Source of the DNA: a virus
IMG/VR virus record: IMGVR_UViG_3300002835_000070
Span: 1-64,000 of that record
DNA: 64,000 nucleotides
Reading direction: 5' to 3' (one strand)
Part shown: positions 1-64,000 of the stretch, one piece after another
Numbering within the stretch: the stretch's first letter is position 1
Layout: the number at the start of each line of letters is the position of its first letter
Program-made: the position numbers and the translations under genes
The notes under the pieces: model-generated
Told to the model about the DNA's origin: nothing
What the model saw: the letters and a program-made list of their open reading frames with translations, nothing else
Databases searched by the model: none

Positions 1-405
1 CATCTTAAAATTAAAAATACAAGAAATGATTTCACTCACAAAATCTCAATTCAATATGTCAAAGAAAATTCGTTGATTGTAGTTGAAGATTTGAAAGTTA
101 AGAATATGATTAAATTTGGTCATCTATCAAAGCACATAGCCGATGTTAGTTGGTCTGATTTTTTCAATAAACTTGAATACAAATCTAAAATGTATGATAA
201 AACTTTTGTCAAAATTAACCCAAAATACACATCTCAAAAATGTAATTCTTGTGGTCATATTGCAAAAGAAAATCGCTTAAATCAATCTAAATTCGAGTGT
301 GTAAGTTGCGGTCATAAAGACAATGCTGATTCCAATGCGAGTAAAAATATATTAGCGGAGGGCATCCGCTTAACACGCCAACGTGATGCAGTAGTATGTG
401 CGTAG
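1..405 (+). CDS. tnpB: TnpB (IS200/IS605-family RNA-guided nuclease), C-terminal part; 5' end lies outside the window
   Basis: Frame open from base 1. RuvC-II motif IVVEDL, Zn ribbon (YTSQKCNSCG...FECVSCG) and RuvC-III-like NADSNASKNI. Confidence 0.92.
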   Translation, partial: HLKIKNTRNDFTHKISIQYVKENSLIVVEDLKVKNMIKFGHLSKHIADVSWSDFFNKLEYKSKMYDKTFVKINPKYTSQKCNSCGHIAKENRLNQSKFECVSCGHKDNADSNASKNILAEGIRLTRQRDAVVCA

Positions 406-445
406 TGTTTAGAACCTCGCTTCATTTATGGGCGAGAGTATGTCA
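1..445 (+). mobile_element. IS200/IS605-family element, right end (omegaRNA scaffold region)
   Basis: The tnpB 3' end is followed by a subterminal hairpin CTCGC(416-420)...GCGAG(432-436) and a terminal TGTCA (441-445). Confidence 0.7.
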
Positions 446-614
446 GTTTAGTGAGGTTTTGTCTTCCAAGACCAAAAAAGCTACAAAACACGAAATTCAG
501 TATAAGATTTTGAATTTTCTTTCAGAAAAGGGAAATAAAATGTTTGTTGAATTTTACAACGACACTTTTTCAAGTAAAAACTTTGAAGAAGCATTAAAAA
601 TTTTAAATATTTAA
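446..614 (+). pseudogene. Probable 3' remnant of the gene interrupted by the IS element
   Basis: Open frame FSEVLSSK...LKILNI begins right after the IS end, has no start codon at the junction and stops 4 nt before the next gene. Confidence 0.5.
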
Positions 615-618
615 TAAA

Positions 619-846
619 ATGCAAAAAATTCAGGTAGAAGTAACCAAGTTATACAAAATACTTCTTGACAGGAGTATGACCCAAAAAGACTTACATAACT
701 TGATAATGGATGCCAATGACGGAAAATCCGTTTCAATGTACATTTTAAACGAGATTGTAAATGGCAAAAGAAAAAACTACACCATTAGTACCGCCATATT
801 AATTTGCAATGCTCTTAACGTTCCTATTGACGATATAGTTGACTAA
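619..846 (+). CDS. XRE/Cro-like HTH transcriptional regulator
   Basis: LLDRSMTQKDL...LNEIVNGKRKNYTISTAILICNALNVPIDDIV matches the HTH_XRE pattern. Confidence 0.85.
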   Translation: MQKIQVEVTKLYKILLDRSMTQKDLHNLIMDANDGKSVSMYILNEIVNGKRKNYTISTAILICNALNVPIDDIVD

Positions 847-1562
847 TGGAAGTAATCGAGTTCATCAACGATTTAAGAAAGATGGGTGGTCAATATTATA
901 ATATTTGGCTTCCTATTATTTTGCAGTTTCAAAAAGACGAACCTGTTATTATTAGATTGAATGTATCTTGTAATGTACCTAAAACTACTTACCATAGAAT
1001 TATAAAATACGGTGTTTCTATTTTTCCAAAACATTTCAGTTTTTACATTTTGACTAAAAACCATAGCGTTTTAAATTTGTCAAAAAAAGAGGTTTTAATT
1101 GAAGATTTTTCACAAATTAAAACACAACCGAAAGAAGCCGTAATTTTAGTTCAGGAACAAGTAGTTGAAATTATTGAGCCAACCATACAAACTCCAAAAG
1201 CAACAAGAAAAAAAGCGCAGGAGGTTTCATATTCAAACGAAGTTTATGAATCGATAATTGACTGCTTAAATCAGTCAACAGGAAAGAACTATAAGCATAA
1301 CTCTATAATCAACAGAAAATTCATTACATCAAGACTAAACGAGGGTTTTACCGTTGATGATTTTAAAAGAGTTATCGAAGTAAAAAGCATTAATTGGTTG
1401 GGTAGTAAAATGGAACAATTTTTAAGACCTGAAACCTTATTCTCTAACAAGTTTGAATCGTATCTAAATGAAAATGTAGTTTCAAATACACCAAACTCTA
1501 ATTTAAAAAATACTTATGACCAAGTTAGTATCGCAAACGAATTCTACAATAATCAAGGATAA
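846..1562 (+). CDS. Phage replication initiator-like protein with conserved phage C-terminal domain (Phg_2220_C type)
   Basis: LNQSTGKNY...RLNEGFTVDDFKRVI...W...FLRPETLFSNKFESYLN motif. Confidence 0.85.
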   Translation: MEVIEFINDLRKMGGQYYNIWLPIILQFQKDEPVIIRLNVSCNVPKTTYHRIIKYGVSIFPKHFSFYILTKNHSVLNLSKKEVLIEDFSQIKTQPKEAVILVQEQVVEIIEPTIQTPKATRKKAQEVSYSNEVYESIIDCLNQSTGKNYKHNSIINRKFITSRLNEGFTVDDFKRVIEVKSINWLGSKMEQFLRPETLFSNKFESYLNENVVSNTPNSNLKNTYDQVSIANEFYNNQG

Positions 1563-2358
1563 TGTTGTTCTTGGTAGTTTGCCAAACACAAACTCAAACG
1601 ACATTCTTCTTTATAACAAGAAACAGACTGAAAGAAAACTAAAGGAAATCAGTGATTCTGATAAAGCAGAAAAGATTGAAATAACAAAGACTATTGCTCA
1701 ATGGGGTTATGCTTTGGGAATAACGGTAATTGCTCAAGACTTAATCACGTTAAATAACTTTATAAGAGAAAATTTTCCAAATCTAAATATTTTTGATTTA
1801 AAGGTTTGTGTTAAACTTGTTTCTGTTGATTCTGAATTGCTTGAAACAGATGCCGAGCATTATGGTAAACTTACTATGATTTATGTTTCTAAAGTATTAA
1901 AAGCGTATGAGAGATACAGAAGCGGTATTTGTATTGGTGTCCAAGAAAAAGTAACCAAATTTACTGAAGAAAATAAGCCTCCTATGTCAAAAGAGGAAAG
2001 GCTAAAAAACTTTAAAGAACTTTTGACCGATGCAAAACAAACAAGGGTAAAAGGCGAGATTTACGAAGATTTAGGGGAGGTAATTTACAACTTTATTAGG
2101 CACAACAAACTTATTAAAATCGACAAGGTTTTAATTGACGAAGCAATGGAGTATGGAGAAAAAGCCTTTAAGAACTCAATGAGTGATTTCAAGCGTGGAA
2201 ACCTTAAAAAATTGGTTAATGATGTTTCTTTTACTTCTACTAAAAAAGAGGATATGGTTAAGCGTGATGCGAGAAGATATGTATCAAATTTTTGGGTAGA
2301 AAAGATGAACTTGGAACTGATGTTAAAAAATTTAACCTATGAAATGCTTTTATATTAG
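1516..2358 (+). CDS. Hypothetical protein (possibly replication-associated)
   Basis: 280-aa ORF overlapping the initiator gene; function suggested by position only. Confidence 0.6.
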   Translation: MTKLVSQTNSTIIKDNVVLGSLPNTNSNDILLYNKKQTERKLKEISDSDKAEKIEITKTIAQWGYALGITVIAQDLITLNNFIRENFPNLNIFDLKVCVKLVSVDSELLETDAEHYGKLTMIYVSKVLKAYERYRSGICIGVQEKVTKFTEENKPPMSKEERLKNFKELLTDAKQTRVKGEIYEDLGEVIYNFIRHNKLIKIDKVLIDEAMEYGEKAFKNSMSDFKRGNLKKLVNDVSFTSTKKEDMVKRDARRYVSNFWVEKMNLELMLKNLTYEMLLY

Positions 2359-2395
2359 AAATAATATTTATTTTTACAAACAATAACATTTAATT

Positions 2396-2704
2396 ATGGT
2401 TTGTAAAGGTGTAATATTAGACTTAATTCCTGTAACTGATACAGTTATGCAGGTGGTAATTCGGGTAAAAAAGAGTGATTCTTATTTCCCTCTTGCCTTT
2501 ACGGCTTATTTGGAAATAAAGGTTCTTATTCAGCAAATAAAAATTGAAAAAGGCGATACTGTAAAGATTGATTACTACATTAAATCTAAAAAATGGCAAG
2601 ACAAATACTTTACAAGTGCGGTCATTGAAAAAATAAAAATAATTGTCAAAAAACCATCTCAACAATTAATTGTTGATTTGTCCACAGGAGAAATAATAGG
2701 TTAA
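2396..2704 (+). CDS. DUF3127-like OB-fold protein (putative SSB paralogue)
   Basis: GDTVKIDYYIKSKKWQDKYFTS resembles the DUF3127 C-terminal strands of 2990-3289. Confidence 0.6.
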   Translation: MVCKGVILDLIPVTDTVMQVVIRVKKSDSYFPLAFTAYLEIKVLIQQIKIEKGDTVKIDYYIKSKKWQDKYFTSAVIEKIKIIVKKPSQQLIVDLSTGEIIG

Positions 2705-2715
2705 AAACGATAAAT

Positions 2716-2979
2716 ATGTCAGGATTTGAATTTTTAAAAGCAATTGGTAGATTGTCGGTTTTTGGGCTTTACCCTGAAAATAAATCAGCAACGGTAAAGA
2801 TTTTTCAACAAAGGGTAAACACTTGCTATTCCTGTGAATTTTGTCAAACAGTAAAATCCCCGTTCAAAGAAGTTTATTTCAAAGACAATTGCATAAAAGG
2901 CGTTCCAAATTCAGAAAACTTCGATATATACGATTACGCAAAGCAAGAGAAAAACAAGTGTCCAATTAACAAATGGTAA
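2716..2979 (+). CDS. Small Cys-rich hypothetical protein
   Basis: RxxxCxxC...C...CPxxKW pattern typical of small phage Zn-binding proteins. Confidence 0.65.
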   Translation: MSGFEFLKAIGRLSVFGLYPENKSATVKIFQQRVNTCYSCEFCQTVKSPFKEVYFKDNCIKGVPNSENFDIYDYAKQEKNKCPINKW

Positions 2980-2989
2980 ATAATTAAAA

Positions 2990-3289
2990 ATGGAAATAGC
3001 AGGAAAAATTAAAGTCATAAACCCGATTAAAGAGGTTTCTGATAGTTTTAAAAAAAGAGAGTTAGTTGTAACTACTCAAGAACAATATCCACAACATATC
3101 TTAATAGATTTTATTCAAGAAAAATGTTCTGTACTTGATAACTTCAATGTTGGGGATGATGTAAATGTTTCAATAAATGTTAGAGGCAAGGAATACACTA
3201 ACAAAAATGGAGAGGTAAGCTATTTTAATCAACTGCAAGGTTGGAAAATTGAAAAAACAGGTTCGGCAATACCGCCTGAACATCAATAA
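2990..3289 (+). CDS. DUF3127 family single-stranded DNA-binding protein
   Basis: MEIAGKI...FKKRELVV...QYPQHILIDF...GDDVNVSINVRGKE...YFNQLQGWKIE. Confidence 0.9.
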   Translation: MEIAGKIKVINPIKEVSDSFKKRELVVTTQEQYPQHILIDFIQEKCSVLDNFNVGDDVNVSINVRGKEYTNKNGEVSYFNQLQGWKIEKTGSAIPPEHQ

Positions 3290-3291
3290 AT

Positions 3292-3537
3292 ATGTCGAAA
3301 CAATTAATTAGAGTTCAGGTTTCTTCGCCTGTTGAAAGCGAAAAATCAATTGGAGTATTGGTAGATTTATTATTTGATGAAAACGGTAGAAATACTTCGG
3401 CAAGTAATTTAAAGTGGTTTCCAAAGAGCCTTTGTTCTATTGAGAGAATAGAGCCTATTGACCCTAAAAAAGAATTGCCGTCATATTTTTTGACTGCGCC
3501 AAAATGGATTATTGATAAAAACATTAATACTAAATAA
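3292..3537 (+). CDS. Hypothetical protein
   Basis: ORF packed in the operon. Confidence 0.6.
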   Translation: MSKQLIRVQVSSPVESEKSIGVLVDLLFDENGRNTSASNLKWFPKSLCSIERIEPIDPKKELPSYFLTAPKWIIDKNINTK

Positions 3538-3539
3538 AT

Positions 3540-3845
3540 ATGAGTTTTAGCATAGGAGATAAGATTGTATGTATTGATTCGTCAATGCGACCTGAAGCAA
3601 TTGAAGAACTTAAAAGAACAGTGCCTAATTGGATTGTGCAAGACGAAAAGTACACCATAAGAGGTTTTCAAGACAACGATGGAATAGCGTTAGGTATATT
3701 ACTCGAAGAGGTTACAAATCCGCTTATTTACATTCCCTTGTTAGGGAGAGTTCAAGAACCCGCTTTCGCTGAATGGAGGTTTAGAAAATTAGCCCCAAAC
3801 GAAAGTATGGTGGAAGTAGTTCAAGAAGTATTAGAAATGGTTTAA
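3540..3845 (+). CDS. Hypothetical phage protein (SH3/KOW-like N-terminus)
   Basis: FSIGDKIVCID start; operon packing. Confidence 0.6.
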   Translation: MSFSIGDKIVCIDSSMRPEAIEELKRTVPNWIVQDEKYTIRGFQDNDGIALGILLEEVTNPLIYIPLLGRVQEPAFAEWRFRKLAPNESMVEVVQEVLEMV

Positions 3846-3869
3846 TGTAGTTGAAATAAAAAAATATCT

Positions 3870-3877
3870 TATATTTG
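3870..3877 (+). promoter_or_regulatory. Bacteroidota sigma-A -7 promoter element
   Basis: TATATTTG (TAnnTTTG consensus) in the gap upstream of the glycosyltransferase cluster. Confidence 0.6.
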
Positions 3878-3946
3878 TTTTTTCAAATTAAAATTTTTGA
3901 AATACAACCAATTAACAAATTAAATTAACAACAAAAAAAAGTACAA

Positions 3947-4573
3947 ATGAAACTTATTATCGGAATACCAACAATTAACAGAGCCGACCTTTTAAATGAA
4001 GCGTTGGCTAAATATTTTGAAGATTTTAAAGAAACTGAAATTTTCATAGTAGATAATGGAAATCAAGAAATTATCACAAGAGAGAAGAATTTTGCAATTT
4101 ATCGTCCCGAAAGTAACCTTAATGTTTCGGGTAGTTGGAACTTGATTATGGATTATGCTAAAAAAGTAAATGCTACTCACGTTCTGATGCTTAATGATGA
4201 TGTTTATTTAGGTAAAGCGGAATTAGAAATCCAAACTATTTTAAGGCTTTGGAAAGACGTTCCTTTTTTTAATTCAGAAATGAATTGGTGTAGTTTTATT
4301 ATGTCGCTTGATGGATTTGAAAAAGCAGGTAAATTTGATGAAAATCTATTCCCAAATTACTTTAACGATAACGATATGTTTTACCGTATGGGATTATTAA
4401 ATATGGATATGGTTTATACCGCTATGCTAAACCCTGTGGTTTATAGAAATAGTATGACAATTGCCAAAGACCCCACATTAAATACAAGGTTTTTAGAATA
4501 CCGTCAAAACTACATAAATAAATGGGGAGGAGAACCTGCTCAAGAAACTTTTGGAACTCCTTTCAATCAATAA
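3947..4573 (+). CDS. Glycosyltransferase family 2
   Basis: IGIPTINR, IVDNG, LMLNDD, FDENLFPNYFNDND (GT-A motifs). Confidence 0.9.
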   Translation: MKLIIGIPTINRADLLNEALAKYFEDFKETEIFIVDNGNQEIITREKNFAIYRPESNLNVSGSWNLIMDYAKKVNATHVLMLNDDVYLGKAELEIQTILRLWKDVPFFNSEMNWCSFIMSLDGFEKAGKFDENLFPNYFNDNDMFYRMGLLNMDMVYTAMLNPVVYRNSMTIAKDPTLNTRFLEYRQNYINKWGGEPAQETFGTPFNQ

Positions 4574-4576
4574 TCA

Positions 4577-5284
4577 ATGAAAATCGATTCAAATAAGGCA
4601 ACTTGTGTGATTCCTTTTTATAATGAAAACACGAGAACAATTGTTGATATAATCATTACATTGTTAAACGTTGAAGAGATAGACAAAATAGTAATTGTTG
4701 ATGATGGTTCAGTATCAAAAAAAACGTTTAATTTCTTAAAAAATAAGTGTTCTGAAAATAAAAATATAACGGTGTTAAGACTTGCAAAAAACTATGGCAA
4801 ATCATTTGCCGTTAGATTTGGATTGACTTTTACAAGCAATGAGAATATATTTTTATTAGATGCTGATTTAAAGAATCTTGACCAAGAAGAAATTAGTGAA
4901 AGCATTAATAAATTCGTATTGCTTAATTTAGAAATGTTGATTTTAAGACGAGTAAATTCTTTGCCTTTAGTAAAACTTATAAGGGCTGACACGCTTCTAT
5001 CAGGCGAAAGGATAATTAAGAAAAGTCATTTAAAAAAAATATTGATGTCAGGTGTAGATGGTTATGAGTTAGAAGTTGCTACAAACCAATATTTTATAGA
5101 TAATAAATTGCAACACAAGTGCTTTTGGTCGCCAAGTTCTGCGTTAAATAACTATAAATTCAGGAAATTAAAATTTTTAAAAGGTATTCTCAAAGATTTG
5201 AAAATGTACTGTAACTTGATTAAATATATTGGAATCAGAAACTACTTCAATCAAGTTTTTAATTTCTGTAAAATTAACGTATAA
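4577..5284 (+). CDS. Glycosyltransferase family 2
   Basis: VIPFYNE, IVDDGS, NYGKSFAV, LLDADL. Confidence 0.92.
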   Translation: MKIDSNKATCVIPFYNENTRTIVDIIITLLNVEEIDKIVIVDDGSVSKKTFNFLKNKCSENKNITVLRLAKNYGKSFAVRFGLTFTSNENIFLLDADLKNLDQEEISESINKFVLLNLEMLILRRVNSLPLVKLIRADTLLSGERIIKKSHLKKILMSGVDGYELEVATNQYFIDNKLQHKCFWSPSSALNNYKFRKLKFLKGILKDLKMYCNLIKYIGIRNYFNQVFNFCKINV

Positions 5285-5290
5285 AAAAAT

Positions 5291-6001
5291 ATGGAGCAAA
5301 ACAATCACAAAAAGGTATGTGTAATTTTACACCTTTACTATATTGATTTATGGGGTTATTTCCTGCCTTACTTGAAAGGAATTGATACTGACATTGATTT
5401 GTATGTTACAATAACGGATGGTCATTCAGGGGCGTTTACAGATATTATCGATGCGGTTAGTTCAGAGTTTCCGCAATCTTATATTTACTCATTGCCAAAC
5501 AGAGGAATGGACGTAGCACCATTTCTGTATGTTATGAATGAAATATTCTTGAGCAAAAAAACTTACGATGTAATGATTAAACTCCATAGCAAGAAAAGTT
5601 TGGCTCACGGATTTGAACTTGGAGAGCGTTGGAGAAATCAACTAACAGATGCCTTGTTAGGTTCGCTCCCAAAATTACAAAATGGATATTTTTCTTGTGT
5701 AGGTTCTAATCACACTATGGTCGGTAGTTCTGCTTGGATTCAAAATCAAAACGTATTAGGGTATGAGCAACAGTTCCTCAAAGAAGAAATAACTTTTAAT
5801 GAATACGAATTTGTTGCAGGAACAATGTTTATGGCTAATTTTAATTTGATTATGGATTGGTTTGTATCAAATAGTATTTACGATAGATTTTACAAAGAAT
5901 TTCAAGACGGCTACATTGGGGACGGTTCAATAGCGCATCAACTTGAGAGGGTATTAGGTTGCTTGGTAAAAGTAAAAGGAAAGAAAATTTTAAGAGCGTG
6001 A
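5291..6001 (+). CDS. Rhamnan synthesis F (RgpF)-like protein
   Basis: HLYYIDLW, NRGMDVAPF, KLHSKKS, FVAGTMF, AHQLER motifs. Confidence 0.85.
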   Translation: MEQNNHKKVCVILHLYYIDLWGYFLPYLKGIDTDIDLYVTITDGHSGAFTDIIDAVSSEFPQSYIYSLPNRGMDVAPFLYVMNEIFLSKKTYDVMIKLHSKKSLAHGFELGERWRNQLTDALLGSLPKLQNGYFSCVGSNHTMVGSSAWIQNQNVLGYEQQFLKEEITFNEYEFVAGTMFMANFNLIMDWFVSNSIYDRFYKEFQDGYIGDGSIAHQLERVLGCLVKVKGKKILRA

Positions 6002-6222
6002 TGAAAAACAAAAAAATAACAAAGGAAGTTCGTTTAAATTTTAGCGATTTATGTGCAGTTAAAAAAGTAAGATGCCCTTATTATGGTTGTAGTGGAGAGT
6101 TTAAAGTTAAAAACCCCAAAAAAAAAGACATTGGTTCTTTTTATCAATTTCCTTGTTCTTGCGATACGGTATTTACTATATTTTATGATGTAGATTTATA
6201 TCCAAATATAGAAGCGAAATAA
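6001..6222 (+). CDS. Small Zn-finger-like hypothetical protein
   Basis: CPYYGC...CSC; ATG at 6001 overlaps the upstream stop. Confidence 0.5.
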   Translation: MKNKKITKEVRLNFSDLCAVKKVRCPYYGCSGEFKVKNPKKKDIGSFYQFPCSCDTVFTIFYDVDLYPNIEAK

Positions 6223-6259
6223 ATTATAAAAAAACCAAAAAATTTTAAGAGCATAGATT

Positions 6260-6637
6260 ATGGATTTAGAAGAAAGAATTGAGGAGTACACTAAAAAGCA
6301 AAAAGAGGCTCAAGGAACGGTAGATTTTTACAAAGTGCATATTGAGGCACTTTCAAAATTAACACAACCTACAACTGATGACTTTTACGCTAATTTACCA
6401 ACTGAAAAATATTATACTGCGGAGTTTGAAGAAAAGAAGTATGAGTTTATTTTAGGCGGGGACGGAAGAAGTTCTGCTTGGAGCGAGTGGCGAGAGGGTT
6501 GTGTTTTGGTAGTTAAAGTTAAAGAGGGTTATTATCTCACAAACGAATTAATATTGGCACTCACTAACTATATAAAAGAAAAATACAAAGGTCAATACAG
6601 TCACTTGGAAAGACACTTCATTGATATTAAACTATAA
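6260..6637 (+). CDS. Hypothetical protein
   Basis: 125-aa ORF with A-rich leader. Confidence 0.6.
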   Translation: MDLEERIEEYTKKQKEAQGTVDFYKVHIEALSKLTQPTTDDFYANLPTEKYYTAEFEEKKYEFILGGDGRSSAWSEWREGCVLVVKVKEGYYLTNELILALTNYIKEKYKGQYSHLERHFIDIKL

Positions 6638-6649
6638 ATAAATTCAAAT

Positions 6650-7174
6650 ATGAAAAAAAAATCAGTTATTTTAAGGCAACCATATATTGTAAATATTGAA
6701 AATACAACTAAAGATAAAATTGAAAATATTACTCTTTTTTTTAGTTACAGTTCATTAAATAAAAAGTTTAATCCCGATGGTAATTTAGAAGAAAACGGAT
6801 TGATAATATCGTCAATAAAAGACGTTTCTTATAAACAAATTTTAGAACATACACATTGGAATAAAATTAGAATTGGATTAACTTCAATTACAAGCGAAAC
6901 TGAAAATAATAATAGAAATTCCATACAATATAAATACTACGGAACAAATGGTCATTTCTTTAGTAAAACATTAATTTTATTAAGTGAAGATTTTTCAATT
7001 AATTCTGAAAATTCTCAACCTTATGTTGTTGATGGTTCTGTTGCTTTAATATTAAATTCTATCGAACCAAATTCAAAATTAACATTAAGATTTTACCCAA
7101 GAGATATGGAAGAGTGTAACGATTCTTTAGTTATTCAAAATACAGTAGATAAACTAATTAATAGAGAAATTTAA
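6650..7174 (+). CDS. Divergent paralogue of the candidate major capsid domain
   Basis: QPYIVNIENT...SYKQIL...IGLT...YVVDG...LRFYP aligns by eye with 59233-59928. Confidence 0.75.
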   Translation: MKKKSVILRQPYIVNIENTTKDKIENITLFFSYSSLNKKFNPDGNLEENGLIISSIKDVSYKQILEHTHWNKIRIGLTSITSETENNNRNSIQYKYYGTNGHFFSKTLILLSEDFSINSENSQPYVVDGSVALILNSIEPNSKLTLRFYPRDMEECNDSLVIQNTVDKLINREI

Positions 7175-7175
7175 A

Positions 7176-7844
7176 ATGGCACAGGGAGTACATCAAATTA
7201 CTGCTGATTTCGAGAAAGAATTAGCAAAATACACGGGCGCACCTTATGTGCTTTGCGTAGATAATCAAAGCAACGCATTATTTATGTGTTTGTATTATTG
7301 GATTCAAAAAAGAAAAAAAGAGTATAAAAAAGACTTTGATTATGTTGAGATAATTGACGTTCCTCAACGAACATATCCCTCTGTACCTTGCGAAGTAATT
7401 CACGCAGGGGCAGAGGTTAATTTCACAAAAGTAGATGGCGAAACAATTAAGGGTGCTTATCAATTAAGTCCAAGTAATGTTTGGGATTCGGCTTTGAGAT
7501 TTACGGCAGATATGTACATTCCCGATTCAATGATGTGTATTTCATTCACGGGGGCTTACAAGCATTTTAAACTGTCAAAAGGCGGTGCAATACTATTAGA
7601 TGATTTAGATGCCTACAATTGGCTGAAAAAAGCCCGTTTTAGCGGAAGAAGCGAATGTAGCTACCACGAAGATAACTTTGACGACAACCCTGTTATTGGT
7701 TGGAACTTCTATATGATGCCTGAACTTTCGGCAAGAGGAATGTTATTGATTAATCAATTTTATAACTCTGACGGAAGTAAAAAGCATAACGAGGATTTGG
7801 AATTACCATATCCTGATTTAAGTAAATTTAAAATTTGGAAATAA
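7176..7844 (+). CDS. DegT/DnrJ/EryC1/StrS-like PLP-dependent sugar aminotransferase (short form)
   Basis: FEKELAKYTGAPY, TYPSVP, WDSA, SFTGAYKH...KGGAIL, GWNFYM. Confidence 0.85.
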   Translation: MAQGVHQITADFEKELAKYTGAPYVLCVDNQSNALFMCLYYWIQKRKKEYKKDFDYVEIIDVPQRTYPSVPCEVIHAGAEVNFTKVDGETIKGAYQLSPSNVWDSALRFTADMYIPDSMMCISFTGAYKHFKLSKGGAILLDDLDAYNWLKKARFSGRSECSYHEDNFDDNPVIGWNFYMMPELSARGMLLINQFYNSDGSKKHNEDLELPYPDLSKFKIWK

Positions 7845-8482
7845 TGCAAGAAGAAAATTCAGAAAAAAAAGACGTAAAAAAAAGAGCGTCTAAAATAACT
7901 GATTCAAAAAAAGAAGAAGTAAATTTAAAGAGCATATTATCTGAAAACGAAAATTTAAAGACAGAAATAAGATTGCTTAAATTAAAGATTGATGCGGTAA
8001 ATGATAAATCATATATTGAGGGATTAGAAACTGAAATAAATAGTATTACAGAAAAAGTTACTGATAAAAATTTAAGATTAGAATTAAATGCACTTAAACT
8101 AAAAAATAGTGTTCTTGAAGACCCTAAACGTAATAAAAATTTGGAAATTGTAGTAAACCAACTTACTAAAGAAATTCAAGATAAAAACGAGGTTATGTCA
8201 AAACATTTAGACGAAATTAAATTTAAAGACGAAACAATATCAGGGTTTCAAAAGGCTATTCTTTTTAGAGATAAAGAAATCAAACTTTTAAAACAAACTA
8301 TAAAAGACATAAATAAAAAATATAACGATTCTGAAGAAATGTACGAGCAGGTTTCTGTTACTTTAGAGGACTGTATGCGAGATAATGATAAATTAAAACT
8401 CGACTTGATTGAAAAAAAGAAGCCGATAGTTTTTGAGTATAGATTATTTGGTTTTAAGTTTTTCACTAAAACTTCATCTTAA
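7844..8482 (+). CDS. Coiled-coil protein
   Basis: Heptad-rich K/E/L sequence; ATG overlaps the upstream TAA. Confidence 0.65.
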   Translation: MQEENSEKKDVKKRASKITDSKKEEVNLKSILSENENLKTEIRLLKLKIDAVNDKSYIEGLETEINSITEKVTDKNLRLELNALKLKNSVLEDPKRNKNLEIVVNQLTKEIQDKNEVMSKHLDEIKFKDETISGFQKAILFRDKEIKLLKQTIKDINKKYNDSEEMYEQVSVTLEDCMRDNDKLKLDLIEKKKPIVFEYRLFGFKFFTKTSS

Positions 8483-8488
8483 AAATTT

Positions 8489-9214
8489 ATGAAAAATCAC
8501 TTAATAATATTAATAGCGTATAAGCACTTTGATATAGTAAAGAGTAGCCTTGATAGTATTATTGGTTATAAAAATGCTGATGTATTTGTAGTTGAAAATA
8601 AATCTGAAAATTCTATTGAATTAGAAAATTATTTTATCACAAAAGACCTTGTAGGCTATATTCAATTTGAAACCAACATCGCAAATAGCGCAATAACTAT
8701 TTTTATTAGAGATTTTTGGGATTTAATTTCTCAATATGATTACGTTACAATTACTGATGGCGACCTTTTTATTGCGGACATAAACGAAACTTTTAAAGAG
8801 ATAATTGACGCTTTTAAAAACCCTGAAATCATCGTTAGTAGTGTTGATTTATGGCAGGGAAATAGTTATCTGAATGAGGTTAGATTATCTGAAAAAGAAT
8901 ATTTAGAAGATTCGTTAGTAAACCAAAGAGATTTTGGTGGTATTGAGGGCATAACAGGTGCGTTTTTAATAACTATTCAGAACAAGCATTTAGAAGCTAT
9001 AAGAGGTTATCTTTTTGTAGATAGTCATTTAGCTAATAAAGTAAATGAAATGCAAGGCAGGTGGTTTAAAACCAACAAAAATCTCGCATATCATTTAACT
9101 TGGGATTTATATTATGAGGGAAATGAATATTTTGAATGGAAAAAACAAGTTTTTGATAAAATATGGTTTGTTGAGAAATATTGTAATTATAAAATAATAA
9201 AATATGGAAAATAA
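8489..9214 (+). CDS. Putative GT-A fold glycosyltransferase
   Basis: VFVVENKS, DxD motif in ITDGDL, HLTW; glycan-cluster context. Confidence 0.6.
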   Translation: MKNHLIILIAYKHFDIVKSSLDSIIGYKNADVFVVENKSENSIELENYFITKDLVGYIQFETNIANSAITIFIRDFWDLISQYDYVTITDGDLFIADINETFKEIIDAFKNPEIIVSSVDLWQGNSYLNEVRLSEKEYLEDSLVNQRDFGGIEGITGAFLITIQNKHLEAIRGYLFVDSHLANKVNEMQGRWFKTNKNLAYHLTWDLYYEGNEYFEWKKQVFDKIWFVEKYCNYKIIKYGK

Positions 9215-9881
9215 TAAAAAAAGAATTTTATTATTCGGTGGTGGTAATCAAGTGCATTACACAATCGACATTATCGAAAAAGAAAATAAGTATGAGATTG
9301 TGGGTATTATTGATTCAGTTCACGAAATAGGAACTGAAAGATATGGTTACAATGTTTTAGGGAGGCAAGAAAATTTGAGTGATATTGTAAAAGAGCATAA
9401 CATAGATGCGGGAATTATAACAATTGGCGACAATTGGTCACGGTCAATCGTGTATAATGCAATTACGAAACAAATGCCGAGTTTTCAATTCGTTAATGCA
9501 ATACATCCCTCTGTAATTATTGGTAAAAATGTTGATTTGGGATTTGGAGTTGTAATGATGGCAGGGGTTATTGTAAATCCTTTGGCTAAAATTGGAAACT
9601 TTACTTTTTTTGCAACGGGTTGTCAAATTGAACACGATTGTATTATTGAAGATTACGCAAGTGTTTCTGCGGGGTCTGTAATGGGTGGATATGTTACAAT
9701 AGGTAAATTTTCAGCAATAACATTAGGGGTTACAATATTAGACAGATTAAAAATAGGCGAAAATTCAGTAATAGGTTCAGGTAGTTTAGTTTTAAAAGAT
9801 ATTCCTGATAATGTATTGGCTCACGGAAATCCAATAAACAAAATAAGAGCAAGAATAACGGGAGAAAAATTTTTAAAGTAA
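9204..9881 (+). CDS. NeuD/PglB-family sugar acetyltransferase
   Basis: GGGNQ, IGDNWSR, NAIHPS, hexapeptide repeats, IEHDC, GNP. Confidence 0.92.
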   Translation: MENNKKRILLFGGGNQVHYTIDIIEKENKYEIVGIIDSVHEIGTERYGYNVLGRQENLSDIVKEHNIDAGIITIGDNWSRSIVYNAITKQMPSFQFVNAIHPSVIIGKNVDLGFGVVMMAGVIVNPLAKIGNFTFFATGCQIEHDCIIEDYASVSAGSVMGGYVTIGKFSAITLGVTILDRLKIGENSVIGSGSLVLKDIPDNVLAHGNPINKIRARITGEKFLK

Positions 9882-9886
9882 AAATT

Positions 9887-10660
9887 ATGTACAAAGAATT
9901 AAAAGAAACGGGTATTTGTTTTTTAAGAAAAAACATTGAAGATGATTTAATAGAAGATTTAAGAAATGCAGTTAGTATATCTTTTGTGAAACACAGGGAA
10001 ATACAACTTGCTCTAAATAATGAAATTAATTCAGACGGAGTTGCTTTGAATGTTTTTAATGATGATTTTGCATACGTTAAATTGTTAGAAAAAATTATGG
10101 ATTTAGGTATAATTAAAGATTTGGAAACTAATTTTTTTAAAAGCAAGTTTATACTAAATTCTATGAGTGCTTTAGACAATAAACCTAATAGCCCTAATTT
10201 TTCAGCAATTGTACATAGGGATATAAAATTCTTTTCAAAAGACTTGCCTATTATGTTAAACGCATTAGTTTTGCTTGACGATTTTACTATTGAAAACGGT
10301 GCTACAATGCTATTGCCTAATTCACATAAAGTAGAAGAAAAACCAACCGATAAGTCTTTTATAAAAGAATGTGTTAGGGCGATAGGAAAAAAAGGCGATA
10401 TTCTTTTGTTTAACTCAAATATTTGGCATTGTTCAGCACCAAACAACACCAATGAGAGCCGTAGAGCAATACCTATGACATTTTCTAAATCTTGTATGAA
10501 GCAAATGTTTGATTACACTAAAAGCATTGAAACTGAATGTATGTATAATTTTTCAGACGAAATGAAGCAATTATTAGGATTTGATTCAAGAGTTCCGTCA
10601 TCATTGTACGAATGGTATTTACCTGCTGAAAAAAGATTTTATAAAAAAAACCAAGATTAA
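9887..10660 (+). CDS. PhyH-family Fe(II)/2-oxoglutarate dioxygenase
   Basis: HRD...LDDFTIENGATMLLPNSH...GDILLFNSNIWH...RR. Confidence 0.9.
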   Translation: MYKELKETGICFLRKNIEDDLIEDLRNAVSISFVKHREIQLALNNEINSDGVALNVFNDDFAYVKLLEKIMDLGIIKDLETNFFKSKFILNSMSALDNKPNSPNFSAIVHRDIKFFSKDLPIMLNALVLLDDFTIENGATMLLPNSHKVEEKPTDKSFIKECVRAIGKKGDILLFNSNIWHCSAPNNTNESRRAIPMTFSKSCMKQMFDYTKSIETECMYNFSDEMKQLLGFDSRVPSSLYEWYLPAEKRFYKKNQD

Positions 10661-10679
10661 CAATAAACTAAATAACAAT

Positions 10680-10874
10680 ATGATATTAACGATAGATTTT
10701 GAAAATAAAGATTTGCCAAAAACATCATTCAAAGCATTTAAAGAAATGTTTGAAATTCTGTCCCCAAAAACTTCATTTGAATACAAGAACTATAACCTTG
10801 TAGATGATTCAACAGAAGTTTTTGCAGGAACTCAATTTCTGTTAAAAAGAATGGCAGATAGTTTAGAAAAATGA
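10680..10874 (+). CDS. Hypothetical protein
   Basis: ATG at 10680 after an A-rich leader; stop overlaps the next start. Confidence 0.5.
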   Translation: MILTIDFENKDLPKTSFKAFKEMFEILSPKTSFEYKNYNLVDDSTEVFAGTQFLLKRMADSLEK

Positions 10875-11374
10875 TTATTCAGCAATTAGAACATAAAAAA
10901 GTAAGACCCTGCAAAGATTATCAATTGCGGGTTTTATTTCTTGACCCAAAGCCAATTTACGATAGGATTAAAGTTGACCATTTCAAAAGAATACAGAGTG
11001 TTCCAATTGGCGATATTTTTCCTATAAGTGGTAATATTTGCGGTTGTGGTTGTGGTGCTGAAGTAACAGGAAGAAGAAGACGTTGGGCTACGGATAGTTG
11101 TAAATATTTTGCTCAAGCAGTTTGGGCTATTATAAATGGTCATTCAGAAACAATTTCGAGTTATTTGCATTTATATCACGGGGTAATAGCTTGTATTGAA
11201 TGTGGTATTACAGACGTATATACAGAGTATGCTAACGGACTTTGCGTAAATTCAATACACAAAGACCATATTTTACCTGTTTTTAAGGGCGGAGGAGGTT
11301 GTTGGTTGTCAAACTATCAATATCTTTGCGACACCTGTCATAAACAAAAAACAAAAACTGATTTAAAAAAATAA
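10871..11374 (+). CDS. HNH endonuclease
   Basis: CIECG...DHILPVFKGGG...NYQYLCDTCHKQKT. Confidence 0.85.
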   Translation: MIIQQLEHKKVRPCKDYQLRVLFLDPKPIYDRIKVDHFKRIQSVPIGDIFPISGNICGCGCGAEVTGRRRRWATDSCKYFAQAVWAIINGHSETISSYLHLYHGVIACIECGITDVYTEYANGLCVNSIHKDHILPVFKGGGGCWLSNYQYLCDTCHKQKTKTDLKK

Positions 11375-11379
11375 AAAAA

Positions 11380-12027
11380 ATGAATTTAAAACCAACACAA
11401 AAATCATTAGATATAGTAGCATTAATCGCTACTAATGTATCGACATTCCACCACCATTATCACATACTTTTTGATATTGCTGAAACCTTTGGAGATAAGA
11501 AAATTAATTATGTGGAAATAGGGGCTTATGCAGGTGGAAGTTCTTGTCTGATGTTACAAAGATTAAATACCACAATCGTCAGTATTGACTTGGGCGAACC
11601 TATACCAAAAGGCGTAGTTTTTGAGAATGTAATTAATTATAAAAATAATAATAATTATTATAAATATATTCAAGGTAATTCGCAAATTATTGAAACTAAA
11701 AACGAAGTAATTGGAGCGTTAAGCAATTCAAGAGTTTTGGGTTATAGTAATAAAATTGATTTGTTGTTTATTGATGGCGACCACTCTTTAAATGGTGTAC
11801 TTGCTGACTTCAATATGTATAGCGATTTAGTTGCTATTGGCGGGTATATTGTGTTTGACGATTATTACGATGACGTTCATAGTCCTGACGTTAAAAAAGC
11901 ATTGGATGAAATTATATTGCCTAATCTTGTAGATTACGAAATTATAGGTACTTTGGAGAACTCTTTAGGGGCATACCCAAGCGAACTTAAAGACGGTAAC
12001 TGTTTTATAATTAAAAAGGTTAAATAA
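11380..12027 (+). CDS. Class I SAM-dependent methyltransferase (Methyltransf_24-like)
   Basis: VEIGAYAGGS, DLLFIDGDH, GGYIVFDDY. Confidence 0.9.
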   Translation: MNLKPTQKSLDIVALIATNVSTFHHHYHILFDIAETFGDKKINYVEIGAYAGGSSCLMLQRLNTTIVSIDLGEPIPKGVVFENVINYKNNNNYYKYIQGNSQIIETKNEVIGALSNSRVLGYSNKIDLLFIDGDHSLNGVLADFNMYSDLVAIGGYIVFDDYYDDVHSPDVKKALDEIILPNLVDYEIIGTLENSLGAYPSELKDGNCFIIKKVK

Positions 12028-12734
12028 TGACTTTAGGAATTACATTACATACATATCAAAGGGCTGACGGTCAAACACCTCATCTTCTTTCAAGGACAAT
12101 TCAAAGTATCGTAAATCAGTCGTACCAAAATTTTAAGATTTTCATAGTTGGGGATAAATATGAAGATAACCAAGAGTTTGAGGATGTGATTAATGGATTT
12201 GTTGAAATTGCAGACAAAATTTTTTACGAGAACTTGCATTTTGCTCACGAGCGAGATAAATACTTGGGCGTAAATAATTCTGCTCTTTGGAATTGCGGTG
12301 GCGCAAATGCGTTAAACCACGCTAACAACTTGGCTAAAGCACACGGTATAACGAAAGTTTGCCATATAGACCACGATGATATTTGGCTTCCAAACCATTT
12401 AGAGTTAATTGCTAAAGCGATTGTAGAGAAAAACAACCCTGCCTTTATCCATACTTTAAGTCAATACATACATAATCCTGTATTTCCTCAAATGGTAGTT
12501 GACGGACAGGTAATAGAGTATTATCCCGCCTACTGTTGTTTGATTCATAGTTCAGTTTATATGGATTTGGAACAGTTACATTTGCCTTACAGAGATATGT
12601 GGGCTGAAGAGGGTCGGTATTTTCCAAGTGACGGAGATTTGTGGGAAAGGATTAGAGAAAAATGTACCGCAGAAAATTTAAAATGCTATGTTATCAGACA
12701 GGTAACTTGCATACACGAAAACGAAAACTATTAA
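12027..12734 (+). CDS. Glycosyltransferase family 2-like
   Basis: TYQR...SIVNQSYQNF, HIDHDDIWLPNHL, DGDLW. Confidence 0.85.
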   Translation: MTLGITLHTYQRADGQTPHLLSRTIQSIVNQSYQNFKIFIVGDKYEDNQEFEDVINGFVEIADKIFYENLHFAHERDKYLGVNNSALWNCGGANALNHANNLAKAHGITKVCHIDHDDIWLPNHLELIAKAIVEKNNPAFIHTLSQYIHNPVFPQMVVDGQVIEYYPAYCCLIHSSVYMDLEQLHLPYRDMWAEEGRYFPSDGDLWERIREKCTAENLKCYVIRQVTCIHENENY

Positions 12735-12745
12735 AAACAAAAACT

Positions 12746-13141
12746 ATGAAACTATATTTTGCAATTTACCTTTTAGGGTCTGTCGTTTCGCTTGTAATGA
12801 CGTTAATTACTTTATTTTTAAGCAAGACTGCTTCTGACGAACTTATGGATATAGCCAACGATAAAATATCCGAAAGTTTCAATCACTATGAGAGAATGAA
12901 TTTTGTAAATCCGAATACTTACTGCGCAGTAAACTTTTTAATGTCTTGGTTTCAAGTGGCGATGTTTCTTTATTCTTATTTGCCGAGTAGATTTTACATA
13001 AAAATAAATTTTTATAGATTTATTTCAGCGATTTTTATTTGGATTCATACTAAAACAGGAGCGATAGCACACGCAGTCGTTAATAAGCATAACGATACTA
13101 TAAGAGATTATAACACAAAGCACGGAATTAAAAACGAATAA
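12746..13141 (+). CDS. Membrane protein
   Basis: N-terminal hydrophobic helix and further hydrophobic segments; ATG at 12746. Confidence 0.6.
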   Translation: MKLYFAIYLLGSVVSLVMTLITLFLSKTASDELMDIANDKISESFNHYERMNFVNPNTYCAVNFLMSWFQVAMFLYSYLPSRFYIKINFYRFISAIFIWIHTKTGAIAHAVVNKHNDTIRDYNTKHGIKNE

Positions 13142-13158
13142 ATAAAATAGAATATAAA

Positions 13159-13332
13159 ATGGAAAGAATGTTTACTGACACAGGTTTTGAGGTTACTCAA
13201 TTAGTTGGAAATAAAAAAACAAAATTTGTTGAAACGAGAGAAGAAGCAAAAAAACTTACAGAAAGGGCAGGGTATTTTTATACAGTGCTTGATGCAAAGA
13301 AAAATATAATCGGGTTCGGAATACCTAAATAA
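13159..13332 (+). CDS. Small hypothetical protein (57 aa, absent from the ORF track)
   Basis: MERMFTDTG...GFGIPK fills the gap between neighbouring genes. Confidence 0.55.
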   Translation: MERMFTDTGFEVTQLVGNKKTKFVETREEAKKLTERAGYFYTVLDAKKNIIGFGIPK

Positions 13333-13348
13333 TAATTAATTAAAAAAA

Positions 13349-13675
13349 ATGGAAAAAACACACACGCTTATTTATGGATGTTCTGACGATATAGTAGAAA
13401 TTGACGGTCAGATTCAAGCAGAATACAACAATTACACACTTGCTTCAAGAGGTATTCCTTTTGAGTGTTCAGACGAAACTAAAGGTATAATTACCTATGA
13501 TGGAGATTGGTTAATCACAGTAGAGAAAGAGGGAAGCCTGTTTCAGGAATTAAGACCAAATGTAGGGGACGTTGGCAAACACAAAGATTTAGCTTTCAAA
13601 TGTACTTCGTATAGCGATGTGCTGATTTTGAAAGATGGAATTTTATGGGTAAAAATAAATGGTAGGAAAGTTTAA
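13349..13675 (+). CDS. Hypothetical phage protein
   Basis: IYGCSDDIVEIDG...YSD motif, common in phage proteins. Confidence 0.65.
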   Translation: MEKTHTLIYGCSDDIVEIDGQIQAEYNNYTLASRGIPFECSDETKGIITYDGDWLITVEKEGSLFQELRPNVGDVGKHKDLAFKCTSYSDVLILKDGILWVKINGRKV

Positions 13676-13680
13676 ATGCC

Positions 13681-13688
13681 TATATTTG
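13681..13688 (+). promoter_or_regulatory. Bacteroidota -7 promoter element
   Basis: TATATTTG 30 nt upstream of 13719. Confidence 0.6.
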
Positions 13689-13718
13689 TAATCAAGAAAT
13701 TTTTAAATAACAACAAAA

Positions 13719-13979
13719 ATGGAAACAACTTTCAAAAAAGTAGAGGCTAAATTCAAGTTCTCTAAAGATTGGACAGACATAACCGAGAAAACACAATTGG
13801 TTACTGTTGACCTAATTATTAATTATCACAACAAAACTTTTAGCGTTACTCCTAACAACCAAGTTTCGGGAAAATTCACGTTCTGTCAAGGAGGTGCTAA
13901 TTCTGCTATTATGTGGAACACAGTATTGGAAACAATCAAAGAAGCAACATATTTCGCTCATAAAGAGTTGGAATTTTAA
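13719..13979 (+). CDS. Hypothetical protein
   Basis: ORF downstream of a promoter. Confidence 0.6.
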   Translation: METTFKKVEAKFKFSKDWTDITEKTQLVTVDLIINYHNKTFSVTPNNQVSGKFTFCQGGANSAIMWNTVLETIKEATYFAHKELEF

Positions 13980-14223
13980 CAACAACATTTATTAATCACT
14001 AAAACAAAAGATTATGAGTGAAACTATTCACACAGTACCCGAATTAAAGGTGCTTCAAATTGCAATAGTTTGTCATCAGGCAAACAAAGCGTGGTGCGAT
14101 GCACACGGAGATACAACTCAAAAAAATTGGGACGAAGCAGAGGGTTGGCAACGTCAAAGCGCAATTACAGGAGTTCTTTTTAGAATTGGTAATCCTGAAG
14201 CGGGACACGATGCGCAACACAAC

Positions 14224-14450
14224 GGTAAACCGCTATGAGTAGTGGCGGATTTGGAACTACTCACTTTAAATTTAGCAATAATGTCAAAAGAAAAAACAAA
14301 ACTTCAAGAACCAACTATCCCGCCATTACTTATAGCGGATGTTAACATATCGGTTTGCGAACACAATAATTTAATAATAAAAAAGAAAACGGTAAAATGT
14401 CCGCATTGTGGCAAAATATGGAAAGTTGTCTAAGCAAACTGGATGCTAAC
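14224..14450 (+). mobile_element. Small attC-like/cassette-like insertion carrying a 50-aa ORF
   Basis: AAC at both junctions; two inverted-repeat pairs (14230-14249/14319-14338 and 14341-14358/14434-14450). Confidence 0.75.
14281..14433 (+). CDS. Insertion-borne mini-protein with CxH...CPHC
   Basis: MSKEKTKLQEPTIPPLLIADVNISVCEH...CPHCGKIWKVV; stop abuts the terminal inverted repeat. Confidence 0.55.
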   Translation: MSKEKTKLQEPTIPPLLIADVNISVCEHNNLIIKKKTVKCPHCGKIWKVV

Positions 14451-14647
14451 GCTTGGTTGGAAGACAAGAAAAAAGACGGTTGGGTTTATGGAGAGGTTAA
14501 AGATGCCGAAGCCAAAACACACCCTTGTATAGTGCATTTCGAGGAACTGCCTGAATTTCAAAAGAAAAAAGACGCTCTTTTCTGCGCAATTGTTGATTCA
14601 TTATCAGCTAATAAAATGCTAACAATAACAAAATTAAAATAAATAAA

Positions 14648-15112
14648 ATGGAAAATAGAACTGCACAACCTATGATAATAACGGTTGAAAATAAAACTGA
14701 AAAAGAAATGCAAGATGTTATTTTGTTTGGCGCATCAAATATATTTAATAATTTATTATCCAAAAAAGATAATTTAATTGAGGGTTTAGAAATAAAATCA
14801 TTTATACCCAATGTTGAATATAGTGACATAATTTTAAAAACAATAACCAATACTCTTCATATTCAAAATATAGGTTTTAAAATTAATAATAGACCCGATG
14901 AATTTGATTTATTTATAAAAACGAAAGATATTAATGGCAATGTTGCTCAAATGAACGCACAATTAAATTCAGATTTAAAAAAAGAAGACGGACAAGCAAA
15001 AGGATATGATTTTTATACGGAAAGAAAATTTAGAATAGATGCTTTTACTGAATTAATAATACCTAAAATACTTGCAAAAACTAAAATAACTATTTACATT
15101 TATTACATATAA
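14648..15112 (+). CDS. Paralogue of the candidate major capsid domain
   Basis: QPMIITVEN...LFG...IPNVEY...TKDINGNVAQ...FRIDAFTELII aligns with 59233-59928. Confidence 0.8.
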   Translation: MENRTAQPMIITVENKTEKEMQDVILFGASNIFNNLLSKKDNLIEGLEIKSFIPNVEYSDIILKTITNTLHIQNIGFKINNRPDEFDLFIKTKDINGNVAQMNAQLNSDLKKEDGQAKGYDFYTERKFRIDAFTELIIPKILAKTKITIYIYYI

Positions 15113-15113
15113 A

Positions 15114-16388
15114 ATGGCTACAAAACCACAAAAATTAAAAAACCTATTATTCTTCGGAGATTTTGGCTGTACAACAGGATTCGCAAACGTTTCTAAAGAA
15201 TTAATTGAAAATTGGGCTAAAGACAAAAACCTAAAAATAGTTGTTTTCGCAATTAACGACTATGGCAAAGAGCCTTACGATTACTTGCCAAACGTAAAAG
15301 TAATACCTGCAATGTCGTCTGTACTTGCTGACGAACCAAAAGATGATGTGTATTGCAGATTACAGTTTTTACGACTTTTAATGCACAACGACTTCGATGT
15401 TGTGTTTTGTTTGAACGATATTGAAATTTTCAATGAAATGGGCGAACATTTAAGAAACGTAAAAAACGAAAAGAGAAAACAGAACAAACCGAGTTTTAAA
15501 TCTATGGTTTACTTCCCAATTGATAGTGAGCCAAGACCTGTTGACTTGAAAATATTGGATTTCTTTGAAGAAGCTATCACTTATACCGAATACGCTAAAA
15601 GCGTACTAACTCCTTTGACTACTCCGTCAAACGCTAAAAAAATTAAGGTAATTCCTCACGGTTGCAATACTAAAGAATTTTACCCGCTTTCTGAAGAAGA
15701 AAAATTAAAAGCAAAATTAGAAATAGTTGGAGAGGGTAATGAAGAAACTTTCTTATTTGGAACTGTCAATAGAAATTCAGCAAGAAAAGACTTGGGTAGT
15801 TTGGTTTTAGGATTTTCTACATTCAAGCGTAATTCAGAAGCAAATGCCGTGCTTTACTTACATTGTAATCCATTAGACCCATCAGGTATAAATATTCACA
15901 GATTATGTGAGCGTTTAGGTTTAAGAGTAGGGGTTGATATTATATTTCCAAAATCACATAGCGAAAACAAAGGTTGTGATAATGCAGAATTGAATAGAAT
16001 TTATAATGCTTTAGATTGCTTTGTTACAACAACTACCGCAGAGGGATGGGGTTTAACCGTTACGGAAGCAATGGCGACCAAAACTTTAGTAGTTTGTCCG
16101 CAACATACTTCTTTGACAGAAATTACAGAAGCAGGAAACAATACAATTTCTTTTATGTTCAATCAGGCAAATGTTTTTGTAAACGACTTTGAAAAAATAC
16201 GTTTCACAACAAATCCTCACGAAGTAACCAATTTACTTGGGATAGTTTACAATCTAAAACACGATGAGGAAGAAGTACAAATAATTGCTCAAGAGAAAGT
16301 AGAACGTGCTTACGAAAAGGTAAAAGGTTTGAAATGGGAAAATGTAGCAAAAGAGTTTAAATTAAAAATAGACAAATTAGCAAAATAA
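15114..16388 (+). CDS. Glycosyltransferase family 4 (GT-B)
   Basis: TGFANVS, IPHG, VNRNSARKD, EGWGLTVTEAMA (EX7E). Confidence 0.9.
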   Translation: MATKPQKLKNLLFFGDFGCTTGFANVSKELIENWAKDKNLKIVVFAINDYGKEPYDYLPNVKVIPAMSSVLADEPKDDVYCRLQFLRLLMHNDFDVVFCLNDIEIFNEMGEHLRNVKNEKRKQNKPSFKSMVYFPIDSEPRPVDLKILDFFEEAITYTEYAKSVLTPLTTPSNAKKIKVIPHGCNTKEFYPLSEEEKLKAKLEIVGEGNEETFLFGTVNRNSARKDLGSLVLGFSTFKRNSEANAVLYLHCNPLDPSGINIHRLCERLGLRVGVDIIFPKSHSENKGCDNAELNRIYNALDCFVTTTTAEGWGLTVTEAMATKTLVVCPQHTSLTEITEAGNNTISFMFNQANVFVNDFEKIRFTTNPHEVTNLLGIVYNLKHDEEEVQIIAQEKVERAYEKVKGLKWENVAKEFKLKIDKLAK

Positions 16389-16489
16389 AAAAAAACCTGC
16401 GTTAATGGCAAGTAGGGAAACTTCGTGAAAAATTGTACATAAAGTAGCGAAGTTTCAAGGGCTGAATTTAATAACTAATTCAAAAGAAA

Positions 16490-16714
16490 ATGAGCAAGAA
16501 ATTAAAAAGTTTAGTTGAGCATAACTCGATGAGTACAACATTTCATTTAGGAATGTTAAGTCCGAAACCTACTCCTAATGGAATTGCTTGTCCTAAATGC
16601 GGGGAAGAGTTACTTGATACCAAGCCAAATGAAACATTGGCTTCTATGCCACCACAAAAAAATGTTGGGTGTTCAAGTAAAAAATGTGATTATACAGGTT
16701 ATAGAGTAATTTAA
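16490..16714 (+). CDS. Zn-ribbon hypothetical protein
   Basis: CPKCG...CSSKKC. Confidence 0.6.
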   Translation: MSKKLKSLVEHNSMSTTFHLGMLSPKPTPNGIACPKCGEELLDTKPNETLASMPPQKNVGCSSKKCDYTGYRVI

Positions 16715-16728
16715 TAAAAAACAAAAAT

Positions 16729-17013
16729 CCGATTGCAAGGTTAATTGCTACAATTATTATGGAAAATACATTTTTAGACAGGCTTAAAGTTGAAAAAAAT
16801 GAATTACTTGAAAAGGTAACTAAATTGGCAATGTTTTTAAATTCAGACAAAGTAGATAGCTTGTCTGATGCTAATGAATTACTTCTTAAACAACAGTTGG
16901 AAGCAATGAATACCTATTTGAACATTCTAATTATTAGAGTTGAATTATTAGAAAAATAAAATAAACCAAGAACCCGATTGCAAGGTTAAGTGCTACAATC
17001 ATTATGGAAAATA
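16729..17013 (+). repeat. Duplicated 40-bp leader (16729-16768 and 16974-17013)
   Basis: CCGATTGCAAGGTTAA(T/G)TGCTACAAT(T/C)ATTATGGAAAATA, 38/40 identical, each including a start codon. Confidence 0.9.
16759..16959 (+). CDS. crAss001_48-like helical hairpin protein
   Basis: FLDRLKVEKNEL..K..KL..FL...LLKQQLEAMNTYLNIL..R. Confidence 0.75.
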   Translation: MENTFLDRLKVEKNELLEKVTKLAMFLNSDKVDSLSDANELLLKQQLEAMNTYLNILIIRVELLEK

Positions 17014-17213
17014 TGACATTAGGACAAAGAAGAGTTCAAAGAAACTTTAATCCAACTGCTAATCCGCAGGTTGAAGAATTAAAAGAAAGTTATGCTCAAA
17101 TTATTGATAAACTTGAAAGTTTGAGAAACGAAAAAAACGGTAGAGAAATTTCAATTGCTCAAACTGAAGCCGAAACATCTTGTATGTATGCGGTTAAAAG
17201 TTTGTTTGTTTAA
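17004..17213 (+). CDS. Acb2/Tad1-like helical hairpin (possible signalling-nucleotide sponge)
   Basis: GQRRV..NFNP...REISIAQTEAETSCMYAVKS resembles the Acb2-type R-x-S-x-A-x-T-x-x-E...M-W-A-V-K tail. Confidence 0.55.
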   Translation: MENMTLGQRRVQRNFNPTANPQVEELKESYAQIIDKLESLRNEKNGREISIAQTEAETSCMYAVKSLFV

Positions 17214-17224
17214 TCCAAAGAACT

Positions 17225-18418
17225 ATGAGCGCAACTAAAGAAAAATCACAGGGCAAAATTAAAATTAAATACAGAAAACCAATGCAACAAAGTTTTTTAA
17301 ATAAATTTTCCTGCAAATTACTAAACGCATTTTTATTCTTTATTCCTCCTTTTTTTAAGAAGAAAAAAAAATACGTTGATGTAAGCAAACAACAAGGGCT
17401 ACCCTATATTGTTAGTGTTGAAAATACTACTACAAAAGCAGTTCACAATGTAGAATTGTTTGGTTCTTACGATATTTTAAGTAGAGATGTTTTTGATAAT
17501 TACGGGAACTATGTTAGTCGTGGATTGAAAATAACTTCTAACGTTCCTAACGTAAGTTATAAAGACATACTTCACGCATTTGCTTTTATGAAATTCAGGG
17601 TTGGTTTAACTTACATTATGACGGTTAATCAAAAACAAATTTTCCACCCATTAAAAGTTCTTAAAAAAATGATTAGTGGAGATTTAAGCGAGAAAGTGTT
17701 GATAGTAACTAAAGACCCTTATCAGCAACAAATGAACATAGTTGCGGTAAAATCTGATTATGAGATTGACGGATTTACAAGTGTAATTATTCCAACATTA
17801 GAACCAAAAACAACTGCTAATTATTATTTCTACCCTGAACCTTTAGCTTTTGAAGAGGTTAAAAAAGAGAATTTCGCATTTAGGTTTTTCAAATCCATTT
17901 CCGACTATTTTAAGAAAAAAGAAGTCGTTAAACGTGCAAGTTTACCATTCACTATCGAAATTGCTAACTATACAGACGAAGTAAAGAAAGACGTTTCGTT
18001 GTTTGGGTCTTTTTCTAAAATAAGCCCGAATGAAGACAGTTATTTTAACAAAAGCAATAGTCTTGTTTGTAATGATGTTTTGATTAGTTCTTTAACACCT
18101 AATATCTCTTACGCAGAAATTCTTTATTATATTACGAATAACCCTGTTGGTATTGGGTTGAATTATATAAGAAGTTTAGAGGGCGATAAAAGTCAAATTA
18201 CGGCAGAATTTAAAATCAGAACAAAAGATGCCACAGGAAATGTAGCGCAGAGAACTATTGTTCCTGTAATTGACCCTTATCAGCAACAATCTGACGTTAT
18301 TAGTAATAATCAAAAATTTACTATTGACGGATTTACTGAATTTATAATTAGTGAACTCCAACCAAAAACTACCGTTGTTTATCAGTTTTATCCTGAAGAA
18401 GAGGTTGTGAAGAAATAA
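17225..18418 (+). CDS. Protein with two tandem copies of the candidate capsid domain
   Basis: Both halves contain LFGS, VGLTYI/IGLNYI, DPYQQQ, IDGFT and FYPE, matching 59233-59928. Confidence 0.88.
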   Translation: MSATKEKSQGKIKIKYRKPMQQSFLNKFSCKLLNAFLFFIPPFFKKKKKYVDVSKQQGLPYIVSVENTTTKAVHNVELFGSYDILSRDVFDNYGNYVSRGLKITSNVPNVSYKDILHAFAFMKFRVGLTYIMTVNQKQIFHPLKVLKKMISGDLSEKVLIVTKDPYQQQMNIVAVKSDYEIDGFTSVIIPTLEPKTTANYYFYPEPLAFEEVKKENFAFRFFKSISDYFKKKEVVKRASLPFTIEIANYTDEVKKDVSLFGSFSKISPNEDSYFNKSNSLVCNDVLISSLTPNISYAEILYYITNNPVGIGLNYIRSLEGDKSQITAEFKIRTKDATGNVAQRTIVPVIDPYQQQSDVISNNQKFTIDGFTEFIISELQPKTTVVYQFYPEEEVVKK

Positions 18419-18423
18419 ATTAC

Positions 18424-18530
18424 TACATTTGTCAGGTAGTTGCCACTCGACAAAAAGTAACTTAAAAATTTTATGCTCTTACAATGAAGAACGAGGTCGA
18501 GTGCGTTTGGATTTGTAGGAGCATTTTTTG
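18424..18530 (+). promoter_or_regulatory. Promoter plus structured leader of the NUMOD4-HNH gene
   Basis: TACATTTG; crossing stems 18444-18451/18496-18503 and 18473-18483/18514-18524, then a T tract. Confidence 0.6.
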
Positions 18531-18543
18531 TAAAAAAAATATT

Positions 18544-19050
18544 ATGCAAGAAGTTTGGAAAGATATTAAAGATTTTGAGGGTTTTTATCAAGTTTCTAAT
18601 TTAGGGAATGTAAAAAGGTTGAAAGGAAAAGGTAGTGTTTCGGAAAGGTTATTGTGCCGTAAAATAGATAGGTATGGCTATGTAAAAAGGGTTTTATGTA
18701 GATATGGTAAATGTTTTTTCTTAACTGAACATAGATTAGTCGCTAACTCATTTATAGAAAATCCCGAAAATAAAGCAACAGTAAATCATATTAACGGAAT
18801 TAAGACTGACAATAGAGTAGAGAATTTAGAATGGAATACTCAATTAGAAAACAAACAAAACGCAGTCAATTCAGGTTTGACAAACTTAAAAGGTAATAAC
18901 CACCCAAGAAGTAAATTGACAGAAATTCAAGTTTTAGAAATTAAAGATGTTGGTTTGTCTAAAACAAAAACTTTTTTGTCTAAAAAATACGGTGTTTCAA
19001 GAATTACCATTTCAAGAATAATTAATAATGTAAATTGGAATCATATATAA
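18544..19050 (+). CDS. NUMOD4-HNH homing endonuclease
   Basis: EVWKDIKDFEGFYQVSNLGNVK, HRLVA..F, VNHINGIKTDNRVENLEW. Confidence 0.93.
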   Translation: MQEVWKDIKDFEGFYQVSNLGNVKRLKGKGSVSERLLCRKIDRYGYVKRVLCRYGKCFFLTEHRLVANSFIENPENKATVNHINGIKTDNRVENLEWNTQLENKQNAVNSGLTNLKGNNHPRSKLTEIQVLEIKDVGLSKTKTFLSKKYGVSRITISRIINNVNWNHI

Positions 19051-19052
19051 AT

Positions 19053-19088
19053 AAAAAAGCCACGCTATTTTAGTGTGGCTTTTTTTTT
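19053..19088. terminator. Bidirectional intrinsic terminator
   Basis: AAAAAAGCCACGCTA-TTT-TAGTGTGGCTTTTTTTT between convergent genes. Confidence 0.85.
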
Positions 19089-19104
19089 GTTAAATTGGTT
19101 GAGA

Positions 19105-19227
19105 TTATCCTCTTTTGAATAACCCTACTTTCCAAGCAACACCTAACAATAATACAATTTGAATTGTATTATGTACGTTGTTTCCGCCCAGCCAATTAGG
19201 ACTGTTGATGTCTAAAACTCCTGTCAT
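19105..19227 (-). CDS. 40-aa hydrophobic peptide (absent from the ORF track)
   Basis: MTGVLDINSPNWLGGNNVHNTIQIVLLLGVAWKVGLFKRG, with its own promoter and terminator. Confidence 0.65.
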   Translation of the reverse strand: MTGVLDINSPNWLGGNNVHNTIQIVLLLGVAWKVGLFKRG

Positions 19228-19259
19228 AATTTAAAGATTTAATTATTAATTAATAGTTA

Positions 19260-19267
19260 CAAATATA
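19260..19267 (-). promoter_or_regulatory. -7 promoter element for the small minus-strand gene
   Basis: Reverse complement reads TATATTTG. Confidence 0.55.
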
Positions 19268-19380
19268 ATTAAATATTTTTTACATTTACACTTTATTAAA
19301 ATTTTTTTATTATTTTTAAAATTGAATAATATAAAAGAACCAAATCGAATTGCACATAAAATCATTATATTTAATATGAT

Positions 19381-19411
19381 TTTGATAATTCGATTATTAT
19401 AAATATATTTG
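19381..19411 (+). promoter_or_regulatory. Bacteroidota -33/-7 promoter of the giant-protein block
   Basis: TTTG (19381-19384), 19-nt spacer, TATATTTG (19404-19411). Confidence 0.7.
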
Positions 19412-19418
19412 CTAAATA

Positions 19419-20663
19419 ATGTTTAAAGCTATGAAAAACAACCAATTAGATTATTCAGACTACTACGCAGACGGTGGTAAAGTTGACAAAGCAATTCCTC
19501 TTAACATAAGAAAACAAATCTACGATGCAGACGGAGAAAGAATAATTGACCCCGAAGCAATAGAAGTGCTTACTAACTACGCTGAAAATTTACCTCAAAC
19601 AAAAGACTTAAATACAAGCAAAACAACGGGAGAATATTATCCTGCAAGAAAAAAGCTACACGAAAAAATAATGGAATCTTTTAAAGAGGATTTGATTTGT
19701 ATTCAAAACGATGAGCCTATTGCTATTCTTATGGGTGGTTCTCCTGCAAGTGGGAAAAGTACATTTTTAAGAAAATACGCTCCTTACTTGTTAAAAGAAG
19801 AAATATTAAAAGTTGATGCTGACGAAATTAGAGCCAAACTACCTGAATACAAAGGTTGGAACGCTACTTCTACGCACCAAGAAACAAAAGATATTGTAAA
19901 TACACTTTTGAGTGACAGAACTATTGGTATTCCTTGTAAGTATGATATTATTTATGACGGAACTATGAATAGCACCAAGAGTTATTATCCACTAATTGCC
20001 CTATTGAAAAAATTGGGTTATAAAATATTTATCGTTTACATTGACAAAGTTGATGAGGCGGTAGTAAAAAAACGTGCTTTAGAAAGGTATAAAAAGAGTG
20101 GGCGATTTGTTCCTTTGGCGGTAATCGATGATTTCTTCACAAGGGGCAAAAGCGCACTTAATGAACTAAAAAGCAAAGCAGACGGGTATATGATTGTTGA
20201 CGGTTCAGGTGTAGATTATAATGTAATTGAGCGTGGAGGAATGAATTTACCTAAAAGACGTGCCTACTCAAAATTAGGTGTTCCAATTGCGGAATTAGAA
20301 AAACAACGTAAAATGGAATATGGCGGGAATACTTTTACTTTAAATGCTAAAAACCCAAAAAGTATTTCAGGAAGAAGCCTAACTCCACTACCTAAAATGA
20401 ATTACGGTTCTAATAGAAGTGTTTCAATGAGTGATAAGAAATTTGCTCAATGGTTATACGATAATGCTTTAGAAGAAGTAAAAGGCGATGATTATAGAAC
20501 GACTTTAGTTAAAGCGTTAAATCCAAGCAGACTTTCTCCTGCTGATTATGATTTCTTGAATTTGGTTCTTTTTGACCAAACCAATTGCAAGATAACCTAC
20601 GAAGACGGTGGTATTACCGAAAGTGGTACGCCTGACTATTTAGAAATGTTTTTAGGAAAATAG
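19419..20663 (+). CDS. Modular protein with a zeta-toxin-like P-loop kinase domain
   Basis: GGSPASGKST, DADEIR, IIYDGT; domain bounded by YYADGG and MEYGG; C-terminal YLEMFLGK. Confidence 0.88.
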   Translation: MFKAMKNNQLDYSDYYADGGKVDKAIPLNIRKQIYDADGERIIDPEAIEVLTNYAENLPQTKDLNTSKTTGEYYPARKKLHEKIMESFKEDLICIQNDEPIAILMGGSPASGKSTFLRKYAPYLLKEEILKVDADEIRAKLPEYKGWNATSTHQETKDIVNTLLSDRTIGIPCKYDIIYDGTMNSTKSYYPLIALLKKLGYKIFIVYIDKVDEAVVKKRALERYKKSGRFVPLAVIDDFFTRGKSALNELKSKADGYMIVDGSGVDYNVIERGGMNLPKRRAYSKLGVPIAELEKQRKMEYGGNTFTLNAKNPKSISGRSLTPLPKMNYGSNRSVSMSDKKFAQWLYDNALEEVKGDDYRTTLVKALNPSRLSPADYDFLNLVLFDQTNCKITYEDGGITESGTPDYLEMFLGK

Positions 20664-20667
20664 GTAT

Positions 20668-21585
20668 ATGAAAAATTTCGCCTTTATAATAGTAATTCAA
20701 AACATAAAAAATCCAAACTTAATTTTAAGTGGTGGGATTAAAAACAAGTATAAAGGTGCTTACAATAAAATTTTTGACATTTTAAATGAAGATTTTGTAT
20801 TTGTTGAATTTGGAAGCGAAGATGAAGAGTTAATTGGAAATGATTTTTATTTATATTTTAATCTCACTCCTGATTTAGAAAAATTACATAGAATAACTAA
20901 AATACCAAATGTGAAAATAATCAGTCAAACATATAGTCAAGGAGGGTTAATAGCACCTAACGGAAAGCCAAGCAATCTAAATGCTACGCAGTATGAATTA
21001 GTTCGTACAACTGACTTTAAAAAGTGGTTTGGGGATTGGGAAAACGACCCTGATAATGCGAGTAAAGTTGTTGACGATAATGGAGAGCCTTTAGTTGTTT
21101 ATCATAATTCTAATATAGAATTTAATGTATTTGAATTAAAAGGATTATCTGATGGTTTTTTCTTTACAAAAAACATTGAAGATGAAGAATTTTCACAAAA
21201 AGGGTGGTTAAAATCTGAAGGTTTAACATACGAACAAGCAATAAAAAAAGGTTATGATTTAAAATACGAAAAAGTAAAACCTTACTTTTTAAATATAAAA
21301 CAATTTTTTACAGAAAAAAATGTTAAAAAACAATTTTGGAGTACACCTTATTTTGAAAATAGGGTTATTGAGTTTTCAAAAAGAAATAAAAAAAATGATG
21401 GGGTTGAATTTTTACGAGAAATAGATAACAAGCAAATAATAGTTGCTTTTTATCCAAACCAAATTAAACTTGCTGACGGAACGAATACTAAATTTGATTC
21501 AAGTAGTGACGACATAAGATTTGAGCAAGGTGGCGAAAATAAAAGCGGTACGCCTAATTATTTAAGAATGTTTTTAGGAAAATAG
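20668..21585 (+). CDS. Polyvalent-protein-type ADP-ribosyltransferase-like module protein
   Basis: FKKWFGDWE...SKVVD.NGEPLVVYH...GFFF...FLNIK...AF.PNQIK; C-terminal YLRMFLGK. Confidence 0.75.
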   Translation: MKNFAFIIVIQNIKNPNLILSGGIKNKYKGAYNKIFDILNEDFVFVEFGSEDEELIGNDFYLYFNLTPDLEKLHRITKIPNVKIISQTYSQGGLIAPNGKPSNLNATQYELVRTTDFKKWFGDWENDPDNASKVVDDNGEPLVVYHNSNIEFNVFELKGLSDGFFFTKNIEDEEFSQKGWLKSEGLTYEQAIKKGYDLKYEKVKPYFLNIKQFFTEKNVKKQFWSTPYFENRVIEFSKRNKKNDGVEFLREIDNKQIIVAFYPNQIKLADGTNTKFDSSSDDIRFEQGGENKSGTPNYLRMFLGK

Positions 21586-21589
21586 GAAT

Positions 21590-23884
21590 ATGAAAAACGA
21601 GTTATTAGCACCTAACGGAAAGCCAAGCAATCTAAATGCAACCCAATACAAATTGGTTCGCACACCTGCGTTTAAAAATTGGTTTGGGGATTGGGAAAAC
21701 GACCCTGCTAATTCGAGTAAAGTTGTTGATGAGAACGGAGAGCCTTTGGTTGTTTATCATAGGACTAAAACAAAGTTTTATGAGTTTAATTCAGGTTCAA
21801 ATCTTATTGGGTGGTTAGGCAGAGGTTTTTATTTTTCTCCAAACAAAAACGAATTTAAGGAATACGGAAGAAGCGTTTTGAGTTGTTTTTTAAACATAAA
21901 AAATTTATTTGTATCTAAAGGCGAAGATGATGGATATTTGTTTAGCGAAGTTAAATCAATGAATAAAAGTAATGTTTTCAATGAAATAGATATTTCTCAA
22001 ACATTAAAAGAAAATGGCTATAATGGCGTTTTATTAAAACATTGGGATAGAGGTGTTATAATCAATTGTTTTGAGCCAAACCAAATAAAACTTGCTGACG
22101 GAACTAATACAGAATTTGATTCGAGCAGTAATGATATTAGATTTGATATGGGTGGTACTATTTTATTAGCACCTAATGGAAAACGAAGCAATCTAAATGC
22201 CGAGCAATATAAATTGGTTCGCACTCCTGCGTTTAAAAAATGGTTTGGAGATTGGGAAAACGACCCTGCTAATGCGAGTAAAGTAGTTGACAGAAATGGA
22301 GAACCTTTGGTTGTATATCACGGAACAAATACCGATTTTACAATATTCAGTTTAGAAAAAGTTGGGTCAAATGTAGATTATGGAATGTGGGGAAGTGGAT
22401 TTTACTTTTCTCCTTTGAGGTCATTTAGCAAAAATTATGGTAGTAGGTTATTAAAATTATTTTTAAATATTAGAAATCCATTTGTAAAGAATCCAAACAT
22501 TCAAGGAAGTAAGTCACAATTCAAGCCTGTTTACGGCAAGGAAGCATCTCTTAATTTAAGAAATGAAATATTGTCATATAATTATGACGGGGTTTTACAA
22601 TTTGAATCAGGAGAGAAAAACCCGCTTACTCAAATTATTGCATTTGAGCCAAACCAAATAAAACTTGCTGACGGAACTAATTTAACTTTTGATTCGGAGA
22701 ATGACGACATAAGATTTGAGCGAGGCGGGGAATTAAAAGCAGAAGATATGTTAAAGCACCCTTTGACAATCAAAAGATTACAAGACCTTGACGATAATGA
22801 TGGGTATTGGGTTAATCAGTATCACGCCAAAACAAAGAACTATAAACCAAATACCTATTACCATTTAAACACAAATAGTGGTCTTAATGCAGGTGTTGGA
22901 AAAGGCTTGTATCTTGGTAGAGATAAAGATGCTTTAATTTCATTTTATGATTTAGAGGGCGAAAATAAAACAGTAGATACTTATGTCGGAAATCCAAATT
23001 GGTTCGATTTAATGGACTATGCCGATTATGACCGATATGAACAAGAAGCGATTAGAAAATATGGTAAAAACTATGTTTCAAAAAACTCTATTTCTGATAT
23101 AGACATTAGAGGCGAAATGTTGAGAAAACTTGCTATTGAAAAAGGGTTTGACGGAATAAGATATTATGACCCTCAAGCAACAGGCGAAGAGTTTGTTTTG
23201 TTTGACGTAAAAAAGGTAAAAAAAATTGATGACGATTTTAGATTCAAAAATGGTGGTCGTACAGTAGCACAAACACCCGCACCGAAGAAAGACCGTGTGT
23301 ATGGAAGCGATTTGAACAAAAATAATTCTTCAAAAAGCGTATCAAGCGCAAAAATGATTAAATTTGACGAAAATACGCTTGAAGCTATAAAAAATAAAGT
23401 TCAAACACATAATGAGCAATACCCTGATAAAAAAATAAATTTGTCAAGTGCTAAAGCAGTTGTCCGTAGAGGAATGGGTGCTTATTCAAGTTCGCATAGA
23501 CCAACTATTTCAGGTGGAAAACCAAATAGTAGAGTTGCTTGGGGATTGGCAAGATTAAACGCCTTTACATACAAAATTGTAAACGGTAAAAGCAAGTCAG
23601 GAAAATACAGTCAAGATGATGATTTGATTGAAGAATTAGGGTTTAAGGTTGCTGATTATAAAAATGGTGGAGAAATGAGTAAAGATATAAGATGTATCAA
23701 CTGCGGTTGGGAATGGGATAGAAAAGATTCAGAATTATGGGATATGTACGTTTGTCATAAATGCGGTTTTGACAACACATCGTTTTACACTTCTGACCCA
23801 ATTAATCAGTTGTTAAAAGGTGGTAGATTAAATTCAAATAAAGGAGTTAATCCTGAATATTTAAAAATGTTTTTAGGCAAATAG
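21590..23884 (+). CDS. Modular polyvalent protein: 2-3 ART-like modules, DUF5824-like module, Zn finger
   Basis: Two APNGK.SNL...FK.WFGDWE...PNQIK repeats; RRGMGAYSSSHRP...WGLARLNAF; CINC/CHKC; modules separated by FxxGG. Confidence 0.75.
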   Translation: MKNELLAPNGKPSNLNATQYKLVRTPAFKNWFGDWENDPANSSKVVDENGEPLVVYHRTKTKFYEFNSGSNLIGWLGRGFYFSPNKNEFKEYGRSVLSCFLNIKNLFVSKGEDDGYLFSEVKSMNKSNVFNEIDISQTLKENGYNGVLLKHWDRGVIINCFEPNQIKLADGTNTEFDSSSNDIRFDMGGTILLAPNGKRSNLNAEQYKLVRTPAFKKWFGDWENDPANASKVVDRNGEPLVVYHGTNTDFTIFSLEKVGSNVDYGMWGSGFYFSPLRSFSKNYGSRLLKLFLNIRNPFVKNPNIQGSKSQFKPVYGKEASLNLRNEILSYNYDGVLQFESGEKNPLTQIIAFEPNQIKLADGTNLTFDSENDDIRFERGGELKAEDMLKHPLTIKRLQDLDDNDGYWVNQYHAKTKNYKPNTYYHLNTNSGLNAGVGKGLYLGRDKDALISFYDLEGENKTVDTYVGNPNWFDLMDYADYDRYEQEAIRKYGKNYVSKNSISDIDIRGEMLRKLAIEKGFDGIRYYDPQATGEEFVLFDVKKVKKIDDDFRFKNGGRTVAQTPAPKKDRVYGSDLNKNNSSKSVSSAKMIKFDENTLEAIKNKVQTHNEQYPDKKINLSSAKAVVRRGMGAYSSSHRPTISGGKPNSRVAWGLARLNAFTYKIVNGKSKSGKYSQDDDLIEELGFKVADYKNGGEMSKDIRCINCGWEWDRKDSELWDMYVCHKCGFDNTSFYTSDPINQLLKGGRLNSNKGVNPEYLKMFLGK

Positions 23885-23918
23885 CGTTATCGTAAAATAT
23901 AAAAAAATATATTTAAGA

Positions 23919-26900
23919 ATGAAAAAAGGTAATATAGAGTTAACTCAAGAAGATGCAGAAAATACACCTGCGGGTGGAGTTGTAGTTGGTAAAAGAGATG
24001 GTCAAACTATGATTTATGACGATGCTTCTCTTGGCGGATATTTTGTGGGTAAACTACATAAAGACGGTGGAATTAAAATGATTAATAAGTCAACGGGTCA
24101 GCCTCTTGAGGTACAAGGAAGTGAAATAATTATTACCGCTCCTGCCGTTAATGACCAAACAAAACGTGAATTTGAGGGTAAGATGATGACTAATCGTGAA
24201 ATACTTTCAAAGATTAATTCAGACGGTGGTGGGGTTTCGTTTGCTGATGGTGGCGATATTCCTGCTAAAATTCACACTACTGATAAAGAGTATGAGTATG
24301 GAGGTAAAATGGTTCACGATTCGGACATAGCACATTCATTAGGTATGAATTCTACTTTGAAAAAAGGAAAGCAACATTTTTCTTCAGGAGATACAACTTA
24401 TGACGTAGATGCTATTTACAATGCTATTAAAAAAGGTAAACTTCGTTTAAAAACAAAAGAGGTTGAAACTTTTGCTATGAAGTACCCTGTGTACGACAAA
24501 AAATATAGCGAAACCGTTAAAACTGATTTCCGAAAACCAAACGGAATAATGGTTCGCTTGGAAAATGGCGAAGAAGTTCTGATTGACGGTAATCATAGAA
24601 TGAACAATGCCTACTTAAAAGGCAAGAAAACTATAAAAACTTATTACATCGAAGACCCAAAACAAATCGCCAAGTTTACCAAAAAGAATAAATTTGAGTT
24701 AGGTGGCGAAAATAAAGTTGGAGGTCATTTATCAAAAAACAAATCATTGAAGCAAATTGCAGAAATGCACAACGTTTCTTTGGCTCACATCAACGAAGAA
24801 ATTGCTAAAGGATTGGAAGTAGAGAAAGAACACTTTGCTGACTTCAAAGAGCGCACAAGAGTTGCTAAAGACCATTTAGTTGAAAATCCTAACTATTATA
24901 CTATTCTTGCTAAAGTAGGTCTAAAAGACGGTGGACATTTAAGACATCACAGACATAGTGATAATTTAGTTAAAGACGCTAAAAGCGGAAATACACCTGC
25001 GAGAGATTTGAACAACTACAATGACTTGTTAGATGTTCAGGCTGACGGTGCGGTTGGTGGGGATAGTGGTATTTACGCCAATGGCGGTGTAACGCCTTAT
25101 GATGCGAACCAAGAGGGAGATTCTGTTGATGTTGTTGAAGATGAATTCGCAAAAGGCGGAGTGGTTTACGATACAACAAAACCAACAGTTGATAAAATTA
25201 CGATTAGAGAAACTAAATATGATGGAGGTTCAAATTTATATTCAGGTTTAAGGGAAAATATTGTCGGAAAAGAAGCGACCAATATTTCTTATTTTATAAA
25301 TTTAATTAAAGATTATGTTGGACAAAACCCAATAGAAGAAACAGATTGGATTAGTTTCTATGTTAATGACGGAAAAAGAGGTAATTATTATATAGACTTA
25401 AATAAAGACAAGAAAAATACAGTTAAAAATGTTAATCCAAAAACGGGTGGTGGTAATGACATAAAAAGAGTCATTGATGCTAAAACGTATTTAGTTAAAA
25501 ACTATGATTGGACTGAATTTTTTGGAGGTCAAAGAACCAAAAAAGATAATTCAGTAATAAGAATATCAGTTAGCTATGATAGTAAAAATATATCAAATTC
25601 AAGTAATCTAAAATTGACTAATAATACTCTTGAACTTTATAATTTTTTAAGAGGTTTACACATTGGGGATTATGAAAATATAAAGTTACAACCGATTGGA
25701 AATGCTTTAGGTGTTGACCCTATTGAAGTTAATTTAAGCACATTTAGTTGGGACAATCTTTTAATGATGTCGCCCCAAGAAACTGCGGTAAAAGAAATAA
25801 ATAGAATTTTGTATGGGCTTTTCCCTAATTTGAATTTCGATAAATTTGTTAAAAGCGAACCTAATTCAAATGCTTCAAAAGAACTTGATTTAACAGACAC
25901 TAAAGTTTGGATTGGAGATGACCCTAAACTTTCTGAAGAAATTCAGAAAGCGGTATTTAGTCTTGGTTGGACTTGGAGTGGACGTAAAGAGGTAAAATTT
26001 ACTGATGCGAAATATTTGATTTTTAATTCGGGGAAATTTATTGGGTACAGAGCAAGTGGTACAAGAAATGATTTCGATTCAAATACAAGTAAAGAATTAA
26101 ACCCTCAAGATATTTTGTTGGCTAAAAAACCAACTATTACAACTACTCAATCACAATATCCTGAATATTATGAGTTTGTAGATGATACTCGTAATAGTTT
26201 TACTAAAGGTAAAATTTATAAAGTTAGAAACCCAAAAGATATTGAAGCGGGGGAAAATTTCATAGATGATAACGGTATTACAAACGGTTTTAGCGGTAAT
26301 AATGCCAAATATTTCAAACCGTCAACAGAACAAGCGTTTTTAGCGCAACAATCGGGTACTTCAGCTTCGGCTAAATCTTTTGATTTTACTGATACCAAAA
26401 TAGATGTTAAAAACAATCCTGCGTTATCAATAAGAGTTCAGAAACAAGCCTTTGAAAATGGTTGGGAATGGGAGAGTGGAAAAGGAAAAAATATTGATTT
26501 AGACCCTTTTAATTATTTGTACTTTACAAAGAAAAGTATTTCAGAGGGTAGTGGTATAAGTAGCTTTAATAATAGCCCTAAAAGAGAAATAACCGAAGAG
26601 GAAATATTCGGAGGTCAAAAAAACGTTTTGGCTCAAACGCAATATCCTGAATATTATGAGTTTATAGAAAATTTTTTTAGCAATAGTTTTACTAAAGGCA
26701 AAATTTATAAAATTAAAAACCCAAAAGACTTACACGCATCTAATAATTTTGTTAATGATTCAGGTCTGCCTGACGGCTATGGTACTTTAAATGACAAATA
26801 TTTTAAACCGTCAACAGAAGAGGCGTTTTTAGCGCAACAGAATGATGATAAGATAACTAAATTTAACGTAGTTGTAGAGAATAGTAGTTATCCCGATATT

Positions 26901-28964
26901 GAAGTAAATAATGTTTTGGAATTGTTCTCTGCTTTACAAACAAGAGTAGGTTGGGATTCTACAATTCTTTTAAAATATAAAACTCCAAAAGGGGAAAGTA
27001 AAAAATTTGGTCTTTATTTTAGAAACAATCCTGATGAGTATTACGAATTAAAAAGAGAAAACGGTAAATTAGATTTTGACGTAAATTATCTTTCTAATAA
27101 AGTAAAAGAATGGTTTCCAAATGAAGTTTCGGATAAGTTCTTTAAAAACGCACTTACTACTTCTAATATAGATAAAGAAATAACTTCGGTAGATTTAAGT
27201 TATGAAGTAAATGGAAATCCTACATATTATAGTGGTTTAACTACGGGAAAAGACTTTATAGAAGCAATAAACAACGTTGAACAATACAATCCAAATCAAG
27301 ATGTTGAAGTAAGATTTAGTTTCAATTACAAAGAACAAAATATTACAGGTGGTTTTTCGAGAGAATCATCAGTAAGATACTTTACATTTGGAAAGGGTGC
27401 TTTTAAACCAAGCAATTGGACTGTTTCTGAAATTAAATCAATTGTTCAAGATGATTGGCTTGATAATGAATATGATTTTGATAAATTTTTCAGCGATATT
27501 GTGTCTGTGGGTTCAACCAAAGGTTCTAATTTAGCACCTTACGAAGCGTCAAAAGTTATTCTTGAATGGAAAAATAAATTAGGAATACTTGTTTATAGAA
27601 TTTTTATTACTGAAAATTTATTATCGGGACAAGAATTTATAGATGAATTAAAAAGTATAGAAAAAGAATTAGGTGTTAATGATGTTGAAGTTAAAATAAC
27701 TGCCTATGCTAAAGATAGTAAAGGAAATGAATTTGATAGAATAACGGAATTTACGATTGGAGAAAATTGGTTTCAACCAAGCACAAGAACAAATGAGCAA
27801 ATAAAATCAATTGTTGAAAACGAATGGATTGACGGAATCAATTTTGATAAATTTTTTCAAGAAGCGCAAACGCCTACTTCAAATTCTGTCGTACCAAAAA
27901 CTGCTAACGATGAGAAATTTACAGATTTTAAAGAAGTAGTTGGTAAATTAGAGGGTTTTGCTTCAAAAGCATCAGAAAAGTACAATACTAAAAAATACGA
28001 AGAAAGTTTAGAATTATTAAACGAAGTTAAAGATGATTACGCTCTTGCTTTAAGTTTTACTCCTGAAAGTTCTTTTATGTACGAGCGTATTGAATTGATG
28101 AAAAAAATAGCAGAAGTTCAAAAGGAAATCACGAGAATTACCGAACTTAAAAGCGGTGGTGCTTACTATATTTTATCTAAAGTTATTGAACGATTAGAAA
28201 AAGGCGAAGATTGGAAAGAATCAGGTAGAGGCGAAATAGTGACAAATGAAGTTCCGCAACAAGAAATAGATTCTGTTATTCATACAGAGAAGTTTAAAAA
28301 TTGGTTTGGAAATTGGGAAAAAGCATTAATTACAAAAGAATACGACTATGTTAGTAAAGCTATAACAGAAATCGGAAAGCCTTGTGTAATGTATCACGGT
28401 GCTAAACGTATCAAGTTTTCTTATAGACAAGTTAGTAATGGGGTTTTATATTTGGCTGAAAATAGAAGCTATGCTGAATGGTTTAGTGCAAACGAAAGTC
28501 CATATCAGAAACAAGGGGATTATTTAACGCAATGTTTCGTGAATATTAAAAACCCAATTGACTTAACGCCTCTTGGTGTAGAAGAATTGGATTTAAGAGA
28601 TATAATTCAGTTTATCGACTCTTCATATCCCCTTGCTAAAATATACGATGTTTTAGACCCTCGTATATCTATGGCAATTATGAATAACAATTTAATTGGT
28701 TTAAATGTAAGGGCTTGGAATATTATAAGACAATATCCTGAATTTAACTCTCACATTAGAGATAATACAACTTATGACGGATTCATTTATTATGAGAATA
28801 ACCCATCTGACAAAATAATTAATGAAATCACAGGGGAATTAGAAGATAAAGTAACAAAAGCAACTGCCGTGTTTAATTCAAATCAAGTAAAATTGGTAGA
28901 TGCTATGTTGTTTGATTCGTCATTAGACGATTGGAGATTTGAAACGGGAGGAAAAGTAAATTAA
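23919..28964 (+). CDS. Giant polyvalent protein (ParB-like, DUF5661-like, internal repeats, C-terminal ART-like module)
   Basis: LIDGNHR; KGLEVEKEH...AKDHLVENPNYY; duplicated QYPEYYEF...SFTKGKIYK...YFKPSTE; FKNWFGNWE...MYHG. Confidence 0.75.
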   Translation: MKKGNIELTQEDAENTPAGGVVVGKRDGQTMIYDDASLGGYFVGKLHKDGGIKMINKSTGQPLEVQGSEIIITAPAVNDQTKREFEGKMMTNREILSKINSDGGGVSFADGGDIPAKIHTTDKEYEYGGKMVHDSDIAHSLGMNSTLKKGKQHFSSGDTTYDVDAIYNAIKKGKLRLKTKEVETFAMKYPVYDKKYSETVKTDFRKPNGIMVRLENGEEVLIDGNHRMNNAYLKGKKTIKTYYIEDPKQIAKFTKKNKFELGGENKVGGHLSKNKSLKQIAEMHNVSLAHINEEIAKGLEVEKEHFADFKERTRVAKDHLVENPNYYTILAKVGLKDGGHLRHHRHSDNLVKDAKSGNTPARDLNNYNDLLDVQADGAVGGDSGIYANGGVTPYDANQEGDSVDVVEDEFAKGGVVYDTTKPTVDKITIRETKYDGGSNLYSGLRENIVGKEATNISYFINLIKDYVGQNPIEETDWISFYVNDGKRGNYYIDLNKDKKNTVKNVNPKTGGGNDIKRVIDAKTYLVKNYDWTEFFGGQRTKKDNSVIRISVSYDSKNISNSSNLKLTNNTLELYNFLRGLHIGDYENIKLQPIGNALGVDPIEVNLSTFSWDNLLMMSPQETAVKEINRILYGLFPNLNFDKFVKSEPNSNASKELDLTDTKVWIGDDPKLSEEIQKAVFSLGWTWSGRKEVKFTDAKYLIFNSGKFIGYRASGTRNDFDSNTSKELNPQDILLAKKPTITTTQSQYPEYYEFVDDTRNSFTKGKIYKVRNPKDIEAGENFIDDNGITNGFSGNNAKYFKPSTEQAFLAQQSGTSASAKSFDFTDTKIDVKNNPALSIRVQKQAFENGWEWESGKGKNIDLDPFNYLYFTKKSISEGSGISSFNNSPKREITEEEIFGGQKNVLAQTQYPEYYEFIENFFSNSFTKGKIYKIKNPKDLHASNNFVNDSGLPDGYGTLNDKYFKPSTEEAFLAQQNDDKITKFNVVVENSSYPDIEVNNVLELFSALQTRVGWDSTILLKYKTPKGESKKFGLYFRNNPDEYYELKRENGKLDFDVNYLSNKVKEWFPNEVSDKFFKNALTTSNIDKEITSVDLSYEVNGNPTYYSGLTTGKDFIEAINNVEQYNPNQDVEVRFSFNYKEQNITGGFSRESSVRYFTFGKGAFKPSNWTVSEIKSIVQDDWLDNEYDFDKFFSDIVSVGSTKGSNLAPYEASKVILEWKNKLGILVYRIFITENLLSGQEFIDELKSIEKELGVNDVEVKITAYAKDSKGNEFDRITEFTIGENWFQPSTRTNEQIKSIVENEWIDGINFDKFFQEAQTPTSNSVVPKTANDEKFTDFKEVVGKLEGFASKASEKYNTKKYEESLELLNEVKDDYALALSFTPESSFMYERIELMKKIAEVQKEITRITELKSGGAYYILSKVIERLEKGEDWKESGRGEIVTNEVPQQEIDSVIHTEKFKNWFGNWEKALITKEYDYVSKAITEIGKPCVMYHGAKRIKFSYRQVSNGVLYLAENRSYAEWFSANESPYQKQGDYLTQCFVNIKNPIDLTPLGVEELDLRDIIQFIDSSYPLAKIYDVLDPRISMAIMNNNLIGLNVRAWNIIRQYPEFNSHIRDNTTYDGFIYYENNPSDKIINEITGELEDKVTKATAVFNSNQVKLVDAMLFDSSLDDWRFETGGKVN

Positions 28965-28972
28965 TAAAAAAA

Positions 28973-30732
<1,760 letters not shown>

Positions 30733-30733
<1 letters not shown>

Positions 30734-32145
30734 TGGAAGATAATACAAAAGAGATAGAAAAATTTCAAAGAATTATAGACAATTTCCCTGCTGATTCAAC
30801 TGCGGTTAAAGTTGCAAAAGAAAAATTAGCGCAAATTCAAGAACGTAAAAAAGTTGAAGTTGACAAAGATTTTTCGGGAGTAGTAACGTCAATTAATACA
30901 TTGATAGACAAGGTGTACAATACATCGGCAAATACTTCAAGTAGAGATATTGATAATGCTATCAACGAGAGGTTGAAGAAGATGAAAATTAACGAAAATA
31001 ATTTATCTCCTGAACTTAAAAAGTTGATTGGCGAAACAAAAACTATTGAGGTAAAAGTCAATAATGTAAAAACGTTTAGCGGAAAAACAGGCGAAGACCG
31101 TAGATTGATTGATGTTTTGTTATCTGATTACGAAGCCCAAAACAACGTGTATTTATACGGAGAAGCGGGAACTGGTAAAACATTTGTCGCAGGTATTATC
31201 GCTGATAGAATCAACTACAAGCTAATTACTTTAAACTGTAATCAATATACTTCTCCGTTAGATATTTTAGGAGGACAAACAATTGACGGTTATCAAGAGG
31301 GTAGGCTTACTGAAGCGTGGGGCAACATTGAATTAGGTTTAAATGCTAAAAACGAACCTTACGAGGGTGCTTTATTGCTTTTAGACGAGTTACCTAAAAT
31401 CGACCCTAATACGGCAGGTTTATTAAATGACGGTTTAGCGAAAATTAAAGATGCCGTTAAAGTTGTTGAATTGGCTAATAAAACTACAATAGAAGTTCAG
31501 CCAACAATATCAAATGGTAGAGGACAAAGGATACCAAGAGCAAAGATTTTTATCATTGCAACAGGTAACTCTTTGCTTAATGAGGCGAACAAAGATTACG
31601 AAGCGAATTTCAAACAGGATTTATCTTTACAAGACCGTTTCGCAGGAAGTTGTTACAAAATTACTTATAACTACAAATTTGAGTACGATAAAATAATGAC
31701 TAATATATCATCGGAAAGTTTCCCTGACGGAACTGTGATTGATATGACTTTTGCATTTAACTTCTTGGCTCAATTGCGTCAGCAAATTGTAGAAGATAGA
31801 TTAACGGGAATTGCTTTCGTTTCAACTCGTTTGATGATTGTAGCAAGAGATACGTTTGTTGCTTTTCTTGTAAATAGAGAAGAAACTCCGAACAAAATAC
31901 CAAGACCTAAAAAATTAAGTGAGGTTGTGAAATCATTCTTGGCTTTATTCTCTGAACAACAAAGAGAAAGTCTAATTCAAAAGTTAGATAGTCAGTTCAA
32001 AGAATTTTACGCTATTTGCGAAGTTAAAGACGTTACGCCTTTAGACCAATTAGGTACTTCGACAGAATTAGAGAGAAAAACTGCGGAACTAATAATCGAG
32101 GAAGCAGAAAGAAAATATGCTGAAAATAGTGCAATCCCTTTATAA
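30733..32145 (+). CDS. MoxR/CbbQ/CobS-type AAA+ ATPase
   Basis: Walker A GEAGTGKT, Walker B LLLLDE, IATGN, QDLSLQDRF. Confidence 0.88.
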
Positions 32146-32148
32146 AAA

Positions 32149-33738
32149 ATGATAAACGCAAGTCTTGCAAGACAATTAGAGATTTACTTTTACAACTCCC
32201 AAAGGGATTTGCTAAAAGAAGTTGAGGATTATTGGTTAAATAATCCGTCAGAGTATGACCCTATTGTTCAAAGACCCGATACTTCGGATGACTACATTAG
32301 AAGCAATCCTGAATTTTATGGGTATGACCCTAATAGTAATAAAACACTTCAGGAACAATTCTCTTATGATGAAGTTAAGATTTTTAGCGATATGCCTTTA
32401 TTGGAAAGTGCTTTAAATGGATTTTCTGACATTAAAAGAACATTAGATTTAGGAGGGGATTTCGATTCAGCAAGAATGAAATTTACGTCTTTGCCAAAAG
32501 GTGTATTCAATTTCGGTATAGCTTCAAAAGGGCTATACAGAAAAGTTGAATATTTTGACGAAACTCACGGTATAGTAATAGATAGTAACCTTGTTTTGCA
32601 AAGTGAAATTGACAACACGCCTTATTATAATTTCAAAGGTAATAGATTGTATTTAAGAAAGCAACAAGAGGGAACTTCTTTAATTGAAAAGCATTGTGAG
32701 GGCGTAAAGGTTAAATATTCAGATGCTAATATGTTATACTTGCCCTTTAAAGACGGTAAAATTTACAATGGTTGTGGATTTGAAGTTAATAAGGAAAAAG
32801 GAATTTTCGCTAAATTAAAATATGCCACAACTACAAAAAAGGTTTTTTCTTATAGAGAAAAATTAGGTGGTGGAATTTCCCCTTTTGTGGATTTATTTGT
32901 TGTGGTCGGTGGGCTTGGAACATTAGAAACAGAAGCTATGTTGGCTAAAAATTTACCAACATTTATCGTTGCTGATATTTTAGAAAAAGCAGGGGTTAAA
33001 GTAAGGATTTACGGTGTTAGGTCATATTCTAAAGATGATAAAATAGTTTTTTTACCATTTGCTTTAAAAGAATATGGAGAAACAATTGATTTTGGAAGCC
33101 TTGCTTCTTTTACTTCTGATGTTAGATTTTTTAGAGTAAATCTTTGGAGAAGTACGGCAACAATTAGAAGAATGGCTGAAAAAGCTAAAAACCCAAGAAG
33201 TTCAAGCTATCCTAAAGGAATGGGAACTACACTTTATGGGTATAATAACAATGTTCGAGATGAGTTATATGATGTTTTTCAAATGTATAAAAATTGGGTT
33301 TTTAATAATAAAGGCTCTGTAAAAAATACAACTAAAATAAACGATAAAGGATTGATGATTCTTGGAGGGTTAAGAAATATTCAAAATTCTGATAAACTAA
33401 CAGGAAGAAATCAGGCTCAAACATTTGCGAAAATAAAAGAAGAGGTTTATAGAATGTTAGATTATGTTGGTATGTTGTTAACAACTAATCCATCAAAATT
33501 TATTCAGGGAATTTACAATAGAGAAAAAGATAGCCCTAAATATGCTAATTATTCTATACCACAAAGAAAGCAAGAAATGACAAGATATTTATCAGGTCTT
33601 ATTAGAGATAATTTACAAGTCGTTCCTGATTTAAACGACCCGAATTTAAAGGTTTACGAAACACCTAAAGACGAGGTTTTAAGAATTGAAGAACGAACAA
33701 AAGACTTGATAAAAGCAATCGAAAAAACATTGAGTTAG
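32149..33738 (+). CDS. Putative VWA-like partner of the MoxR ATPase
   Basis: Directly follows the AAA+ gene; VADILEKAGVKVRIY...LKEYGE...FFR pattern; canonical MIDAS DxSxS not evident. Confidence 0.5.
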   Translation: MINASLARQLEIYFYNSQRDLLKEVEDYWLNNPSEYDPIVQRPDTSDDYIRSNPEFYGYDPNSNKTLQEQFSYDEVKIFSDMPLLESALNGFSDIKRTLDLGGDFDSARMKFTSLPKGVFNFGIASKGLYRKVEYFDETHGIVIDSNLVLQSEIDNTPYYNFKGNRLYLRKQQEGTSLIEKHCEGVKVKYSDANMLYLPFKDGKIYNGCGFEVNKEKGIFAKLKYATTTKKVFSYREKLGGGISPFVDLFVVVGGLGTLETEAMLAKNLPTFIVADILEKAGVKVRIYGVRSYSKDDKIVFLPFALKEYGETIDFGSLASFTSDVRFFRVNLWRSTATIRRMAEKAKNPRSSSYPKGMGTTLYGYNNNVRDELYDVFQMYKNWVFNNKGSVKNTTKINDKGLMILGGLRNIQNSDKLTGRNQAQTFAKIKEEVYRMLDYVGMLLTTNPSKFIQGIYNREKDSPKYANYSIPQRKQEMTRYLSGLIRDNLQVVPDLNDPNLKVYETPKDEVLRIEERTKDLIKAIEKTLS

Positions 33739-33739
33739 T

Positions 33740-34015
33740 ATGATAGCAGAAGCAACAAAACGGAAAAAATATTACCAAGATTTTGGTAAACACAAAAACG
33801 TATCTTTGAGTAAACTTCAGGTTTTGAAACACCCTGAAATTCCAAATACATTTTTTATTCACGTTAATTACCACATCGGAGAGGGTGGTATTTACAAGGA
33901 AGCAGAAATACTTGAATCATACGATACCGAAAAGGGTTGGCAGAATTTAGAAAGAGAAATGACACGTTTGGAGTACGGTGCTTTTTTAGGCGATTTAAAG
34001 CCGACAGAAATATAA
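33740..34015 (+). CDS. Hypothetical protein
   Basis: Operon packing. Confidence 0.6.
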   Translation: MIAEATKRKKYYQDFGKHKNVSLSKLQVLKHPEIPNTFFIHVNYHIGEGGIYKEAEILESYDTEKGWQNLEREMTRLEYGAFLGDLKPTEI

Positions 34016-34031
34016 TTTAAAAAGGTAAGAA

Positions 34032-35102
34032 ATGGAATTAATAATGGATTATAAAGAGGGGAATTTAATAATGGATGATATATCAGGTAGATTATACTTG
34101 GTATCTTTCAAGACCCTTTACAACTTGGTTTTAATAGAATTTCAAAGAGATATTAGAGAACGCAGACCATATTCAGATTGGCAAAGTAATTTACCTTTGT
34201 TTACTTGGAAAAACTATAACTTGACAAATAAAGACGACATTAATGAACTAAATAACAATTTTAATATTACGCTTGACCCTAAAAAAATATCAAGATATTA
34301 TCCAAATGTTTACGGAGTTGAAGTTGGTTCTGTTGTTGAATTTGACTATAAGCAAATGATGTTAATTGGAGAAACTGAAAGAAAAGTTTTGACTTTTAAA
34401 TTAACACGACCTGTTTTGTTTGATTTTAACAAAGTAAAAGAAAAATACATCGTATTTGATAGGCTAAATAAATTAAACGAGTTACAACAAGATTTTAATA
34501 GTAATTGGGCTGATTATTTTGTAACCCCTTTATCTTCTAAAGAAAATATTGATTGGGTTGTAGTTAAAGACAGGTTGCCTTTTGAAGAGGTTATCGGTAA
34601 AGAGTTTATAATTAATGAATTTGTTCATACGCCTACTGATAAAATTACTTTAAATGATTTTATGGAAGTCATAGATACTAAAAAGCTAAATAAAATTGCT
34701 GACGAGAGTATTAAGAACGAAATAATCAATTTAATTAAGCAAACTTTGGTTCTTGCTAAAGAAAACGAAACTATTGGTATTAAAGGCGAACCTGCTAAAC
34801 CAAAGGAGAAAGAAAATAAATTTAAAGTTGAATACACTTTCAAATTAAATGCTTCTGATAAAGACGTTTTAACCGAAATTTATGATATTTTTGCAACAGA
34901 CGAAGAAGAAGCTATAAAAAAGGCTCAAAAAGAATTTTACGATATTTACGAGGGTTTAAATTACGATTTAATTTCAGTATCTTTGGTTGAAGATGTTGAA
35001 CAAAAAGAACCTGTCGAACCAACAGTTGAAGTTCCTCTTACTAAAGAACAAGAACAAGAACTTGAAATGCTTAATAATTTGCTGATGTCAACAATGCAAT
35101 AA
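34032..35102 (+). CDS. Hypothetical protein
   Basis: 356-aa ORF. Confidence 0.7.
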   Translation: MELIMDYKEGNLIMDDISGRLYLVSFKTLYNLVLIEFQRDIRERRPYSDWQSNLPLFTWKNYNLTNKDDINELNNNFNITLDPKKISRYYPNVYGVEVGSVVEFDYKQMMLIGETERKVLTFKLTRPVLFDFNKVKEKYIVFDRLNKLNELQQDFNSNWADYFVTPLSSKENIDWVVVKDRLPFEEVIGKEFIINEFVHTPTDKITLNDFMEVIDTKKLNKIADESIKNEIINLIKQTLVLAKENETIGIKGEPAKPKEKENKFKVEYTFKLNASDKDVLTEIYDIFATDEEEAIKKAQKEFYDIYEGLNYDLISVSLVEDVEQKEPVEPTVEVPLTKEQEQELEMLNNLLMSTMQ

Positions 35103-35170
35103 AATTAATCAGATTAATTAAAATTTAAAAGACTTATTAAAAACATACGAATAATAAAAAAATTGAAAAT

Positions 35171-38100
35171 ATGAACCTTACTTTATTAAAAAAATACGAA
35201 ACTCTTGAAATTTCTAAAGTGTCTGAAAAAGACCAAAAGACTTTGGAACAAGTAAAAAAACTTCTTAATAATTTTGAAGAAACCAATGAGGCAAAAAACA
35301 AAGTTGGCGAACAAATATTAGACCAAGTTATAAAGTTGAATCCTGATGCCGTAAAAAAGCCACAGGTGGTTGCTCAAAAAGTTGCTAAAGTAAAACAAGT
35401 CGCTAAAGCGAAAAAAGTTACTCAAGCGAAAAAACCTGCAACCACTTCTACTGCTAAAACTTCGGGCAATAATATAATGTCAGTTGCTAAAGAAATTCAA
35501 AAAGCAGGAGAATCTTGGAAAGATGCTATGGAACGTGCTAAAACAGTTCTTAAAGAACGTAGAGGTCAAGTTGCAGAGCAAAAGAAAACTGAATTGGAAA
35601 AACTTTTGGCTCTTGTGAGAACTAAAAAAGAACTTCAAGGATTTGCTAATTCCGATATTAAACGTGATGCGGTAAGAGAAGCAAAAGTAAAAGGAGCAAG
35701 ATTTGTAACCAAAGAGGGTTCTACTTCAAATGCCTATGGTACTTTCCCTAATAAGTTAGGTAGAAAGTATTGGGAAACTCGTGACCGTCACTCTGACCGT
35801 TTAGCACCTAATTACCCAAAAGATATGCCTTTGTTGGCTAAAGGTGGTAATGTATCTAACGAAGAAAAGTTGCTGAAAGAGTTACATAAACTTCAAAGAG
35901 ATTTGAATAGCAGTAGATTAAGTACTTACAGAGAGGGCGATGATTCTCAAGAAGAAAAAGACAGAACAAGAGAAAGAGAATCTAAACTTGCTCGTTTCAA
36001 TGAGATTTTAAAAGTATTAAGAGAAAGTGATGCTAAATTTGCTAACGGTGGCTCACTTCCATTTATGACAGACCCTAACTTTGGAAACTTCCAAAATACA
36101 GGTTCGTTTGCTGACGGAGGGGATTTAGATAAATACAAGTTAGAACTTTACGATATGGATTATGCTTTTATTTCATCTCCTAAACTTTCTGAATTAAAAA
36201 AAGAATTTGCGAATGAAATAAAAAACAAAGGTTACAAGGTATTTGATTTACCTACATCACACCCTGATTATAAAAGAGGGAATAAATGGGGGCTTTTTAA
36301 ACCAAAATCTTTTGAACTTGGTGGCGCATTTATGACAACTGATTTAGCAGGTCATTCAGGCGGTGGTACGGGCGGTTTAAATGCCGATATGCCTTTAAGC
36401 GGGGTTTCAGGAACTAACTACACGGGTCTTGTTGGAGAAACAGGTGCTATGTCAAGCGGAGAGTTGTTTATGGACGGTGGGGCTATGGCTCAAAACCAAC
36501 AAGTAATCAATGATGCTTCTCAATCTTATGTTAACTACTACTTGGGCGAGGGCGCAAGTCAAGGTATTTACAAAGACGGTGGTTCTATTCCTAATAATTA
36601 TGAGGGAAGAACTCCTGAAGATGTTTGGAATAATTGGGATTTATCACAAAAATTACATTTTTTAAGTGACCACACCGAAGAAGTTTACGGAAAAGCATCG
36701 GTAAAAGGAGAAACGAATAATGAAATAAACGAGTTTTTTGGAAAATTAATTTATGAAAAATATGACGACTTACCTATAAATATAAAAGTTGCTTTAGTTA
36801 TGCACACTACTCGTGGTCAATACGCAAGTGGTGGTGCTTTAAAAGACGTTGATGATAATCTTTATGTTTCTATTTCAAAAACAGAAGACGATTATTGGTT
36901 TATTACTTCAAAACCAACAACAAAAAAACAAGCCGAAGAAATGGCTAATTTAGTTACTCCAATGAGAGGAGAGGTTAATGATGTAAAAACTGTTGGTCAA
37001 GTAAAGGCTCACTCAAAAGTGATTTACGAAAATGGTGGTGCTTTCGCTCCAAGCGTTTCAAACGGAACTGAATTTATGAGTGGGGTTTATGCTAATGGTG
37101 GTTCTATGTCAGAAGACATATCCGAGTGTAAAAAACTTGTTTCTGCTTTCTGTAAAGAATTTGGAGATAAATTTGGTCTAAATGAAGAAGCGATTTTAGA
37201 AAAAGTAAAATTTAGAGATTATCTTGGAAATGGGGCAAGTGTTTTCGTTAGTCTTTCCGTTACTTCAAATGTTGAAGATTTAAAGGTGGGAGAAACAAGA
37301 CCGACAGGAGGTTATATAATTTTTACAAGCGACATCAATCCAAACGGAGTTACGGGTAAAGACGATATTGCAAGAACTTACAGTATTGACATTGAAATAA
37401 AAGGTGTTAAAAGATATACTCAAAGAAGAACTGAAGAGGGTAGATACTTTAAGTCTTACAATTATGGAAGAACGATTGAGGAGGCTATGGACAAAACTGA
37501 TACTAAAATAATTTACGACTTATATTCTTTAGAGAAAAAAGACGATTTAAAATTTAAAATGAGTAGTTTATTTGCTGACGGTGGTGCTTTCGCTCCAAGC
37601 ATTTCAAACGGAACTCAATTTATGAATGGGGTTTACGCTAATGGTGGTTCGGTAAATGATTCAGTAATTGATGAATTGTGGAATGGTTATGCTTCGGCAG
37701 TTCTTTTCACGGAAACTGATTCTGATTCAGGAGAGCCACTTGATAGCGAATATTCTGTTTCTGATTTCGACAAAGAAACTGTAACTTCAACTAAAAAAAT
37801 GTTGGCTGATTACTATTCAGAAAACAAAGATGCCATTGAAGAAAGCGGACTTGATTTAGATACTATCGGAAATGATATTTGGTACACAAGAAGCAGACAA
37901 GGCGTAGGTTTCTTTGACCATAGTCTTGATGAAGAAGTAGAAGAAAAACTAACCAAAGGTGCAGAAGCACTTGGAGAATACCCAAGCGTTGAAACTTATG
38001 ACGGAAAAATTTCTGTAAGAGGTGGAAAGGTTTTTGCTAAAGGCGGAAAAATAAAAGTTGGAGGCGATGATTTTACTTTTTTACTTGACTTATCGGATAA

Positions 38101-41100
38101 AGAATTGCAAGAAAGATTGGAATTGGTTAATAAGCAAAAAACTATTAACGCTAAAAAATATTTTGAAGCGAAAGATAAAAAAGAAAATACTTCTAAAATA
38201 GAAGAGGCGGGTACAAGATTAGATAATCAATGGTATGCAATAGTTGAAGCAAGAAGTATAAAAAATTTCGCCAAAGGCGGTTTTGTTGGTACGGTTGAAT
38301 TCAACGTAGGAGATACTGTTTGGCAAAAAGACGAAAAAAGATACGCAACTGTAATGAATAATTATGGCGACCCTATCAATGGAGATTATGGAGAATTAAG
38401 ACTTGATACAACAGGGAATACTCTAATATTTACTTCTGATAAAGAATACAATACAACAGGCTATAATCTTATCAAACTTGGAGAAAAAGGCGACACGGGT
38501 AAATTCACTCCTGAAGTTCTTGAAGATATGAAAGCAAGTGCAAACCGTCTTATTGAATCAAGAAGACAAGGTAAGGATAAAGAGGGTGTTGCTTACTATC
38601 AGGAAGTTTACAAAAGACTTCTTGACGGAGAGTTTGATTCTATGGCAGGTGGTGCTAAAGCGACTGCTTCTAACAAAAAAAGTTCAGTTGATTATACTTA
38701 CGTTCCTAATAAAGACGTAAAAGAATTGAGCGTTGTAGTTAAGGGCGAATTAAAGAAATTAATGGGTTCTGATATACTTGACGGGGTTTACGTTAAAAAT
38801 TCAGCGAAATCTACTGCGAAATCTACTGCAAAAGTAGATGCAAATGCCGTGTTTGCTAAAATGCTTAAAGATGCAAAAGAAGCAAAAATCGGAAAGACGA
38901 AAAGGTTTACCGTTACTGATTTAAAAAAATTAAATCTTGAAATGGTTCAAAAACTTGTAGAGGCAGGTTACACCGAACAACAAATAAGAAATATTATTTT
39001 TGGATATGCTTTTGATAACGAAATTGTGGCTGACAACGAACTTGAATACGATAAGGGTATTTTTTCTTACGAAGACACTTATGTTAAAAGCAAAATCGAG
39101 GGTTTAGTTGAGGCTCAAAAAAACAAAGAGTTTGCAGTTGGTATTGAATACCCTGACTTTGATTGGCAAGGTATCATAAAGAAATATAAAATATCTTCAA
39201 AACCTAAAGACATAACTGAAAAACAAAAAGGTACTTCAGGTTCTACCGAGAACTACTATGAAGTTTTTGTTGGAGAAAATATAGTGATAGGTCATAATTA
39301 CGGATATAAATGGCTTGATGCTGACGGAAAAGTGTTAAGTAATTATATGGAAGAGGATAAAAAAGTTTCTGACCCTACTAAACAAAATGCTTGGCAAAAA
39401 GAAAGAGGACAAAAAGCAGGTTTCAACGGAGGTTGGTGGACTATTATTTCTTCTAAAATAGAAATTATTGACGATGTATTGAAAACTTTACTTGCTCAAA
39501 AGGGTAGTTACTGTAAAGAGATACAATTTTATGACGATTCTTTACCTAAAGCCTTAAAAGAAAACAAGATTGATTTTGAACTTGGGGGAGATTTTGCTCC
39601 AAACGTTTCAGACGGAACTCAATTTATGGGCGATGTTTATGCTAAAGGCGGAAAACTTACAAAATATATCGACCACGATGATATTAAAAGCGTTACCTTA
39701 AAATTAAAAGGTAAAGTTGTAACTGTTGCAGGTAGTGATGTTTTGAATGGTGCAAACATATTAAAAGACGGTGGAGATTTAAGTAAAATTGCAAACTACG
39801 TTGGTAAAAACGATGTGGTTTCTGTTGAACTTAAAAACGGAGAAACTATAAAACCTGCAAATGGATATTGGGTAAAGAAAGGGGCAGAGCCTCTTTCTGC
39901 TCCAAGTTCAAAACCTGTTAGTAAAACAGGTGCGAGATTTAAGTTTGAAGTTGGCGATAAAGTAATGGTTGATGATTCGGGTTATGTTACCTCTTTTACA
40001 GAATTTGACTTATCTAAACCTGCCGAAATTATTGACAGGTCTGTATCGAAAATGGGTGGAAAAACTTATTACTTTTATAAGTTGAAAATGGCTGACGGTA
40101 GAACTGCTTTTAATCAGGCAGAACAAAGTAAATTGACACTTGCACAAAACACAACGCCTACTTCTAAAAAAGATGTTAATAAGTTAGTCGCTCCAAAGGG
40201 ATATGTTTTTGTTAATTCAGGAAGCCATAGAGCAACCCAACAAATAAATAGAAGTGATGTAAAATACATTTCGTTGTACTCATTTGGAGGTTCTAACACA
40301 AGTGCAGGGACTACGATTATGTTTATGACCGAAAATGATTATGAAAAAATTAAAGGCGTAAGAGGTGTTTCTCCTGCTAAAAGTTATCTGTCTGCAAAAT
40401 CTCAATGGTTTTCAAGACAAGAAGATAAAAAATTAGACACTTTATTTAGAGAAATTGAACAAAAAGAATCTTTTGGTTATGCTGACGGTGGAAGTACTGA
40501 TGAAGTTGCCAAAATAAAAGTATCAAGTCCTGACGGAAAATATGTAGATACTTGGTACATTACAAAAGATACCGATACAACTCACTTTTACATATCAAAT
40601 TCTACTGAATCAAAAGGAGTGCCGTATCACGTTGGTCAATTTAGAAGCGAGGTTTTTTACGAAGATTTAAGAAGTTGGTTAAAAGGCGGTACTAATATTG
40701 ATGGAAAAGAATATAAAACCAATTCTTACGCTAAAGGCGGAGAAATGCAAGGAAATAACATTGATGCTGAATTACAAGACTTCGATTTAGATAATTTAGA
40801 CCCTATTGAAACGATGCAGTATAATCATTTTGTAAAAAGTTCAGGCAAAGTCGGTGCGTTGCAGGTTTTAATAAATAGCGTTGAGGGCGACTATTCTCAA
40901 TTAAGTCCTGAATTGGCTGAATTGGCTGAAATGCAATTGTCAACCGAAGAATGGGACGAAATGACAAATGAACAAATAAGAGAAGAATATAGCTATGCTA
41001 AAGGCGGAGATGTTGAAGAAAGGTTAGTTGGAAGTTTTTACTATGACTCAAGAAAAGACAAAACTTTTAGAATAATTTATTCTGATAAAGATAAAATATC

Positions 41101-41974
41101 AATACAATATTTTGATAAATCTAAAAACCCTGTTGGTAAAATAGAAGACGTGCAAAGAAGTGAGTTTGAATATTTAACAAATATGGGTGCTTGGGGAAAA
41201 TATAAACAATCTTATTTTGCTGATGGCGGATTTATGAATAATGTTTACGCTAAAGGTGGAGATTTAAAAGGCAAATTTTTAGCTGAAATCGGAGTTCCTT
41301 ACAATTTTGAATATGTTGTTGAAGATGAGTACGAATTTTCTCGATTTTTATCAAAAGCCTTAACTAATAAATTTAATTTCGGAAACGGTGCTTGGGGTAT
41401 TAAAATAGTAAAACCATTATTTGAGAAAAACTACGGGCAAAAAATAGTTGTTGAAATTGACATACCTTTAGGTGTAACTCAAGGTGGCGGGTTAGATAAG
41501 TTTGACGTTTTAGAATTTATGTCAAAAACATTAACTAAAAAATGGTTTGGTAACGGTGTTTGGAGTGTTGAAGTTGTTAATAGTTATGCTGACGGTGCTA
41601 TGTTAGACGACAACGAGGGGTTTATGAAAGCAGATAACGAAAACAATTACAGATACCCTGAAAGAGAAGTTCACGTTGATACTCTTGACGAGCCAATTGA
41701 CTTGACTAATAAAGTAAGTCGCATAAGTGGCAAGATTGATACTCTTGACGAGCCAATTGATTTAAAAAGTAATGTAAGTCGCAGAACTAACGATGTTGTA
41801 ATTAGAACGCTTGACGAAAGTGCTGATTTGAATGACGACAAAAGAGTAAGAGCAAGAATGAGTTACAATCCAAAAGACAGAAACCCTGACAAACTTTTAA
41901 GTGTAAACCCAAGAGCGTTTGAGTTCATAAAGGATTTACCAATGCCTACATCAAACACACATAAAAACGATTAA
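35171..41974 (+). CDS. 2267-aa modular protein with about 20 [FY]xxGG-delimited segments (putative polyprotein)
   Basis: Repeated FADGG/YAKGG/YANGG/FELGG; recurring linkers AFAPSVSNGTEFMSGV and FMNNV. Confidence 0.8.
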   Translation: MNLTLLKKYETLEISKVSEKDQKTLEQVKKLLNNFEETNEAKNKVGEQILDQVIKLNPDAVKKPQVVAQKVAKVKQVAKAKKVTQAKKPATTSTAKTSGNNIMSVAKEIQKAGESWKDAMERAKTVLKERRGQVAEQKKTELEKLLALVRTKKELQGFANSDIKRDAVREAKVKGARFVTKEGSTSNAYGTFPNKLGRKYWETRDRHSDRLAPNYPKDMPLLAKGGNVSNEEKLLKELHKLQRDLNSSRLSTYREGDDSQEEKDRTRERESKLARFNEILKVLRESDAKFANGGSLPFMTDPNFGNFQNTGSFADGGDLDKYKLELYDMDYAFISSPKLSELKKEFANEIKNKGYKVFDLPTSHPDYKRGNKWGLFKPKSFELGGAFMTTDLAGHSGGGTGGLNADMPLSGVSGTNYTGLVGETGAMSSGELFMDGGAMAQNQQVINDASQSYVNYYLGEGASQGIYKDGGSIPNNYEGRTPEDVWNNWDLSQKLHFLSDHTEEVYGKASVKGETNNEINEFFGKLIYEKYDDLPINIKVALVMHTTRGQYASGGALKDVDDNLYVSISKTEDDYWFITSKPTTKKQAEEMANLVTPMRGEVNDVKTVGQVKAHSKVIYENGGAFAPSVSNGTEFMSGVYANGGSMSEDISECKKLVSAFCKEFGDKFGLNEEAILEKVKFRDYLGNGASVFVSLSVTSNVEDLKVGETRPTGGYIIFTSDINPNGVTGKDDIARTYSIDIEIKGVKRYTQRRTEEGRYFKSYNYGRTIEEAMDKTDTKIIYDLYSLEKKDDLKFKMSSLFADGGAFAPSISNGTQFMNGVYANGGSVNDSVIDELWNGYASAVLFTETDSDSGEPLDSEYSVSDFDKETVTSTKKMLADYYSENKDAIEESGLDLDTIGNDIWYTRSRQGVGFFDHSLDEEVEEKLTKGAEALGEYPSVETYDGKISVRGGKVFAKGGKIKVGGDDFTFLLDLSDKELQERLELVNKQKTINAKKYFEAKDKKENTSKIEEAGTRLDNQWYAIVEARSIKNFAKGGFVGTVEFNVGDTVWQKDEKRYATVMNNYGDPINGDYGELRLDTTGNTLIFTSDKEYNTTGYNLIKLGEKGDTGKFTPEVLEDMKASANRLIESRRQGKDKEGVAYYQEVYKRLLDGEFDSMAGGAKATASNKKSSVDYTYVPNKDVKELSVVVKGELKKLMGSDILDGVYVKNSAKSTAKSTAKVDANAVFAKMLKDAKEAKIGKTKRFTVTDLKKLNLEMVQKLVEAGYTEQQIRNIIFGYAFDNEIVADNELEYDKGIFSYEDTYVKSKIEGLVEAQKNKEFAVGIEYPDFDWQGIIKKYKISSKPKDITEKQKGTSGSTENYYEVFVGENIVIGHNYGYKWLDADGKVLSNYMEEDKKVSDPTKQNAWQKERGQKAGFNGGWWTIISSKIEIIDDVLKTLLAQKGSYCKEIQFYDDSLPKALKENKIDFELGGDFAPNVSDGTQFMGDVYAKGGKLTKYIDHDDIKSVTLKLKGKVVTVAGSDVLNGANILKDGGDLSKIANYVGKNDVVSVELKNGETIKPANGYWVKKGAEPLSAPSSKPVSKTGARFKFEVGDKVMVDDSGYVTSFTEFDLSKPAEIIDRSVSKMGGKTYYFYKLKMADGRTAFNQAEQSKLTLAQNTTPTSKKDVNKLVAPKGYVFVNSGSHRATQQINRSDVKYISLYSFGGSNTSAGTTIMFMTENDYEKIKGVRGVSPAKSYLSAKSQWFSRQEDKKLDTLFREIEQKESFGYADGGSTDEVAKIKVSSPDGKYVDTWYITKDTDTTHFYISNSTESKGVPYHVGQFRSEVFYEDLRSWLKGGTNIDGKEYKTNSYAKGGEMQGNNIDAELQDFDLDNLDPIETMQYNHFVKSSGKVGALQVLINSVEGDYSQLSPELAELAEMQLSTEEWDEMTNEQIREEYSYAKGGDVEERLVGSFYYDSRKDKTFRIIYSDKDKISIQYFDKSKNPVGKIEDVQRSEFEYLTNMGAWGKYKQSYFADGGFMNNVYAKGGDLKGKFLAEIGVPYNFEYVVEDEYEFSRFLSKALTNKFNFGNGAWGIKIVKPLFEKNYGQKIVVEIDIPLGVTQGGGLDKFDVLEFMSKTLTKKWFGNGVWSVEVVNSYADGAMLDDNEGFMKADNENNYRYPEREVHVDTLDEPIDLTNKVSRISGKIDTLDEPIDLKSNVSRRTNDVVIRTLDESADLNDDKRVRARMSYNPKDRNPDKLLSVNPRAFEFIKDLPMPTSNTHKND

Positions 41975-41986
41975 TTTAAAAATACT

Positions 41987-44900
41987 ATGAAGTTATTTAA
42001 TAAAACAATAGACAGACAATTATTCAATCAATATTCACTTGGTAGTAACCTCTCTAAACAAGAGGTTGTTGTCAAGATATTCAATCCTATGGGGAATGGA
42101 AGCTGGTATATTTTAAATTCTGACCCCAATGACCCTGATTATCTTTGGGCTATTGTAGATTTAGGATATGGTGCTGAAGTAGGTTCAGTAAGCCGTAGCG
42201 ACCTTGAAACGTATAGAGGTCGATTTGGATTAGGATTTGAGCGTGATTTAGGTTTTGACCCAATTAACGCTGAAGAACTTTATAACGGTTTGAGAGAGGG
42301 TAAATTTTACGCTGACGGTGGCAACATTGAAAGTTTCAGCGATAACCAACGTATGATTATGAATCAAAACGTTGAGGTAGAACATCATCACGAGGAATTG
42401 GAAGATATTTTAGAAGATAAAGTTCCTGTTCCTGCTTGGGTAGTTGCAAAAATGGAAACTGCAACGCAAAACCTTTCCGACATTACTCATTACCTTGACG
42501 GTAAAAAAGAGTTGATGGAGGAAGAAAACGAAGAAGAGGACGAAGACGAGGAAGAGGACGAGGAAGAGGACGAAGACCAAGACGATATTAAAAATCAAAA
42601 TGTTGTCGAACCAATAAACGTGTCTGCGGGAACTAAAGCAGAATTGACTAAAAAATTTACTGACGATGCTTTGGGTAATTTTAAAGGTTTCTTGAAAGGT
42701 ATGGAGGGAGTTGACTTGCGTGAAGACTACACGTTTGATTACAAGGACGAACAATACGAAGTTGAGCCAATTGTTAACTCTGATGAAAACGGTGTTTCAA
42801 ATGCCGTGTTTAGCATTTTTGACGGAGACGGAGAAGAAGTTGGGGAAGTTACTTATAGCCGTGACGGTGGAAAACAAAAGTTTACTGCTAATTCGGAATT
42901 TTTCGGTTGGAATAATGCAAAGTTTGAAGACGGTGGGTTTATGAATAATGTTTACGCTGACGGGGGAGAAATAAGTCTTTGGAAAGCAGAGCCAAATAAC
43001 AAACCTGAAAAATTAAAAACTTTTAAATCATTACGGGCTTATAATACTTATATGAATAAAAACCGTGAATTTTTTAGAGATGAACATTCTAAAAACGGAA
43101 CAGGATTTTATGGTTTTGAAGCAGATGTAACTGAAAAAGAAGTTGAAAGCAGTATAGAAAATCTATATGATTCTAATAATAAATATGCTAACGGTGGATA
43201 TTTTGACGGAACTATACCGAAAGTTTCTACTTATATGAGTAATTATGCTAAAGGCGGAGAAGTTGCCAAAGCAGAAATTCTTGGTTTGAGTAAAAACATA
43301 ATGGGAACTACTGATATTGAAATGAAAATTTCAGGAATGAGAAAATCTCAAGACTTTAGTGTTTACCCAATTGGTAAAGATGATACAGACCAAATTATTA
43401 CAATTCAATCTGAAACAAGAATTGGTAAAATAGATTTGTCAACAGGTCGTGGATTAATGAGCCAAAGTCATTCTAACGGTGCTTACTTTGTACATTTTCA
43501 AATGGACAATCTTACTAAATTTACTGTAAGCGAAAGCGACTTAGAAGAATTGAAAATGTACATTTTTAAAACTGCGGGTTCTAATGTTGGAAGTTCAATT
43601 GTAAAATCTGACAATTCAGGGGCTTCGGGCGTTTATGAAGACGGTGGTTCTGTAAAAAGAACAAGGCGAACAAAAAACCAAATAAGGAAAGACGAATACA
43701 ATAAAGAAGTTGATTTATATAATTGGTATATTGTAAATTTTTTAGAAAATAAAGTAGAATCAGGATTTGAATATAAAGAAGATGCTGTTGACTTACTTTC
43801 TGATTATGATGGAGATAAAAATTTTAAAGTAGTATCTAAAAAAACCTTAAAAACTTTAGGAATTGAAATACCTAATGAAAATTGGAAATATGCTGACGGT
43901 GGCTTTATGAATAATGTTTACGCTAAAGGCGGTAAAATTGATAACTCACATAATTATCGATTATTAGATAGATTACGTTCAGATAACGATTATTTTTTAG
44001 GTAATGGAAACAGGTCTGAAAAACATTTGTGGGCGGGTAATGTAGATGCTCAAATAAAAGAAATGAAGCGTTTGTGGAATAACTTACCTGAAGATGCAAA
44101 ACCTGAATGGTTAAGTATGGATGATATTTTAGAATACGAACAAAAAATGAAAAAGCAATACGCTGACGGTGGCTTTATGAATAATGTTTATGCTGACGGT
44201 GGTAGAGTTAGTAATGAAGACTACGAACAAAGACTTCAATATTTAAAAATGATGAAGAACAATGAACCTACTGATTTAGGTAAATACAGAATTGACAAAG
44301 AAATCAGAGAAATAAATACAATTTTAAACCATAGAGGAAATCTAAAAAATTCTTACGCCAAAGGCGGAAGTTTAGAAGATAAACTGACTAAACTTGAAAA
44401 CAAAAAATCTGAATTAGAATCAAAATTATTTGAAGCTAAATTAAAAGAATATAAAGTTATAGAAAATATGGGTTGGGGTGCAGGTATGAGAAGAAGTAAG
44501 GTTAGTATCAGCACAAGACAAACAGATTCTTTAAAAGAAAGAATTAAACTTGTGGAAAAGGAAATAGAGCAAACCAAAATAGATATTTTGCCAAAAAAAC
44601 CTAAATACATTCTTAAAGCAGACATCAAAACCGTTACACTTAAACGTAATGGCAAGGAGGTTACTTACAGTGGTGCTGATGTTCTAAATGGTGCTAACGT
44701 ACTTGCGAAAGGCGGAGATTTGACTTCAAAAGCAAATTACATTCCAAAACGTGATGTAGTTTCTGTTGAGTTGAAAGATGGAACTACCGTTAAGCCTGTA
44801 AATGGGTATTGGGTTAAGAAAGGTGCTGAACCAATTGGAGGACAACCAACGCCTACTTCTTCAGGAAAATCAGAACCTAAAATTAGTACAACTGAAATTA

Positions 44901-45526
44901 GAAAAGATGCAAGAGGTAATTGGAGAGCGGAAAACACAGTAGATGATTTTAACGGTTACGATTGGAGAATATCTACCGTTAAAACTTATAGTGGTAATTT
45001 AGTTTCTTCTGCTCAAGGAGGTAAAACAGAGCCGACAGGAACAAAAGGTTATAGTATTTTTAAATATACTATGTATCAAGACCCAAATCATACTTTAGAA
45101 GTTTCTAAACCAAAAAGATTGACTGATAAGGTAGTTTCTGAACAACACGAAAAAGCATTAGCCAAGTTCAAAAAGTTTATGGAAACAGGAATGTTCAAAG
45201 GCGGAGGTAAAATCTCCAACTTTGATAAACTTTCTGATAAAGTAGCAAAAGAATACGAGGGAATACCTGTTAAGAGCAAATACCAAGAGCAATATGGTAG
45301 ATACTATTCTAAAGAAGAAGCACAGGAAGTTGGCGATAAAGTTGCGGGAAAAGTAAAGGCTATGCAATCTGCTAAAAAGATGTCAGGCGGTAGTACAGAC
45401 GGTAAAAAATCAAATAGCGGAGCAGAAACCCTAAAAAAAGCAAATGATTTAGCTAAAAAAATCCGTATGGATGGAGAGAGTTGGAACAATGCTAAAAAAA
45501 GAGCCTTTGCCCAATTAAAAAAATAG
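41987..45526 (+). CDS. 1179-aa modular protein: DUF2958 N-terminus, LPD11-like module, about 12 [FY]xxGG sites
   Basis: KIFNPMGNGSWY...GAEVGSVSRSDL...FERDLGF (DUF2958); YRLLDRLRSDNDYFLGNG...LWAG...KPEWLSM (LPD11-like). Confidence 0.8.
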   Translation: MKLFNKTIDRQLFNQYSLGSNLSKQEVVVKIFNPMGNGSWYILNSDPNDPDYLWAIVDLGYGAEVGSVSRSDLETYRGRFGLGFERDLGFDPINAEELYNGLREGKFYADGGNIESFSDNQRMIMNQNVEVEHHHEELEDILEDKVPVPAWVVAKMETATQNLSDITHYLDGKKELMEEENEEEDEDEEEDEEEDEDQDDIKNQNVVEPINVSAGTKAELTKKFTDDALGNFKGFLKGMEGVDLREDYTFDYKDEQYEVEPIVNSDENGVSNAVFSIFDGDGEEVGEVTYSRDGGKQKFTANSEFFGWNNAKFEDGGFMNNVYADGGEISLWKAEPNNKPEKLKTFKSLRAYNTYMNKNREFFRDEHSKNGTGFYGFEADVTEKEVESSIENLYDSNNKYANGGYFDGTIPKVSTYMSNYAKGGEVAKAEILGLSKNIMGTTDIEMKISGMRKSQDFSVYPIGKDDTDQIITIQSETRIGKIDLSTGRGLMSQSHSNGAYFVHFQMDNLTKFTVSESDLEELKMYIFKTAGSNVGSSIVKSDNSGASGVYEDGGSVKRTRRTKNQIRKDEYNKEVDLYNWYIVNFLENKVESGFEYKEDAVDLLSDYDGDKNFKVVSKKTLKTLGIEIPNENWKYADGGFMNNVYAKGGKIDNSHNYRLLDRLRSDNDYFLGNGNRSEKHLWAGNVDAQIKEMKRLWNNLPEDAKPEWLSMDDILEYEQKMKKQYADGGFMNNVYADGGRVSNEDYEQRLQYLKMMKNNEPTDLGKYRIDKEIREINTILNHRGNLKNSYAKGGSLEDKLTKLENKKSELESKLFEAKLKEYKVIENMGWGAGMRRSKVSISTRQTDSLKERIKLVEKEIEQTKIDILPKKPKYILKADIKTVTLKRNGKEVTYSGADVLNGANVLAKGGDLTSKANYIPKRDVVSVELKDGTTVKPVNGYWVKKGAEPIGGQPTPTSSGKSEPKISTTEIRKDARGNWRAENTVDDFNGYDWRISTVKTYSGNLVSSAQGGKTEPTGTKGYSIFKYTMYQDPNHTLEVSKPKRLTDKVVSEQHEKALAKFKKFMETGMFKGGGKISNFDKLSDKVAKEYEGIPVKSKYQEQYGRYYSKEEAQEVGDKVAGKVKAMQSAKKMSGGSTDGKKSNSGAETLKKANDLAKKIRMDGESWNNAKKRAFAQLKK

Positions 45527-45655
45527 TACGAAAACAGATGTAATATGTCCGACACCAAGCGGACAAAAAATAATAGCAGAAAGCCTGTTAGAAACATAAA
45601 AAAAGACAATTATTTTAAAAACAAGGCATTAATTACTTGTTTATCAAAATTTTAT

Positions 45656-45663
45656 TATATTTG
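45656..45663 (+). promoter_or_regulatory. -7 promoter element of the membrane/structural block
   Basis: TATATTTG upstream of 45696. Confidence 0.6.
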
Positions 45664-45695
45664 TAGATTAAATTAACTTTATTAAGTACAATACT

Positions 45696-46262
45696 ATGGA
45701 AACAATTAATGGATTATTAAGAGCGTTGGATAACAAAGTACCCGCTTCAATGGCTAAAAGAATAGACGGTTTGCAAAAACTGAATGTGAAATTAGAAACC
45801 GCAAGAAGCGAACACGATGCTAACCCGACAGAGGCTTCTCAAGATGCGTTAGACGAGATTATAGAATTTATCAAAGACACCCAAGAGGATGTTCAAGAAG
45901 ATTTAGAAACTCTTGTAGAGCAAAAAAGAAGTGCTAATTTAAAAGCACAGGGAGAAGAGAAAAAAAGAAGAGAACAAGAGGCTTTAGCGAAAAGAGGAGA
46001 ACAAGAGGCGTTAGCCAAAAGAAGAAAACAACAAGAGGAATTAGCAAATAGAAGAGCAAGTGAAAAAGCCCAAAAAGATGCTGAAGAATTGAGAGAAAAA
46101 GAAGATTTAGAGAAAAAAGAATCGGAAGAACAAGAATTAAAAACAGATGACGAAACTAAAACTGAAAAAAAATCAGGAATTGGTTGGGGAAGTTTGCTTT
46201 TAGGCGGTATTCTACTTGTAGCAACAGGTGGGGCAATAAAGTATTTCGGAAATAAAAAATAA
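45696..46262 (+). CDS. Coiled-coil protein with C-terminal TM anchor
   Basis: Charged helix followed by GIGWGSLLLGGILLVATGGAIKYF. Confidence 0.75.
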   Translation: METINGLLRALDNKVPASMAKRIDGLQKLNVKLETARSEHDANPTEASQDALDEIIEFIKDTQEDVQEDLETLVEQKRSANLKAQGEEKKRREQEALAKRGEQEALAKRRKQQEELANRRASEKAQKDAEELREKEDLEKKESEEQELKTDDETKTEKKSGIGWGSLLLGGILLVATGGAIKYFGNKK

Positions 46263-46429
46263 TGAGCAAAGCGCAAAAAATTTTATTAGTAGTAGGCATT
46301 TTAGGTGTTGCTTTCGGAGGCTTTGTCTTGGCGAAGTATCTTACTCGTAATGTTAGAAAAATTCGAGGTGGAACAGTCACTTTTCAAAAGTTTGACACAC
46401 CGCCAATAGAAGAACCTTTATCTGAATAA
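46262..46429 (+). CDS. Small TM protein (55 aa, absent from the ORF track)
   Basis: MSKAQKILLVVGILGVAFGGFVLAKY...; fills the gap exactly. Confidence 0.7.
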   Translation: MSKAQKILLVVGILGVAFGGFVLAKYLTRNVRKIRGGTVTFQKFDTPPIEEPLSE

Positions 46430-46431
46430 TT

Positions 46432-47130
46432 ATGGGAAAGTACACGACAGTTGCGATTAAAGTGCCTGATATTAATAGAAGTTTTGCACAATCAAATTAT
46501 AAATACTCTAACCCCGATGTTATAAGAGTTAACAATTTACTTATAGATGAAATCAATAAGTCATTTGGAAGCTATGTTACAAAGTGGGGAATTGAATTTG
46601 AAATTGATGATTCAATAATTATAGGTTTTATTGCTACCGAAAGTGGCGGTATTAATTCTCCTCCGAATAAATATGATGCGACAGGTCTTATGCAGATGAC
46701 TCCAAACACAGTTTGGGAAATTTTGGCAAAATGGCAAGTTATGGTCAATTCCCCGCTATCTACTAAAGCAAAATCTTTTTTCAATAAAGCGATTCCGTCA
46801 AGTAAAAATTTCAACGCTAATGTACTTCCGAGTTCGGCAGTAAAAAGCGAAATACGCAAAGCATTACAAAATAATCCTGAATTCAATATAGCAATTGGTA
46901 CTGCTAATTTAAGATGGCTTTTAGAAGCATTTAAAGAGGGCAACGTTGCGAGTATGAATAAAGTTATGGTTTCCTACAATGCGGGTTACTATGCTATGAG
47001 AAATAAGGTAAAAGGTGCTTTAACAACTCAACAATTAATCAATAATAAATCTATTCCTTTGGAAAGCAGAGGTTATTTATTAAAAATGTTAGGCGTAAAC
47101 GGTTTTTTAGACCTATGGTTTAAAAAGTAA
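46432..47130 (+). CDS. Lytic transglycosylase (SLT family)
   Basis: IATESGG, ATGLMQM, SYNAG motifs. Confidence 0.9.
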   Translation: MGKYTTVAIKVPDINRSFAQSNYKYSNPDVIRVNNLLIDEINKSFGSYVTKWGIEFEIDDSIIIGFIATESGGINSPPNKYDATGLMQMTPNTVWEILAKWQVMVNSPLSTKAKSFFNKAIPSSKNFNANVLPSSAVKSEIRKALQNNPEFNIAIGTANLRWLLEAFKEGNVASMNKVMVSYNAGYYAMRNKVKGALTTQQLINNKSIPLESRGYLLKMLGVNGFLDLWFKK

Positions 47131-47214
47131 TTATAAACAAAAACAAGAAACAAAACAACAACCTAATTAAGTAATGATAAATTTAAAAAATATAAACAAT
47201 TAAATATTAAAATT

Positions 47215-47469
47215 ATGAAAAAAGGTTATTTAGTAGGTGGTTTAGCGATTGTAGGTGCAATAGCATTATTTATGTATTTAAAACCAAAAAACAAAGCAAA
47301 TTCAGAGGGTTTTTACGGGGCAAATGGTAAATTAACTACCAAAGGAGGTTCGACTTCAAAAGTTCAATTACAATGTAAAAGACCTAATGGAAGTTATTAC
47401 TTACAACCATCAGGAGCAACTGCTTGTGTGTATGGTAGTGACACACCAATTCGTTACGTTGAAAATTAA
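47215..47469 (+). CDS. N-anchored small membrane protein (GGLA-SEGF family)
   Basis: TM helix, KPKNKANSEGFYGANG, Cys-pair tail. Confidence 0.8.
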   Translation: MKKGYLVGGLAIVGAIALFMYLKPKNKANSEGFYGANGKLTTKGGSTSKVQLQCKRPNGSYYLQPSGATACVYGSDTPIRYVEN

Positions 47470-47480
47470 AAACAAAAAAA

Positions 47481-47612
47481 ATGGAAAAGAAATATATCGT
47501 AGGAGGTTTAGCCGTAGTAGGTGCTTTAGCATTATTAGCTTGGTATTTTACACCAAAGAAAAGTTCAGATAAATTCTTGAACGCAACAGGTGGTTGCGGT
47601 TGTGGGGCTTAA
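47481..47612 (+). CDS. 43-aa member of the GGLA family (absent from the ORF track)
   Basis: MEKKYIVGGLAVVGALALLAWYFTPKKSSDKFLNATGGCGCGA. Confidence 0.75.
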   Translation: MEKKYIVGGLAVVGALALLAWYFTPKKSSDKFLNATGGCGCGA

Positions 47613-47614
47613 TA

Positions 47615-47908
47615 ATGGCTTATAAAATTTTACCATATTCAAAAGCACAGGCGGATAAGTTGGGGGTTGAAATAAAGCCCTCAACAAACTCTGTTAAAAA
47701 AATTGATATTTTTAAAAATGGTAAAAAAATTGCTACAATAGGGGCTTCGGGTATGAATGATTACCCGACCTATTTGGAGAAAGAAAAAAAAGGGTATTTC
47801 CCGAAAGGATATGCTAAAGAAAGACGTAGATTGTATAAGCAACGCCACGAAAAAGACCGTCATAAAACAGGGTCGAATGGTTGGTATGCAGATAAAATAT
47901 TGTGGTAA
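47615..47908 (+). CDS. DUF5754-like basic viral protein
   Basis: KK...IGASGMNDY...RRRLYKQRH...GWYADKILW; real start probably the ATG at 47615. Confidence 0.65.
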   Translation: MAYKILPYSKAQADKLGVEIKPSTNSVKKIDIFKNGKKIATIGASGMNDYPTYLEKEKKGYFPKGYAKERRRLYKQRHEKDRHKTGSNGWYADKILW

Positions 47909-48529
47909 ATGGCTCTAATATACGAAAATAAAGTTCCTGCTTCATACAGGATACCTTTTGTTAACAAGGTAAACGAAATTGCACCAAGAATAGGGGTTGA
48001 CCCTAATTGGTTAATGGCAATTATGTACTTTGAGAGCGCAGGTGGTTTTAGCCCGTCTATTACAAATTCATTAGGGTATGTAGGCTTAATTCAATTTGGA
48101 GCATCGGCAAGAAAAACTTTAGGTGTTACAAAAGAGCAACTAAAGGCAATGACCGCAGTAGAGCAATTAGATTACGTTGAAAAATATTTTAATTTATATA
48201 AGGGTAAATACAAAACTTATATAGACACATATTTTGCAGTATTTTTTCCTTTAGCAATTGGAAAGCCCGATGATTGGGTAATTCAAGGCGGAGGTCTTAC
48301 GGCAAAACAAATTTACGATGCGAACCCCGCTTTCCGAAATGTAAAAGACGGAAAATTGAGAGTTTGGGAAGTTAAAAAAACAATGTTAGAAAAACTGCCG
48401 AGCCAATGGCTACAAGACGGAAGTTTTAGTTTGGCAGTTAAAGCATACAAGAATTATATTGCAGTTGGTATATTATCAATATTGGCAGGATTAACATTAT
48501 ATTATTATGGTAGAAGCAGTACAAAATAG
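47909..48529 (+). CDS. Lysozyme-like/lytic transglycosylase with C-terminal TM anchor
   Basis: LMAIMYFES...GLIQF...EQLDYVEKYF; hydrophobic C-terminus. Confidence 0.85.
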   Translation: MALIYENKVPASYRIPFVNKVNEIAPRIGVDPNWLMAIMYFESAGGFSPSITNSLGYVGLIQFGASARKTLGVTKEQLKAMTAVEQLDYVEKYFNLYKGKYKTYIDTYFAVFFPLAIGKPDDWVIQGGGLTAKQIYDANPAFRNVKDGKLRVWEVKKTMLEKLPSQWLQDGSFSLAVKAYKNYIAVGILSILAGLTLYYYGRSSTK

Positions 48530-48701
48530 TCAGACGGGAACACCAAATGAAGAAATGGATAAGACGATAAAAAAAGACGTAAATGCTCAAATACATCAGC
48601 ATTTATCTACAATTTTTGTTGTAGTAGGCATTATATCTTTTACATTGGGTGCAATTGTAAATTGGTACACAATTCAAAGAATTAAAGGCGGAAAAATATA
48701 A
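48507..48701 (+). CDS. Small TM protein
   Basis: STIFVVVGIISFTLGAIVNWY helix. Confidence 0.7.
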   Translation: MVEAVQNSQTGTPNEEMDKTIKKDVNAQIHQHLSTIFVVVGIISFTLGAIVNWYTIQRIKGGKI

Positions 48702-49129
48702 TGAAAATATTTGGACAAGTTTTAGATACAAATGATGAACCAATGGCATTGGCGAATATTACTATTGTTACAGGCGTAAATGCTAATACTATGGGTACTC
48801 ACGGTGATTTAGATGGTAATTTTGTTTTAGAAAGTCCTAATATTGAAAGCGATTCCCGATTTAAGGTTTCTTATGTAGGATATGTATCTCAATTTTTCAA
48901 TACAAATGAATTACAAGGTAAAAAAGTAAAATTAAAAGACGATGTGGAAGAATTGCAAGAAGTTGTAATTACGGCAGGTTCAAAACCGTCTAATTCTTCT
49001 ACTAAAACTAATGTAGTACAATCGAGTAAAAAAAAGTTTGTTCAGCACTTACAAGACCATAAATTCGTTTATGCGGGATTAGGAGGATTGGCAGGAATAA
49101 TATTAATTGCGAGAGCATTTAAAAGATAA
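48701..49129 (+). CDS. Carboxypeptidase-regulatory-like (SusC N-terminal type) domain with C-terminal TM
   Basis: GQVLD..DEPMALANI...GTHGDLDGNF...VSYVGY...LQEVVIT. Confidence 0.85.
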   Translation: MKIFGQVLDTNDEPMALANITIVTGVNANTMGTHGDLDGNFVLESPNIESDSRFKVSYVGYVSQFFNTNELQGKKVKLKDDVEELQEVVITAGSKPSNSSTKTNVVQSSKKKFVQHLQDHKFVYAGLGGLAGIILIARAFKR

Positions 49130-49140
49130 AAAATAAGATT

Positions 49141-49575
49141 ATGGCAAAATATAAATTGTTAATAGATATTGTAACGTATAATTATGGAGGCGGAAACCCA
49201 CCAAAAGTAATTTCGGAAAAATTTGTAATTCCAAAAGGAACAATTGTTGATATTACACCGCAACCGTATTCAGGAACAACTAATTTTTCTTATATTGTAG
49301 ATACAAAATACGGAAAAACAAATCAAAATAATTTTGATAACGGAAGTAAAGACGAACCATCAATCACGATTGAAAAAGTTTCTGAAAACACCCCCGTTAC
49401 TTTAGATGCGAAAATAATTCCTAAAAACGTATCTTCAAATCAATCTATGCAAAATATTAGTTCAGGTATCACAAATGTTGTTCCTGAAACATTTTTACAA
49501 AAACACAAAAACCATTTACTAATTGTTGGAGCATTAGTTATTGGATATTTCGCATATAAAAAAATAAATAATTAA
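49141..49575 (+). CDS. C-anchored membrane protein (KHKNHLL family)
   Basis: Ends TFLQKHKNHLLIVGALVIGYFAYKKINN. Confidence 0.75.
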   Translation: MAKYKLLIDIVTYNYGGGNPPKVISEKFVIPKGTIVDITPQPYSGTTNFSYIVDTKYGKTNQNNFDNGSKDEPSITIEKVSENTPVTLDAKIIPKNVSSNQSMQNISSGITNVVPETFLQKHKNHLLIVGALVIGYFAYKKINN

Positions 49576-49599
49576 ATAAATAAATAAAAATTAAAAGTT

Positions 49600-50037
49600 A
49601 TGGAAACTAAAAAAATATTATTGATAGGTGGTGGAGTAGTAGTTGCTTATTTACTTTACAAAGGATATACTGATAAAAAAGCAAAAGATTTAATTGCTTC
49701 TGACTTATTAGCAACAAAAACCGCAGATTGCGAAGCTAAATTTTTAGAAAATGAAAAAACAGTTAGAAGAAGTGCAGGTTTTGATATGGTTGCTTATAAA
49801 ACGCAATTTATGAAAGACTGTTTAAATGCTACACCTGAAACAGGCGGGGCAGAAATACCTCTTGGAACAGGTGGAATTAAAACACCACAAGAAAACCCAA
49901 TTAAAGGCAATATAATGCCTTTAAAGAGCAATACAATGACTCTTGACGACAATATTATAAGAGGTCAATTAGAACAAGCAGAATTAAGTTTTGCAGGGAC
50001 TAAAGGAAAATCTTTAGCGGGACAATATTATAGATAA
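49600..50037 (+). CDS. N-anchored membrane protein with Cys-pair helical hairpin
   Basis: TM helix; DCEA...FMKDC motif shared with 52294 and 52569. Confidence 0.75.
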   Translation: METKKILLIGGGVVVAYLLYKGYTDKKAKDLIASDLLATKTADCEAKFLENEKTVRRSAGFDMVAYKTQFMKDCLNATPETGGAEIPLGTGGIKTPQENPIKGNIMPLKSNTMTLDDNIIRGQLEQAELSFAGTKGKSLAGQYYR

Positions 50038-50041
50038 AAAA

Positions 50042-50296
50042 ATGGAAAATAAAAATTTATTGCTAATTGGCGGTGGTCTGCTAATAGCTTATTTAGTTTT
50101 TAACAATTTAAAAGCAAATAAAAGAGCAAATGATTTAGAAACGATGGTTGCTTCTATGAATCAAGCAACACAGGAAAATAATATTCAATTAAGCAATGTA
50201 GGTCAATTAGCTTCTGAAGTTGTTGAAACTCCTGCTCCTGAACAACCGCAACAAAGAGTTAGGCTGAATGAAATGCCTTTGTCAACTCGTTATTAA
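50042..50296 (+). CDS. N-anchored membrane protein
   Basis: LLLIGGGLLIAYLVF. Confidence 0.75.
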   Translation: MENKNLLLIGGGLLIAYLVFNNLKANKRANDLETMVASMNQATQENNIQLSNVGQLASEVVETPAPEQPQQRVRLNEMPLSTRY

Positions 50297-50313
50297 AAAT
50301 TAATAAAAAAGTT

Positions 50314-50622
50314 ATGGCAAAATATACATTTGTAAAAGATTATAGTTACACAGTTTACGGAATTGGAAGACAAGATAACACCATAAAAAAAGGACAATCA
50401 TTTGACGGTATTGAAACGGCAAACGGAATTGTTATTTCTCCAAATGGAAGTGACTTATCTAACTATCAAAAAGAGGTTTTGTATCCTGATATGCCATCGT
50501 CATACTTGGAAGTACCTAAAGAGTATTTAACTCAATCGTTCTTTCAGCAACACAAAAACCATTTACTAATTTTAGGAGGATTGGTATTAGGATATTTAGC
50601 ATTTAAAAAATTTAATAAATAA
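50314..50622 (+). CDS. C-anchored membrane protein (KHKNHLL family)
   Basis: Ends HKNHLLILGGLVLGYLAFKKFNK. Confidence 0.75.
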   Translation: MAKYTFVKDYSYTVYGIGRQDNTIKKGQSFDGIETANGIVISPNGSDLSNYQKEVLYPDMPSSYLEVPKEYLTQSFFQQHKNHLLILGGLVLGYLAFKKFNK

Positions 50623-51365
50623 AAAGTTATGAATATTGCAAAACTATCATTAAGTACAAGAATGGCGATAAGTAATAATTTCGGATTTCCAAAAGGGGAA
50701 AACGGAAATATTGGTGCTTTTGTTAAGGTAAGTAAAAATATAGACAAAGAATTAAAAGATTTAGGGGCTTCTATTCAAGGTTTAATGCAGGGTCAAACAA
50801 CAGGAGAACTTTTTACAATTCGATTCCCGATTAATTCACTTGATAAAATATCAGAAATTGACGGTCTTATTTATCTTGATATTGGAGAAAAAGCAAATAT
50901 GAATATTGACAGTCCTAAAAAACAAGCAAATTATAATTTATTAAATGAGCAATATCAAGATGCAATAAATCAGCAAAAGGCTTTAAATAATAAAAGTAAT
51001 TCAGTTTCAAAATATATTTTTAAAGAAGATTACGAGGCTATTGGAACAAATATAATTGACAATAATCTAACAGACCAACGCTCACAAAAATTAAAACATC
51101 AATTTAAAAAAGGAGATGTTTTTGAGGGAAATAAAATAGCAATTGGTGGTGGAGCAGACCCTAATTTTGTTCAATATGGTATAGAAATAATCACTCCGAA
51201 TAATTATTTAGAAGACGGAAGATTCGTGATGTATAATGGAGTATTTCAAGTTCCTGAAATAGTAGTGAGCGAACAAACATTTTTACAAAAACACAAAAAC
51301 CATTTACTAATTTTAGGAGGATTGGTATTAGGATATTTAGCATTTAAAAAATTTAATAAATAAAA
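50549..51365 (+). repeat. Identical 76-bp direct repeat (50549-50624 and 51290-51365) encoding the C-terminal anchor
   Basis: Direct sequence comparison; a more diverged third copy lies at about 49489-49575. Confidence 0.92.
50629..51363 (+). CDS. C-anchored membrane protein (KHKNHLL family) with an extra N-terminal domain
   Basis: Internal KYIFKEDY...KKGDVFEG module and the same C-terminal anchor. Confidence 0.75.
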   Translation: MNIAKLSLSTRMAISNNFGFPKGENGNIGAFVKVSKNIDKELKDLGASIQGLMQGQTTGELFTIRFPINSLDKISEIDGLIYLDIGEKANMNIDSPKKQANYNLLNEQYQDAINQQKALNNKSNSVSKYIFKEDYEAIGTNIIDNNLTDQRSQKLKHQFKKGDVFEGNKIAIGGGADPNFVQYGIEIITPNNYLEDGRFVMYNGVFQVPEIVVSEQTFLQKHKNHLLILGGLVLGYLAFKKFNK

Positions 51366-51368
51366 GTT

Positions 51369-51689
51369 ATGGAAACAGAAGTATCAGTAGCCCCCGTAGC
51401 ACCTGTACAAACAGTAGCACCTATTCAAACGTTAGCGCCATCGTCAGGTGGTGGCGATGACGTATTTGAAAATATGAGTTCACAAAAGCCAATGGATTTA
51501 AAAAGTTTACTTATATTTGGTCTTTTAATCGCATTTTCAATATACGGAATAACGTATTACAGAAAAGCGATTTCTAAATTGAACGAGGATAAGAAGCCAA
51601 ACGATGACTTTTTGAATTTAGTAGATGACGTAGAAGAAGTAAAATACAATGTTAAAAAAGCATTGGGTCAGAAATATTCAACGACTTAA
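51369..51689 (+). CDS. Single-TM protein
   Basis: LLIFGLLIAFSIYGITYY. Confidence 0.72.
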   Translation: METEVSVAPVAPVQTVAPIQTLAPSSGGGDDVFENMSSQKPMDLKSLLIFGLLIAFSIYGITYYRKAISKLNEDKKPNDDFLNLVDDVEEVKYNVKKALGQKYSTT

Positions 51690-51698
51690 TAATAGTTT

Positions 51699-51902
51699 AT
51701 GTCAGCAGTAGCAAAAAACGATAATTCAGCAGTTTTATTAGTAATACCTTTAGGTTTTGCTATTTACTCATATACTCAAAAGTACAGTTTTGGAAAAGGT
51801 GCTTTAGTAACTGTTTTAGGAACTTTAGCAGTAGGCGTTGCGGTTGGGATTTATTCCGTAGCTTCGTTAACTTCTAAATTAGTTGATAAAAGTTATAATT
51901 AA
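51699..51902 (+). CDS. Small two-TM protein
   Basis: Two hydrophobic segments. Confidence 0.7.
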   Translation: MSAVAKNDNSAVLLVIPLGFAIYSYTQKYSFGKGALVTVLGTLAVGVAVGIYSVASLTSKLVDKSYN

Positions 51903-51936
51903 AAAAGATTAAGCCAAGTATAACAACAAAAAAACA

Positions 51937-52119
51937 ATGGAAAAGAGTAAAGGTTTAGGCGATACCATTGAAAAAATTACTAAATTTACAGGAATTAAAG
52001 CCGTTGTAGATGCAGTAGTTGAAGACTGTGGTTGCGAAGCAAGAAAAGATTGGTTAAATGGCATAGTGCCTTATGACGGAAAAAACGTTCAAAGAATATT
52101 AAAGTTTTTTAAAAAATAA
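51937..52119 (+). CDS. Small phage protein (GLGDTIEK...DCGC motif)
   Basis: SKGLGDTIEKITKFTGIK...DCGCEARKDWLN. Confidence 0.7.
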   Translation: MEKSKGLGDTIEKITKFTGIKAVVDAVVEDCGCEARKDWLNGIVPYDGKNVQRILKFFKK

Positions 52120-52153
52120 AAATCAATTATAAATTAAATAAAAAAAAGAAATT

Positions 52154-52291
52154 ATGGCAAAAGCGGTAAACGGGTATTTCAAAGCAATGTTGGAAGCCAA
52201 AAAGAGTAATTCAGCATCTTTCGAGTACAATGGTAAAACTTATGTAGCTTCAAAGACAAAAACAGGTTTAACTGTTTATAAAGCAAAATAA
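52154..52291 (+). CDS. 45-aa basic protein (absent from the ORF track)
   Basis: MAKAVNGYFKAMLEAKKSNSASFEYNGKTYVASKTKTGLTVYKAK; A-rich leader. Confidence 0.65.
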   Translation: MAKAVNGYFKAMLEAKKSNSASFEYNGKTYVASKTKTGLTVYKAK

Positions 52292-52293
52292 TC

Positions 52294-52557
52294 GTGAATA
52301 CGAGAGATTTTCTTTTAGTAGGCACGGGTTTAGTTGTCGGGTTCTTTGTAAAAAGAACTTTAGACAACAGAAATGCACTTGCTTTGGCGGATAGAGTTGA
52401 TTCGCTTCCTGATGATACAAACTATGTATTTTCTCAAAAGTACAAAGATTGTGAGGCAATTGTAAGTCAAGATATGGCTCAATCAAGATACGCAGGAAAT
52501 GTTGATTTAGTTGCTATGAAAAAATCTTTAATTGACGACTGTATGAAAGCAGTATAA
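52294..52557 (+). CDS. N-anchored membrane protein (MNTRD family)
   Basis: TM helix plus DCEA...IDDC. Confidence 0.72.
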   Translation: MNTRDFLLVGTGLVVGFFVKRTLDNRNALALADRVDSLPDDTNYVFSQKYKDCEAIVSQDMAQSRYAGNVDLVAMKKSLIDDCMKAV

Positions 52558-52568
52558 AAATAAAAATT

Positions 52569-52883
52569 ATGAACACGAGAGATATAGTTTTATTTGGTGT
52601 AGGGGCATTTGCAGGATACCTATTGGTAGGCTATTTGAATAAAAACAAAGTAGCTTCAGGAGCAACCGATACAATGGGTTTACCTGATACCTCTTCTCAA
52701 ACAGTACCGCCTGAAACAATAGGTTCTACTGATTCAAATGGCGGAGAAACATTAGTTGACCCAAGATTGACTTTATGCGAGGAAAATTGGGGTAAATTTT
52801 CATCTACACAAAGATTTGGTTCAGCAGAACAAGCACAATCAGTACACGATAATTTTATTACAAGTTGTTTAGCTAAAGGATAA
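52569..52883 (+). CDS. N-anchored membrane protein (MNTRD family)
   Basis: TM helix plus LCEE...FITSC. Confidence 0.72.
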   Translation: MNTRDIVLFGVGAFAGYLLVGYLNKNKVASGATDTMGLPDTSSQTVPPETIGSTDSNGGETLVDPRLTLCEENWGKFSSTQRFGSAEQAQSVHDNFITSCLAKG

Positions 52884-52895
52884 TAAATTGTAACT

Positions 52896-53543
52896 ATGGA
52901 ATTTAACGATTTAACATACGGAAATCCAACTGTTGAGGATTTAGTTTACATTCAGGGAAATGGATTGACAGACGACCTTTTTGAAACATTAAAGTCCAAG
53001 TTGTCATATCCAAAAAATGATTCTGAATTAGTTAAGGACGAACTTAACGAAATTGTAGATGCTTTGGCAACAATGGCTCAACCTGAAAATCAAAACTATT
53101 TAAAAAGATACAAGTCTTACGATAGGAATTTAATTCAGTCGCTTTCAGCAATATTTAAACAAAGAAATATTGATGTTGAACAATTGTGTAAAGACGTAGT
53201 TATGGATATGCAAAATTTGATTTATAAATTAAAATTTTACTATCAAAGACCACGACCAAAGCAAATTGCGCAATATTACAAGTTGAAATTATTTCCATAC
53301 AAAAGTTTTTCAGCACACACGCCATCGTTCCCTTGCGGACATTGCGTACAAGCAATTGTAATGCTTAACGTAATAGGAAATAAAAACCCTACTGAATATC
53401 CGTTCTGTAAAGAACTAATTGAAGATATTGCATACAGTAGAGTATATTTAGGACATCATTTTCCAAGCGATAATGACGGAGCAAGAGAAATTGGTAAAGC
53501 GATTTTAAAACACCCTGAATTTGCGAAAAAATACGGCATATAA
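52896..53543 (+). CDS. PAP2/haloperoxidase-superfamily phosphatase
   Basis: KFYYQRPRP, PSFPCGH, SRVYLGHHFPSD. Confidence 0.88.
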   Translation: MEFNDLTYGNPTVEDLVYIQGNGLTDDLFETLKSKLSYPKNDSELVKDELNEIVDALATMAQPENQNYLKRYKSYDRNLIQSLSAIFKQRNIDVEQLCKDVVMDMQNLIYKLKFYYQRPRPKQIAQYYKLKLFPYKSFSAHTPSFPCGHCVQAIVMLNVIGNKNPTEYPFCKELIEDIAYSRVYLGHHFPSDNDGAREIGKAILKHPEFAKKYGI

Positions 53544-53591
53544 ATTTATTTGTACGCCTTAATAAAAACCAAGACTAAACTAACAACAATT

Positions 53592-53978
53592 ATGAAACAC
53601 GAGGAATATGAACTACAAAAATCAGTAGCCCGTTATTTATCTTACCAATATCCAGATGTTGAATATATGTCGGATACTATTGCCTCTGTAAAACTTACCG
53701 AAAGACAGGCAGGGCGAAACAAACTTGTTCAAAAGAACAATTTTAAATGTCCTGATATTTTGATATTTGAGCCACGCAATAACTTTTGTGGCTTGTTTAT
53801 AGAACTTAAAATTGAAACCCCTTTCAAGAAAGACGGTACAATTAAGGCTTCTCAAAAAGACCATTTGAAACTACAACACGAATGTTTACTTAAACTAACC
53901 TCAAAAGGTTATAAGGCGGTATTTTCTTGGAATTTTGATATGACAAAGCAAATTATTGACGAATACTTAAATCAATAG
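53592..53978 (+). CDS. VRR-NUC-like PD-(D/E)XK nuclease
   Basis: EYELQ...CPDILI...GLFIELK...Q...L...GY. Confidence 0.8.
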   Translation: MKHEEYELQKSVARYLSYQYPDVEYMSDTIASVKLTERQAGRNKLVQKNNFKCPDILIFEPRNNFCGLFIELKIETPFKKDGTIKASQKDHLKLQHECLLKLTSKGYKAVFSWNFDMTKQIIDEYLNQ

Positions 53979-53980
53979 CT

Positions 53981-54412
53981 ATGACTCAAGAAACTAACGA
54001 TGTATCAAAGGTATTAAAGGAGTTGGATAAAACCATTCAGGTAATAGGAACAGAAAAGCTAATTGAGATTCTAAAATACTCACGGCTTAATATGGCAAAC
54101 ATAAACGAGGAACAAATTAACAGGTCTTTAGAAATAATTAAAGTTGTTTGTGATGAATTTAATATTTCATTAGTTGAGTTCTTCGACAGAAAGCGTAAAA
54201 CCAATAGAAGAACTGCAATAGGCATTTGCGCCTATCTAATTCAAAAAGAATTAAATCTTGACAATTCAAACATATCATACATTTTGAAAAAACCTGACGA
54301 AGTAATATCTTTGTACAAACAAGAAATAATCAGATTGAACTCAAACCATCCTCAAGACATACAGGTATTGGAAAAAATAAAAATAATAAGTGAAACTATA
54401 AAATTACAATAA
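53981..54412 (+). CDS. DnaA C-terminal-like HTH protein
   Basis: IIKVVCDEFNIS...RKR...AIGICAYL...ISYIL. Confidence 0.6.
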   Translation: MTQETNDVSKVLKELDKTIQVIGTEKLIEILKYSRLNMANINEEQINRSLEIIKVVCDEFNISLVEFFDRKRKTNRRTAIGICAYLIQKELNLDNSNISYILKKPDEVISLYKQEIIRLNSNHPQDIQVLEKIKIISETIKLQ

Positions 54413-54415
54413 AAA

Positions 54416-55558
54416 ATGAGCAACCAAGAAAAACAAATAGAAGAAGTTTATGCAGAAGTAGTGCAAACAATTGATGATGATTTCTCTCCGTTAGATGCCC
54501 CCGTAAAACAGAGGGCATATACACAACACAAATTAGACGACAGTCAAGTAATGCAGGATTTGGAAGAACCAAGTTTTGAAAGACCAAGTTTTGCAGACCT
54601 TGATGGAAGTGCCGAAGAGGAATCATCAGAACCTGAAAGACCTTTTAACCCGTCTTATAATGAATTAGACGGTAAAGAAAAGACAATGGGGGCTGAAATG
54701 ATGGCTGAAATGACTTTGGACATTTACGAAAAGGGTTGTTTCTATATGGGTAAAATACCCGAAATCAGTGAGCAAAAATTAGATAAGTTAATTGCAGAGG
54801 GGGAAATAGACCCGTCAATCCAACTTCAAACAGAAGCGGGTTCAATGCCTATTAAAGATTTTGCAGTAGAGTTCAACGACAGTATTAAAGATGCTTTTGC
54901 GGTAACTGACGAATTTAAAGAAAAAGTAAAACCACCATTAATCCGTGTTTTCAAAAAACGTGGAATTGGAATGACCGATGAGCAATTATTGGCTTACTAC
55001 TTTATTTCAGATTTAGGAGCAAAAGGCGCACAAGCGTTTATGTTGCGTAAAACGGCTAATAGCATTTTGGATTCTTTGAGAGAAAACACTTTGGCAATTA
55101 GAGAAAATCAATTAAGAACAGAAAGACCAACTCCTCCACCTGCGCCACAACAATCGTATCAGGAAAGAACTGATTGGGATACTTCGTCAAAACCGAGAAA
55201 CGTAAATACTACCGATTCCGAACCAATAGATAGAGAGGACTTTGACTATTCCGAAAACATAGCAGAAGTTATACAAAAACCTGTTAAGAAAGAAAAACTT
55301 GAAAAACCTGTAAGAAGAAAGCCTCAAACTAATTTAGAAGAGCAATTAGCTTATTTTGAGCCTGAAGAACAAGAAGTTTTTAGTAACTTAAAAGATAAAG
55401 ACGGTTTTACAGATAGATTTCAAGACGTAGCAGGTATGCCTCAATATGGCGACCCTGTAATGATGTCAGAATTAGAGAAGTTGAGTAAGAAAGACCCAAC
55501 TAAACCTGTTAGAAAAGTAAGAACAACTGCTTTAAGAAAACCAAGAAATAAAAAATAA
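54416..55558 (+). CDS. Hypothetical protein upstream of the packaging ATPase
   Basis: 380 aa with acidic and Pro-rich flanks. Confidence 0.7.
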   Translation: MSNQEKQIEEVYAEVVQTIDDDFSPLDAPVKQRAYTQHKLDDSQVMQDLEEPSFERPSFADLDGSAEEESSEPERPFNPSYNELDGKEKTMGAEMMAEMTLDIYEKGCFYMGKIPEISEQKLDKLIAEGEIDPSIQLQTEAGSMPIKDFAVEFNDSIKDAFAVTDEFKEKVKPPLIRVFKKRGIGMTDEQLLAYYFISDLGAKGAQAFMLRKTANSILDSLRENTLAIRENQLRTERPTPPPAPQQSYQERTDWDTSSKPRNVNTTDSEPIDREDFDYSENIAEVIQKPVKKEKLEKPVRRKPQTNLEEQLAYFEPEEQEVFSNLKDKDGFTDRFQDVAGMPQYGDPVMMSELEKLSKKDPTKPVRKVRTTALRKPRNKK

Positions 55559-55560
55559 TT

Positions 55561-55677
55561 ATGGCAAGTAATATAGCGAATAATAAAAACAACAATAACA
55601 ATCCTATATGGGTTGTTATGTTGTTATTCGTAATTTGGCTTATATTAATTTTTTTAAGACTTAAACAAACTTTATAA
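55561..55677 (+). CDS. 38-aa TM protein (absent from the ORF track)
   Basis: MASNIANNKNNNNNPIWVVMLLFVIWLILIFLRLKQTL; ends 1 nt before the ATPase start. Confidence 0.6.
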   Translation: MASNIANNKNNNNNPIWVVMLLFVIWLILIFLRLKQTL

Positions 55678-55678
55678 T

Positions 55679-56503
55679 ATGGAAGAAAGAGAACCGAAAT
55701 TATTAGTTGCAGTTGGACGTAAAGGGTGCGGTAAAACTTTTTCAACAAGAAAAATGCTTACAAGTTATGTTCAAGGCAATATTTCAAAAGGTATTGCCCC
55801 AAGAAGAGTTTTAATATTTGATGTAAATGATGAGTTTGAGGACATAAAAGCATTGGCTTTAAAAGATGTGGCTTTATTTTCTATGCACCCAAAAATAGAG
55901 ATAAGAAGAATTAGACCATTCAACAAGGACGGAAGACCTATGGGTATTAATGAAATGCAAGAAACATTATTTAAAATAGTTAATAATTTTAGAGGAGGAA
56001 TGCTTTTGTTAGAGGATTTAAACGGTTACGTTGGGGATTATATCCCACAGGATTTAATAGGTAAAATAGTAAGAGCAAGACACGCAGATTTGGACATAAT
56101 TACGCATTTTCAATCAATAGGAAGAATATCGCCTAAAATTTGGCAGAACGTCAACGCTATTCGTTTTCACAAAAATACAGATTCAGTTTTAAAACATTCC
56201 AAGAAATTTGATAATTTTTCAGAAATGTTTTTATTAGTGGAGGCTTATGTAAATTCCGAGTATCATTTAGGAAATGAAAGAATACAAGTTTGGGTTGATA
56301 CAGAAAACGAAAAAATTAAAATACCAAAAGAAAATATAGCTAAATTTGAAAAAATTGTAGAATTGTACTTAATGGAAAACCATAAAAGAATACTTTCCCC
56401 TTTATTAAATAAAAATATTTTCTTTAAAAATAATAAACCATTAACAATGCAAGAAGTTTTAAAAATAAAAAAAGCAGAAATGTTAAAATATTATTTAGAT
56501 TAA
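55679..56503 (+). CDS. A32/P9-like FtsK-HerA genome packaging ATPase
   Basis: Walker A GRKGCGKT, LIFD, Walker B LLLED, arginine-finger motif RARH, then hhhxQ. Confidence 0.78.
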   Translation: MEEREPKLLVAVGRKGCGKTFSTRKMLTSYVQGNISKGIAPRRVLIFDVNDEFEDIKALALKDVALFSMHPKIEIRRIRPFNKDGRPMGINEMQETLFKIVNNFRGGMLLLEDLNGYVGDYIPQDLIGKIVRARHADLDIITHFQSIGRISPKIWQNVNAIRFHKNTDSVLKHSKKFDNFSEMFLLVEAYVNSEYHLGNERIQVWVDTENEKIKIPKENIAKFEKIVELYLMENHKRILSPLLNKNIFFKNNKPLTMQEVLKIKKAEMLKYYLD

Positions 56504-56517
56504 AAATAAATATTTTT

Positions 56518-57111
56518 TTATAAATATTTATTTGTAATTCCGTTTTGTTTTTCAAAATCAACTCTTTTTTGGTAAGCCTCCTCTTCAGTTTTAAACATTC
56601 CGAACCGAACAGATTTTCCATTAAACTGAATTGAACTTCTCCATTTATTATCTCTTTTAAAATATGAAACGCCAATATATTTACTTGTGCAGTTTGAATT
56701 TTTAACCCTATGACAGCTATTTTCCCTATTGTTTACCCATTCTAAATTTGAAATTTTATTATTAAGTTTATTTCCGTCAATATGGTTTACTTGCGGATTA
56801 TTTTTTGGGTTATTAATAAACGAAATAGCAATCAGCCTATGTATTTTTTTTGTAATTTCAAGTGCATTTTTACAAAAACCTACTTCCCAATAACCCCTTT
56901 TACTTATATGTGGTTTTTTTATTAATACCTTATAAATGCACTTTTTCCCACTTATAATAAGTGTTTTCTCTAAAGATTTTACTCTTCCAAGATTCGATAT
57001 TTGATAATACCCCTCGTAATCAGGAACATCTTTCCATTCTTCAACACGAGTAACACCATTATCATCTATATAGACAATATCTTCTAAACTTAAATCTTTG
57101 TAGTAATCCAT
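56518..57111 (-). CDS. NUMOD4-HNH-AP2 homing endonuclease
   Basis: EEWKDVPDYEGYYQISNLGRVKS, HRLIA, VNHIDGNKLNN, SKYIGVS...KWRSSI. Confidence 0.93.
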   Translation of the reverse strand: MDYYKDLSLEDIVYIDDNGVTRVEEWKDVPDYEGYYQISNLGRVKSLEKTLIISGKKCIYKVLIKKPHISKRGYWEVGFCKNALEITKKIHRLIAISFINNPKNNPQVNHIDGNKLNNKISNLEWVNNRENSCHRVKNSNCTSKYIGVSYFKRDNKWRSSIQFNGKSVRFGMFKTEEEAYQKRVDFEKQNGITNKYL

Positions 57112-57113
57112 AA

Positions 57114-57210
57114 AATAAAAAACCCATAAATCAATAGGTCGAAGTCTATATCATTATGGGAATTTAATTATTTTTTTTATTTCGGCTTCGACTCCGACAG
57201 TACAAATATA
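57114..57210 (-). promoter_or_regulatory. Promoter plus structured leader of the NUMOD4-HNH gene
   Basis: TATATTTG on the minus strand (57203-57210); crossing stems 57184-57192/57138-57146 and 57154-57160/57123-57129, then a U tract. Confidence 0.6.
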
Positions 57211-57362
57211 ACTAATGTATTTTGACCAAAATAAAAATTAAGTATTTTTTATGAAAAATAAAATTATTCTTTGTAAAATTCTTTTCACTACCTTTGACAG
57301 ATGCTATAAAATAGCTTAAACCAAGAAACTTTAATAACAAATAAATCAATAAAATTAAAGTT

Positions 57363-57605
57363 ATGAAAAAAAGTAGATTTAGTAAGTTATGTCTAAAAGA
57401 CCTTTCACGGGGTGTGATAATGACAGTAGGTACAACTTTTGTAGGGTTGTGTAGCACAAGTGTAGTTTCGGGAATATTTCCTGCGGTTGCAGATTTTATT
57501 AATATGGGTAAGGTAGGTTTGCTTTCAGGAGCAGTTTATTTAGTTAAAAACTTCCTTACAAACTCAAAAGGCGAATTTTTAAAACAAGAAGAAGATGTCG
57601 TATAG
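57363..57605 (+). CDS. Putative holin
   Basis: Two hydrophobic segments, YLVKNFLTNSKG tail, overlaps the endolysin start. Confidence 0.65.
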   Translation: MKKSRFSKLCLKDLSRGVIMTVGTTFVGLCSTSVVSGIFPAVADFINMGKVGLLSGAVYLVKNFLTNSKGEFLKQEEDVV

Positions 57606-58122
57606 TTATTTAAGCAAAGAGGCTTCGCCTCAAATTTTAGTTCAAGCAAAATCCCTTTTAGGAACTAAAGAAATTGTAGGCGTTATTCATAATAAAACTA
57701 TTATGAGTTGGGCTAAAGGTTTAGGTCTTGAAAAAATATATACCTCTGACGAAATCGCTTGGTGCGGTTTATTTATGTCAGAAGTTTGTAAAAAAGCGGG
57801 GGTAGAAACCAACTTAACCCCTAAAGATTCATTGTGGGCTTTAAATTGGAGTAAATTTGGAACAAAGCAATCAGTAGCGATGCTTGGGGATATTCTTACT
57901 TTTAAAAGAAACGGAGGCGGACACGTTGGTATTTATGTTGGGGAAGACGATACTTGCTATCATATTCTTGGGGGAAACCAATCTAATATGGTTTGCGTTA
58001 CTCGAATTGAAAAATCAAGAGTTAACAGTATTAGACGTACAAGTTGGAAGTCAAAACAACCAAGTAATGTAAGGGTAATAAAACTCGAAAGTAACGGTAT
58101 AATTTCTAAAGACGAGAGTTAA
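57595..58122 (+). CDS. NlpC/P60-CHAP-type cell wall hydrolase (TIGR02594-like endolysin)
   Basis: DEIAWCGLF, GDILTFKRNGGGHVG, ILGGNQSN. Confidence 0.88.
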   Translation: MSYSYLSKEASPQILVQAKSLLGTKEIVGVIHNKTIMSWAKGLGLEKIYTSDEIAWCGLFMSEVCKKAGVETNLTPKDSLWALNWSKFGTKQSVAMLGDILTFKRNGGGHVGIYVGEDDTCYHILGGNQSNMVCVTRIEKSRVNSIRRTSWKSKQPSNVRVIKLESNGIISKDES

Positions 58123-58123
58123 T

Positions 58124-58513
58124 ATGGAAAATTTAAAAAATGTTTTATCAAACAAACTAAACCTGCTTATACTTTTGGTAGCAATTATTTTTTGCTTCCA
58201 AGTTTTTAGTTTATTTAGTAACGGTAATGAAACCCAAAAAATCAACTACATCAAAGATGAAATATCTGATTTAAAAACAGGGGTAAAGGTTATTTACGAT
58301 TCATACGAAAGAATGGATAAAAAAATTGAAACTTTCAATACGAAAATAAATAACATTGACAATCAAGTAAAAATAAATAATACTAAAATAGATAATCTAA
58401 AAAAAGATGAAAAAACTAAAATTGATAATTTCAAGTCTTATGATGCTCGTATGTATGAGCGTTATTTCACAGAACGCTATGCAAAAAAGCCAAGTACCGC
58501 TACAATCAAATAA
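58124..58513 (+). CDS. Spanin-like protein (N-terminal TM plus coiled coil)
   Basis: Follows the endolysin; overlaps the next gene. Confidence 0.55.
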   Translation: MENLKNVLSNKLNLLILLVAIIFCFQVFSLFSNGNETQKINYIKDEISDLKTGVKVIYDSYERMDKKIETFNTKINNIDNQVKINNTKIDNLKKDEKTKIDNFKSYDARMYERYFTERYAKKPSTATIK

Positions 58514-58844
58514 AGTAGTAATAGATACTTCCATAGCAAGGAAAATAGCAACAGACCTTGTAAGAGGAGATTTCTGTAAAGCAGAAATAAAGTTAGTCAG
58601 AAGCAATTTAGACTTAACGAAGAAACAAGTAGTACTAAAAGACAGTATCATAAAGACTTTAGGAACTCAAAAGGAAGAACTTAATTTGATTATTTCAAAA
58701 AAAGATGAAATGTTTTCCAAACAAGAGGAAATATCGAATAGTTATAAAAAAGAATTGTCAAAACAAAAGGGAACAACGTTCCTTTATAAGTTACTATCCC
58801 TGTTAGGTGTTGTTTCTACCTCACTACTCATAATAAAACCATAA
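58407..58844 (+). CDS. Spanin-like protein (signal peptide, coiled coil, C-terminal TM)
   Basis: Overlapping reading frame in the lysis cassette. Confidence 0.55.
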   Translation: MKKLKLIISSLMMLVCMSVISQNAMQKSQVPLQSNKVVIDTSIARKIATDLVRGDFCKAEIKLVRSNLDLTKKQVVLKDSIIKTLGTQKEELNLIISKKDEMFSKQEEISNSYKKELSKQKGTTFLYKLLSLLGVVSTSLLIIKP

Positions 58845-58847
58845 CAC

Positions 58848-58877
58848 AAAGCGCACCAATACGGTGCGTTTTTTTTT
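58848..58877 (+). terminator. Intrinsic terminator after the lysis cassette
   Basis: GCGCACC-AATAC-GGTGCGT plus T tract. Confidence 0.88.
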
Positions 58878-59046
58878 GCTCATTACCTTTACGTTGAGAA
58901 TAATTAAATAGTTTGTGAATTATTATTTAATGATAAAGTAGGCGTTAAATAAATTTGATGTGCTATTATGCTATAAATTTGGCTTTGATATTATTTCTGT
59001 AAATTAATATCATTAAAAATAAGTTTAACAAAAAAATCATTCTGAA

Positions 59047-59178
59047 ATGAAAAACGAAATTGTTCCTTTATTGAAAAGCGTTGCCGTTGTAGTTGTAGGT
59101 GTGTTAGTTGCTAACTATGTTCAAAAAACATTGTTGACTAAAGCAGTTGTCGCTCCCGCTTCTTCTTCAGCAGTATAA
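59047..59178 (+). CDS. 43-aa TM protein immediately upstream of the capsid gene (absent from the ORF track)
   Basis: MKNEIVPLLKSVAVVVVGVLVANYVQKTLL...; TAAATTTG promoter-like elements at 58950 and 58974. Confidence 0.7.
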   Translation: MKNEIVPLLKSVAVVVVGVLVANYVQKTLLTKAVVAPASSSAV

Positions 59179-59232
59179 TTAGGTGTCAAAACCGAGTAAA
59201 AAAATTAGTAAATAATATTAAATTAAATTAAA

Positions 59233-59928
59233 ATGTCAAACGTAAGAAGATATTTAAGCAATGCACGTCAAAGTGCAATGGAATCTTTCTCAAATGCTGA
59301 CGGATTCATCGACCAAGACCTGTCATTCACAGGAGATGATTTCTTTAGAGCAGACGGAGGAATGGGGCAACAAGATATTCAAACATCTCAACCCTACATT
59401 ATCAACGTTACTTCTACATCAGGAGCAGCGATTGCTAACTTTGCTATATTAGGTTCATACCAATATATCAATAACACAGGATTCGTTAACGGTTCGTTAA
59501 CAATCGGTCCAGTGACTGTGAGTTCAGGTATTCCTGACATCACTTACCAAGAAATGTTATACCAATTTATGAATAATCCTTATTCTGTTGGTTTAACTTA
59601 CATCCAATCGGCTACTACTAACCAAGTTCTACAAACTTTGTCAGTAAACACGAGAGATGCGAATGGTAACTTGGCACAAAAAACTTTAGTGCCTACAATT
59701 GACCCATATCAGCAACAAACGAATATCGTTGCAATGAAGTATGCTTACCGTATTGATGGTTTCACAAAAATCATCATTGCTCAAATTTTAGCAACTGCTA
59801 CATTGTCATTATACTTCTATCCTGCTGATAACATCAACCTTGCAAGAGCATTGGGTGGTCAACCTGTAAGCAGACAATTCGGAACACCTCCTGTAACTAA
59901 TGGACAAACCATCAAGTTAAGAGCGTAA
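59233..59928 (+). CDS. Candidate major capsid protein (single vertical jelly-roll-like)
   Basis: About 150-aa beta-strand-rich core; apparent enrichment in TTC/ATC/AAC codons; own terminator; near the A32-like ATPase and among TM proteins. The fold is inferred. Confidence 0.7.
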   Translation: MSNVRRYLSNARQSAMESFSNADGFIDQDLSFTGDDFFRADGGMGQQDIQTSQPYIINVTSTSGAAIANFAILGSYQYINNTGFVNGSLTIGPVTVSSGIPDITYQEMLYQFMNNPYSVGLTYIQSATTNQVLQTLSVNTRDANGNLAQKTLVPTIDPYQQQTNIVAMKYAYRIDGFTKIIIAQILATATLSLYFYPADNINLARALGGQPVSRQFGTPPVTNGQTIKLRA

Positions 59929-59966
59929 TTATCAGTGATGATATAACGAATTAATGTATAATTTAG

Positions 59967-60006
59967 AAAAAGAGCAAGTTTGATTTATTTCTACTTGCTC
60001 TTTTTT
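59967..60006 (+). terminator. Intrinsic terminator after the capsid gene
   Basis: AAAAAGAGCAAGT...ACTTGCTCTTTTTT. Confidence 0.85.
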
Positions 60007-60023
60007 GCTTAAAACAAATAACT

Positions 60024-60461
60024 ATGAACGTATATGAATATGTTGCGGATTCAAATCCAAGAGTAGCAGAACAAATAATGAACTCATTTAATTATGATGT
60101 CGTTAATTCTGCTGATATGGGATTGAGCCAATTAGTTGACAAGGTCGGAGAACCTGCTTTGCAAAAAGTAATGGAAAACCACCCTGATAAAGAAATTATT
60201 TTAGAGATGTTCTCTAAAAAAGAGGATAGTAAGGATAGTACTTGCGGTTGCGATAGTTGTAGATACAGAAATCGAAATGGCAATGAAAATTTGAATTATC
60301 TTAATATGACAGGCAGTGGGAATGTTTCTCCTACTAATGTTCCAAATACAACTGCTACTGATTCTACTTCAAATACTCATTTATTGGCAAACCAAACAAA
60401 TGTCATTTTAGTAGTATCTGCATTATTCATAGCAACTGCATTAATTTTAAAAAATAAATAA
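60024..60461 (+). CDS. Putative virion membrane protein (C-terminal TM)
   Basis: HPDKE.I, CGCDSC, YLNMTG, C-terminal hydrophobic helix. Confidence 0.72.
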   Translation: MNVYEYVADSNPRVAEQIMNSFNYDVVNSADMGLSQLVDKVGEPALQKVMENHPDKEIILEMFSKKEDSKDSTCGCDSCRYRNRNGNENLNYLNMTGSGNVSPTNVPNTTATDSTSNTHLLANQTNVILVVSALFIATALILKNK

Positions 60462-60463
60462 AA

Positions 60464-61138
60464 ATGGCAAATTCAAAAGCGACTCCTCAATTAGGAGCAT
60501 TAACATTAGTATTACTTGTAAGAAATTATAGAAGCCAAATGATTGCTTTATTGGCAAGAAATGGTGTTGCGGTAAAACCTAATGCGTCAGAACAAAATAT
60601 AGCCAATTTAATGGCTAATTTATTAAAAGTATCAAAATCTTTTTTCAAAGATTTAAGCGACTTTTTAACTAACCCTGCGGTAACTAAAGTACTTGCAGAT
60701 GGGGTTGCTAAAGTTTCACAAACTGCTCAATATATGAAAGCAAGTGGAAATGGGTATATGAATTATGAGGGGGAAGAATATGACGATGCTTACTTTGAAG
60801 AAGACCCTATTGACCCTGCATTACCTGTACCGTCAAATACTCCAAAAAAAGGGTTTTGGTCAGATTTGAATTTTGCAGAAATATTAAAAGGAGGTATGAA
60901 TCTTTTTGGTAATTATACAAAAGCACAATCTGATGCTGAAATAGCAAGGCAACGTGCTAAAGTTGCAGAAGCGGGAGGTGGAGCAGTTGTTTTAGACCCA
61001 ACGACAGGGGAAGAAGTTGACCCAAATGACAAACCTGATACGGGATTGGGTACAACTACAATTGTTGTATTAAGTTTAGTAGGCGTTGCATTATTAGGAA
61101 CTGTAATATATTTTATTGCAAGACCTAAAAAATCTTAA
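60464..61138 (+). CDS. Putative virion membrane protein (C-terminal TM)
   Basis: IVVLSLVGVALLGTVIYFI; YMKASG and YMNYEG motifs. Confidence 0.72.
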   Translation: MANSKATPQLGALTLVLLVRNYRSQMIALLARNGVAVKPNASEQNIANLMANLLKVSKSFFKDLSDFLTNPAVTKVLADGVAKVSQTAQYMKASGNGYMNYEGEEYDDAYFEEDPIDPALPVPSNTPKKGFWSDLNFAEILKGGMNLFGNYTKAQSDAEIARQRAKVAEAGGGAVVLDPTTGEEVDPNDKPDTGLGTTTIVVLSLVGVALLGTVIYFIARPKKS

Positions 61139-61149
61139 AAAATAGAGTT

Positions 61150-61374
61150 ATGATTGATGAAAAAATGTTATCCAATATAATTGGGGCTTCTGTTGGAACT
61201 TATCCTAATGAAGTTGCTGACTTCCTTGTGCGTAATAACGTAATTGCACCTGCACCTGAATACACGCTTGACCAATTGGTAGAGGGTGTATTTATAGGTT
61301 TGAATAAAAATCCAACTTTTACTCAAGAATATGGTTCTTGGGTAGAGCAAATTATAACTACATTAACCTTTTAA
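61150..61374 (+). CDS. Hypothetical structural-region protein
   Basis: Operon packing; FLVRNNV resembles LLARNGV of 60464. Confidence 0.65.
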   Translation: MIDEKMLSNIIGASVGTYPNEVADFLVRNNVIAPAPEYTLDQLVEGVFIGLNKNPTFTQEYGSWVEQIITTLTF

Positions 61375-61386
61375 AAATATAATATT

Positions 61387-61692
61387 ATGGCAGGATGGGC
61401 AGATGCTTTAGGAGCAATATTACCAGCTTTTATAACGGTTGGCGGAGGATTAATTTCGCAAAACCAATTAGTGCAACAAGCGCAAGGTCAAGCTAATGAT
61501 GCAAGAGCATTAGCTGAAAAACAATACGAAACTGCATTGGCACAACAAAAGGCGCAAGAATTAGCTTCAATAAATGCAAACAAAAATAAAGTCGTAACTC
61601 CACCAAAGAACAATACTTTACTTTATGTTGGATTAGGTGTAGGCGGTGTTGTTTTAATTGGAGTTGTAATTTTTGCGGTTACGAGAAACTAA
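61387..61692 (+). CDS. Putative virion membrane protein
   Basis: Ala/Gln helix plus C-terminal TM. Confidence 0.72.
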   Translation: MAGWADALGAILPAFITVGGGLISQNQLVQQAQGQANDARALAEKQYETALAQQKAQELASINANKNKVVTPPKNNTLLYVGLGVGGVVLIGVVIFAVTRN

Positions 61693-61711
61693 TTTTTAAT
61701 AAATATTAGAT

Positions 61712-61927
61712 ATGCAAGATTTTTTAGCACAAGCGAAAGACATAGCGAGTAAGGACAAAAGAGAAATTCTTATGGTAACTACTCAAGCATCGGTAAACGG
61801 TGCGGTTACAGGACTTGTTTTGGGTCTTATGATTGGTTATTGGAAAAACAAAAATATTTACATCACAGGTCTTGTAGGTGCTATCATTGGTGGTGTTGCT
61901 ACAAGTATTATAGTTAATAAAAAGTAA
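61712..61927 (+). CDS. Small two-TM Gly-rich protein
   Basis: GAVTGLVLGLMIG...GLVGAIIGG. Confidence 0.72.
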   Translation: MQDFLAQAKDIASKDKREILMVTTQASVNGAVTGLVLGLMIGYWKNKNIYITGLVGAIIGGVATSIIVNKK

Positions 61928-61934
61928 TATAATT

Positions 61935-62870
61935 ATGGATTCATCAAAATTATTGATAGTTGGGGGAGTAGTTTTAGGAGGTTTTTACCTTTTAAATAAA
62001 GGAAAAAAAACAAAAGCAGATGCGGATACAAAAGCATTAGCAGACGCTCAAGCACAAGCATTAGCTTTAGCAATGGCAACCCCAACAATACCCAATCCTG
62101 TCGTTGTAGAGTCAAAATTCTATACTCCTGCCGAAGCAACTAAAAAAGCATTGGAAGTTGTAACTAAATGGATAAGCCTTTTAGATGCTATTCCAAAAGA
62201 AGCGTTGACAGAGGAAAACAAAAATATACTCAATCAAAAGGCTTGGGATGAAAAAGCAAAAAAAGATAAAGCCGAATATGATAAAGCATTAGCACTTGCG
62301 AAATCAAAAAATGAACCTAAATTTACTTTTGGCGATACGAATTATTGGACGGCTAATGAAGAGGATGTTAGAAACGGAAGTTGGGTTAAAGTATTGTCGG
62401 CAAATGTTTGGCAACCAAACAATATTATTTCTTATTCTAATTCATTTAAAATTAGAGATGGCGACAGAATGTTTGAAATTAGTCGTGCGAATCTTATGTT
62501 TTCAAATGCCCCTAAAAATTTAGGAGATTATGTAAAGAGAGTGAAACAAATAGATTTTTCAAATGTTTACGATGCTTTAAAAGTACAATTTGCAGAACTT
62601 CCAAAAACAGATGTTGATAGGTTAGTAATATTATTGCCTAAATATCTTTTGGTAGTAAATGATGATTTTAAATATTTTGAAAATTATTTACAGCAAAATC
62701 CATTTACAATAGAAGAACAGTTGTATTTAAAAGATGTTAGTATTGATAGTTTATTCAATCCTAAAAAAACCGTAACACCTCAATTCTACGGTAATCCGAT
62801 TATACAAAACGCTACATCATTTGCAAATGCGGTACAAAACGCTACATCAATAGCAAATGCGGTTAGGTAA
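61935..62870 (+). CDS. N-anchored membrane protein
   Basis: LLIVGGVVLGGFYLL; 30-bp tandem duplication at the C-terminus (QNATS.ANAV x2). Confidence 0.72.
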   Translation: MDSSKLLIVGGVVLGGFYLLNKGKKTKADADTKALADAQAQALALAMATPTIPNPVVVESKFYTPAEATKKALEVVTKWISLLDAIPKEALTEENKNILNQKAWDEKAKKDKAEYDKALALAKSKNEPKFTFGDTNYWTANEEDVRNGSWVKVLSANVWQPNNIISYSNSFKIRDGDRMFEISRANLMFSNAPKNLGDYVKRVKQIDFSNVYDALKVQFAELPKTDVDRLVILLPKYLLVVNDDFKYFENYLQQNPFTIEEQLYLKDVSIDSLFNPKKTVTPQFYGNPIIQNATSFANAVQNATSIANAVR

Positions 62871-62890
62871 ACAATAGATAAAAAAAGATT

Positions 62891-63001
62891 ATGAAAAAGC
62901 AAAATATAATAATTGGTTTAGTTGGATTAGTAATTTCTCTTGGAGTAGTTTACGGATATACCTATGTAATTGGAAAATCTTGGAAAGCAAGTCAAAAATA
63001 A
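62891..63001 (+). CDS. 36-aa TM protein (absent from the ORF track)
   Basis: MKKQNIIIGLVGLVISLGVVYGYTYVIGKSWKASQK. Confidence 0.65.
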   Translation: MKKQNIIIGLVGLVISLGVVYGYTYVIGKSWKASQK

Positions 63002-63021
63002 TTAATTAAAAAATTAATAAA

Positions 63022-63462
63022 ATGGAAATTTTAAAAGACAAAAAAATATTAGTAGGTGGTTTGGCAGTAATAGGAGGTATAGCACTCGTTGCTTACTTGT
63101 TAAAGCAAAAAACACCAACAAGAAATTCAGAGGGGTTTTTTAATGCGGGTGGGAGAATTTTACCAATAAAAGAACCAATATTACCAAAAAACCAAGAGGT
63201 TTGTAATTTGCCTAATAATTTTGTTAGACAGGTAGTTACTAAAACAGGAGTAATTAAAAATTTTTGCGGTAGATACGATAGGGTTATAGCTATGACACCA
63301 ACAGGTAAAGGATTTCAATACAGGTTGCGACCTGAAATTCCGAGCGCAACTTTTATAAATGGTGGTTTTGTAAATTCAAACGGAACGGGAATTATTACAA
63401 CATATCAAATAATTAGTAGTTCTGATTATGAATCCGCATTTATTTATGGACAAAATTGTTAA
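63022..63462 (+). CDS. N-anchored membrane protein (GGLA-SEGF family)
   Basis: TM helix, RNSEGFFNAGG, Cys-containing domain. Confidence 0.78.
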   Translation: MEILKDKKILVGGLAVIGGIALVAYLLKQKTPTRNSEGFFNAGGRILPIKEPILPKNQEVCNLPNNFVRQVVTKTGVIKNFCGRYDRVIAMTPTGKGFQYRLRPEIPSATFINGGFVNSNGTGIITTYQIISSSDYESAFIYGQNC

Positions 63463-63489
63463 AAAACATTAATCATTAATTCAAAAAAA

Positions 63490-63837
63490 ATGGAAAAGAA
63501 GTATTTAGTAGGAGGTTTAGCAGTAGTAGGTGCAATAGCATTGTTTATGTATTTAAAACCAAAAAACAAAGCAAATTCAGAGGGTTTCTTTAATATGAGT
63601 GGGTTTAATCCTCAAACAAATCCATTTATACCAAATTCTTTTACAAGACAAGATAGATTTTGTAAAGTTTGTGTGCAGTATGATAAAATACAATCGCCTA
63701 AAGGAGGGTTTATGTATTTAAAAAAACTGTACAACCCTAACCAATCTATTAGCGAAGCATTTAGTATCACAGAACAAGAATACACATCTGCGTTTACTAA
63801 AAACGGACTTTGTAAAGTAAATCCACCAACAAAATAA
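63490..63837 (+). CDS. N-anchored membrane protein (GGLA-SEGF family)
   Basis: TM helix, ANSEGFFNMSG, Cys-containing domain related to that of 63022. Confidence 0.78.
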   Translation: MEKKYLVGGLAVVGAIALFMYLKPKNKANSEGFFNMSGFNPQTNPFIPNSFTRQDRFCKVCVQYDKIQSPKGGFMYLKKLYNPNQSISEAFSITEQEYTSAFTKNGLCKVNPPTK

Positions 63838-63865
63838 AACATTAACAATTAAAATTATAATAAAA

Positions 63866-64000
63866 ATGGAAAAAAAGTATATCATCGGAGGTTTAGCAGT
63901 AGTAGGTGCAATAGCATTATTTATGTATTTAAAACCAAAAAACAAAGCAAATTCAGAGGGTTTCTATGGTGCAAATGGTAGATTAACTACAAAAGGAGGT
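63866..64000 (+). CDS. GGLA-SEGF family protein, truncated by the window end
   Basis: MEKKYIIGGLAVVGAIALFMYLKPKNKANSEGFYGANGRLTTKGG, nearly identical to the N-terminus of 47215. Confidence 0.8.
   Translation, partial: MEKKYIIGGLAVVGAIALFMYLKPKNKANSEGFYGANGRLTTKGG

What the first reader, a model, noticed from the sequence alone, without database searches (positions are those of the whole stretch)
45696..64000. Morphogenesis module of an unusually large tailless, membrane-containing Bacteroidota virus
Seen: an A32-like ATPase with a tiny TM gene directly upstream, a 231-aa beta-rich capsid candidate preceded by a tiny TM gene, about 25 small single-TM proteins, and no terminase, portal or tail gene in 64 kb. 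Known: this combination typifies internal-membrane jelly-roll viruses (PRD1, PM2, sphaerolipoviruses; Flavobacterium phages FLiP and phiCjT23 also have membranes), whose genomes are far smaller than this window. Inference: a large-genome lineage (at least 64 kb) using a single-jelly-roll capsid.
Basis: partly seen in the sequence, partly recalled or inferred. Interest (0 to 1): 0.8.

Follow-up and report, generated by a model that had tools for sequence, protein, structure and literature searches.

The report
Large tailless-type freshwater phage assembly module
This stretch is the particle-building gene block of a ~100-kb lake-water virus of Bacteroidota that has the DNA-packaging motor, jelly-roll coat-type protein and many small membrane proteins of tailless, membrane-containing viruses and no detectable tailed-phage genes, making it several times larger than any described bacterial virus of that type.

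Summary

- **Contig:** the window is the first 64 kb of a 102,228-bp IMG/VR virus record that CheckV rates complete.
- **ATPase (55679-56503):** its predicted structure best matches B204, the genome-packaging NTPase of Sulfolobus turreted icosahedral virus (Z 17.9; Foldseek ranks 1-15). No terminase appears among the matches.
- **231-aa protein (59233-59928):** it models confidently as one eight-stranded jelly roll behind a disordered N-terminal leader. It is the most conserved gene of the lineage (844 clusters at 50% identity). Terminators bracket it.
- **Limits of the fold evidence:** Z is 6.4 at best, so the fold is generic. Capsid role and vertical orientation are inferred.
- **Membrane genes:** 21-22 small transmembrane ORFs lie in the flagged stretch and about 41 lie between 45.7 and 77.7 kb, past the window end. 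A PAP2 lipid phosphatase and an invariant HExxH zincin are core genes.
- **Tailed-phage genes:** no terminase, portal or HK97 capsid was found in five complete genomes (77-102 kb) or in a 132-kb relative.
- **Host:** Bacteroidota, from missing Shine-Dalgarno sites and one Sediminibacterium bin.
- **Earlier notes:** the scan flagged relatives on other DNA before.

No paper describing the lineage was found.

The parts
46432..47130 (+). Lytic transglycosylase (SLT domain), 232 aa, probably a virion-associated cell-wall enzyme
   Evidence: Pfam SLT, E 5e-12. A weak PHROG endolysin hit.
47909..48529 (+). Second lysozyme/SLT-like enzyme, 206 aa
   Evidence: phrog_4928 at 2e-31 and phrog_196 'baseplate hub' at 2e-30, the latter through its lysozyme-like part. 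Pfam SLT, E 2.6e-4. Found in 15 related loci.
47215..47612 (+). Two small N-terminal-TM proteins (84 and 43 aa), members of a paralog family that also includes 63022-63462, 63490-63837 and 63866-64117
   Evidence: BLASTP 46-84% identity over the N-terminal ~38-84 residues. TM helices. An F-x-[NG]-A-x-G motif follows the TM helix.
48701..49129 (+). CarboxypepD_reg-like beta-sandwich protein with a C-terminal TM anchor, 142 aa, a core gene
   Evidence: Pfam CarbopepD_reg_2, E 1.2e-10. TM at residues 122-140. Found in 30 related loci.
52896..53543 (+). PAP2-family lipid phosphatase, 215 aa, a core gene; a candidate for making or remodelling the virion membrane
   Evidence: Pfam PAP2, E 1.6e-12. 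Found in 36 related loci at median 60% identity.
53981..54412 (+). 143-aa DNA-binding HTH protein (DnaA C-terminal-like), a core gene in the packaging cluster
   Evidence: Pfam Bac_DnaA_C, E 5e-6, below the curated cut-off. Found in 30 related loci.
54416..55558 (+). 380-aa acidic, proline-rich core protein just upstream of the ATPase; a scaffold or genome-associated protein, not a jelly roll by sequence character
   Evidence: Found in 37 related loci at median 58% identity. Consensus from alignment A4. No Pfam, PHROG or PDB match. It was not folded.
55561..55677 (+). 38-aa single-TM peptide abutting the ATPase gene
   Evidence: TM at residues 16-34, hydropathy 2.87. Detected in 7 related loci.
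55679..56503 (+). Genome-packaging ATPase of the B204/A32 (FtsK-HerA) type, 274 aa
   Evidence: AF2 model pLDDT 88.9. VIA best match STIV2 B204, Z 17.9, rmsd 2.5 A, 183 residues aligned; then DndH, VirB4, HerA and TrwB (Z 16.1-12.4); FtsK motor domain Z 10.7 at rank 35, below RecA-type ATPases. Foldseek ranks 1-15 are all B204, E 2.4e-8. Atlas neighbours carry Zot, DUF87 and Pox_A32 labels. Found in 40 related loci. Walker A and B invariant.
56518..57111 (-). HNH homing endonuclease (NUMOD4 + HNH_3 + AP2), the only minus-strand gene in the module; a mobile insert
   Evidence: Pfam hits at 3.9e-13, 6.9e-9 and 2.7e-4.
57595..58122 (+). Weak NlpC/P60-like cell-wall peptidase, 175 aa
   Evidence: Pfam NLPC_P60, E 1.6e-4, just under the cut-off.
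58848..58872 (+). Intrinsic terminator closing the upstream operon
   Evidence: 10-bp stem with 5 GC pairs and a T-run.
58950..58981 (+). Two TAAATTTG boxes (Bacteroidota -7 type) in the 175-nt spacer before the coat-gene unit
   Evidence: The motif is not enriched across the window (113 seen against 110 expected), so this is only suggestive.
59047..59178 (+). 43-aa single-TM peptide co-transcribed with the jelly-roll gene
   Evidence: TM at residues 4-22. Found in 25 related loci. One RNA-library contig spans it together with the next gene.
59233..59928 (+). 231-aa single jelly-roll protein, the candidate major capsid protein: N-terminal helix 2-17, disordered leader 20-48 carrying FSNADG and FFRADGG motifs, eight-stranded sandwich 49-213, C-terminal arm
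   Evidence: AF2 pLDDT 87.5. Jelly-roll matches at Z 5-6.4. The most conserved gene of the lineage: 42 loci, median 78% identity. 1,451 close homologs and 844 clusters at 50% identity.
59971..60008 (+). Hairpin plus T-run terminator after the jelly-roll gene
   Evidence: Read directly from the sequence.
60024..60461 (+). 145-aa core protein with a C-terminal TM anchor, directly after the coat gene; a candidate capsid-membrane linker
   Evidence: TM at residues 120-138. Found in 40 related loci at median 47% identity. No family hit.
60464..64000 (+). Further small TM and unknown proteins (224, 74, 101, 71, 311, 36, 146 and 115 aa). The module runs on past the window end to about contig 77.7 kb and includes the HExxH zincin at contig 65177-65962.
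   Evidence: TM scan. Conservation profile. Zincin motif invariant in 24 sequences.
17225..18418 (+). Outside the finding: 397-aa tandem duplicate of the jelly-roll domain, an accessory of this genome
   Evidence: 38% and 34% identity to the 231-aa protein, E 1e-33 and 2e-32. Not found as a tandem in five relatives.
6650..7174 (+). Outside the finding: 174-aa single jelly-roll paralog
   Evidence: BLASTP to the 231-aa protein, E 5e-16.
14648..15112 (+). Outside the finding: 154-aa single jelly-roll paralog, next to a GT1 glycosyltransferase
   Evidence: BLASTP, E 5e-11. GT1 hit.

Best explanation
The stretch is the central part of the virion-assembly module of a roughly 100-kb double-stranded DNA phage of freshwater Bacteroidota. 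The phage builds a tailless particle of the PRD1/STIV/sphaerolipovirus kind, not a head-tail particle.

Proposed mechanism, all inferred unless marked otherwise:
- The highly expressed 231-aa single jelly-roll protein forms the outer shell.
- Its N-terminal helix and leader face an inner lipid vesicle. That vesicle is studded with the roughly 40 small virus-encoded TM proteins.
- A virus PAP2 lipid phosphatase helps make or remodel that membrane.
- A second conserved ~155-aa jelly-roll paralog (contig 97286-97750), which lies with an adhesin-like protein and a beta-propeller, would serve as the vertex (penton) or second coat protein.
- The 274-aa B204/A32-type ATPase sits at a special vertex with its small TM partner. 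It pumps the genome into the preformed membrane-lined shell. The adjacent HTH protein and the 380-aa acidic protein assist it.
- A conserved HExxH zincin trims leaders at the aromatic-x-N/G-A-x-G sites.
- The SLT and NlpC/P60 enzymes open the cell wall at entry or exit.

Shown here: the ATPase fold class, the jelly-roll fold, gene conservation, the TM richness, and the absence of detectable tailed-phage hallmarks.
For: ATPase:
- Best structural match by two methods is the packaging NTPase B204 of STIV/STIV2 (Z 17.9, rmsd 2.5 A, 183 of 204 residues; Foldseek ranks 1-15, E 2.4e-8).
- DndH, VirB4, HerA and TrwB follow (Z 16.1-12.4); FtsK is weaker (Z 10.7, rank 35, below RecA-type ATPases). No terminase is in the top 50.
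- Atlas neighbours carry Zot, DUF87 and Pox_A32 labels.

Jelly roll:
- Confident model with only jelly-roll matches, among them chains of PR772, FLiP, phiCjT23, PM2 and PBCV-1 virions.
- It is the most conserved gene across 42 related loci, median 78% identity against 57% for the ATPase.
- The family is large: 1,451 close homologs and 844 clusters at 50% identity.
- It forms its own unit between two terminators.
- An RNA-library contig spans exactly this unit at word depth 175, against 2.6-7.6 for the other listed contigs. This is a weak hint, because the tool warns that depth cannot rank genes.
- A second jelly-roll paralog has orthologs in 4 of 5 relatives.

Membrane:
- 21-22 TM ORFs in the stretch and about 41 up to 77.7 kb.
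- PAP2 is a core gene in 36 loci.

No head-tail genes:
-.
- Targeted searches of five complete genomes, with positive controls.
- The flanks of the 132-kb relative.

Virus identity:
- IMG/VR record rated 100% complete by CheckV.
- Phage-type replication, recombination and anti-defence genes.

Host:
- Shine-Dalgarno sites depleted, leaders A-rich.
- One Sediminibacterium bin.
Against: - No particle has been seen, so shape, membrane and capsid composition are all inferred from genes.
- The jelly-roll matches are weak (Z at most 6.4). Carbohydrate-binding modules (AlgX, CBM35), TNF/C1q and nucleoplasmin cores score as well as capsid proteins. Three extra paralogs sit among sugar-modifying genes, which would fit a lectin role.
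- Halopanivirales coat proteins did not appear in the match lists.
- The two conserved jelly-roll genes lie 38 kb apart, not beside the ATPase as in known single-jelly-roll viruses.
- Automatic labels for related Atlas clusters say Uroviricota, the tailed phages.
- Absence of HK97, portal and terminase rests on HMM searches. Several ORFs of 350-590 aa remain unassigned.
- Other structural proteins were not folded, so a double jelly roll elsewhere is not excluded.
Confidence: 0.6

Rival explanations
1. It is a virus with the B204-type packaging motor, but the 231-aa jelly roll is not the shell protein. It would be a lectin-like spike, vertex or membrane-surface protein. The true capsid protein is then one of the unfolded ORFs, possibly a double jelly roll, or the particle is enveloped or pleomorphic and not icosahedral.
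For: - Fold matches at Z 5-6 include carbohydrate-binding modules, TNF/C1q and fibre tips as often as capsids.
- Jelly-roll paralogs lie beside glycosyltransferase and sugar-modifying genes.
- About 41 TM proteins is far more than PRD1-type viruses carry.
- Four membrane-anchorable fibre-like repeat proteins lie at contig 77.7-90.8 kb.
Against: - The protein is the most conserved gene of the lineage, at median 78% identity. Receptor-binding proteins usually vary most, and the fibre-like genes here do so: they are absent from two relatives.
- It has its own terminator-bracketed unit and the deepest RNA-library contig.
- The other ORFs of capsid-like size in the module (311, 403 and 244 aa) occur in only 4-7 of 44 loci.
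Confidence: 0.2
2. It is a tailed phage (Caudoviricetes) whose HK97-fold capsid, portal and terminase are too divergent for profile searches. The B204-like ATPase would then do another job.
For: - Atlas clusters of the ATPase and the zincin are labelled mostly Uroviricota.
- The early genes are typical of tailed phages: RecT, Phg_2220_C, crAss001_48-related, polyvalent proteins.
- One 160-aa ORF hits 'tail fiber' PHROGs.
- ORFs of 356-586 aa remain unassigned.
Against: - No hit to Terminase_6N, Phage_capsid or Phage_portal at E <= 0.1 in five complete genomes, while controls were found.
- No head, tail or packaging PHROG above noise for any large ORF.
- Large terminases are among the easiest phage proteins to detect.
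- The unassigned 586-, 470- and 529-aa genes look like a MoxR-AAA/beta-propeller conflict system.
- The 132-kb relative adds only early-type genes.
Confidence: 0.1
3. It is not a virus but a large plasmid-like or conjugative element. Its ATPase would be a secretion or transfer motor, and its TM proteins would form a transfer channel.
For: - VirB4, TrwB and HerA are the next-best ATPase matches.
- SLT enzymes, many small TM proteins and polyvalent proteins also occur in conjugative elements (PMC5512222).
Against: - B204 clearly outscores VirB4 and TrwB (Z 17.9 against 15.4 and 12.4), and the protein has B204's small single-domain size.
- No relaxase, VirB4-size ATPase, coupling protein or other conjugation family appeared in any scan.
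- The record is in IMG/VR with 100% CheckV completeness.
- Homing endonucleases, RecT and Acb2/Tad1-type genes are phage-like.
Confidence: 0.05

Closest known systems
STIV/STIV2 (Turriviridae) packaging NTPase B204 and the A32-like ATPases of PRD1-adenovirus-lineage viruses
   Same: The ATPase has the same compact single-domain FtsK-HerA-type fold (Z 17.9, rmsd 2.5 A over 183 of 204 residues). Size is similar (274 against about 204-230 aa). A small TM gene sits beside it, as with PRD1 P20/P22 (the PRD1 point is from my own knowledge).
   Different: Only 14-19% sequence identity. An extra roughly 60-residue helical C-terminal part (217-274) is not covered by the match. The host is a bacterium, not an archaeon. 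The genome is about 6 times larger than STIV's.
Halopanivirales (Sphaerolipoviridae, Simuloviridae, Matshushitaviridae: SH1, HHIV-2, HCIV-1, P23-77)
   Same: Tailless, internal-membrane design with single jelly-roll coat proteins and an A32-type ATPase (PMC12643093, PMC12642351). This lineage likewise keeps two jelly-roll paralogs of unequal size, about 231 and about 155 aa.
   Different: Their genomes are 16-31 kb against 77 to at least 132 kb here. Their ATPase and two coat genes form one block, whereas here the two jelly-roll genes lie 38 kb apart. No sequence match and no listed structural match to their coat proteins. Their hosts are halophilic archaea and Thermus.
PRD1 (Tectiviridae) and PM2 (Corticoviridae)
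   Same: A morphogenesis module with many small membrane proteins, a virion-type lytic transglycosylase, a packaging ATPase and jelly-roll structural proteins (reviewed in PMC6356626). PR772 and PM2 virion chains are among the jelly-roll matches. The pairing of a jelly-roll paralog with a beta-propeller recalls the PRD1 vertex proteins P31 and P2 (from my own knowledge).
   Different: Their genomes are 10-15 kb and their major coat protein is a double jelly roll. PRD1 uses a protein-primed polymerase and inverted terminal repeats. Neither was found here.
[quoted passage not shown]
   Same: A tailless, membrane-containing phage of a Bacteroidota-related host, with PRD1-type architecture, two coat-protein types and an orphan genome (PMC6356626).
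   Different: About 44 kb and hypersaline (size from my own knowledge). tblastn of the ATPase and the jelly roll against the phage collection found no match.
FLiP and phiCjT23 (Finnlakeviridae), membrane-containing phages of freshwater Flavobacterium
   Same: Same host phylum and habitat, and an internal membrane (PMC7654751). Their capsid chains appear among the jelly-roll matches at Z 5.3.
   Different: About 9-kb single-stranded DNA genomes, a double jelly-roll coat and no packaging ATPase of this kind.

Membership tests
Tailless jelly-roll / A32-ATPase viruses (PRD1-adenovirus lineage in the broad sense) | Genome-packaging ATPase of the A32/B204 (FtsK-HerA) class | tested here: met
   B204 is the top structural match by VIA (Z 17.9) and Foldseek (ranks 1-15).
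Tailless jelly-roll / A32-ATPase viruses (PRD1-adenovirus lineage in the broad sense) | Major capsid protein with a jelly-roll fold | tested here: inconclusive
   The most conserved structural-module protein is a confident jelly roll. Its role as the shell protein is inferred, not shown.
Tailless jelly-roll / A32-ATPase viruses (PRD1-adenovirus lineage in the broad sense) | Jelly-roll strands perpendicular to the capsid surface (vertical orientation) | not testable with these tools
   This needs a capsid or capsomer structure.
Tailless jelly-roll / A32-ATPase viruses (PRD1-adenovirus lineage in the broad sense) | Internal lipid membrane | not testable with these tools
   Only indirect evidence: about 41 small TM ORFs and a core PAP2 gene.
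Bamfordvirae (double jelly-roll viruses) | [quoted passage not shown] | tested here: inconclusive
   The core protein holds one jelly roll. The tandem 397-aa paralog is not conserved. Other structural ORFs were not folded.
Halopanivirales (single jelly-roll viruses) | Two single jelly-roll coat proteins | tested here: inconclusive
   Two paralogs (about 231 and about 155 aa) are conserved in 4 of 5 relatives. Whether both are coat proteins is unknown, and no match to VP16/VP17-type chains was listed.
Halopanivirales (single jelly-roll viruses) | Conserved gene block of ATPase, small coat protein and large coat protein | tested here: not met
   The ATPase is at 55.7 kb, the large paralog at 59.2 kb and the small conserved paralog at 97.3 kb.
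Tectiviridae (PRD1-like) | Protein-primed family-B DNA polymerase and inverted terminal repeats | tested here: not met
   No inverted or direct terminal repeat. No DNA polymerase family in any Pfam scan. Replication genes are Phg_2220_C, RecT and DUF3127.
Caudoviricetes (tailed phages) | Large terminase | tested here: not met
   No Terminase_6N at E <= 0.1 in five complete genomes, while controls were found. Only a 5e-4 P-loop-level PHROG hit to the B204-like ATPase. A very divergent form is not excluded.
Caudoviricetes (tailed phages) | HK97-fold major capsid protein and portal | tested here: not met
   No Phage_capsid or Phage_portal at E <= 0.1 in five genomes. No head or tail PHROG for any large ORF. 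This is HMM-level absence only; the ORFs were not folded.

The most novel reading that the evidence does not exclude
This is a widespread, undescribed high-rank lineage of 77 to over 130-kb tailless, internal-membrane phages of freshwater (and, by earlier scan notes, marine) Bacteroidota. The shell would be built from a new single jelly-roll family. Maturation would use a virion zincin that cuts a shared leader motif. The particle would carry giant polyvalent effector polyproteins. If so, membrane-containing jelly-roll viruses of bacteria reach giant-virus-like complexity. This genome's tandem jelly-roll paralog would also be a living example of the single-to-double jelly-roll duplication step.
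Probability: 0.45. Interest if true: 0.9.

Novelty: new variant of a known kind. Interest (0 to 1): 0.78.

Why it matters
**Size gap.** Described membrane-containing, tailless phages have genomes of about 10-44 kb. Viruses of this architecture with 100-kb genomes are known only from eukaryotes. A common lake-water lineage of 77 to at least 132 kb would remove that gap, and it would mean that part of the 'unclassified' or default 'tailed' dsDNA phage sequence in aquatic viromes is mislabelled.

**Testable handles for open questions:**
- How a B204-type motor fills a membrane-lined shell with 100 kb of DNA.
- How a virus builds a membrane carrying about 40 of its own proteins and its own lipid phosphatase.
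- Whether single jelly-roll shells can scale to large triangulation numbers.
- How jelly-roll duplication arises.

**Practical use.** The 231-aa protein family (844 clusters at 50% identity) is a ready marker for finding these viruses in metagenomes.

Tried and rejected
**Sequence searches that found nothing useful**
- tblastn of the ATPase and the jelly roll against 50,697 phage records: no match.
- Sequence and profile searches of the ATPase, the 380-aa protein, the jelly-roll family and the zincin against PDB sequences: only P-loop-level or chance hits.

**Candidate alternative capsid proteins**
- The 380-aa protein beside the ATPase was considered as a double jelly-roll capsid. I rejected it on sequence character: acidic, proline-rich, helical-looking consensus. 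It was not folded.
- The tandem 397-aa jelly roll was considered as a core double jelly-roll capsid. I rejected it because five relatives lack it.

**Fold searches**
- Halopanivirales coat proteins did not appear in the wide or the Foldseek-guided fold lists. This does not exclude a relationship.

**Misleading labels**
- The 'tail fiber' PHROG hits traced to a single 160-aa ORF. The 'baseplate hub' hit traced to a lysozyme-like domain.

**Host and promoter evidence**
- The 132-kb Sediminibacterium-bin contig was tested as a possible prophage with host flanks. The flanks are viral, so it gives no integration-based host proof.
- TAnnTTTG is not enriched across the window, 113 seen against 110 expected.

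**Tools and steps not available**
- An ATPase phylogeny was not built, because reference ATPase sequences could not be obtained as tool-given records.

**Literature**
- Six full-text searches found no description of this lineage.

Full report
**Setting.** The window is the first 64 kb of a single 102,228-bp contig. It is held as an IMG/VR virus record, classed linear, with a CheckV completeness estimate of 100%. GC is about 31%. Nearly every gene is on the + strand. No tRNA and no direct or inverted terminal repeat was found.

**Checking the observation.**
- A hydropathy scan of a non-overlapping ORF tiling finds 21-22 ORFs with a predicted TM helix between 45696 and 64000.
- These include the 38-aa peptide that ends one base before the ATPase start and the 43-aa peptide before the 231-aa gene.
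- The TM-rich run continues past the window end to about 77.7 kb, about 41 ORFs in all.
- Pfam and PHROGs scans assign two SLT/lysozyme-like enzymes (46432, 47909), a PAP2 lipid phosphatase (52896), a DnaA_C-like HTH protein (53981), a CarboxypepD_reg-like TM-anchored sandwich (48701), a weak NlpC/P60 (57595) and a minus-strand HNH homing endonuclease (56518-57111).
- Nothing matched terminase, portal, HK97 capsid or tail parts.

**The rest of the genome.**
- The remaining 38 kb was fetched and scanned.
- It holds more small TM proteins and four large, internally repetitive paralogs of 1078, 852, 1451 and 536 aa.
- It also holds a sulfotransferase, an HNH/cytidylyltransferase, a beta-propeller protein and a short minus-strand cluster that probably includes a TnpB.
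- The first 19 kb encodes phage-type functions: Phg_2220_C/DnaD-like initiator, RecT, DUF3127, a crAss001_48-related protein, an Acb2/Tad1 hairpin domain and HNH endonucleases. It also carries an unusually large set of sugar-modifying enzymes.
- Coordinates 19.4-45.5 kb encode polyvalent-protein domains (Zeta toxin, ART-PolyVal, DUF5661, LPD11, DUF2958) and a MoxR-type AAA. Such proteins are thought to be delivered with the DNA of phages and conjugative elements (PMC5512222).
- The two 'tail fiber' PHROG hits fall on one 160-aa ORF at contig 95753-96235.

**The ATPase.**
- By sequence it gives only P-loop-level hits.
- An alignment of 33 orthologs shows invariant Walker A and B motifs, followed by an R-H-x-D-x-D-I-I-x-H-F-Q-S...N segment of FtsK-HerA character.
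- The AlphaFold model is confident, pLDDT 88.9.
- Its best match in a search of 48,161 PDB representatives is B204, the genome-packaging NTPase of STIV2. The match has Z 17.9, rmsd 2.5 A, 183 of 204 residues and 19% identity. Next come DndH-C, VirB4, HerA and TrwB (Z 16.1-12.4); the FtsK motor domain scores lower (Z 10.7, rank 35), below RecA-type ATPases.
- Foldseek ranks 1-15 are all B204 entries, best E 2.4e-8.
- Zot scores Z 11.0. No terminase is listed.
- ESM-Atlas neighbours carry scattered Zot, DUF87 and Pox_A32 labels.
- The 'A32-like' call is therefore structurally supported.

**The 231-aa protein.**
- It has 1,451 close homologs, with the top 120 clusters at least 79% identical and all 'hypothetical'.
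- A profile search finds 844 clusters at 50% identity.
- With a 97-sequence alignment, AlphaFold gives pLDDT 87.5. The model has an N-terminal helix (2-17), a disordered leader (20-48) and an eight-stranded sandwich (49-213).
- All fold matches are jelly rolls, but they are weak.
- The VIA wide search gives Z 6.4-5.0 for nepovirus and comovirus capsids, PR772 chain O, the FLiP MCP, a phiCjT23 capsid chain, the PBCV-1, EhV and Faustovirus MCPs and PM2. It gives equal scores to AlgX and other carbohydrate-binding modules and to TNF-like domains.
- The fold is thus established, but it does not by itself show a capsid role.

**Support for a major structural role.**
- Across 44 related loci it is the most conserved gene: 42 loci, median 78% identity, against 57% for the ATPase.
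- It forms a two-gene unit with the 43-aa TM peptide, bracketed by terminators at 58848-58872 and about 59971-60008. Two TAAATTTG boxes lie upstream.
- In a freshwater metatranscriptome library, one contig from a roughly 91%-identical relative covers exactly 59043-60227 at word depth 175. Other listed contigs of the region are at 2.6-7.6, and a DNA run is flat at about 5-7.
- The tool warns that contig depth cannot rank genes and that DNA may be present in RNA libraries, so this is only a hint.

**A jelly-roll gene family.**
- The domain occurs six times in five genes: 59233, a tandem pair in 17225-18418 (38% and 34% identity, E about 1e-33), 6650, 14648 and contig 97286.
- In five relatives the tandem is absent.
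- The 154-aa paralog at contig 97286 has its own ortholog in four of five relatives, at 40-71% identity.
- That paralog lies in a conserved block with the adhesin-like 160-aa ORF and the beta-propeller protein.
- I infer a vertex or second-coat role for it. That is speculation, by analogy with PRD1 P31/P5/P2 and with the small and large coat proteins of Halopanivirales.

**Core gene set.** Conserved with the jelly roll and the ATPase are PAP2 (36 loci), the 142- and 143-aa proteins, the 380-aa acidic protein (37 loci), the 145-aa TM-anchored protein (40 loci) and a 261-aa protein at contig 65177-65962 (33 loci).
- The 261-aa protein carries the only HExxH motif in the proteome. H188, E189 and H192 are invariant in 24 sequences.
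- Atlas leads for it are weak metallopeptidase clusters.
- The jelly-roll leader and several TM proteins share an aromatic-x-[NGR]-A-x-G motif, 10 seen against 2.8 expected.
- Aromatic-x-x-G-G is 3.5-fold enriched (90 against 25 ± 5.5), mostly in the polyvalent giants.
- A zincin-based maturation step is a reasonable, untested inference.

**Testing the refutation 'a head-tail module elsewhere'.**
- Terminase_6N, Phage_capsid and Phage_portal gave no hit at E <= 0.1 in this genome or in four relatives of 77-101 kb that CheckV rates complete. The same searches did find these families in control genomes.
- A 132-kb contig binned with a Sediminibacterium MAG is homologous to this genome over about 84 kb.
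- Its 48 kb of flanks encode exonuclease, nucleotidase, methylase, homing endonucleases and HTH proteins. They hold no head-tail genes and no host genes.
- The lineage therefore spans 77 to at least 132 kb. The host link from that contig is by binning only.

**Host and habitat.**
- Shine-Dalgarno-like motifs are depleted upstream of 127 genes (5.5% against a 10% background).
- Leaders are A-rich, 60-72% A at -14 to -10. This is the Bacteroidota pattern, from established knowledge.
- Twenty-one sequencing runs beyond the two likely source samples, all lake or freshwater metagenomes from 2016-2024, hold at least 55% of the sampled words of a 6-kb stretch.

**Comparison with known viruses.**
- The design resembles PRD1/PM2, STIV and the Halopanivirales in four ways: a B204/A32 motor with a small TM partner, jelly-roll structural proteins, many membrane proteins and virion-type wall hydrolases (PMC6356626, PMC12643093, PMC12642351).
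- It differs in five ways. The genome is several-fold larger. There is no protein-primed polymerase and no ITR. The major protein is a single jelly roll with no sequence link to known coat proteins. The two jelly-roll genes are far apart. The genome also carries polyvalent effectors, sugar-modification genes, a lipid phosphatase and a zincin.
- I file it as working like those viruses and as a new variant of that kind, not as a member of any named family.

**Prior notes and literature.**
- Earlier notes of this scan flagged the same kind of virus on other DNA, including an ~80-kb aquatic relative, and noted the HExxH/motif pairing. I used these as leads and tested them here.
- Six full-text searches found no paper describing the lineage.

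**Limits.**
- No particle data exist.
- Only two proteins could be folded.
- No ATPase tree was built.

**Verdict.** Confidence in the tailless, membrane-containing, jelly-roll-shell reading is about 0.6.

Noticed in passing
window 17225-18418: A 397-aa ORF is a clean tandem duplication of the jelly-roll domain (38% and 34% identity to the 231-aa protein). It is absent from five relatives. It is a natural single-to-double jelly-roll duplication, and its function is unknown.
   Followed up: partly
window 19419-45526: A block of giant polyvalent proteins (Zeta toxin, ART-PolyVal x2, DUF5661, LPD11, DUF2958). The aromatic-x-x-G-G motif is 3.5-fold enriched (90 against 25 expected), with 21 copies in the 2267-aa protein and 12 in the 1179-aa protein. 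They look like polyproteins with cleavage sites.
   Followed up: partly
window 28973-33738: A 586-aa protein (weak TrAA12-like beta-propeller hit), a 470-aa MoxR-type AAA and a 529-aa protein sit inside the polyvalent block. GC is locally raised (0.40 at 28-30 kb). This may be a MoxR/vWA/beta-propeller-type conflict system.
   Followed up: no
contig 65177-65962 (L001:2177-2962): A 261-aa core protein carries the only HExxH motif in the proteome. H188, E189 and H192 are invariant in 24 orthologs. It is a candidate virion maturation zincin.
   Followed up: partly
contig 77766-90834 (L001:14766 to L002:8934): Four large paralogs (1078, 852, 1451 and 536 aa; 45-50% identical) are built of internal repeats. 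The 536-aa one has N-terminal hydrophobic segments. They are present in three relatives and absent from the two smallest genomes. They are likely variable fibres or adhesins.
   Followed up: partly
contig 94771-99435 (L002:12871-17535): A conserved block holds a 160-aa adhesin-like ORF (the 'tail fiber' PHROG hits), three small TM proteins, the 154-aa jelly-roll paralog and a 408-aa beta-propeller (SBBP/NHL repeats). It is a possible vertex or receptor-binding complex.
   Followed up: partly
window 846-16388 and contig 91361-94071: An unusually rich set of sugar and sulfate enzymes for a phage: three GT2, GT1, RgpF, PglD/hexapeptide transferase, DegT aminotransferase, APS kinase, sulfotransferase, cytidylyltransferase and methyltransferases. 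This suggests glycosylation or sulfation of virion or host surface.
   Followed up: no
window 1-19050 or contig 88951-102228 (member of alignment A6, not located): One small ORF matches the Acb2/Tad1 hairpin domain (E 2e-9), an anti-CBASS/anti-Thoeris sponge fold. Another matches crAss001_48 (E 1.4e-17).
   Followed up: no
window 56518-57111 (- strand): A NUMOD4/HNH_3/AP2 homing endonuclease is inserted right after the packaging ATPase gene. It is the only minus-strand gene in the module. Several more HNH genes are scattered in the genome.
   Followed up: partly
window 47215-47612 and 63022-64117: A family of small TM proteins whose N-terminal ~38 residues are 46-84% identical while the rest diverges. 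Each has an F-x-[NG]-A-x-G motif just after the TM helix, so it may be a shared cleavable membrane-targeting leader.
   Followed up: partly
contig 99584-100462 (- strand): A 292-aa ORF is probably the TnpB/Cas12f-like (TNB domain) transposase hit seen in the bulk scan. It lies in the short minus-strand cluster at the contig's right end.
   Followed up: no
G001:C9 (L050-L052): A relative on a 132-kb contig carries about 48 kb of extra early-type genes (RNase_T exonuclease, NT5C, DNA methylase, homing endonucleases). Genome size in the lineage therefore varies nearly two-fold through accessory regions.
   Followed up: partly

Follow-up and report, generated by a model that had tools for sequence, protein, structure and literature searches.

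A capsid-type protein and a series of small membrane proteins, all encoded downstream of position 47,215 of the DNA analysed here (the window, positions 1 to 64,000 of IMG/VR record IMGVR_UViG_3300002835_000070), carry nearly the same six residues, and the question is what this motif does on proteins of unrelated families. The source is an uncultured bacterial virus of 102 kb, many relatives of which carry the same tag. An earlier note on this DNA had read the motif as a maturation cleavage site or capsid-binding peptide related to the glycine-glycine motif of the viral polyprotein, so that one protease might mature both the capsid and its cargo. All motif strings that it listed were found in the genes to which they were assigned. 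In view of the comparisons described below, the tag most likely serves as a signal for cutting or docking as the particle is built; in our reading it is a short linear assembly tag that would be read by one viral factor. The carriers are the following:

47215..47469, plus strand: N-anchored membrane protein with FYGANG (residues 33-38, nt 47311-47328) and, behind it, a small Cys-containing domain
47481..47612, plus strand: mini-protein of 43 aa, made up of a helix, FLNATG (nt 47574-47591) and GCGCGA
59233..59928, plus strand: jelly-roll virion protein of 231 aa, capsid candidate (AF2 model, weak jelly-roll matches, homologues)
59287..59304, plus strand: first tag copy of this protein, FSNADG, residues 19-24, directly after the N-terminal helix
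59341..59358, plus strand: second tag copy, FFRADG, residues 37-42, with about 10 residues between it and the first core strand
60024..60461, plus strand: C-anchored membrane protein with YLNMTG (residues 92-97, nt 60297-60314) in the linker that leads to the C-terminal helix
60464..61138, plus strand: C-anchored membrane protein with YMKASG (nt 60731-60748) and a degenerate copy, YMNYEG (nt 60755-60772)
63022..63462, plus strand: N-anchored membrane protein with FFNAGG at residues 39-44 (nt 63136-63153)
63490..63837, plus strand: N-anchored membrane protein with FFNMSG at residues 33-38 (nt 63586-63603)
63866..64000, plus strand: N-anchored membrane protein with FYGANG (nt 63962-63979), a paralogue of the protein at 47215, continuing to 64117 of the contig

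In the AF2 model of the 231-aa protein a disordered N-arm (residues 1-51, with a helix at 3-17) is followed by a beta-sandwich core (52-198) and a disordered tail. The two motifs that had been reported from its N-terminus, FSNADG and FFRADG(G), indeed start at residues 19 and 37. An 8-strand jelly roll of generic type, the core has no decisive structural match, its Z-scores being 6.1 with the PR772 penton protein, 5.4 with the phiCjT23 capsid, 5.3 with the FLiP capsid protein and 6.9 with a carbohydrate-binding domain, while Foldseek returned C1q/TNF-like and picornavirus-like matches. That this is the capsid protein is an inference. Both tag copies persist in orthologues down to 43% identity. 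At the first copy all orthologues keep [FY]-x-N/G-A/M/V-x-G over this range; at the second copy F-F/M/Y-x-A-x-G is retained and positions 3 and 5 vary, as do the residues downstream. The genome harbours four paralogous jelly-roll genes, all lacking the tag. In two of these (6650 and 14648) the protein begins 6-8 residues ahead of the first core strand, shortly after the position to which the second tag aligns; the arm is therefore a separable appendage. The arm is about as conserved as the core and so should have a function of its own, which speaks against cutting.

In the membrane proteins the tag is likewise kept where its surroundings are not. Among 33 unique orthologues of the C-anchored protein at 60024 the aromatic residue, the Asn and the Gly are each present in 33/33, the flanks vary and contain indels, and the tag is the sole conserved element of the variable linker. 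The same holds for the family at 69432, where the flanks drift around a conserved tag. Orthologues of the protein at 60464 carry one to four tag copies in tandem. YMNYEG of this protein had been counted as a motif copy and is present, but with Tyr at position 4 it does not match the pattern under which it was listed; orthologues have canonical copies at the aligned position, for example YSNASG and YANAGG. The mini-protein at 47481 has orthologues of equal length in two related loci (L006 and L002). Altogether, at least five unrelated families keep the tag while the sequence around it drifts, and in distant relatives it is found on further unrelated proteins, including their extreme N-termini. 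The earlier note had named a lack of conservation in homologues as grounds for giving up its proposal; the motif was found to be conserved, so that these grounds fall away.

The conservation bears on whether the motif has a function at all. Paralogy, composition and chance could together produce a recurring string, and the counts in the region 47215-64200 have to be read with this in mind: [FYW]xx[AM]xG was observed 12 times, compared with 2.8 +/- 1.8 in shuffles, and the tighter [FYW]x[NGRK][AM]xG 9 times, compared with 0.7 (an excess of about 4- to 13-fold over shuffled proteins), but these counts are not independent, the five N-anchored carriers being paralogues. Several matches to the loose pattern are indeed unrelated to the tag, namely YNTASG repeats in fibre-like proteins and matches inside the folded enzymes at 12027, 46432 and 47909. 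However, when 1,728 patterns of the shape a..b.c were scanned without bias, the tag pattern ranked third (z 4.0; 17 vs 6.0), and the two patterns that outrank it are transmembrane glycine patterns, which makes it the top non-transmembrane pattern. In 38 related loci the pattern was found 213 times where 35 were expected, a sixfold enrichment. Together with the persistence of the tag in unrelated families and down to 43% identity, this makes absence of function very improbable. The claim of the earlier note that the motif is real holds in this respect: it is enriched, kept in homologues, selected, found virus-wide and placed like a processing or docking signal.

The residue profile was derived from 182 unique instances. 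The tag reads aromatic-x-Asn-Ala/Met-x-Gly, or, in its extended form, (Asp/Glu)-(Gly/Asp/Asn)-[Phe/Tyr]-x-Asn-[Ala/Met]-x-Gly. Only Phe/Tyr, Ala/Met and Gly are invariant. Position 3 is Asn in 120/182 and Gly, Ser, Arg or Lys in one third; position 4 is Ala in 146 and Met in 36; position 5 is Ser, Asp, Gly, Asn, Thr or Val (Ser/Thr in 74/182). An acidic residue stands at -1 in 114/182, and the residue following the Gly is variable, being a second Gly in 20/182. A clade with FIGVDG has Val instead of Ala at position 4. The frequent Asn, the subset of tags reading N-x-S/T, the Cys-Gly-Cys clusters often found beside the tag and the several glycosyltransferase genes of the virus could point to a modification site, either glycosylated by viral glycosyltransferases or lipidated near these clusters. 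However, none of the modifiable side chains is invariant; we regard this explanation as improbable. The classical N-glycosylation sequon was rejected on the frequencies of Asn and of Ser/Thr at position 5, and Asn-dependent self-cleavage was rejected as the Asn is not invariant. An adenain-type site, (M/I/L)-X-G-G-X or (M/I/L)-X-G-X-G, does not fit either, given Ala/Met at position 4 and the rarity of Gly after the conserved Gly.

Every copy is placed in an unstructured stretch that links an anchor to a globular part, the anchor being a transmembrane helix or, in the capsid-type protein, the N-terminal helix. The earlier observation that in N-anchored proteins the motif marks the junction of the conserved anchor and variable sequence proved correct: this family is marked by a tag that follows the helix at a median distance of 11 residues (interquartile range 9-12). 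In C-anchored proteins a median of about 96 residues separates the tag from the C-terminal helix. This placement was used to reject several known signals. A signal peptidase site was rejected because the segment after the helix is overly long and the capsid-type protein has no such helix. A sortase or exosortase signal conflicts with the distance to the C-terminal helices, with tags that follow N-terminal helices, with the presence of the tag in a soluble protein and with carriers that on reading have no evident N-terminal signal sequence. A T4-type capsid-targeting sequence was rejected as well, most tags being internal, either 11 residues behind an N-terminal helix or as many as about 100 ahead of a C-terminal one, and few at the N-terminus.

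By topology, all copies would lie on the cytoplasmic, capsid-facing side, so that one soluble viral factor could read them all. The tag would thereby mark proteins that come together where membrane and capsid of the particle meet: the capsid-type front arm with two copies, the N-anchored family with one, and at least three other anchored families. Such a factor need not cut. The tag peptide might instead tether the membrane proteins and the capsid arm to a common folded partner, for which the underside of the jelly-roll shell, the beta-sandwich of the zincin described below or an assembly factor are candidates, and so hold membrane and capsid together or bring proteins into the particle. Docking of this kind is a tenable explanation, to which we give roughly one chance in three. 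Conserved mini-proteins of 41-43 residues consist of a helix and the tag alone and fit minimal tethers; those of 41 residues show 6-8 synonymous vs 0-2 non-synonymous codon differences and are, judging by these, under purifying selection. The copy number varies between one and four, as it does in avidity-based motifs, and the tandem paralogue of the capsid-type protein has aromatic-plus-polybasic segments at the tag-aligned place, which suggests that the arms of these proteins face the membrane. The fixed spacing in the N-anchored proteins also fits, although it is partly inherited via paralogy. Docking and cutting are not mutually exclusive.

The tags might also dispense with a reader and pair with each other. 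Capsid-arm tags would then bind membrane-protein tags as short beta strands or kinked aromatic segments and concentrate the capsid protein on a viral membrane patch, a zipper or sticker aided by opposite charge. The same tag is indeed present on both partners and the charges of the flanks are opposite, -2.1/-2.3 in the capsid-type protein and +1.2/+1.1 in the N-anchored proteins; in some relatives, moreover, Tyr/Ser/Gly-rich tandem arrays are reminiscent of low-complexity aromatic segments. However, the flanks of C-anchored carriers are neutral or acidic, and the strict conservation of Asn, Ala/Met and Gly, in what is usually a single copy, points to a specific reader. Self-pairing is considered unlikely.

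A candidate for a reader that cuts is encoded close by, and a putative packaging gene is located in the window itself:

55679..56503, plus strand: P-loop ATPase of 274 aa, with weak AAA_22, HerA and PHROGs terminase-family matches
65177-65962 of the contig (1.2 kb from the end of the window): zincin with a beta-sandwich (residues 1-92) followed by an M48-like HExxH...E catalytic domain

The ATPase is likely the genome-packaging ATPase, belonging to the same module as the tag carriers. The model of the zincin is confident (pLDDT 96). It has the HExxH and the downstream Glu as third zinc ligand by which M48 proteases and minigluzincins are recognized, and H188, E189, H192, E202 and D206 are invariant among 98 sequences of 29-65% identity. 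Its catalytic domain resembles BepA (Z 8.9, 116 residues), 3c37 (7.0), Ste24 (6.7) and abylysin (6.1), while no peptidase model of Pfam matches and a PDB profile search gave HtpX alone, with an E of 1.4. A transmembrane segment is absent. The zincin is a core gene, present in 5/5 complete relatives at 61-90% identity, and each of the 15 more distant loci that were checked has it in synteny with the capsid gene. An LRAT/PPPDE-like peptidase (97728-98207), the sole cysteine-peptidase-like gene found, was rejected as common reader of the tag as it occurs in only 3/5 complete relatives.

The zincin is the favoured reader. It would recognize the tag and cut at or beside it during maturation, trimming the arm of the capsid-type protein and freeing or remodelling the anchored proteins. 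Cutting is supported by the enrichment, conservation and placement of the tag, by the protease signature and by co-inheritance. Three features of a maturation code are found here: a consensus that recurs on several putative virion proteins beyond chance, its conservation amid varying flanks, and a co-inherited putative protease in the same module. Against cutting, arrays with as many as four tandem copies suggest avidity rather more than processing, and of the 45 unique N-anchored tag proteins 9 stop no more than 8 residues past the tag; these, the 41-residue mini-proteins included, would release nothing useful if cut. The zincin could also serve the polyvalent proteins, cell-wall entry or another task. 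Prediction of a complex between the zincin (98-row alignment) and residues 1-60 of the capsid arm (score 0.08, mark 0.32) spoke neither for nor against. Weighing these points, we hold cutting by the zincin to be slightly likelier than docking without cutting, at somewhat less than an even chance.

Shared consensus sites on virion proteins are well known from other viruses. T4 gp21, phiKZ gp175 and the adenovirus protease each recognize a single short consensus, at which they cut a large number of virion proteins. The site is L/I-x-E for gp21 of T4, where internal proteins carry capsid-targeting peptides, and S/A/G-x-E for gp175. The prohead codes of T4 and phiKZ resemble the tag in that one consensus occurs on the capsid protein and many other virion proteins, at the edge of a removable or targeting segment, with a protease gene in the module. 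They differ in motif and in enzyme (a serine protease, whereas the candidate here is a zincin); furthermore, the tag is mostly juxtamembrane rather than N-terminal and is accompanied by a jelly-roll protein, a small P-loop ATPase and many membrane proteins. Comparable too are the codes of a partly membrane-associated jelly-roll lineage with Gly-containing sites, several of which can be found close together near a terminus. Adenain cuts (M/I/L)XGG-X and (M/I/L)XGX-G on pIIIa, pVI, pVII, pVIII and others, African swine fever virus pS273R cuts GG-X and poxvirus I7 cuts AG-X. T4 capsid-targeting peptides and the membrane-active adenovirus protein pVI, which binds the capsid, both dock and are cut. 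In contrast to adenain sites, the tag has no conserved second Gly, its Ala/Met stands three residues behind an aromatic one, and the host is bacterial. M48 family members act on membrane or membrane-proximal proteins, and M48 proteases and minigluzincins (BepA, HtpX, Ste24, abylysin) share the HExxH plus downstream Glu with the zincin, which differs in its N-terminal beta-sandwich, its lack of a Pfam or clear PDB sequence match and of a membrane segment, and its location in the structural module of a virus. The P16/P30 proteins of PRD1 and the P3/P6 lattice of PM2 are also small anchored proteins under a jelly-roll shell, with capsid N-termini directed towards the membrane. Such tethers are not known to share one linear motif with the capsid protein, nor are tailless membrane-containing phages like PRD1 and PM2 known to undergo proteolytic maturation or to use a shared targeting signal; their genomes are 10-15 kb, compared to 70-102 kb here.

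The proposed kinship of the tag with the glycine-glycine motif of the polyprotein found no support. The polyprotein motif, [YF]-A-[DKN]-G-G, has its aromatic residue directly before the Ala and an invariant Gly-Gly, whereas in the structural tag the aromatic residue stands three positions before Ala/Met and a second Gly is rare. Like the tag, the motif of these polyvalent proteins has Ala-x-Gly behind an aromatic residue and lies between modules; unlike the tag, it has a hydrophobic residue two places after the Gly-Gly. The two were located in separate parts of the genome in 5/5 complete genomes examined. Register, Gly-Gly requirement and location thus all differ, and with motif profiles and genome regions differing in this way the idea of one protease for both is left unsupported too. 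FFRADGG, which fits both patterns, does so only by accident, its orthologues reading FFNAGGN, FFNAVGS, FFSANG and FFGADA. Neither the tag nor the polyprotein motif was described in the literature searched or in the polyvalent-protein paper (PMC5512222).

Taken in its full form, the proposal is that an M48-like zincin cuts the tag on the capsid protein and at least five anchored families, detaching them from their anchors after shell formation, and that this would be the first protease system for particle maturation in a bacterial jelly-roll, membrane-containing virus; we put it forward tentatively. If true, the maturation codes of adenovirus and African swine fever virus would have a bacterial counterpart, built on a different enzyme. 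The tag and the core zincin in any case offer a concrete and cheap handle on membrane-shell coupling, and on a possible maturation code, in this type of virus. Pfam and PHROGs searches gave no match for the capsid-type protein, the tag carriers or the zincin, and tblastn of the capsid-type protein against cultured-phage records gave none. Among the proteins searched no portal, terminase or HK97 match was found beyond the weak PHROGs terminase-family match of the ATPase. A literature search on large jelly-roll viruses of Bacteroidota did not yield a description of the lineage. A capsid gene of 89% identity is present on a contig of a Sediminibacterium MAG. The tag could help to predict virion proteins in uncultured relatives. 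The lineage, with genomes of 70-102 kb, is very widespread in the environment, with 1,451 homologue clusters for the capsid-type protein and 675 representative clusters for the zincin.

The tag, a six-residue motif of the form aromatic-x-Asn-Ala/Met-x-Gly, is established by sequence comparison as a selected, virus-wide linear element; that it has no function is very improbable. All strings quoted in the earlier note were found at the positions it had assigned to them. Between 47215 and 64200 the loose pattern [FYW]xx[AM]xG was observed 12 times versus 2.8 in shuffles, and the tighter pattern [FYW]x[NGRK][AM]xG 9 times versus 0.7. These counts are inflated by paralogy, and therefore three independent checks were used. 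When the late proteins, without the fibre-like repeat proteins, were scanned in an unbiased way for each of the 1,728 patterns of the same shape, the tag pattern came third (17 versus 6.0, z 4.0); only two glycine patterns, both from transmembrane helices, ranked higher. Across 38 related loci the tag pattern was counted 213 times versus 35 expected, with enrichment in almost all of them. The third check, conservation among orthologues, is decisive.

The 231-residue capsid-type protein (59233-59928) retained both copies of the tag in every relative, from 96% to 43% identity. The consensus is F/Y-x-N/G-A/M/V-x-G for copy 1 and F-F/M/Y-x-A-x-G for copy 2; tag positions 3 and 5 vary freely, as does the linker that follows. 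Among the 33 unique orthologues of the C-anchored protein 60024, the aromatic residue, Asn and Gly were each found in 33 of 33, although the adjoining columns are less than 65% identical and rich in indels. The 60464 family carries 1 to 4 tandem tags, the number varying by virus; its string YMNYEG, listed in the earlier note, falls outside the pattern proposed there, but orthologues have canonical copies at the aligned position. A profile of the N-terminal anchor (carriers 47215, 47481, 63022, 63490 and 63866) found 50 members in related loci, nearly all strong matches having the tag. Some have two or three consecutive tags, and beyond the tag the members continue into differing small domains or end. 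The tag is also present in closer members of the 69432 family, outside the window, and in distant relatives on additional unrelated proteins, including at extreme N-termini. In 182 unique instances an acidic residue stands at position -1 (114/182) and Gly, Asp or Asn at position 0, followed by Phe/Tyr, any residue, Asn in 120, Ala in 146 or Met in 36, any residue and Gly; no residue preference was seen after this Gly. The protein 51369-51689 reads VFENMSS where its orthologue in a related locus (L021:2551-2883) reads FENMSG, with Ser for Gly, and by its sequence this is a decayed copy. Cys-Gly-Cys clusters adjoin the tag on either side in unrelated carriers (47481-47612, tail GGCGCGA; 60024-60461, CGCDSC before the tag; L034:17811-18116; L035:18577-18873) and may bind metal, form disulfide links or be lipidated.

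The window, which has a G+C content of 31% and almost all of its genes on one strand, comprises the first 64 kb of a viral contig of 102,228 bp. The first 45.5 kb hold early and polyvalent-protein genes, and the module from 45.7 kb on holds many small membrane proteins. The features concerned are:

3947-6001, 12027-12734 and 15114-16388: glycosyltransferase gene cluster (PHROGs glycosyltransferase, galactosyl transferase and GtrB-like families)
6650-7174, 14648-15112, 17225-18418 (tandem double) and contig 97286-97750 (L040:13286-13750): jelly-roll domain paralogues
From 45.7 kb on: two SLT transglycosylases and an NlpC/P60-like protein
52896-53543: PAP2-family phosphatase (E 1.6e-12), among membrane-protein genes
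55679-56503: P-loop ATPase, 274 aa, in the module from 45.7 kb on
56518-57111, minus strand: homing endonuclease (NUMOD4, HNH_3 and AP2), between ATPase and structural genes
59233-59928: capsid-type protein, in the module from 45.7 kb on
Contig 65177-65962, 1.2 kb past the window: zincin candidate, 261 aa, HEFSH
Contig 97728-98207 (L040:13728-14207), also in L048: LRAT/PPPDE-like papain-fold protein, a second peptidase-like gene

The homing endonuclease is among the few minus-strand genes of its region. The phosphatase may remodel lipids of a viral membrane, and the glycosyltransferase cluster suggests that the virus encodes glycosylation.

The capsid-type protein was modelled as a confident 8-strand sandwich (residues 52-198) behind an arm (1-51) predicted to be disordered apart from a helix at 3-17, with both tags after the helix. 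None of the four jelly-roll paralogue genes has the tag or the tagged arm. Three of them lie in the early, glycosyltransferase-rich region. Genes 6650 and 14648 start 6-8 residues ahead of the first core strand, just downstream of the point aligned with tag 2, and the tandem paralogue has Phe-Phe/Tyr-Phe and then lysines at the aligned place. The absence of the tag and these start points indicate that the arm is an appendage specific to the structural-module copy. The paralogues may be capsid components or have another role, e.g. as carbohydrate binders.

In N-anchored proteins the tag follows the helix at a median distance of 11 residues (interquartile range 9-12). Of the sequences flanking the helix, the one behind it is richer in basic residues, which by the positive-inside rule would place the tag side in the cytoplasm. 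No N-terminal signal sequence is evident in C-anchored carriers, and on this ground the parts of them that bear the tag would be cytoplasmic as well. With this topology every copy could come into contact with the capsid protein and with a single soluble factor. Three otherwise different proteins (49141-49575, 50314-50622 and 50629-51363) share a near-identical C-terminal anchor, FLQKHKNHLL-I/V-(L/V)G-(G/A)LV-(L/I)GY-(L/F)A-(F/Y)KK-(F/I)N-(K/N), which from its sequence is a second swappable anchor module beside the N-anchor.

Cutting at the tag by the candidate zincin is put forward tentatively: the enzyme would read the tag and cut between anchor and globular part, where the tag is placed. The zincin is a core gene, found in 5/5 complete relatives (61-90% identity), within a few kb of the capsid gene in 15/15 more distant loci, and in 675 representative clusters. 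Its residues H188, E189, H192, E202 and D206 are invariant in 98 sequences (29-65% identity). It was recognised by no sequence model searched. The confident structural model of this predicted protease (pLDDT 96) comprises a beta-sandwich (1-92) and a helical zincin domain (106-252); the best structural matches of the latter are BepA (Z 8.9, 116 residues), 3c37, Ste24 and abylysin, which are M48-type gluzincins. The LRAT/PPPDE-like gene occurs in only 3/5 complete relatives, the G005 match having an in-frame TGA. Cutting is also favoured by the separable capsid arm and by precedents: T4, phiKZ and adenovirus likewise pair a protease gene with a single short code shared by many virion proteins, although virus type, motif and candidate enzyme all differ.

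Docking at the tag without cutting is possible too, and only slightly less likely. Tandem tag arrays argue for it, as do 9 of 45 unique N-anchored carriers, in which no more than 8 residues follow the tag. Versions of 41 residues show 6-8 synonymous versus 0-2 non-synonymous codon differences between genomes, and because of this excess they are taken as real genes with nothing to release. Cutting and docking are compatible and can coexist. Direct pairing of tags with one another is unlikely, its one support being that the flanks of capsid and N-anchored copies carry opposite charges; use as a modification signal is more unlikely still.

The interpretation in the earlier note, a maturation cleavage site or capsid-binding peptide, is partly supported by the selection on the tag and its placement between anchor and globular part. 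The relation to the polyprotein motif that was proposed there is not supported, as residue profiles and genome regions differ. At 49 polyprotein sites Ala/Glu comes immediately after the aromatic residue, Gly-Gly is invariant and a hydrophobic residue follows two places further on. In the structural tag the aromatic residue lies three places ahead of Ala/Met, and any residue may follow the Gly. The two motifs occupy separate regions in five complete genomes, the tag around the capsid gene and the polyprotein motif in the giant proteins. A single enzyme for both is conceivable, but is favoured by none of these results.

The tag is robust, widespread and open to direct test; a literature search found no paper on it or on this virus lineage. 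Metagenomes hold 1,451 clusters homologous to the capsid-type protein, and dozens of IMG/VR contigs, 36-101 kb long, carry relatives of it; no cultured relative was found among cultured-phage records. An 89% identical capsid-type gene lies on a 132-kb contig of a Sediminibacterium sp. MAG (L180, JBBAJS010000009.1), which may point to a host (Chitinophagaceae, Bacteroidota) or be a viral contig that was binned there. The remaining bins with matches are short contigs, probably mis-binned. Three large fibre-like paralogues and a fourth protein of the contig (77766-81002, 81996-84554, 84573-88928 and 89224-90834; L039/L040) carry GGG-x-Y-N-T-A-S-G repeats, which fit the loose tag pattern and so inflate raw counts. 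The three paralogues share a near-identical N-terminus of ~60 residues, and that of the fourth protein, 89224-90834, differs.
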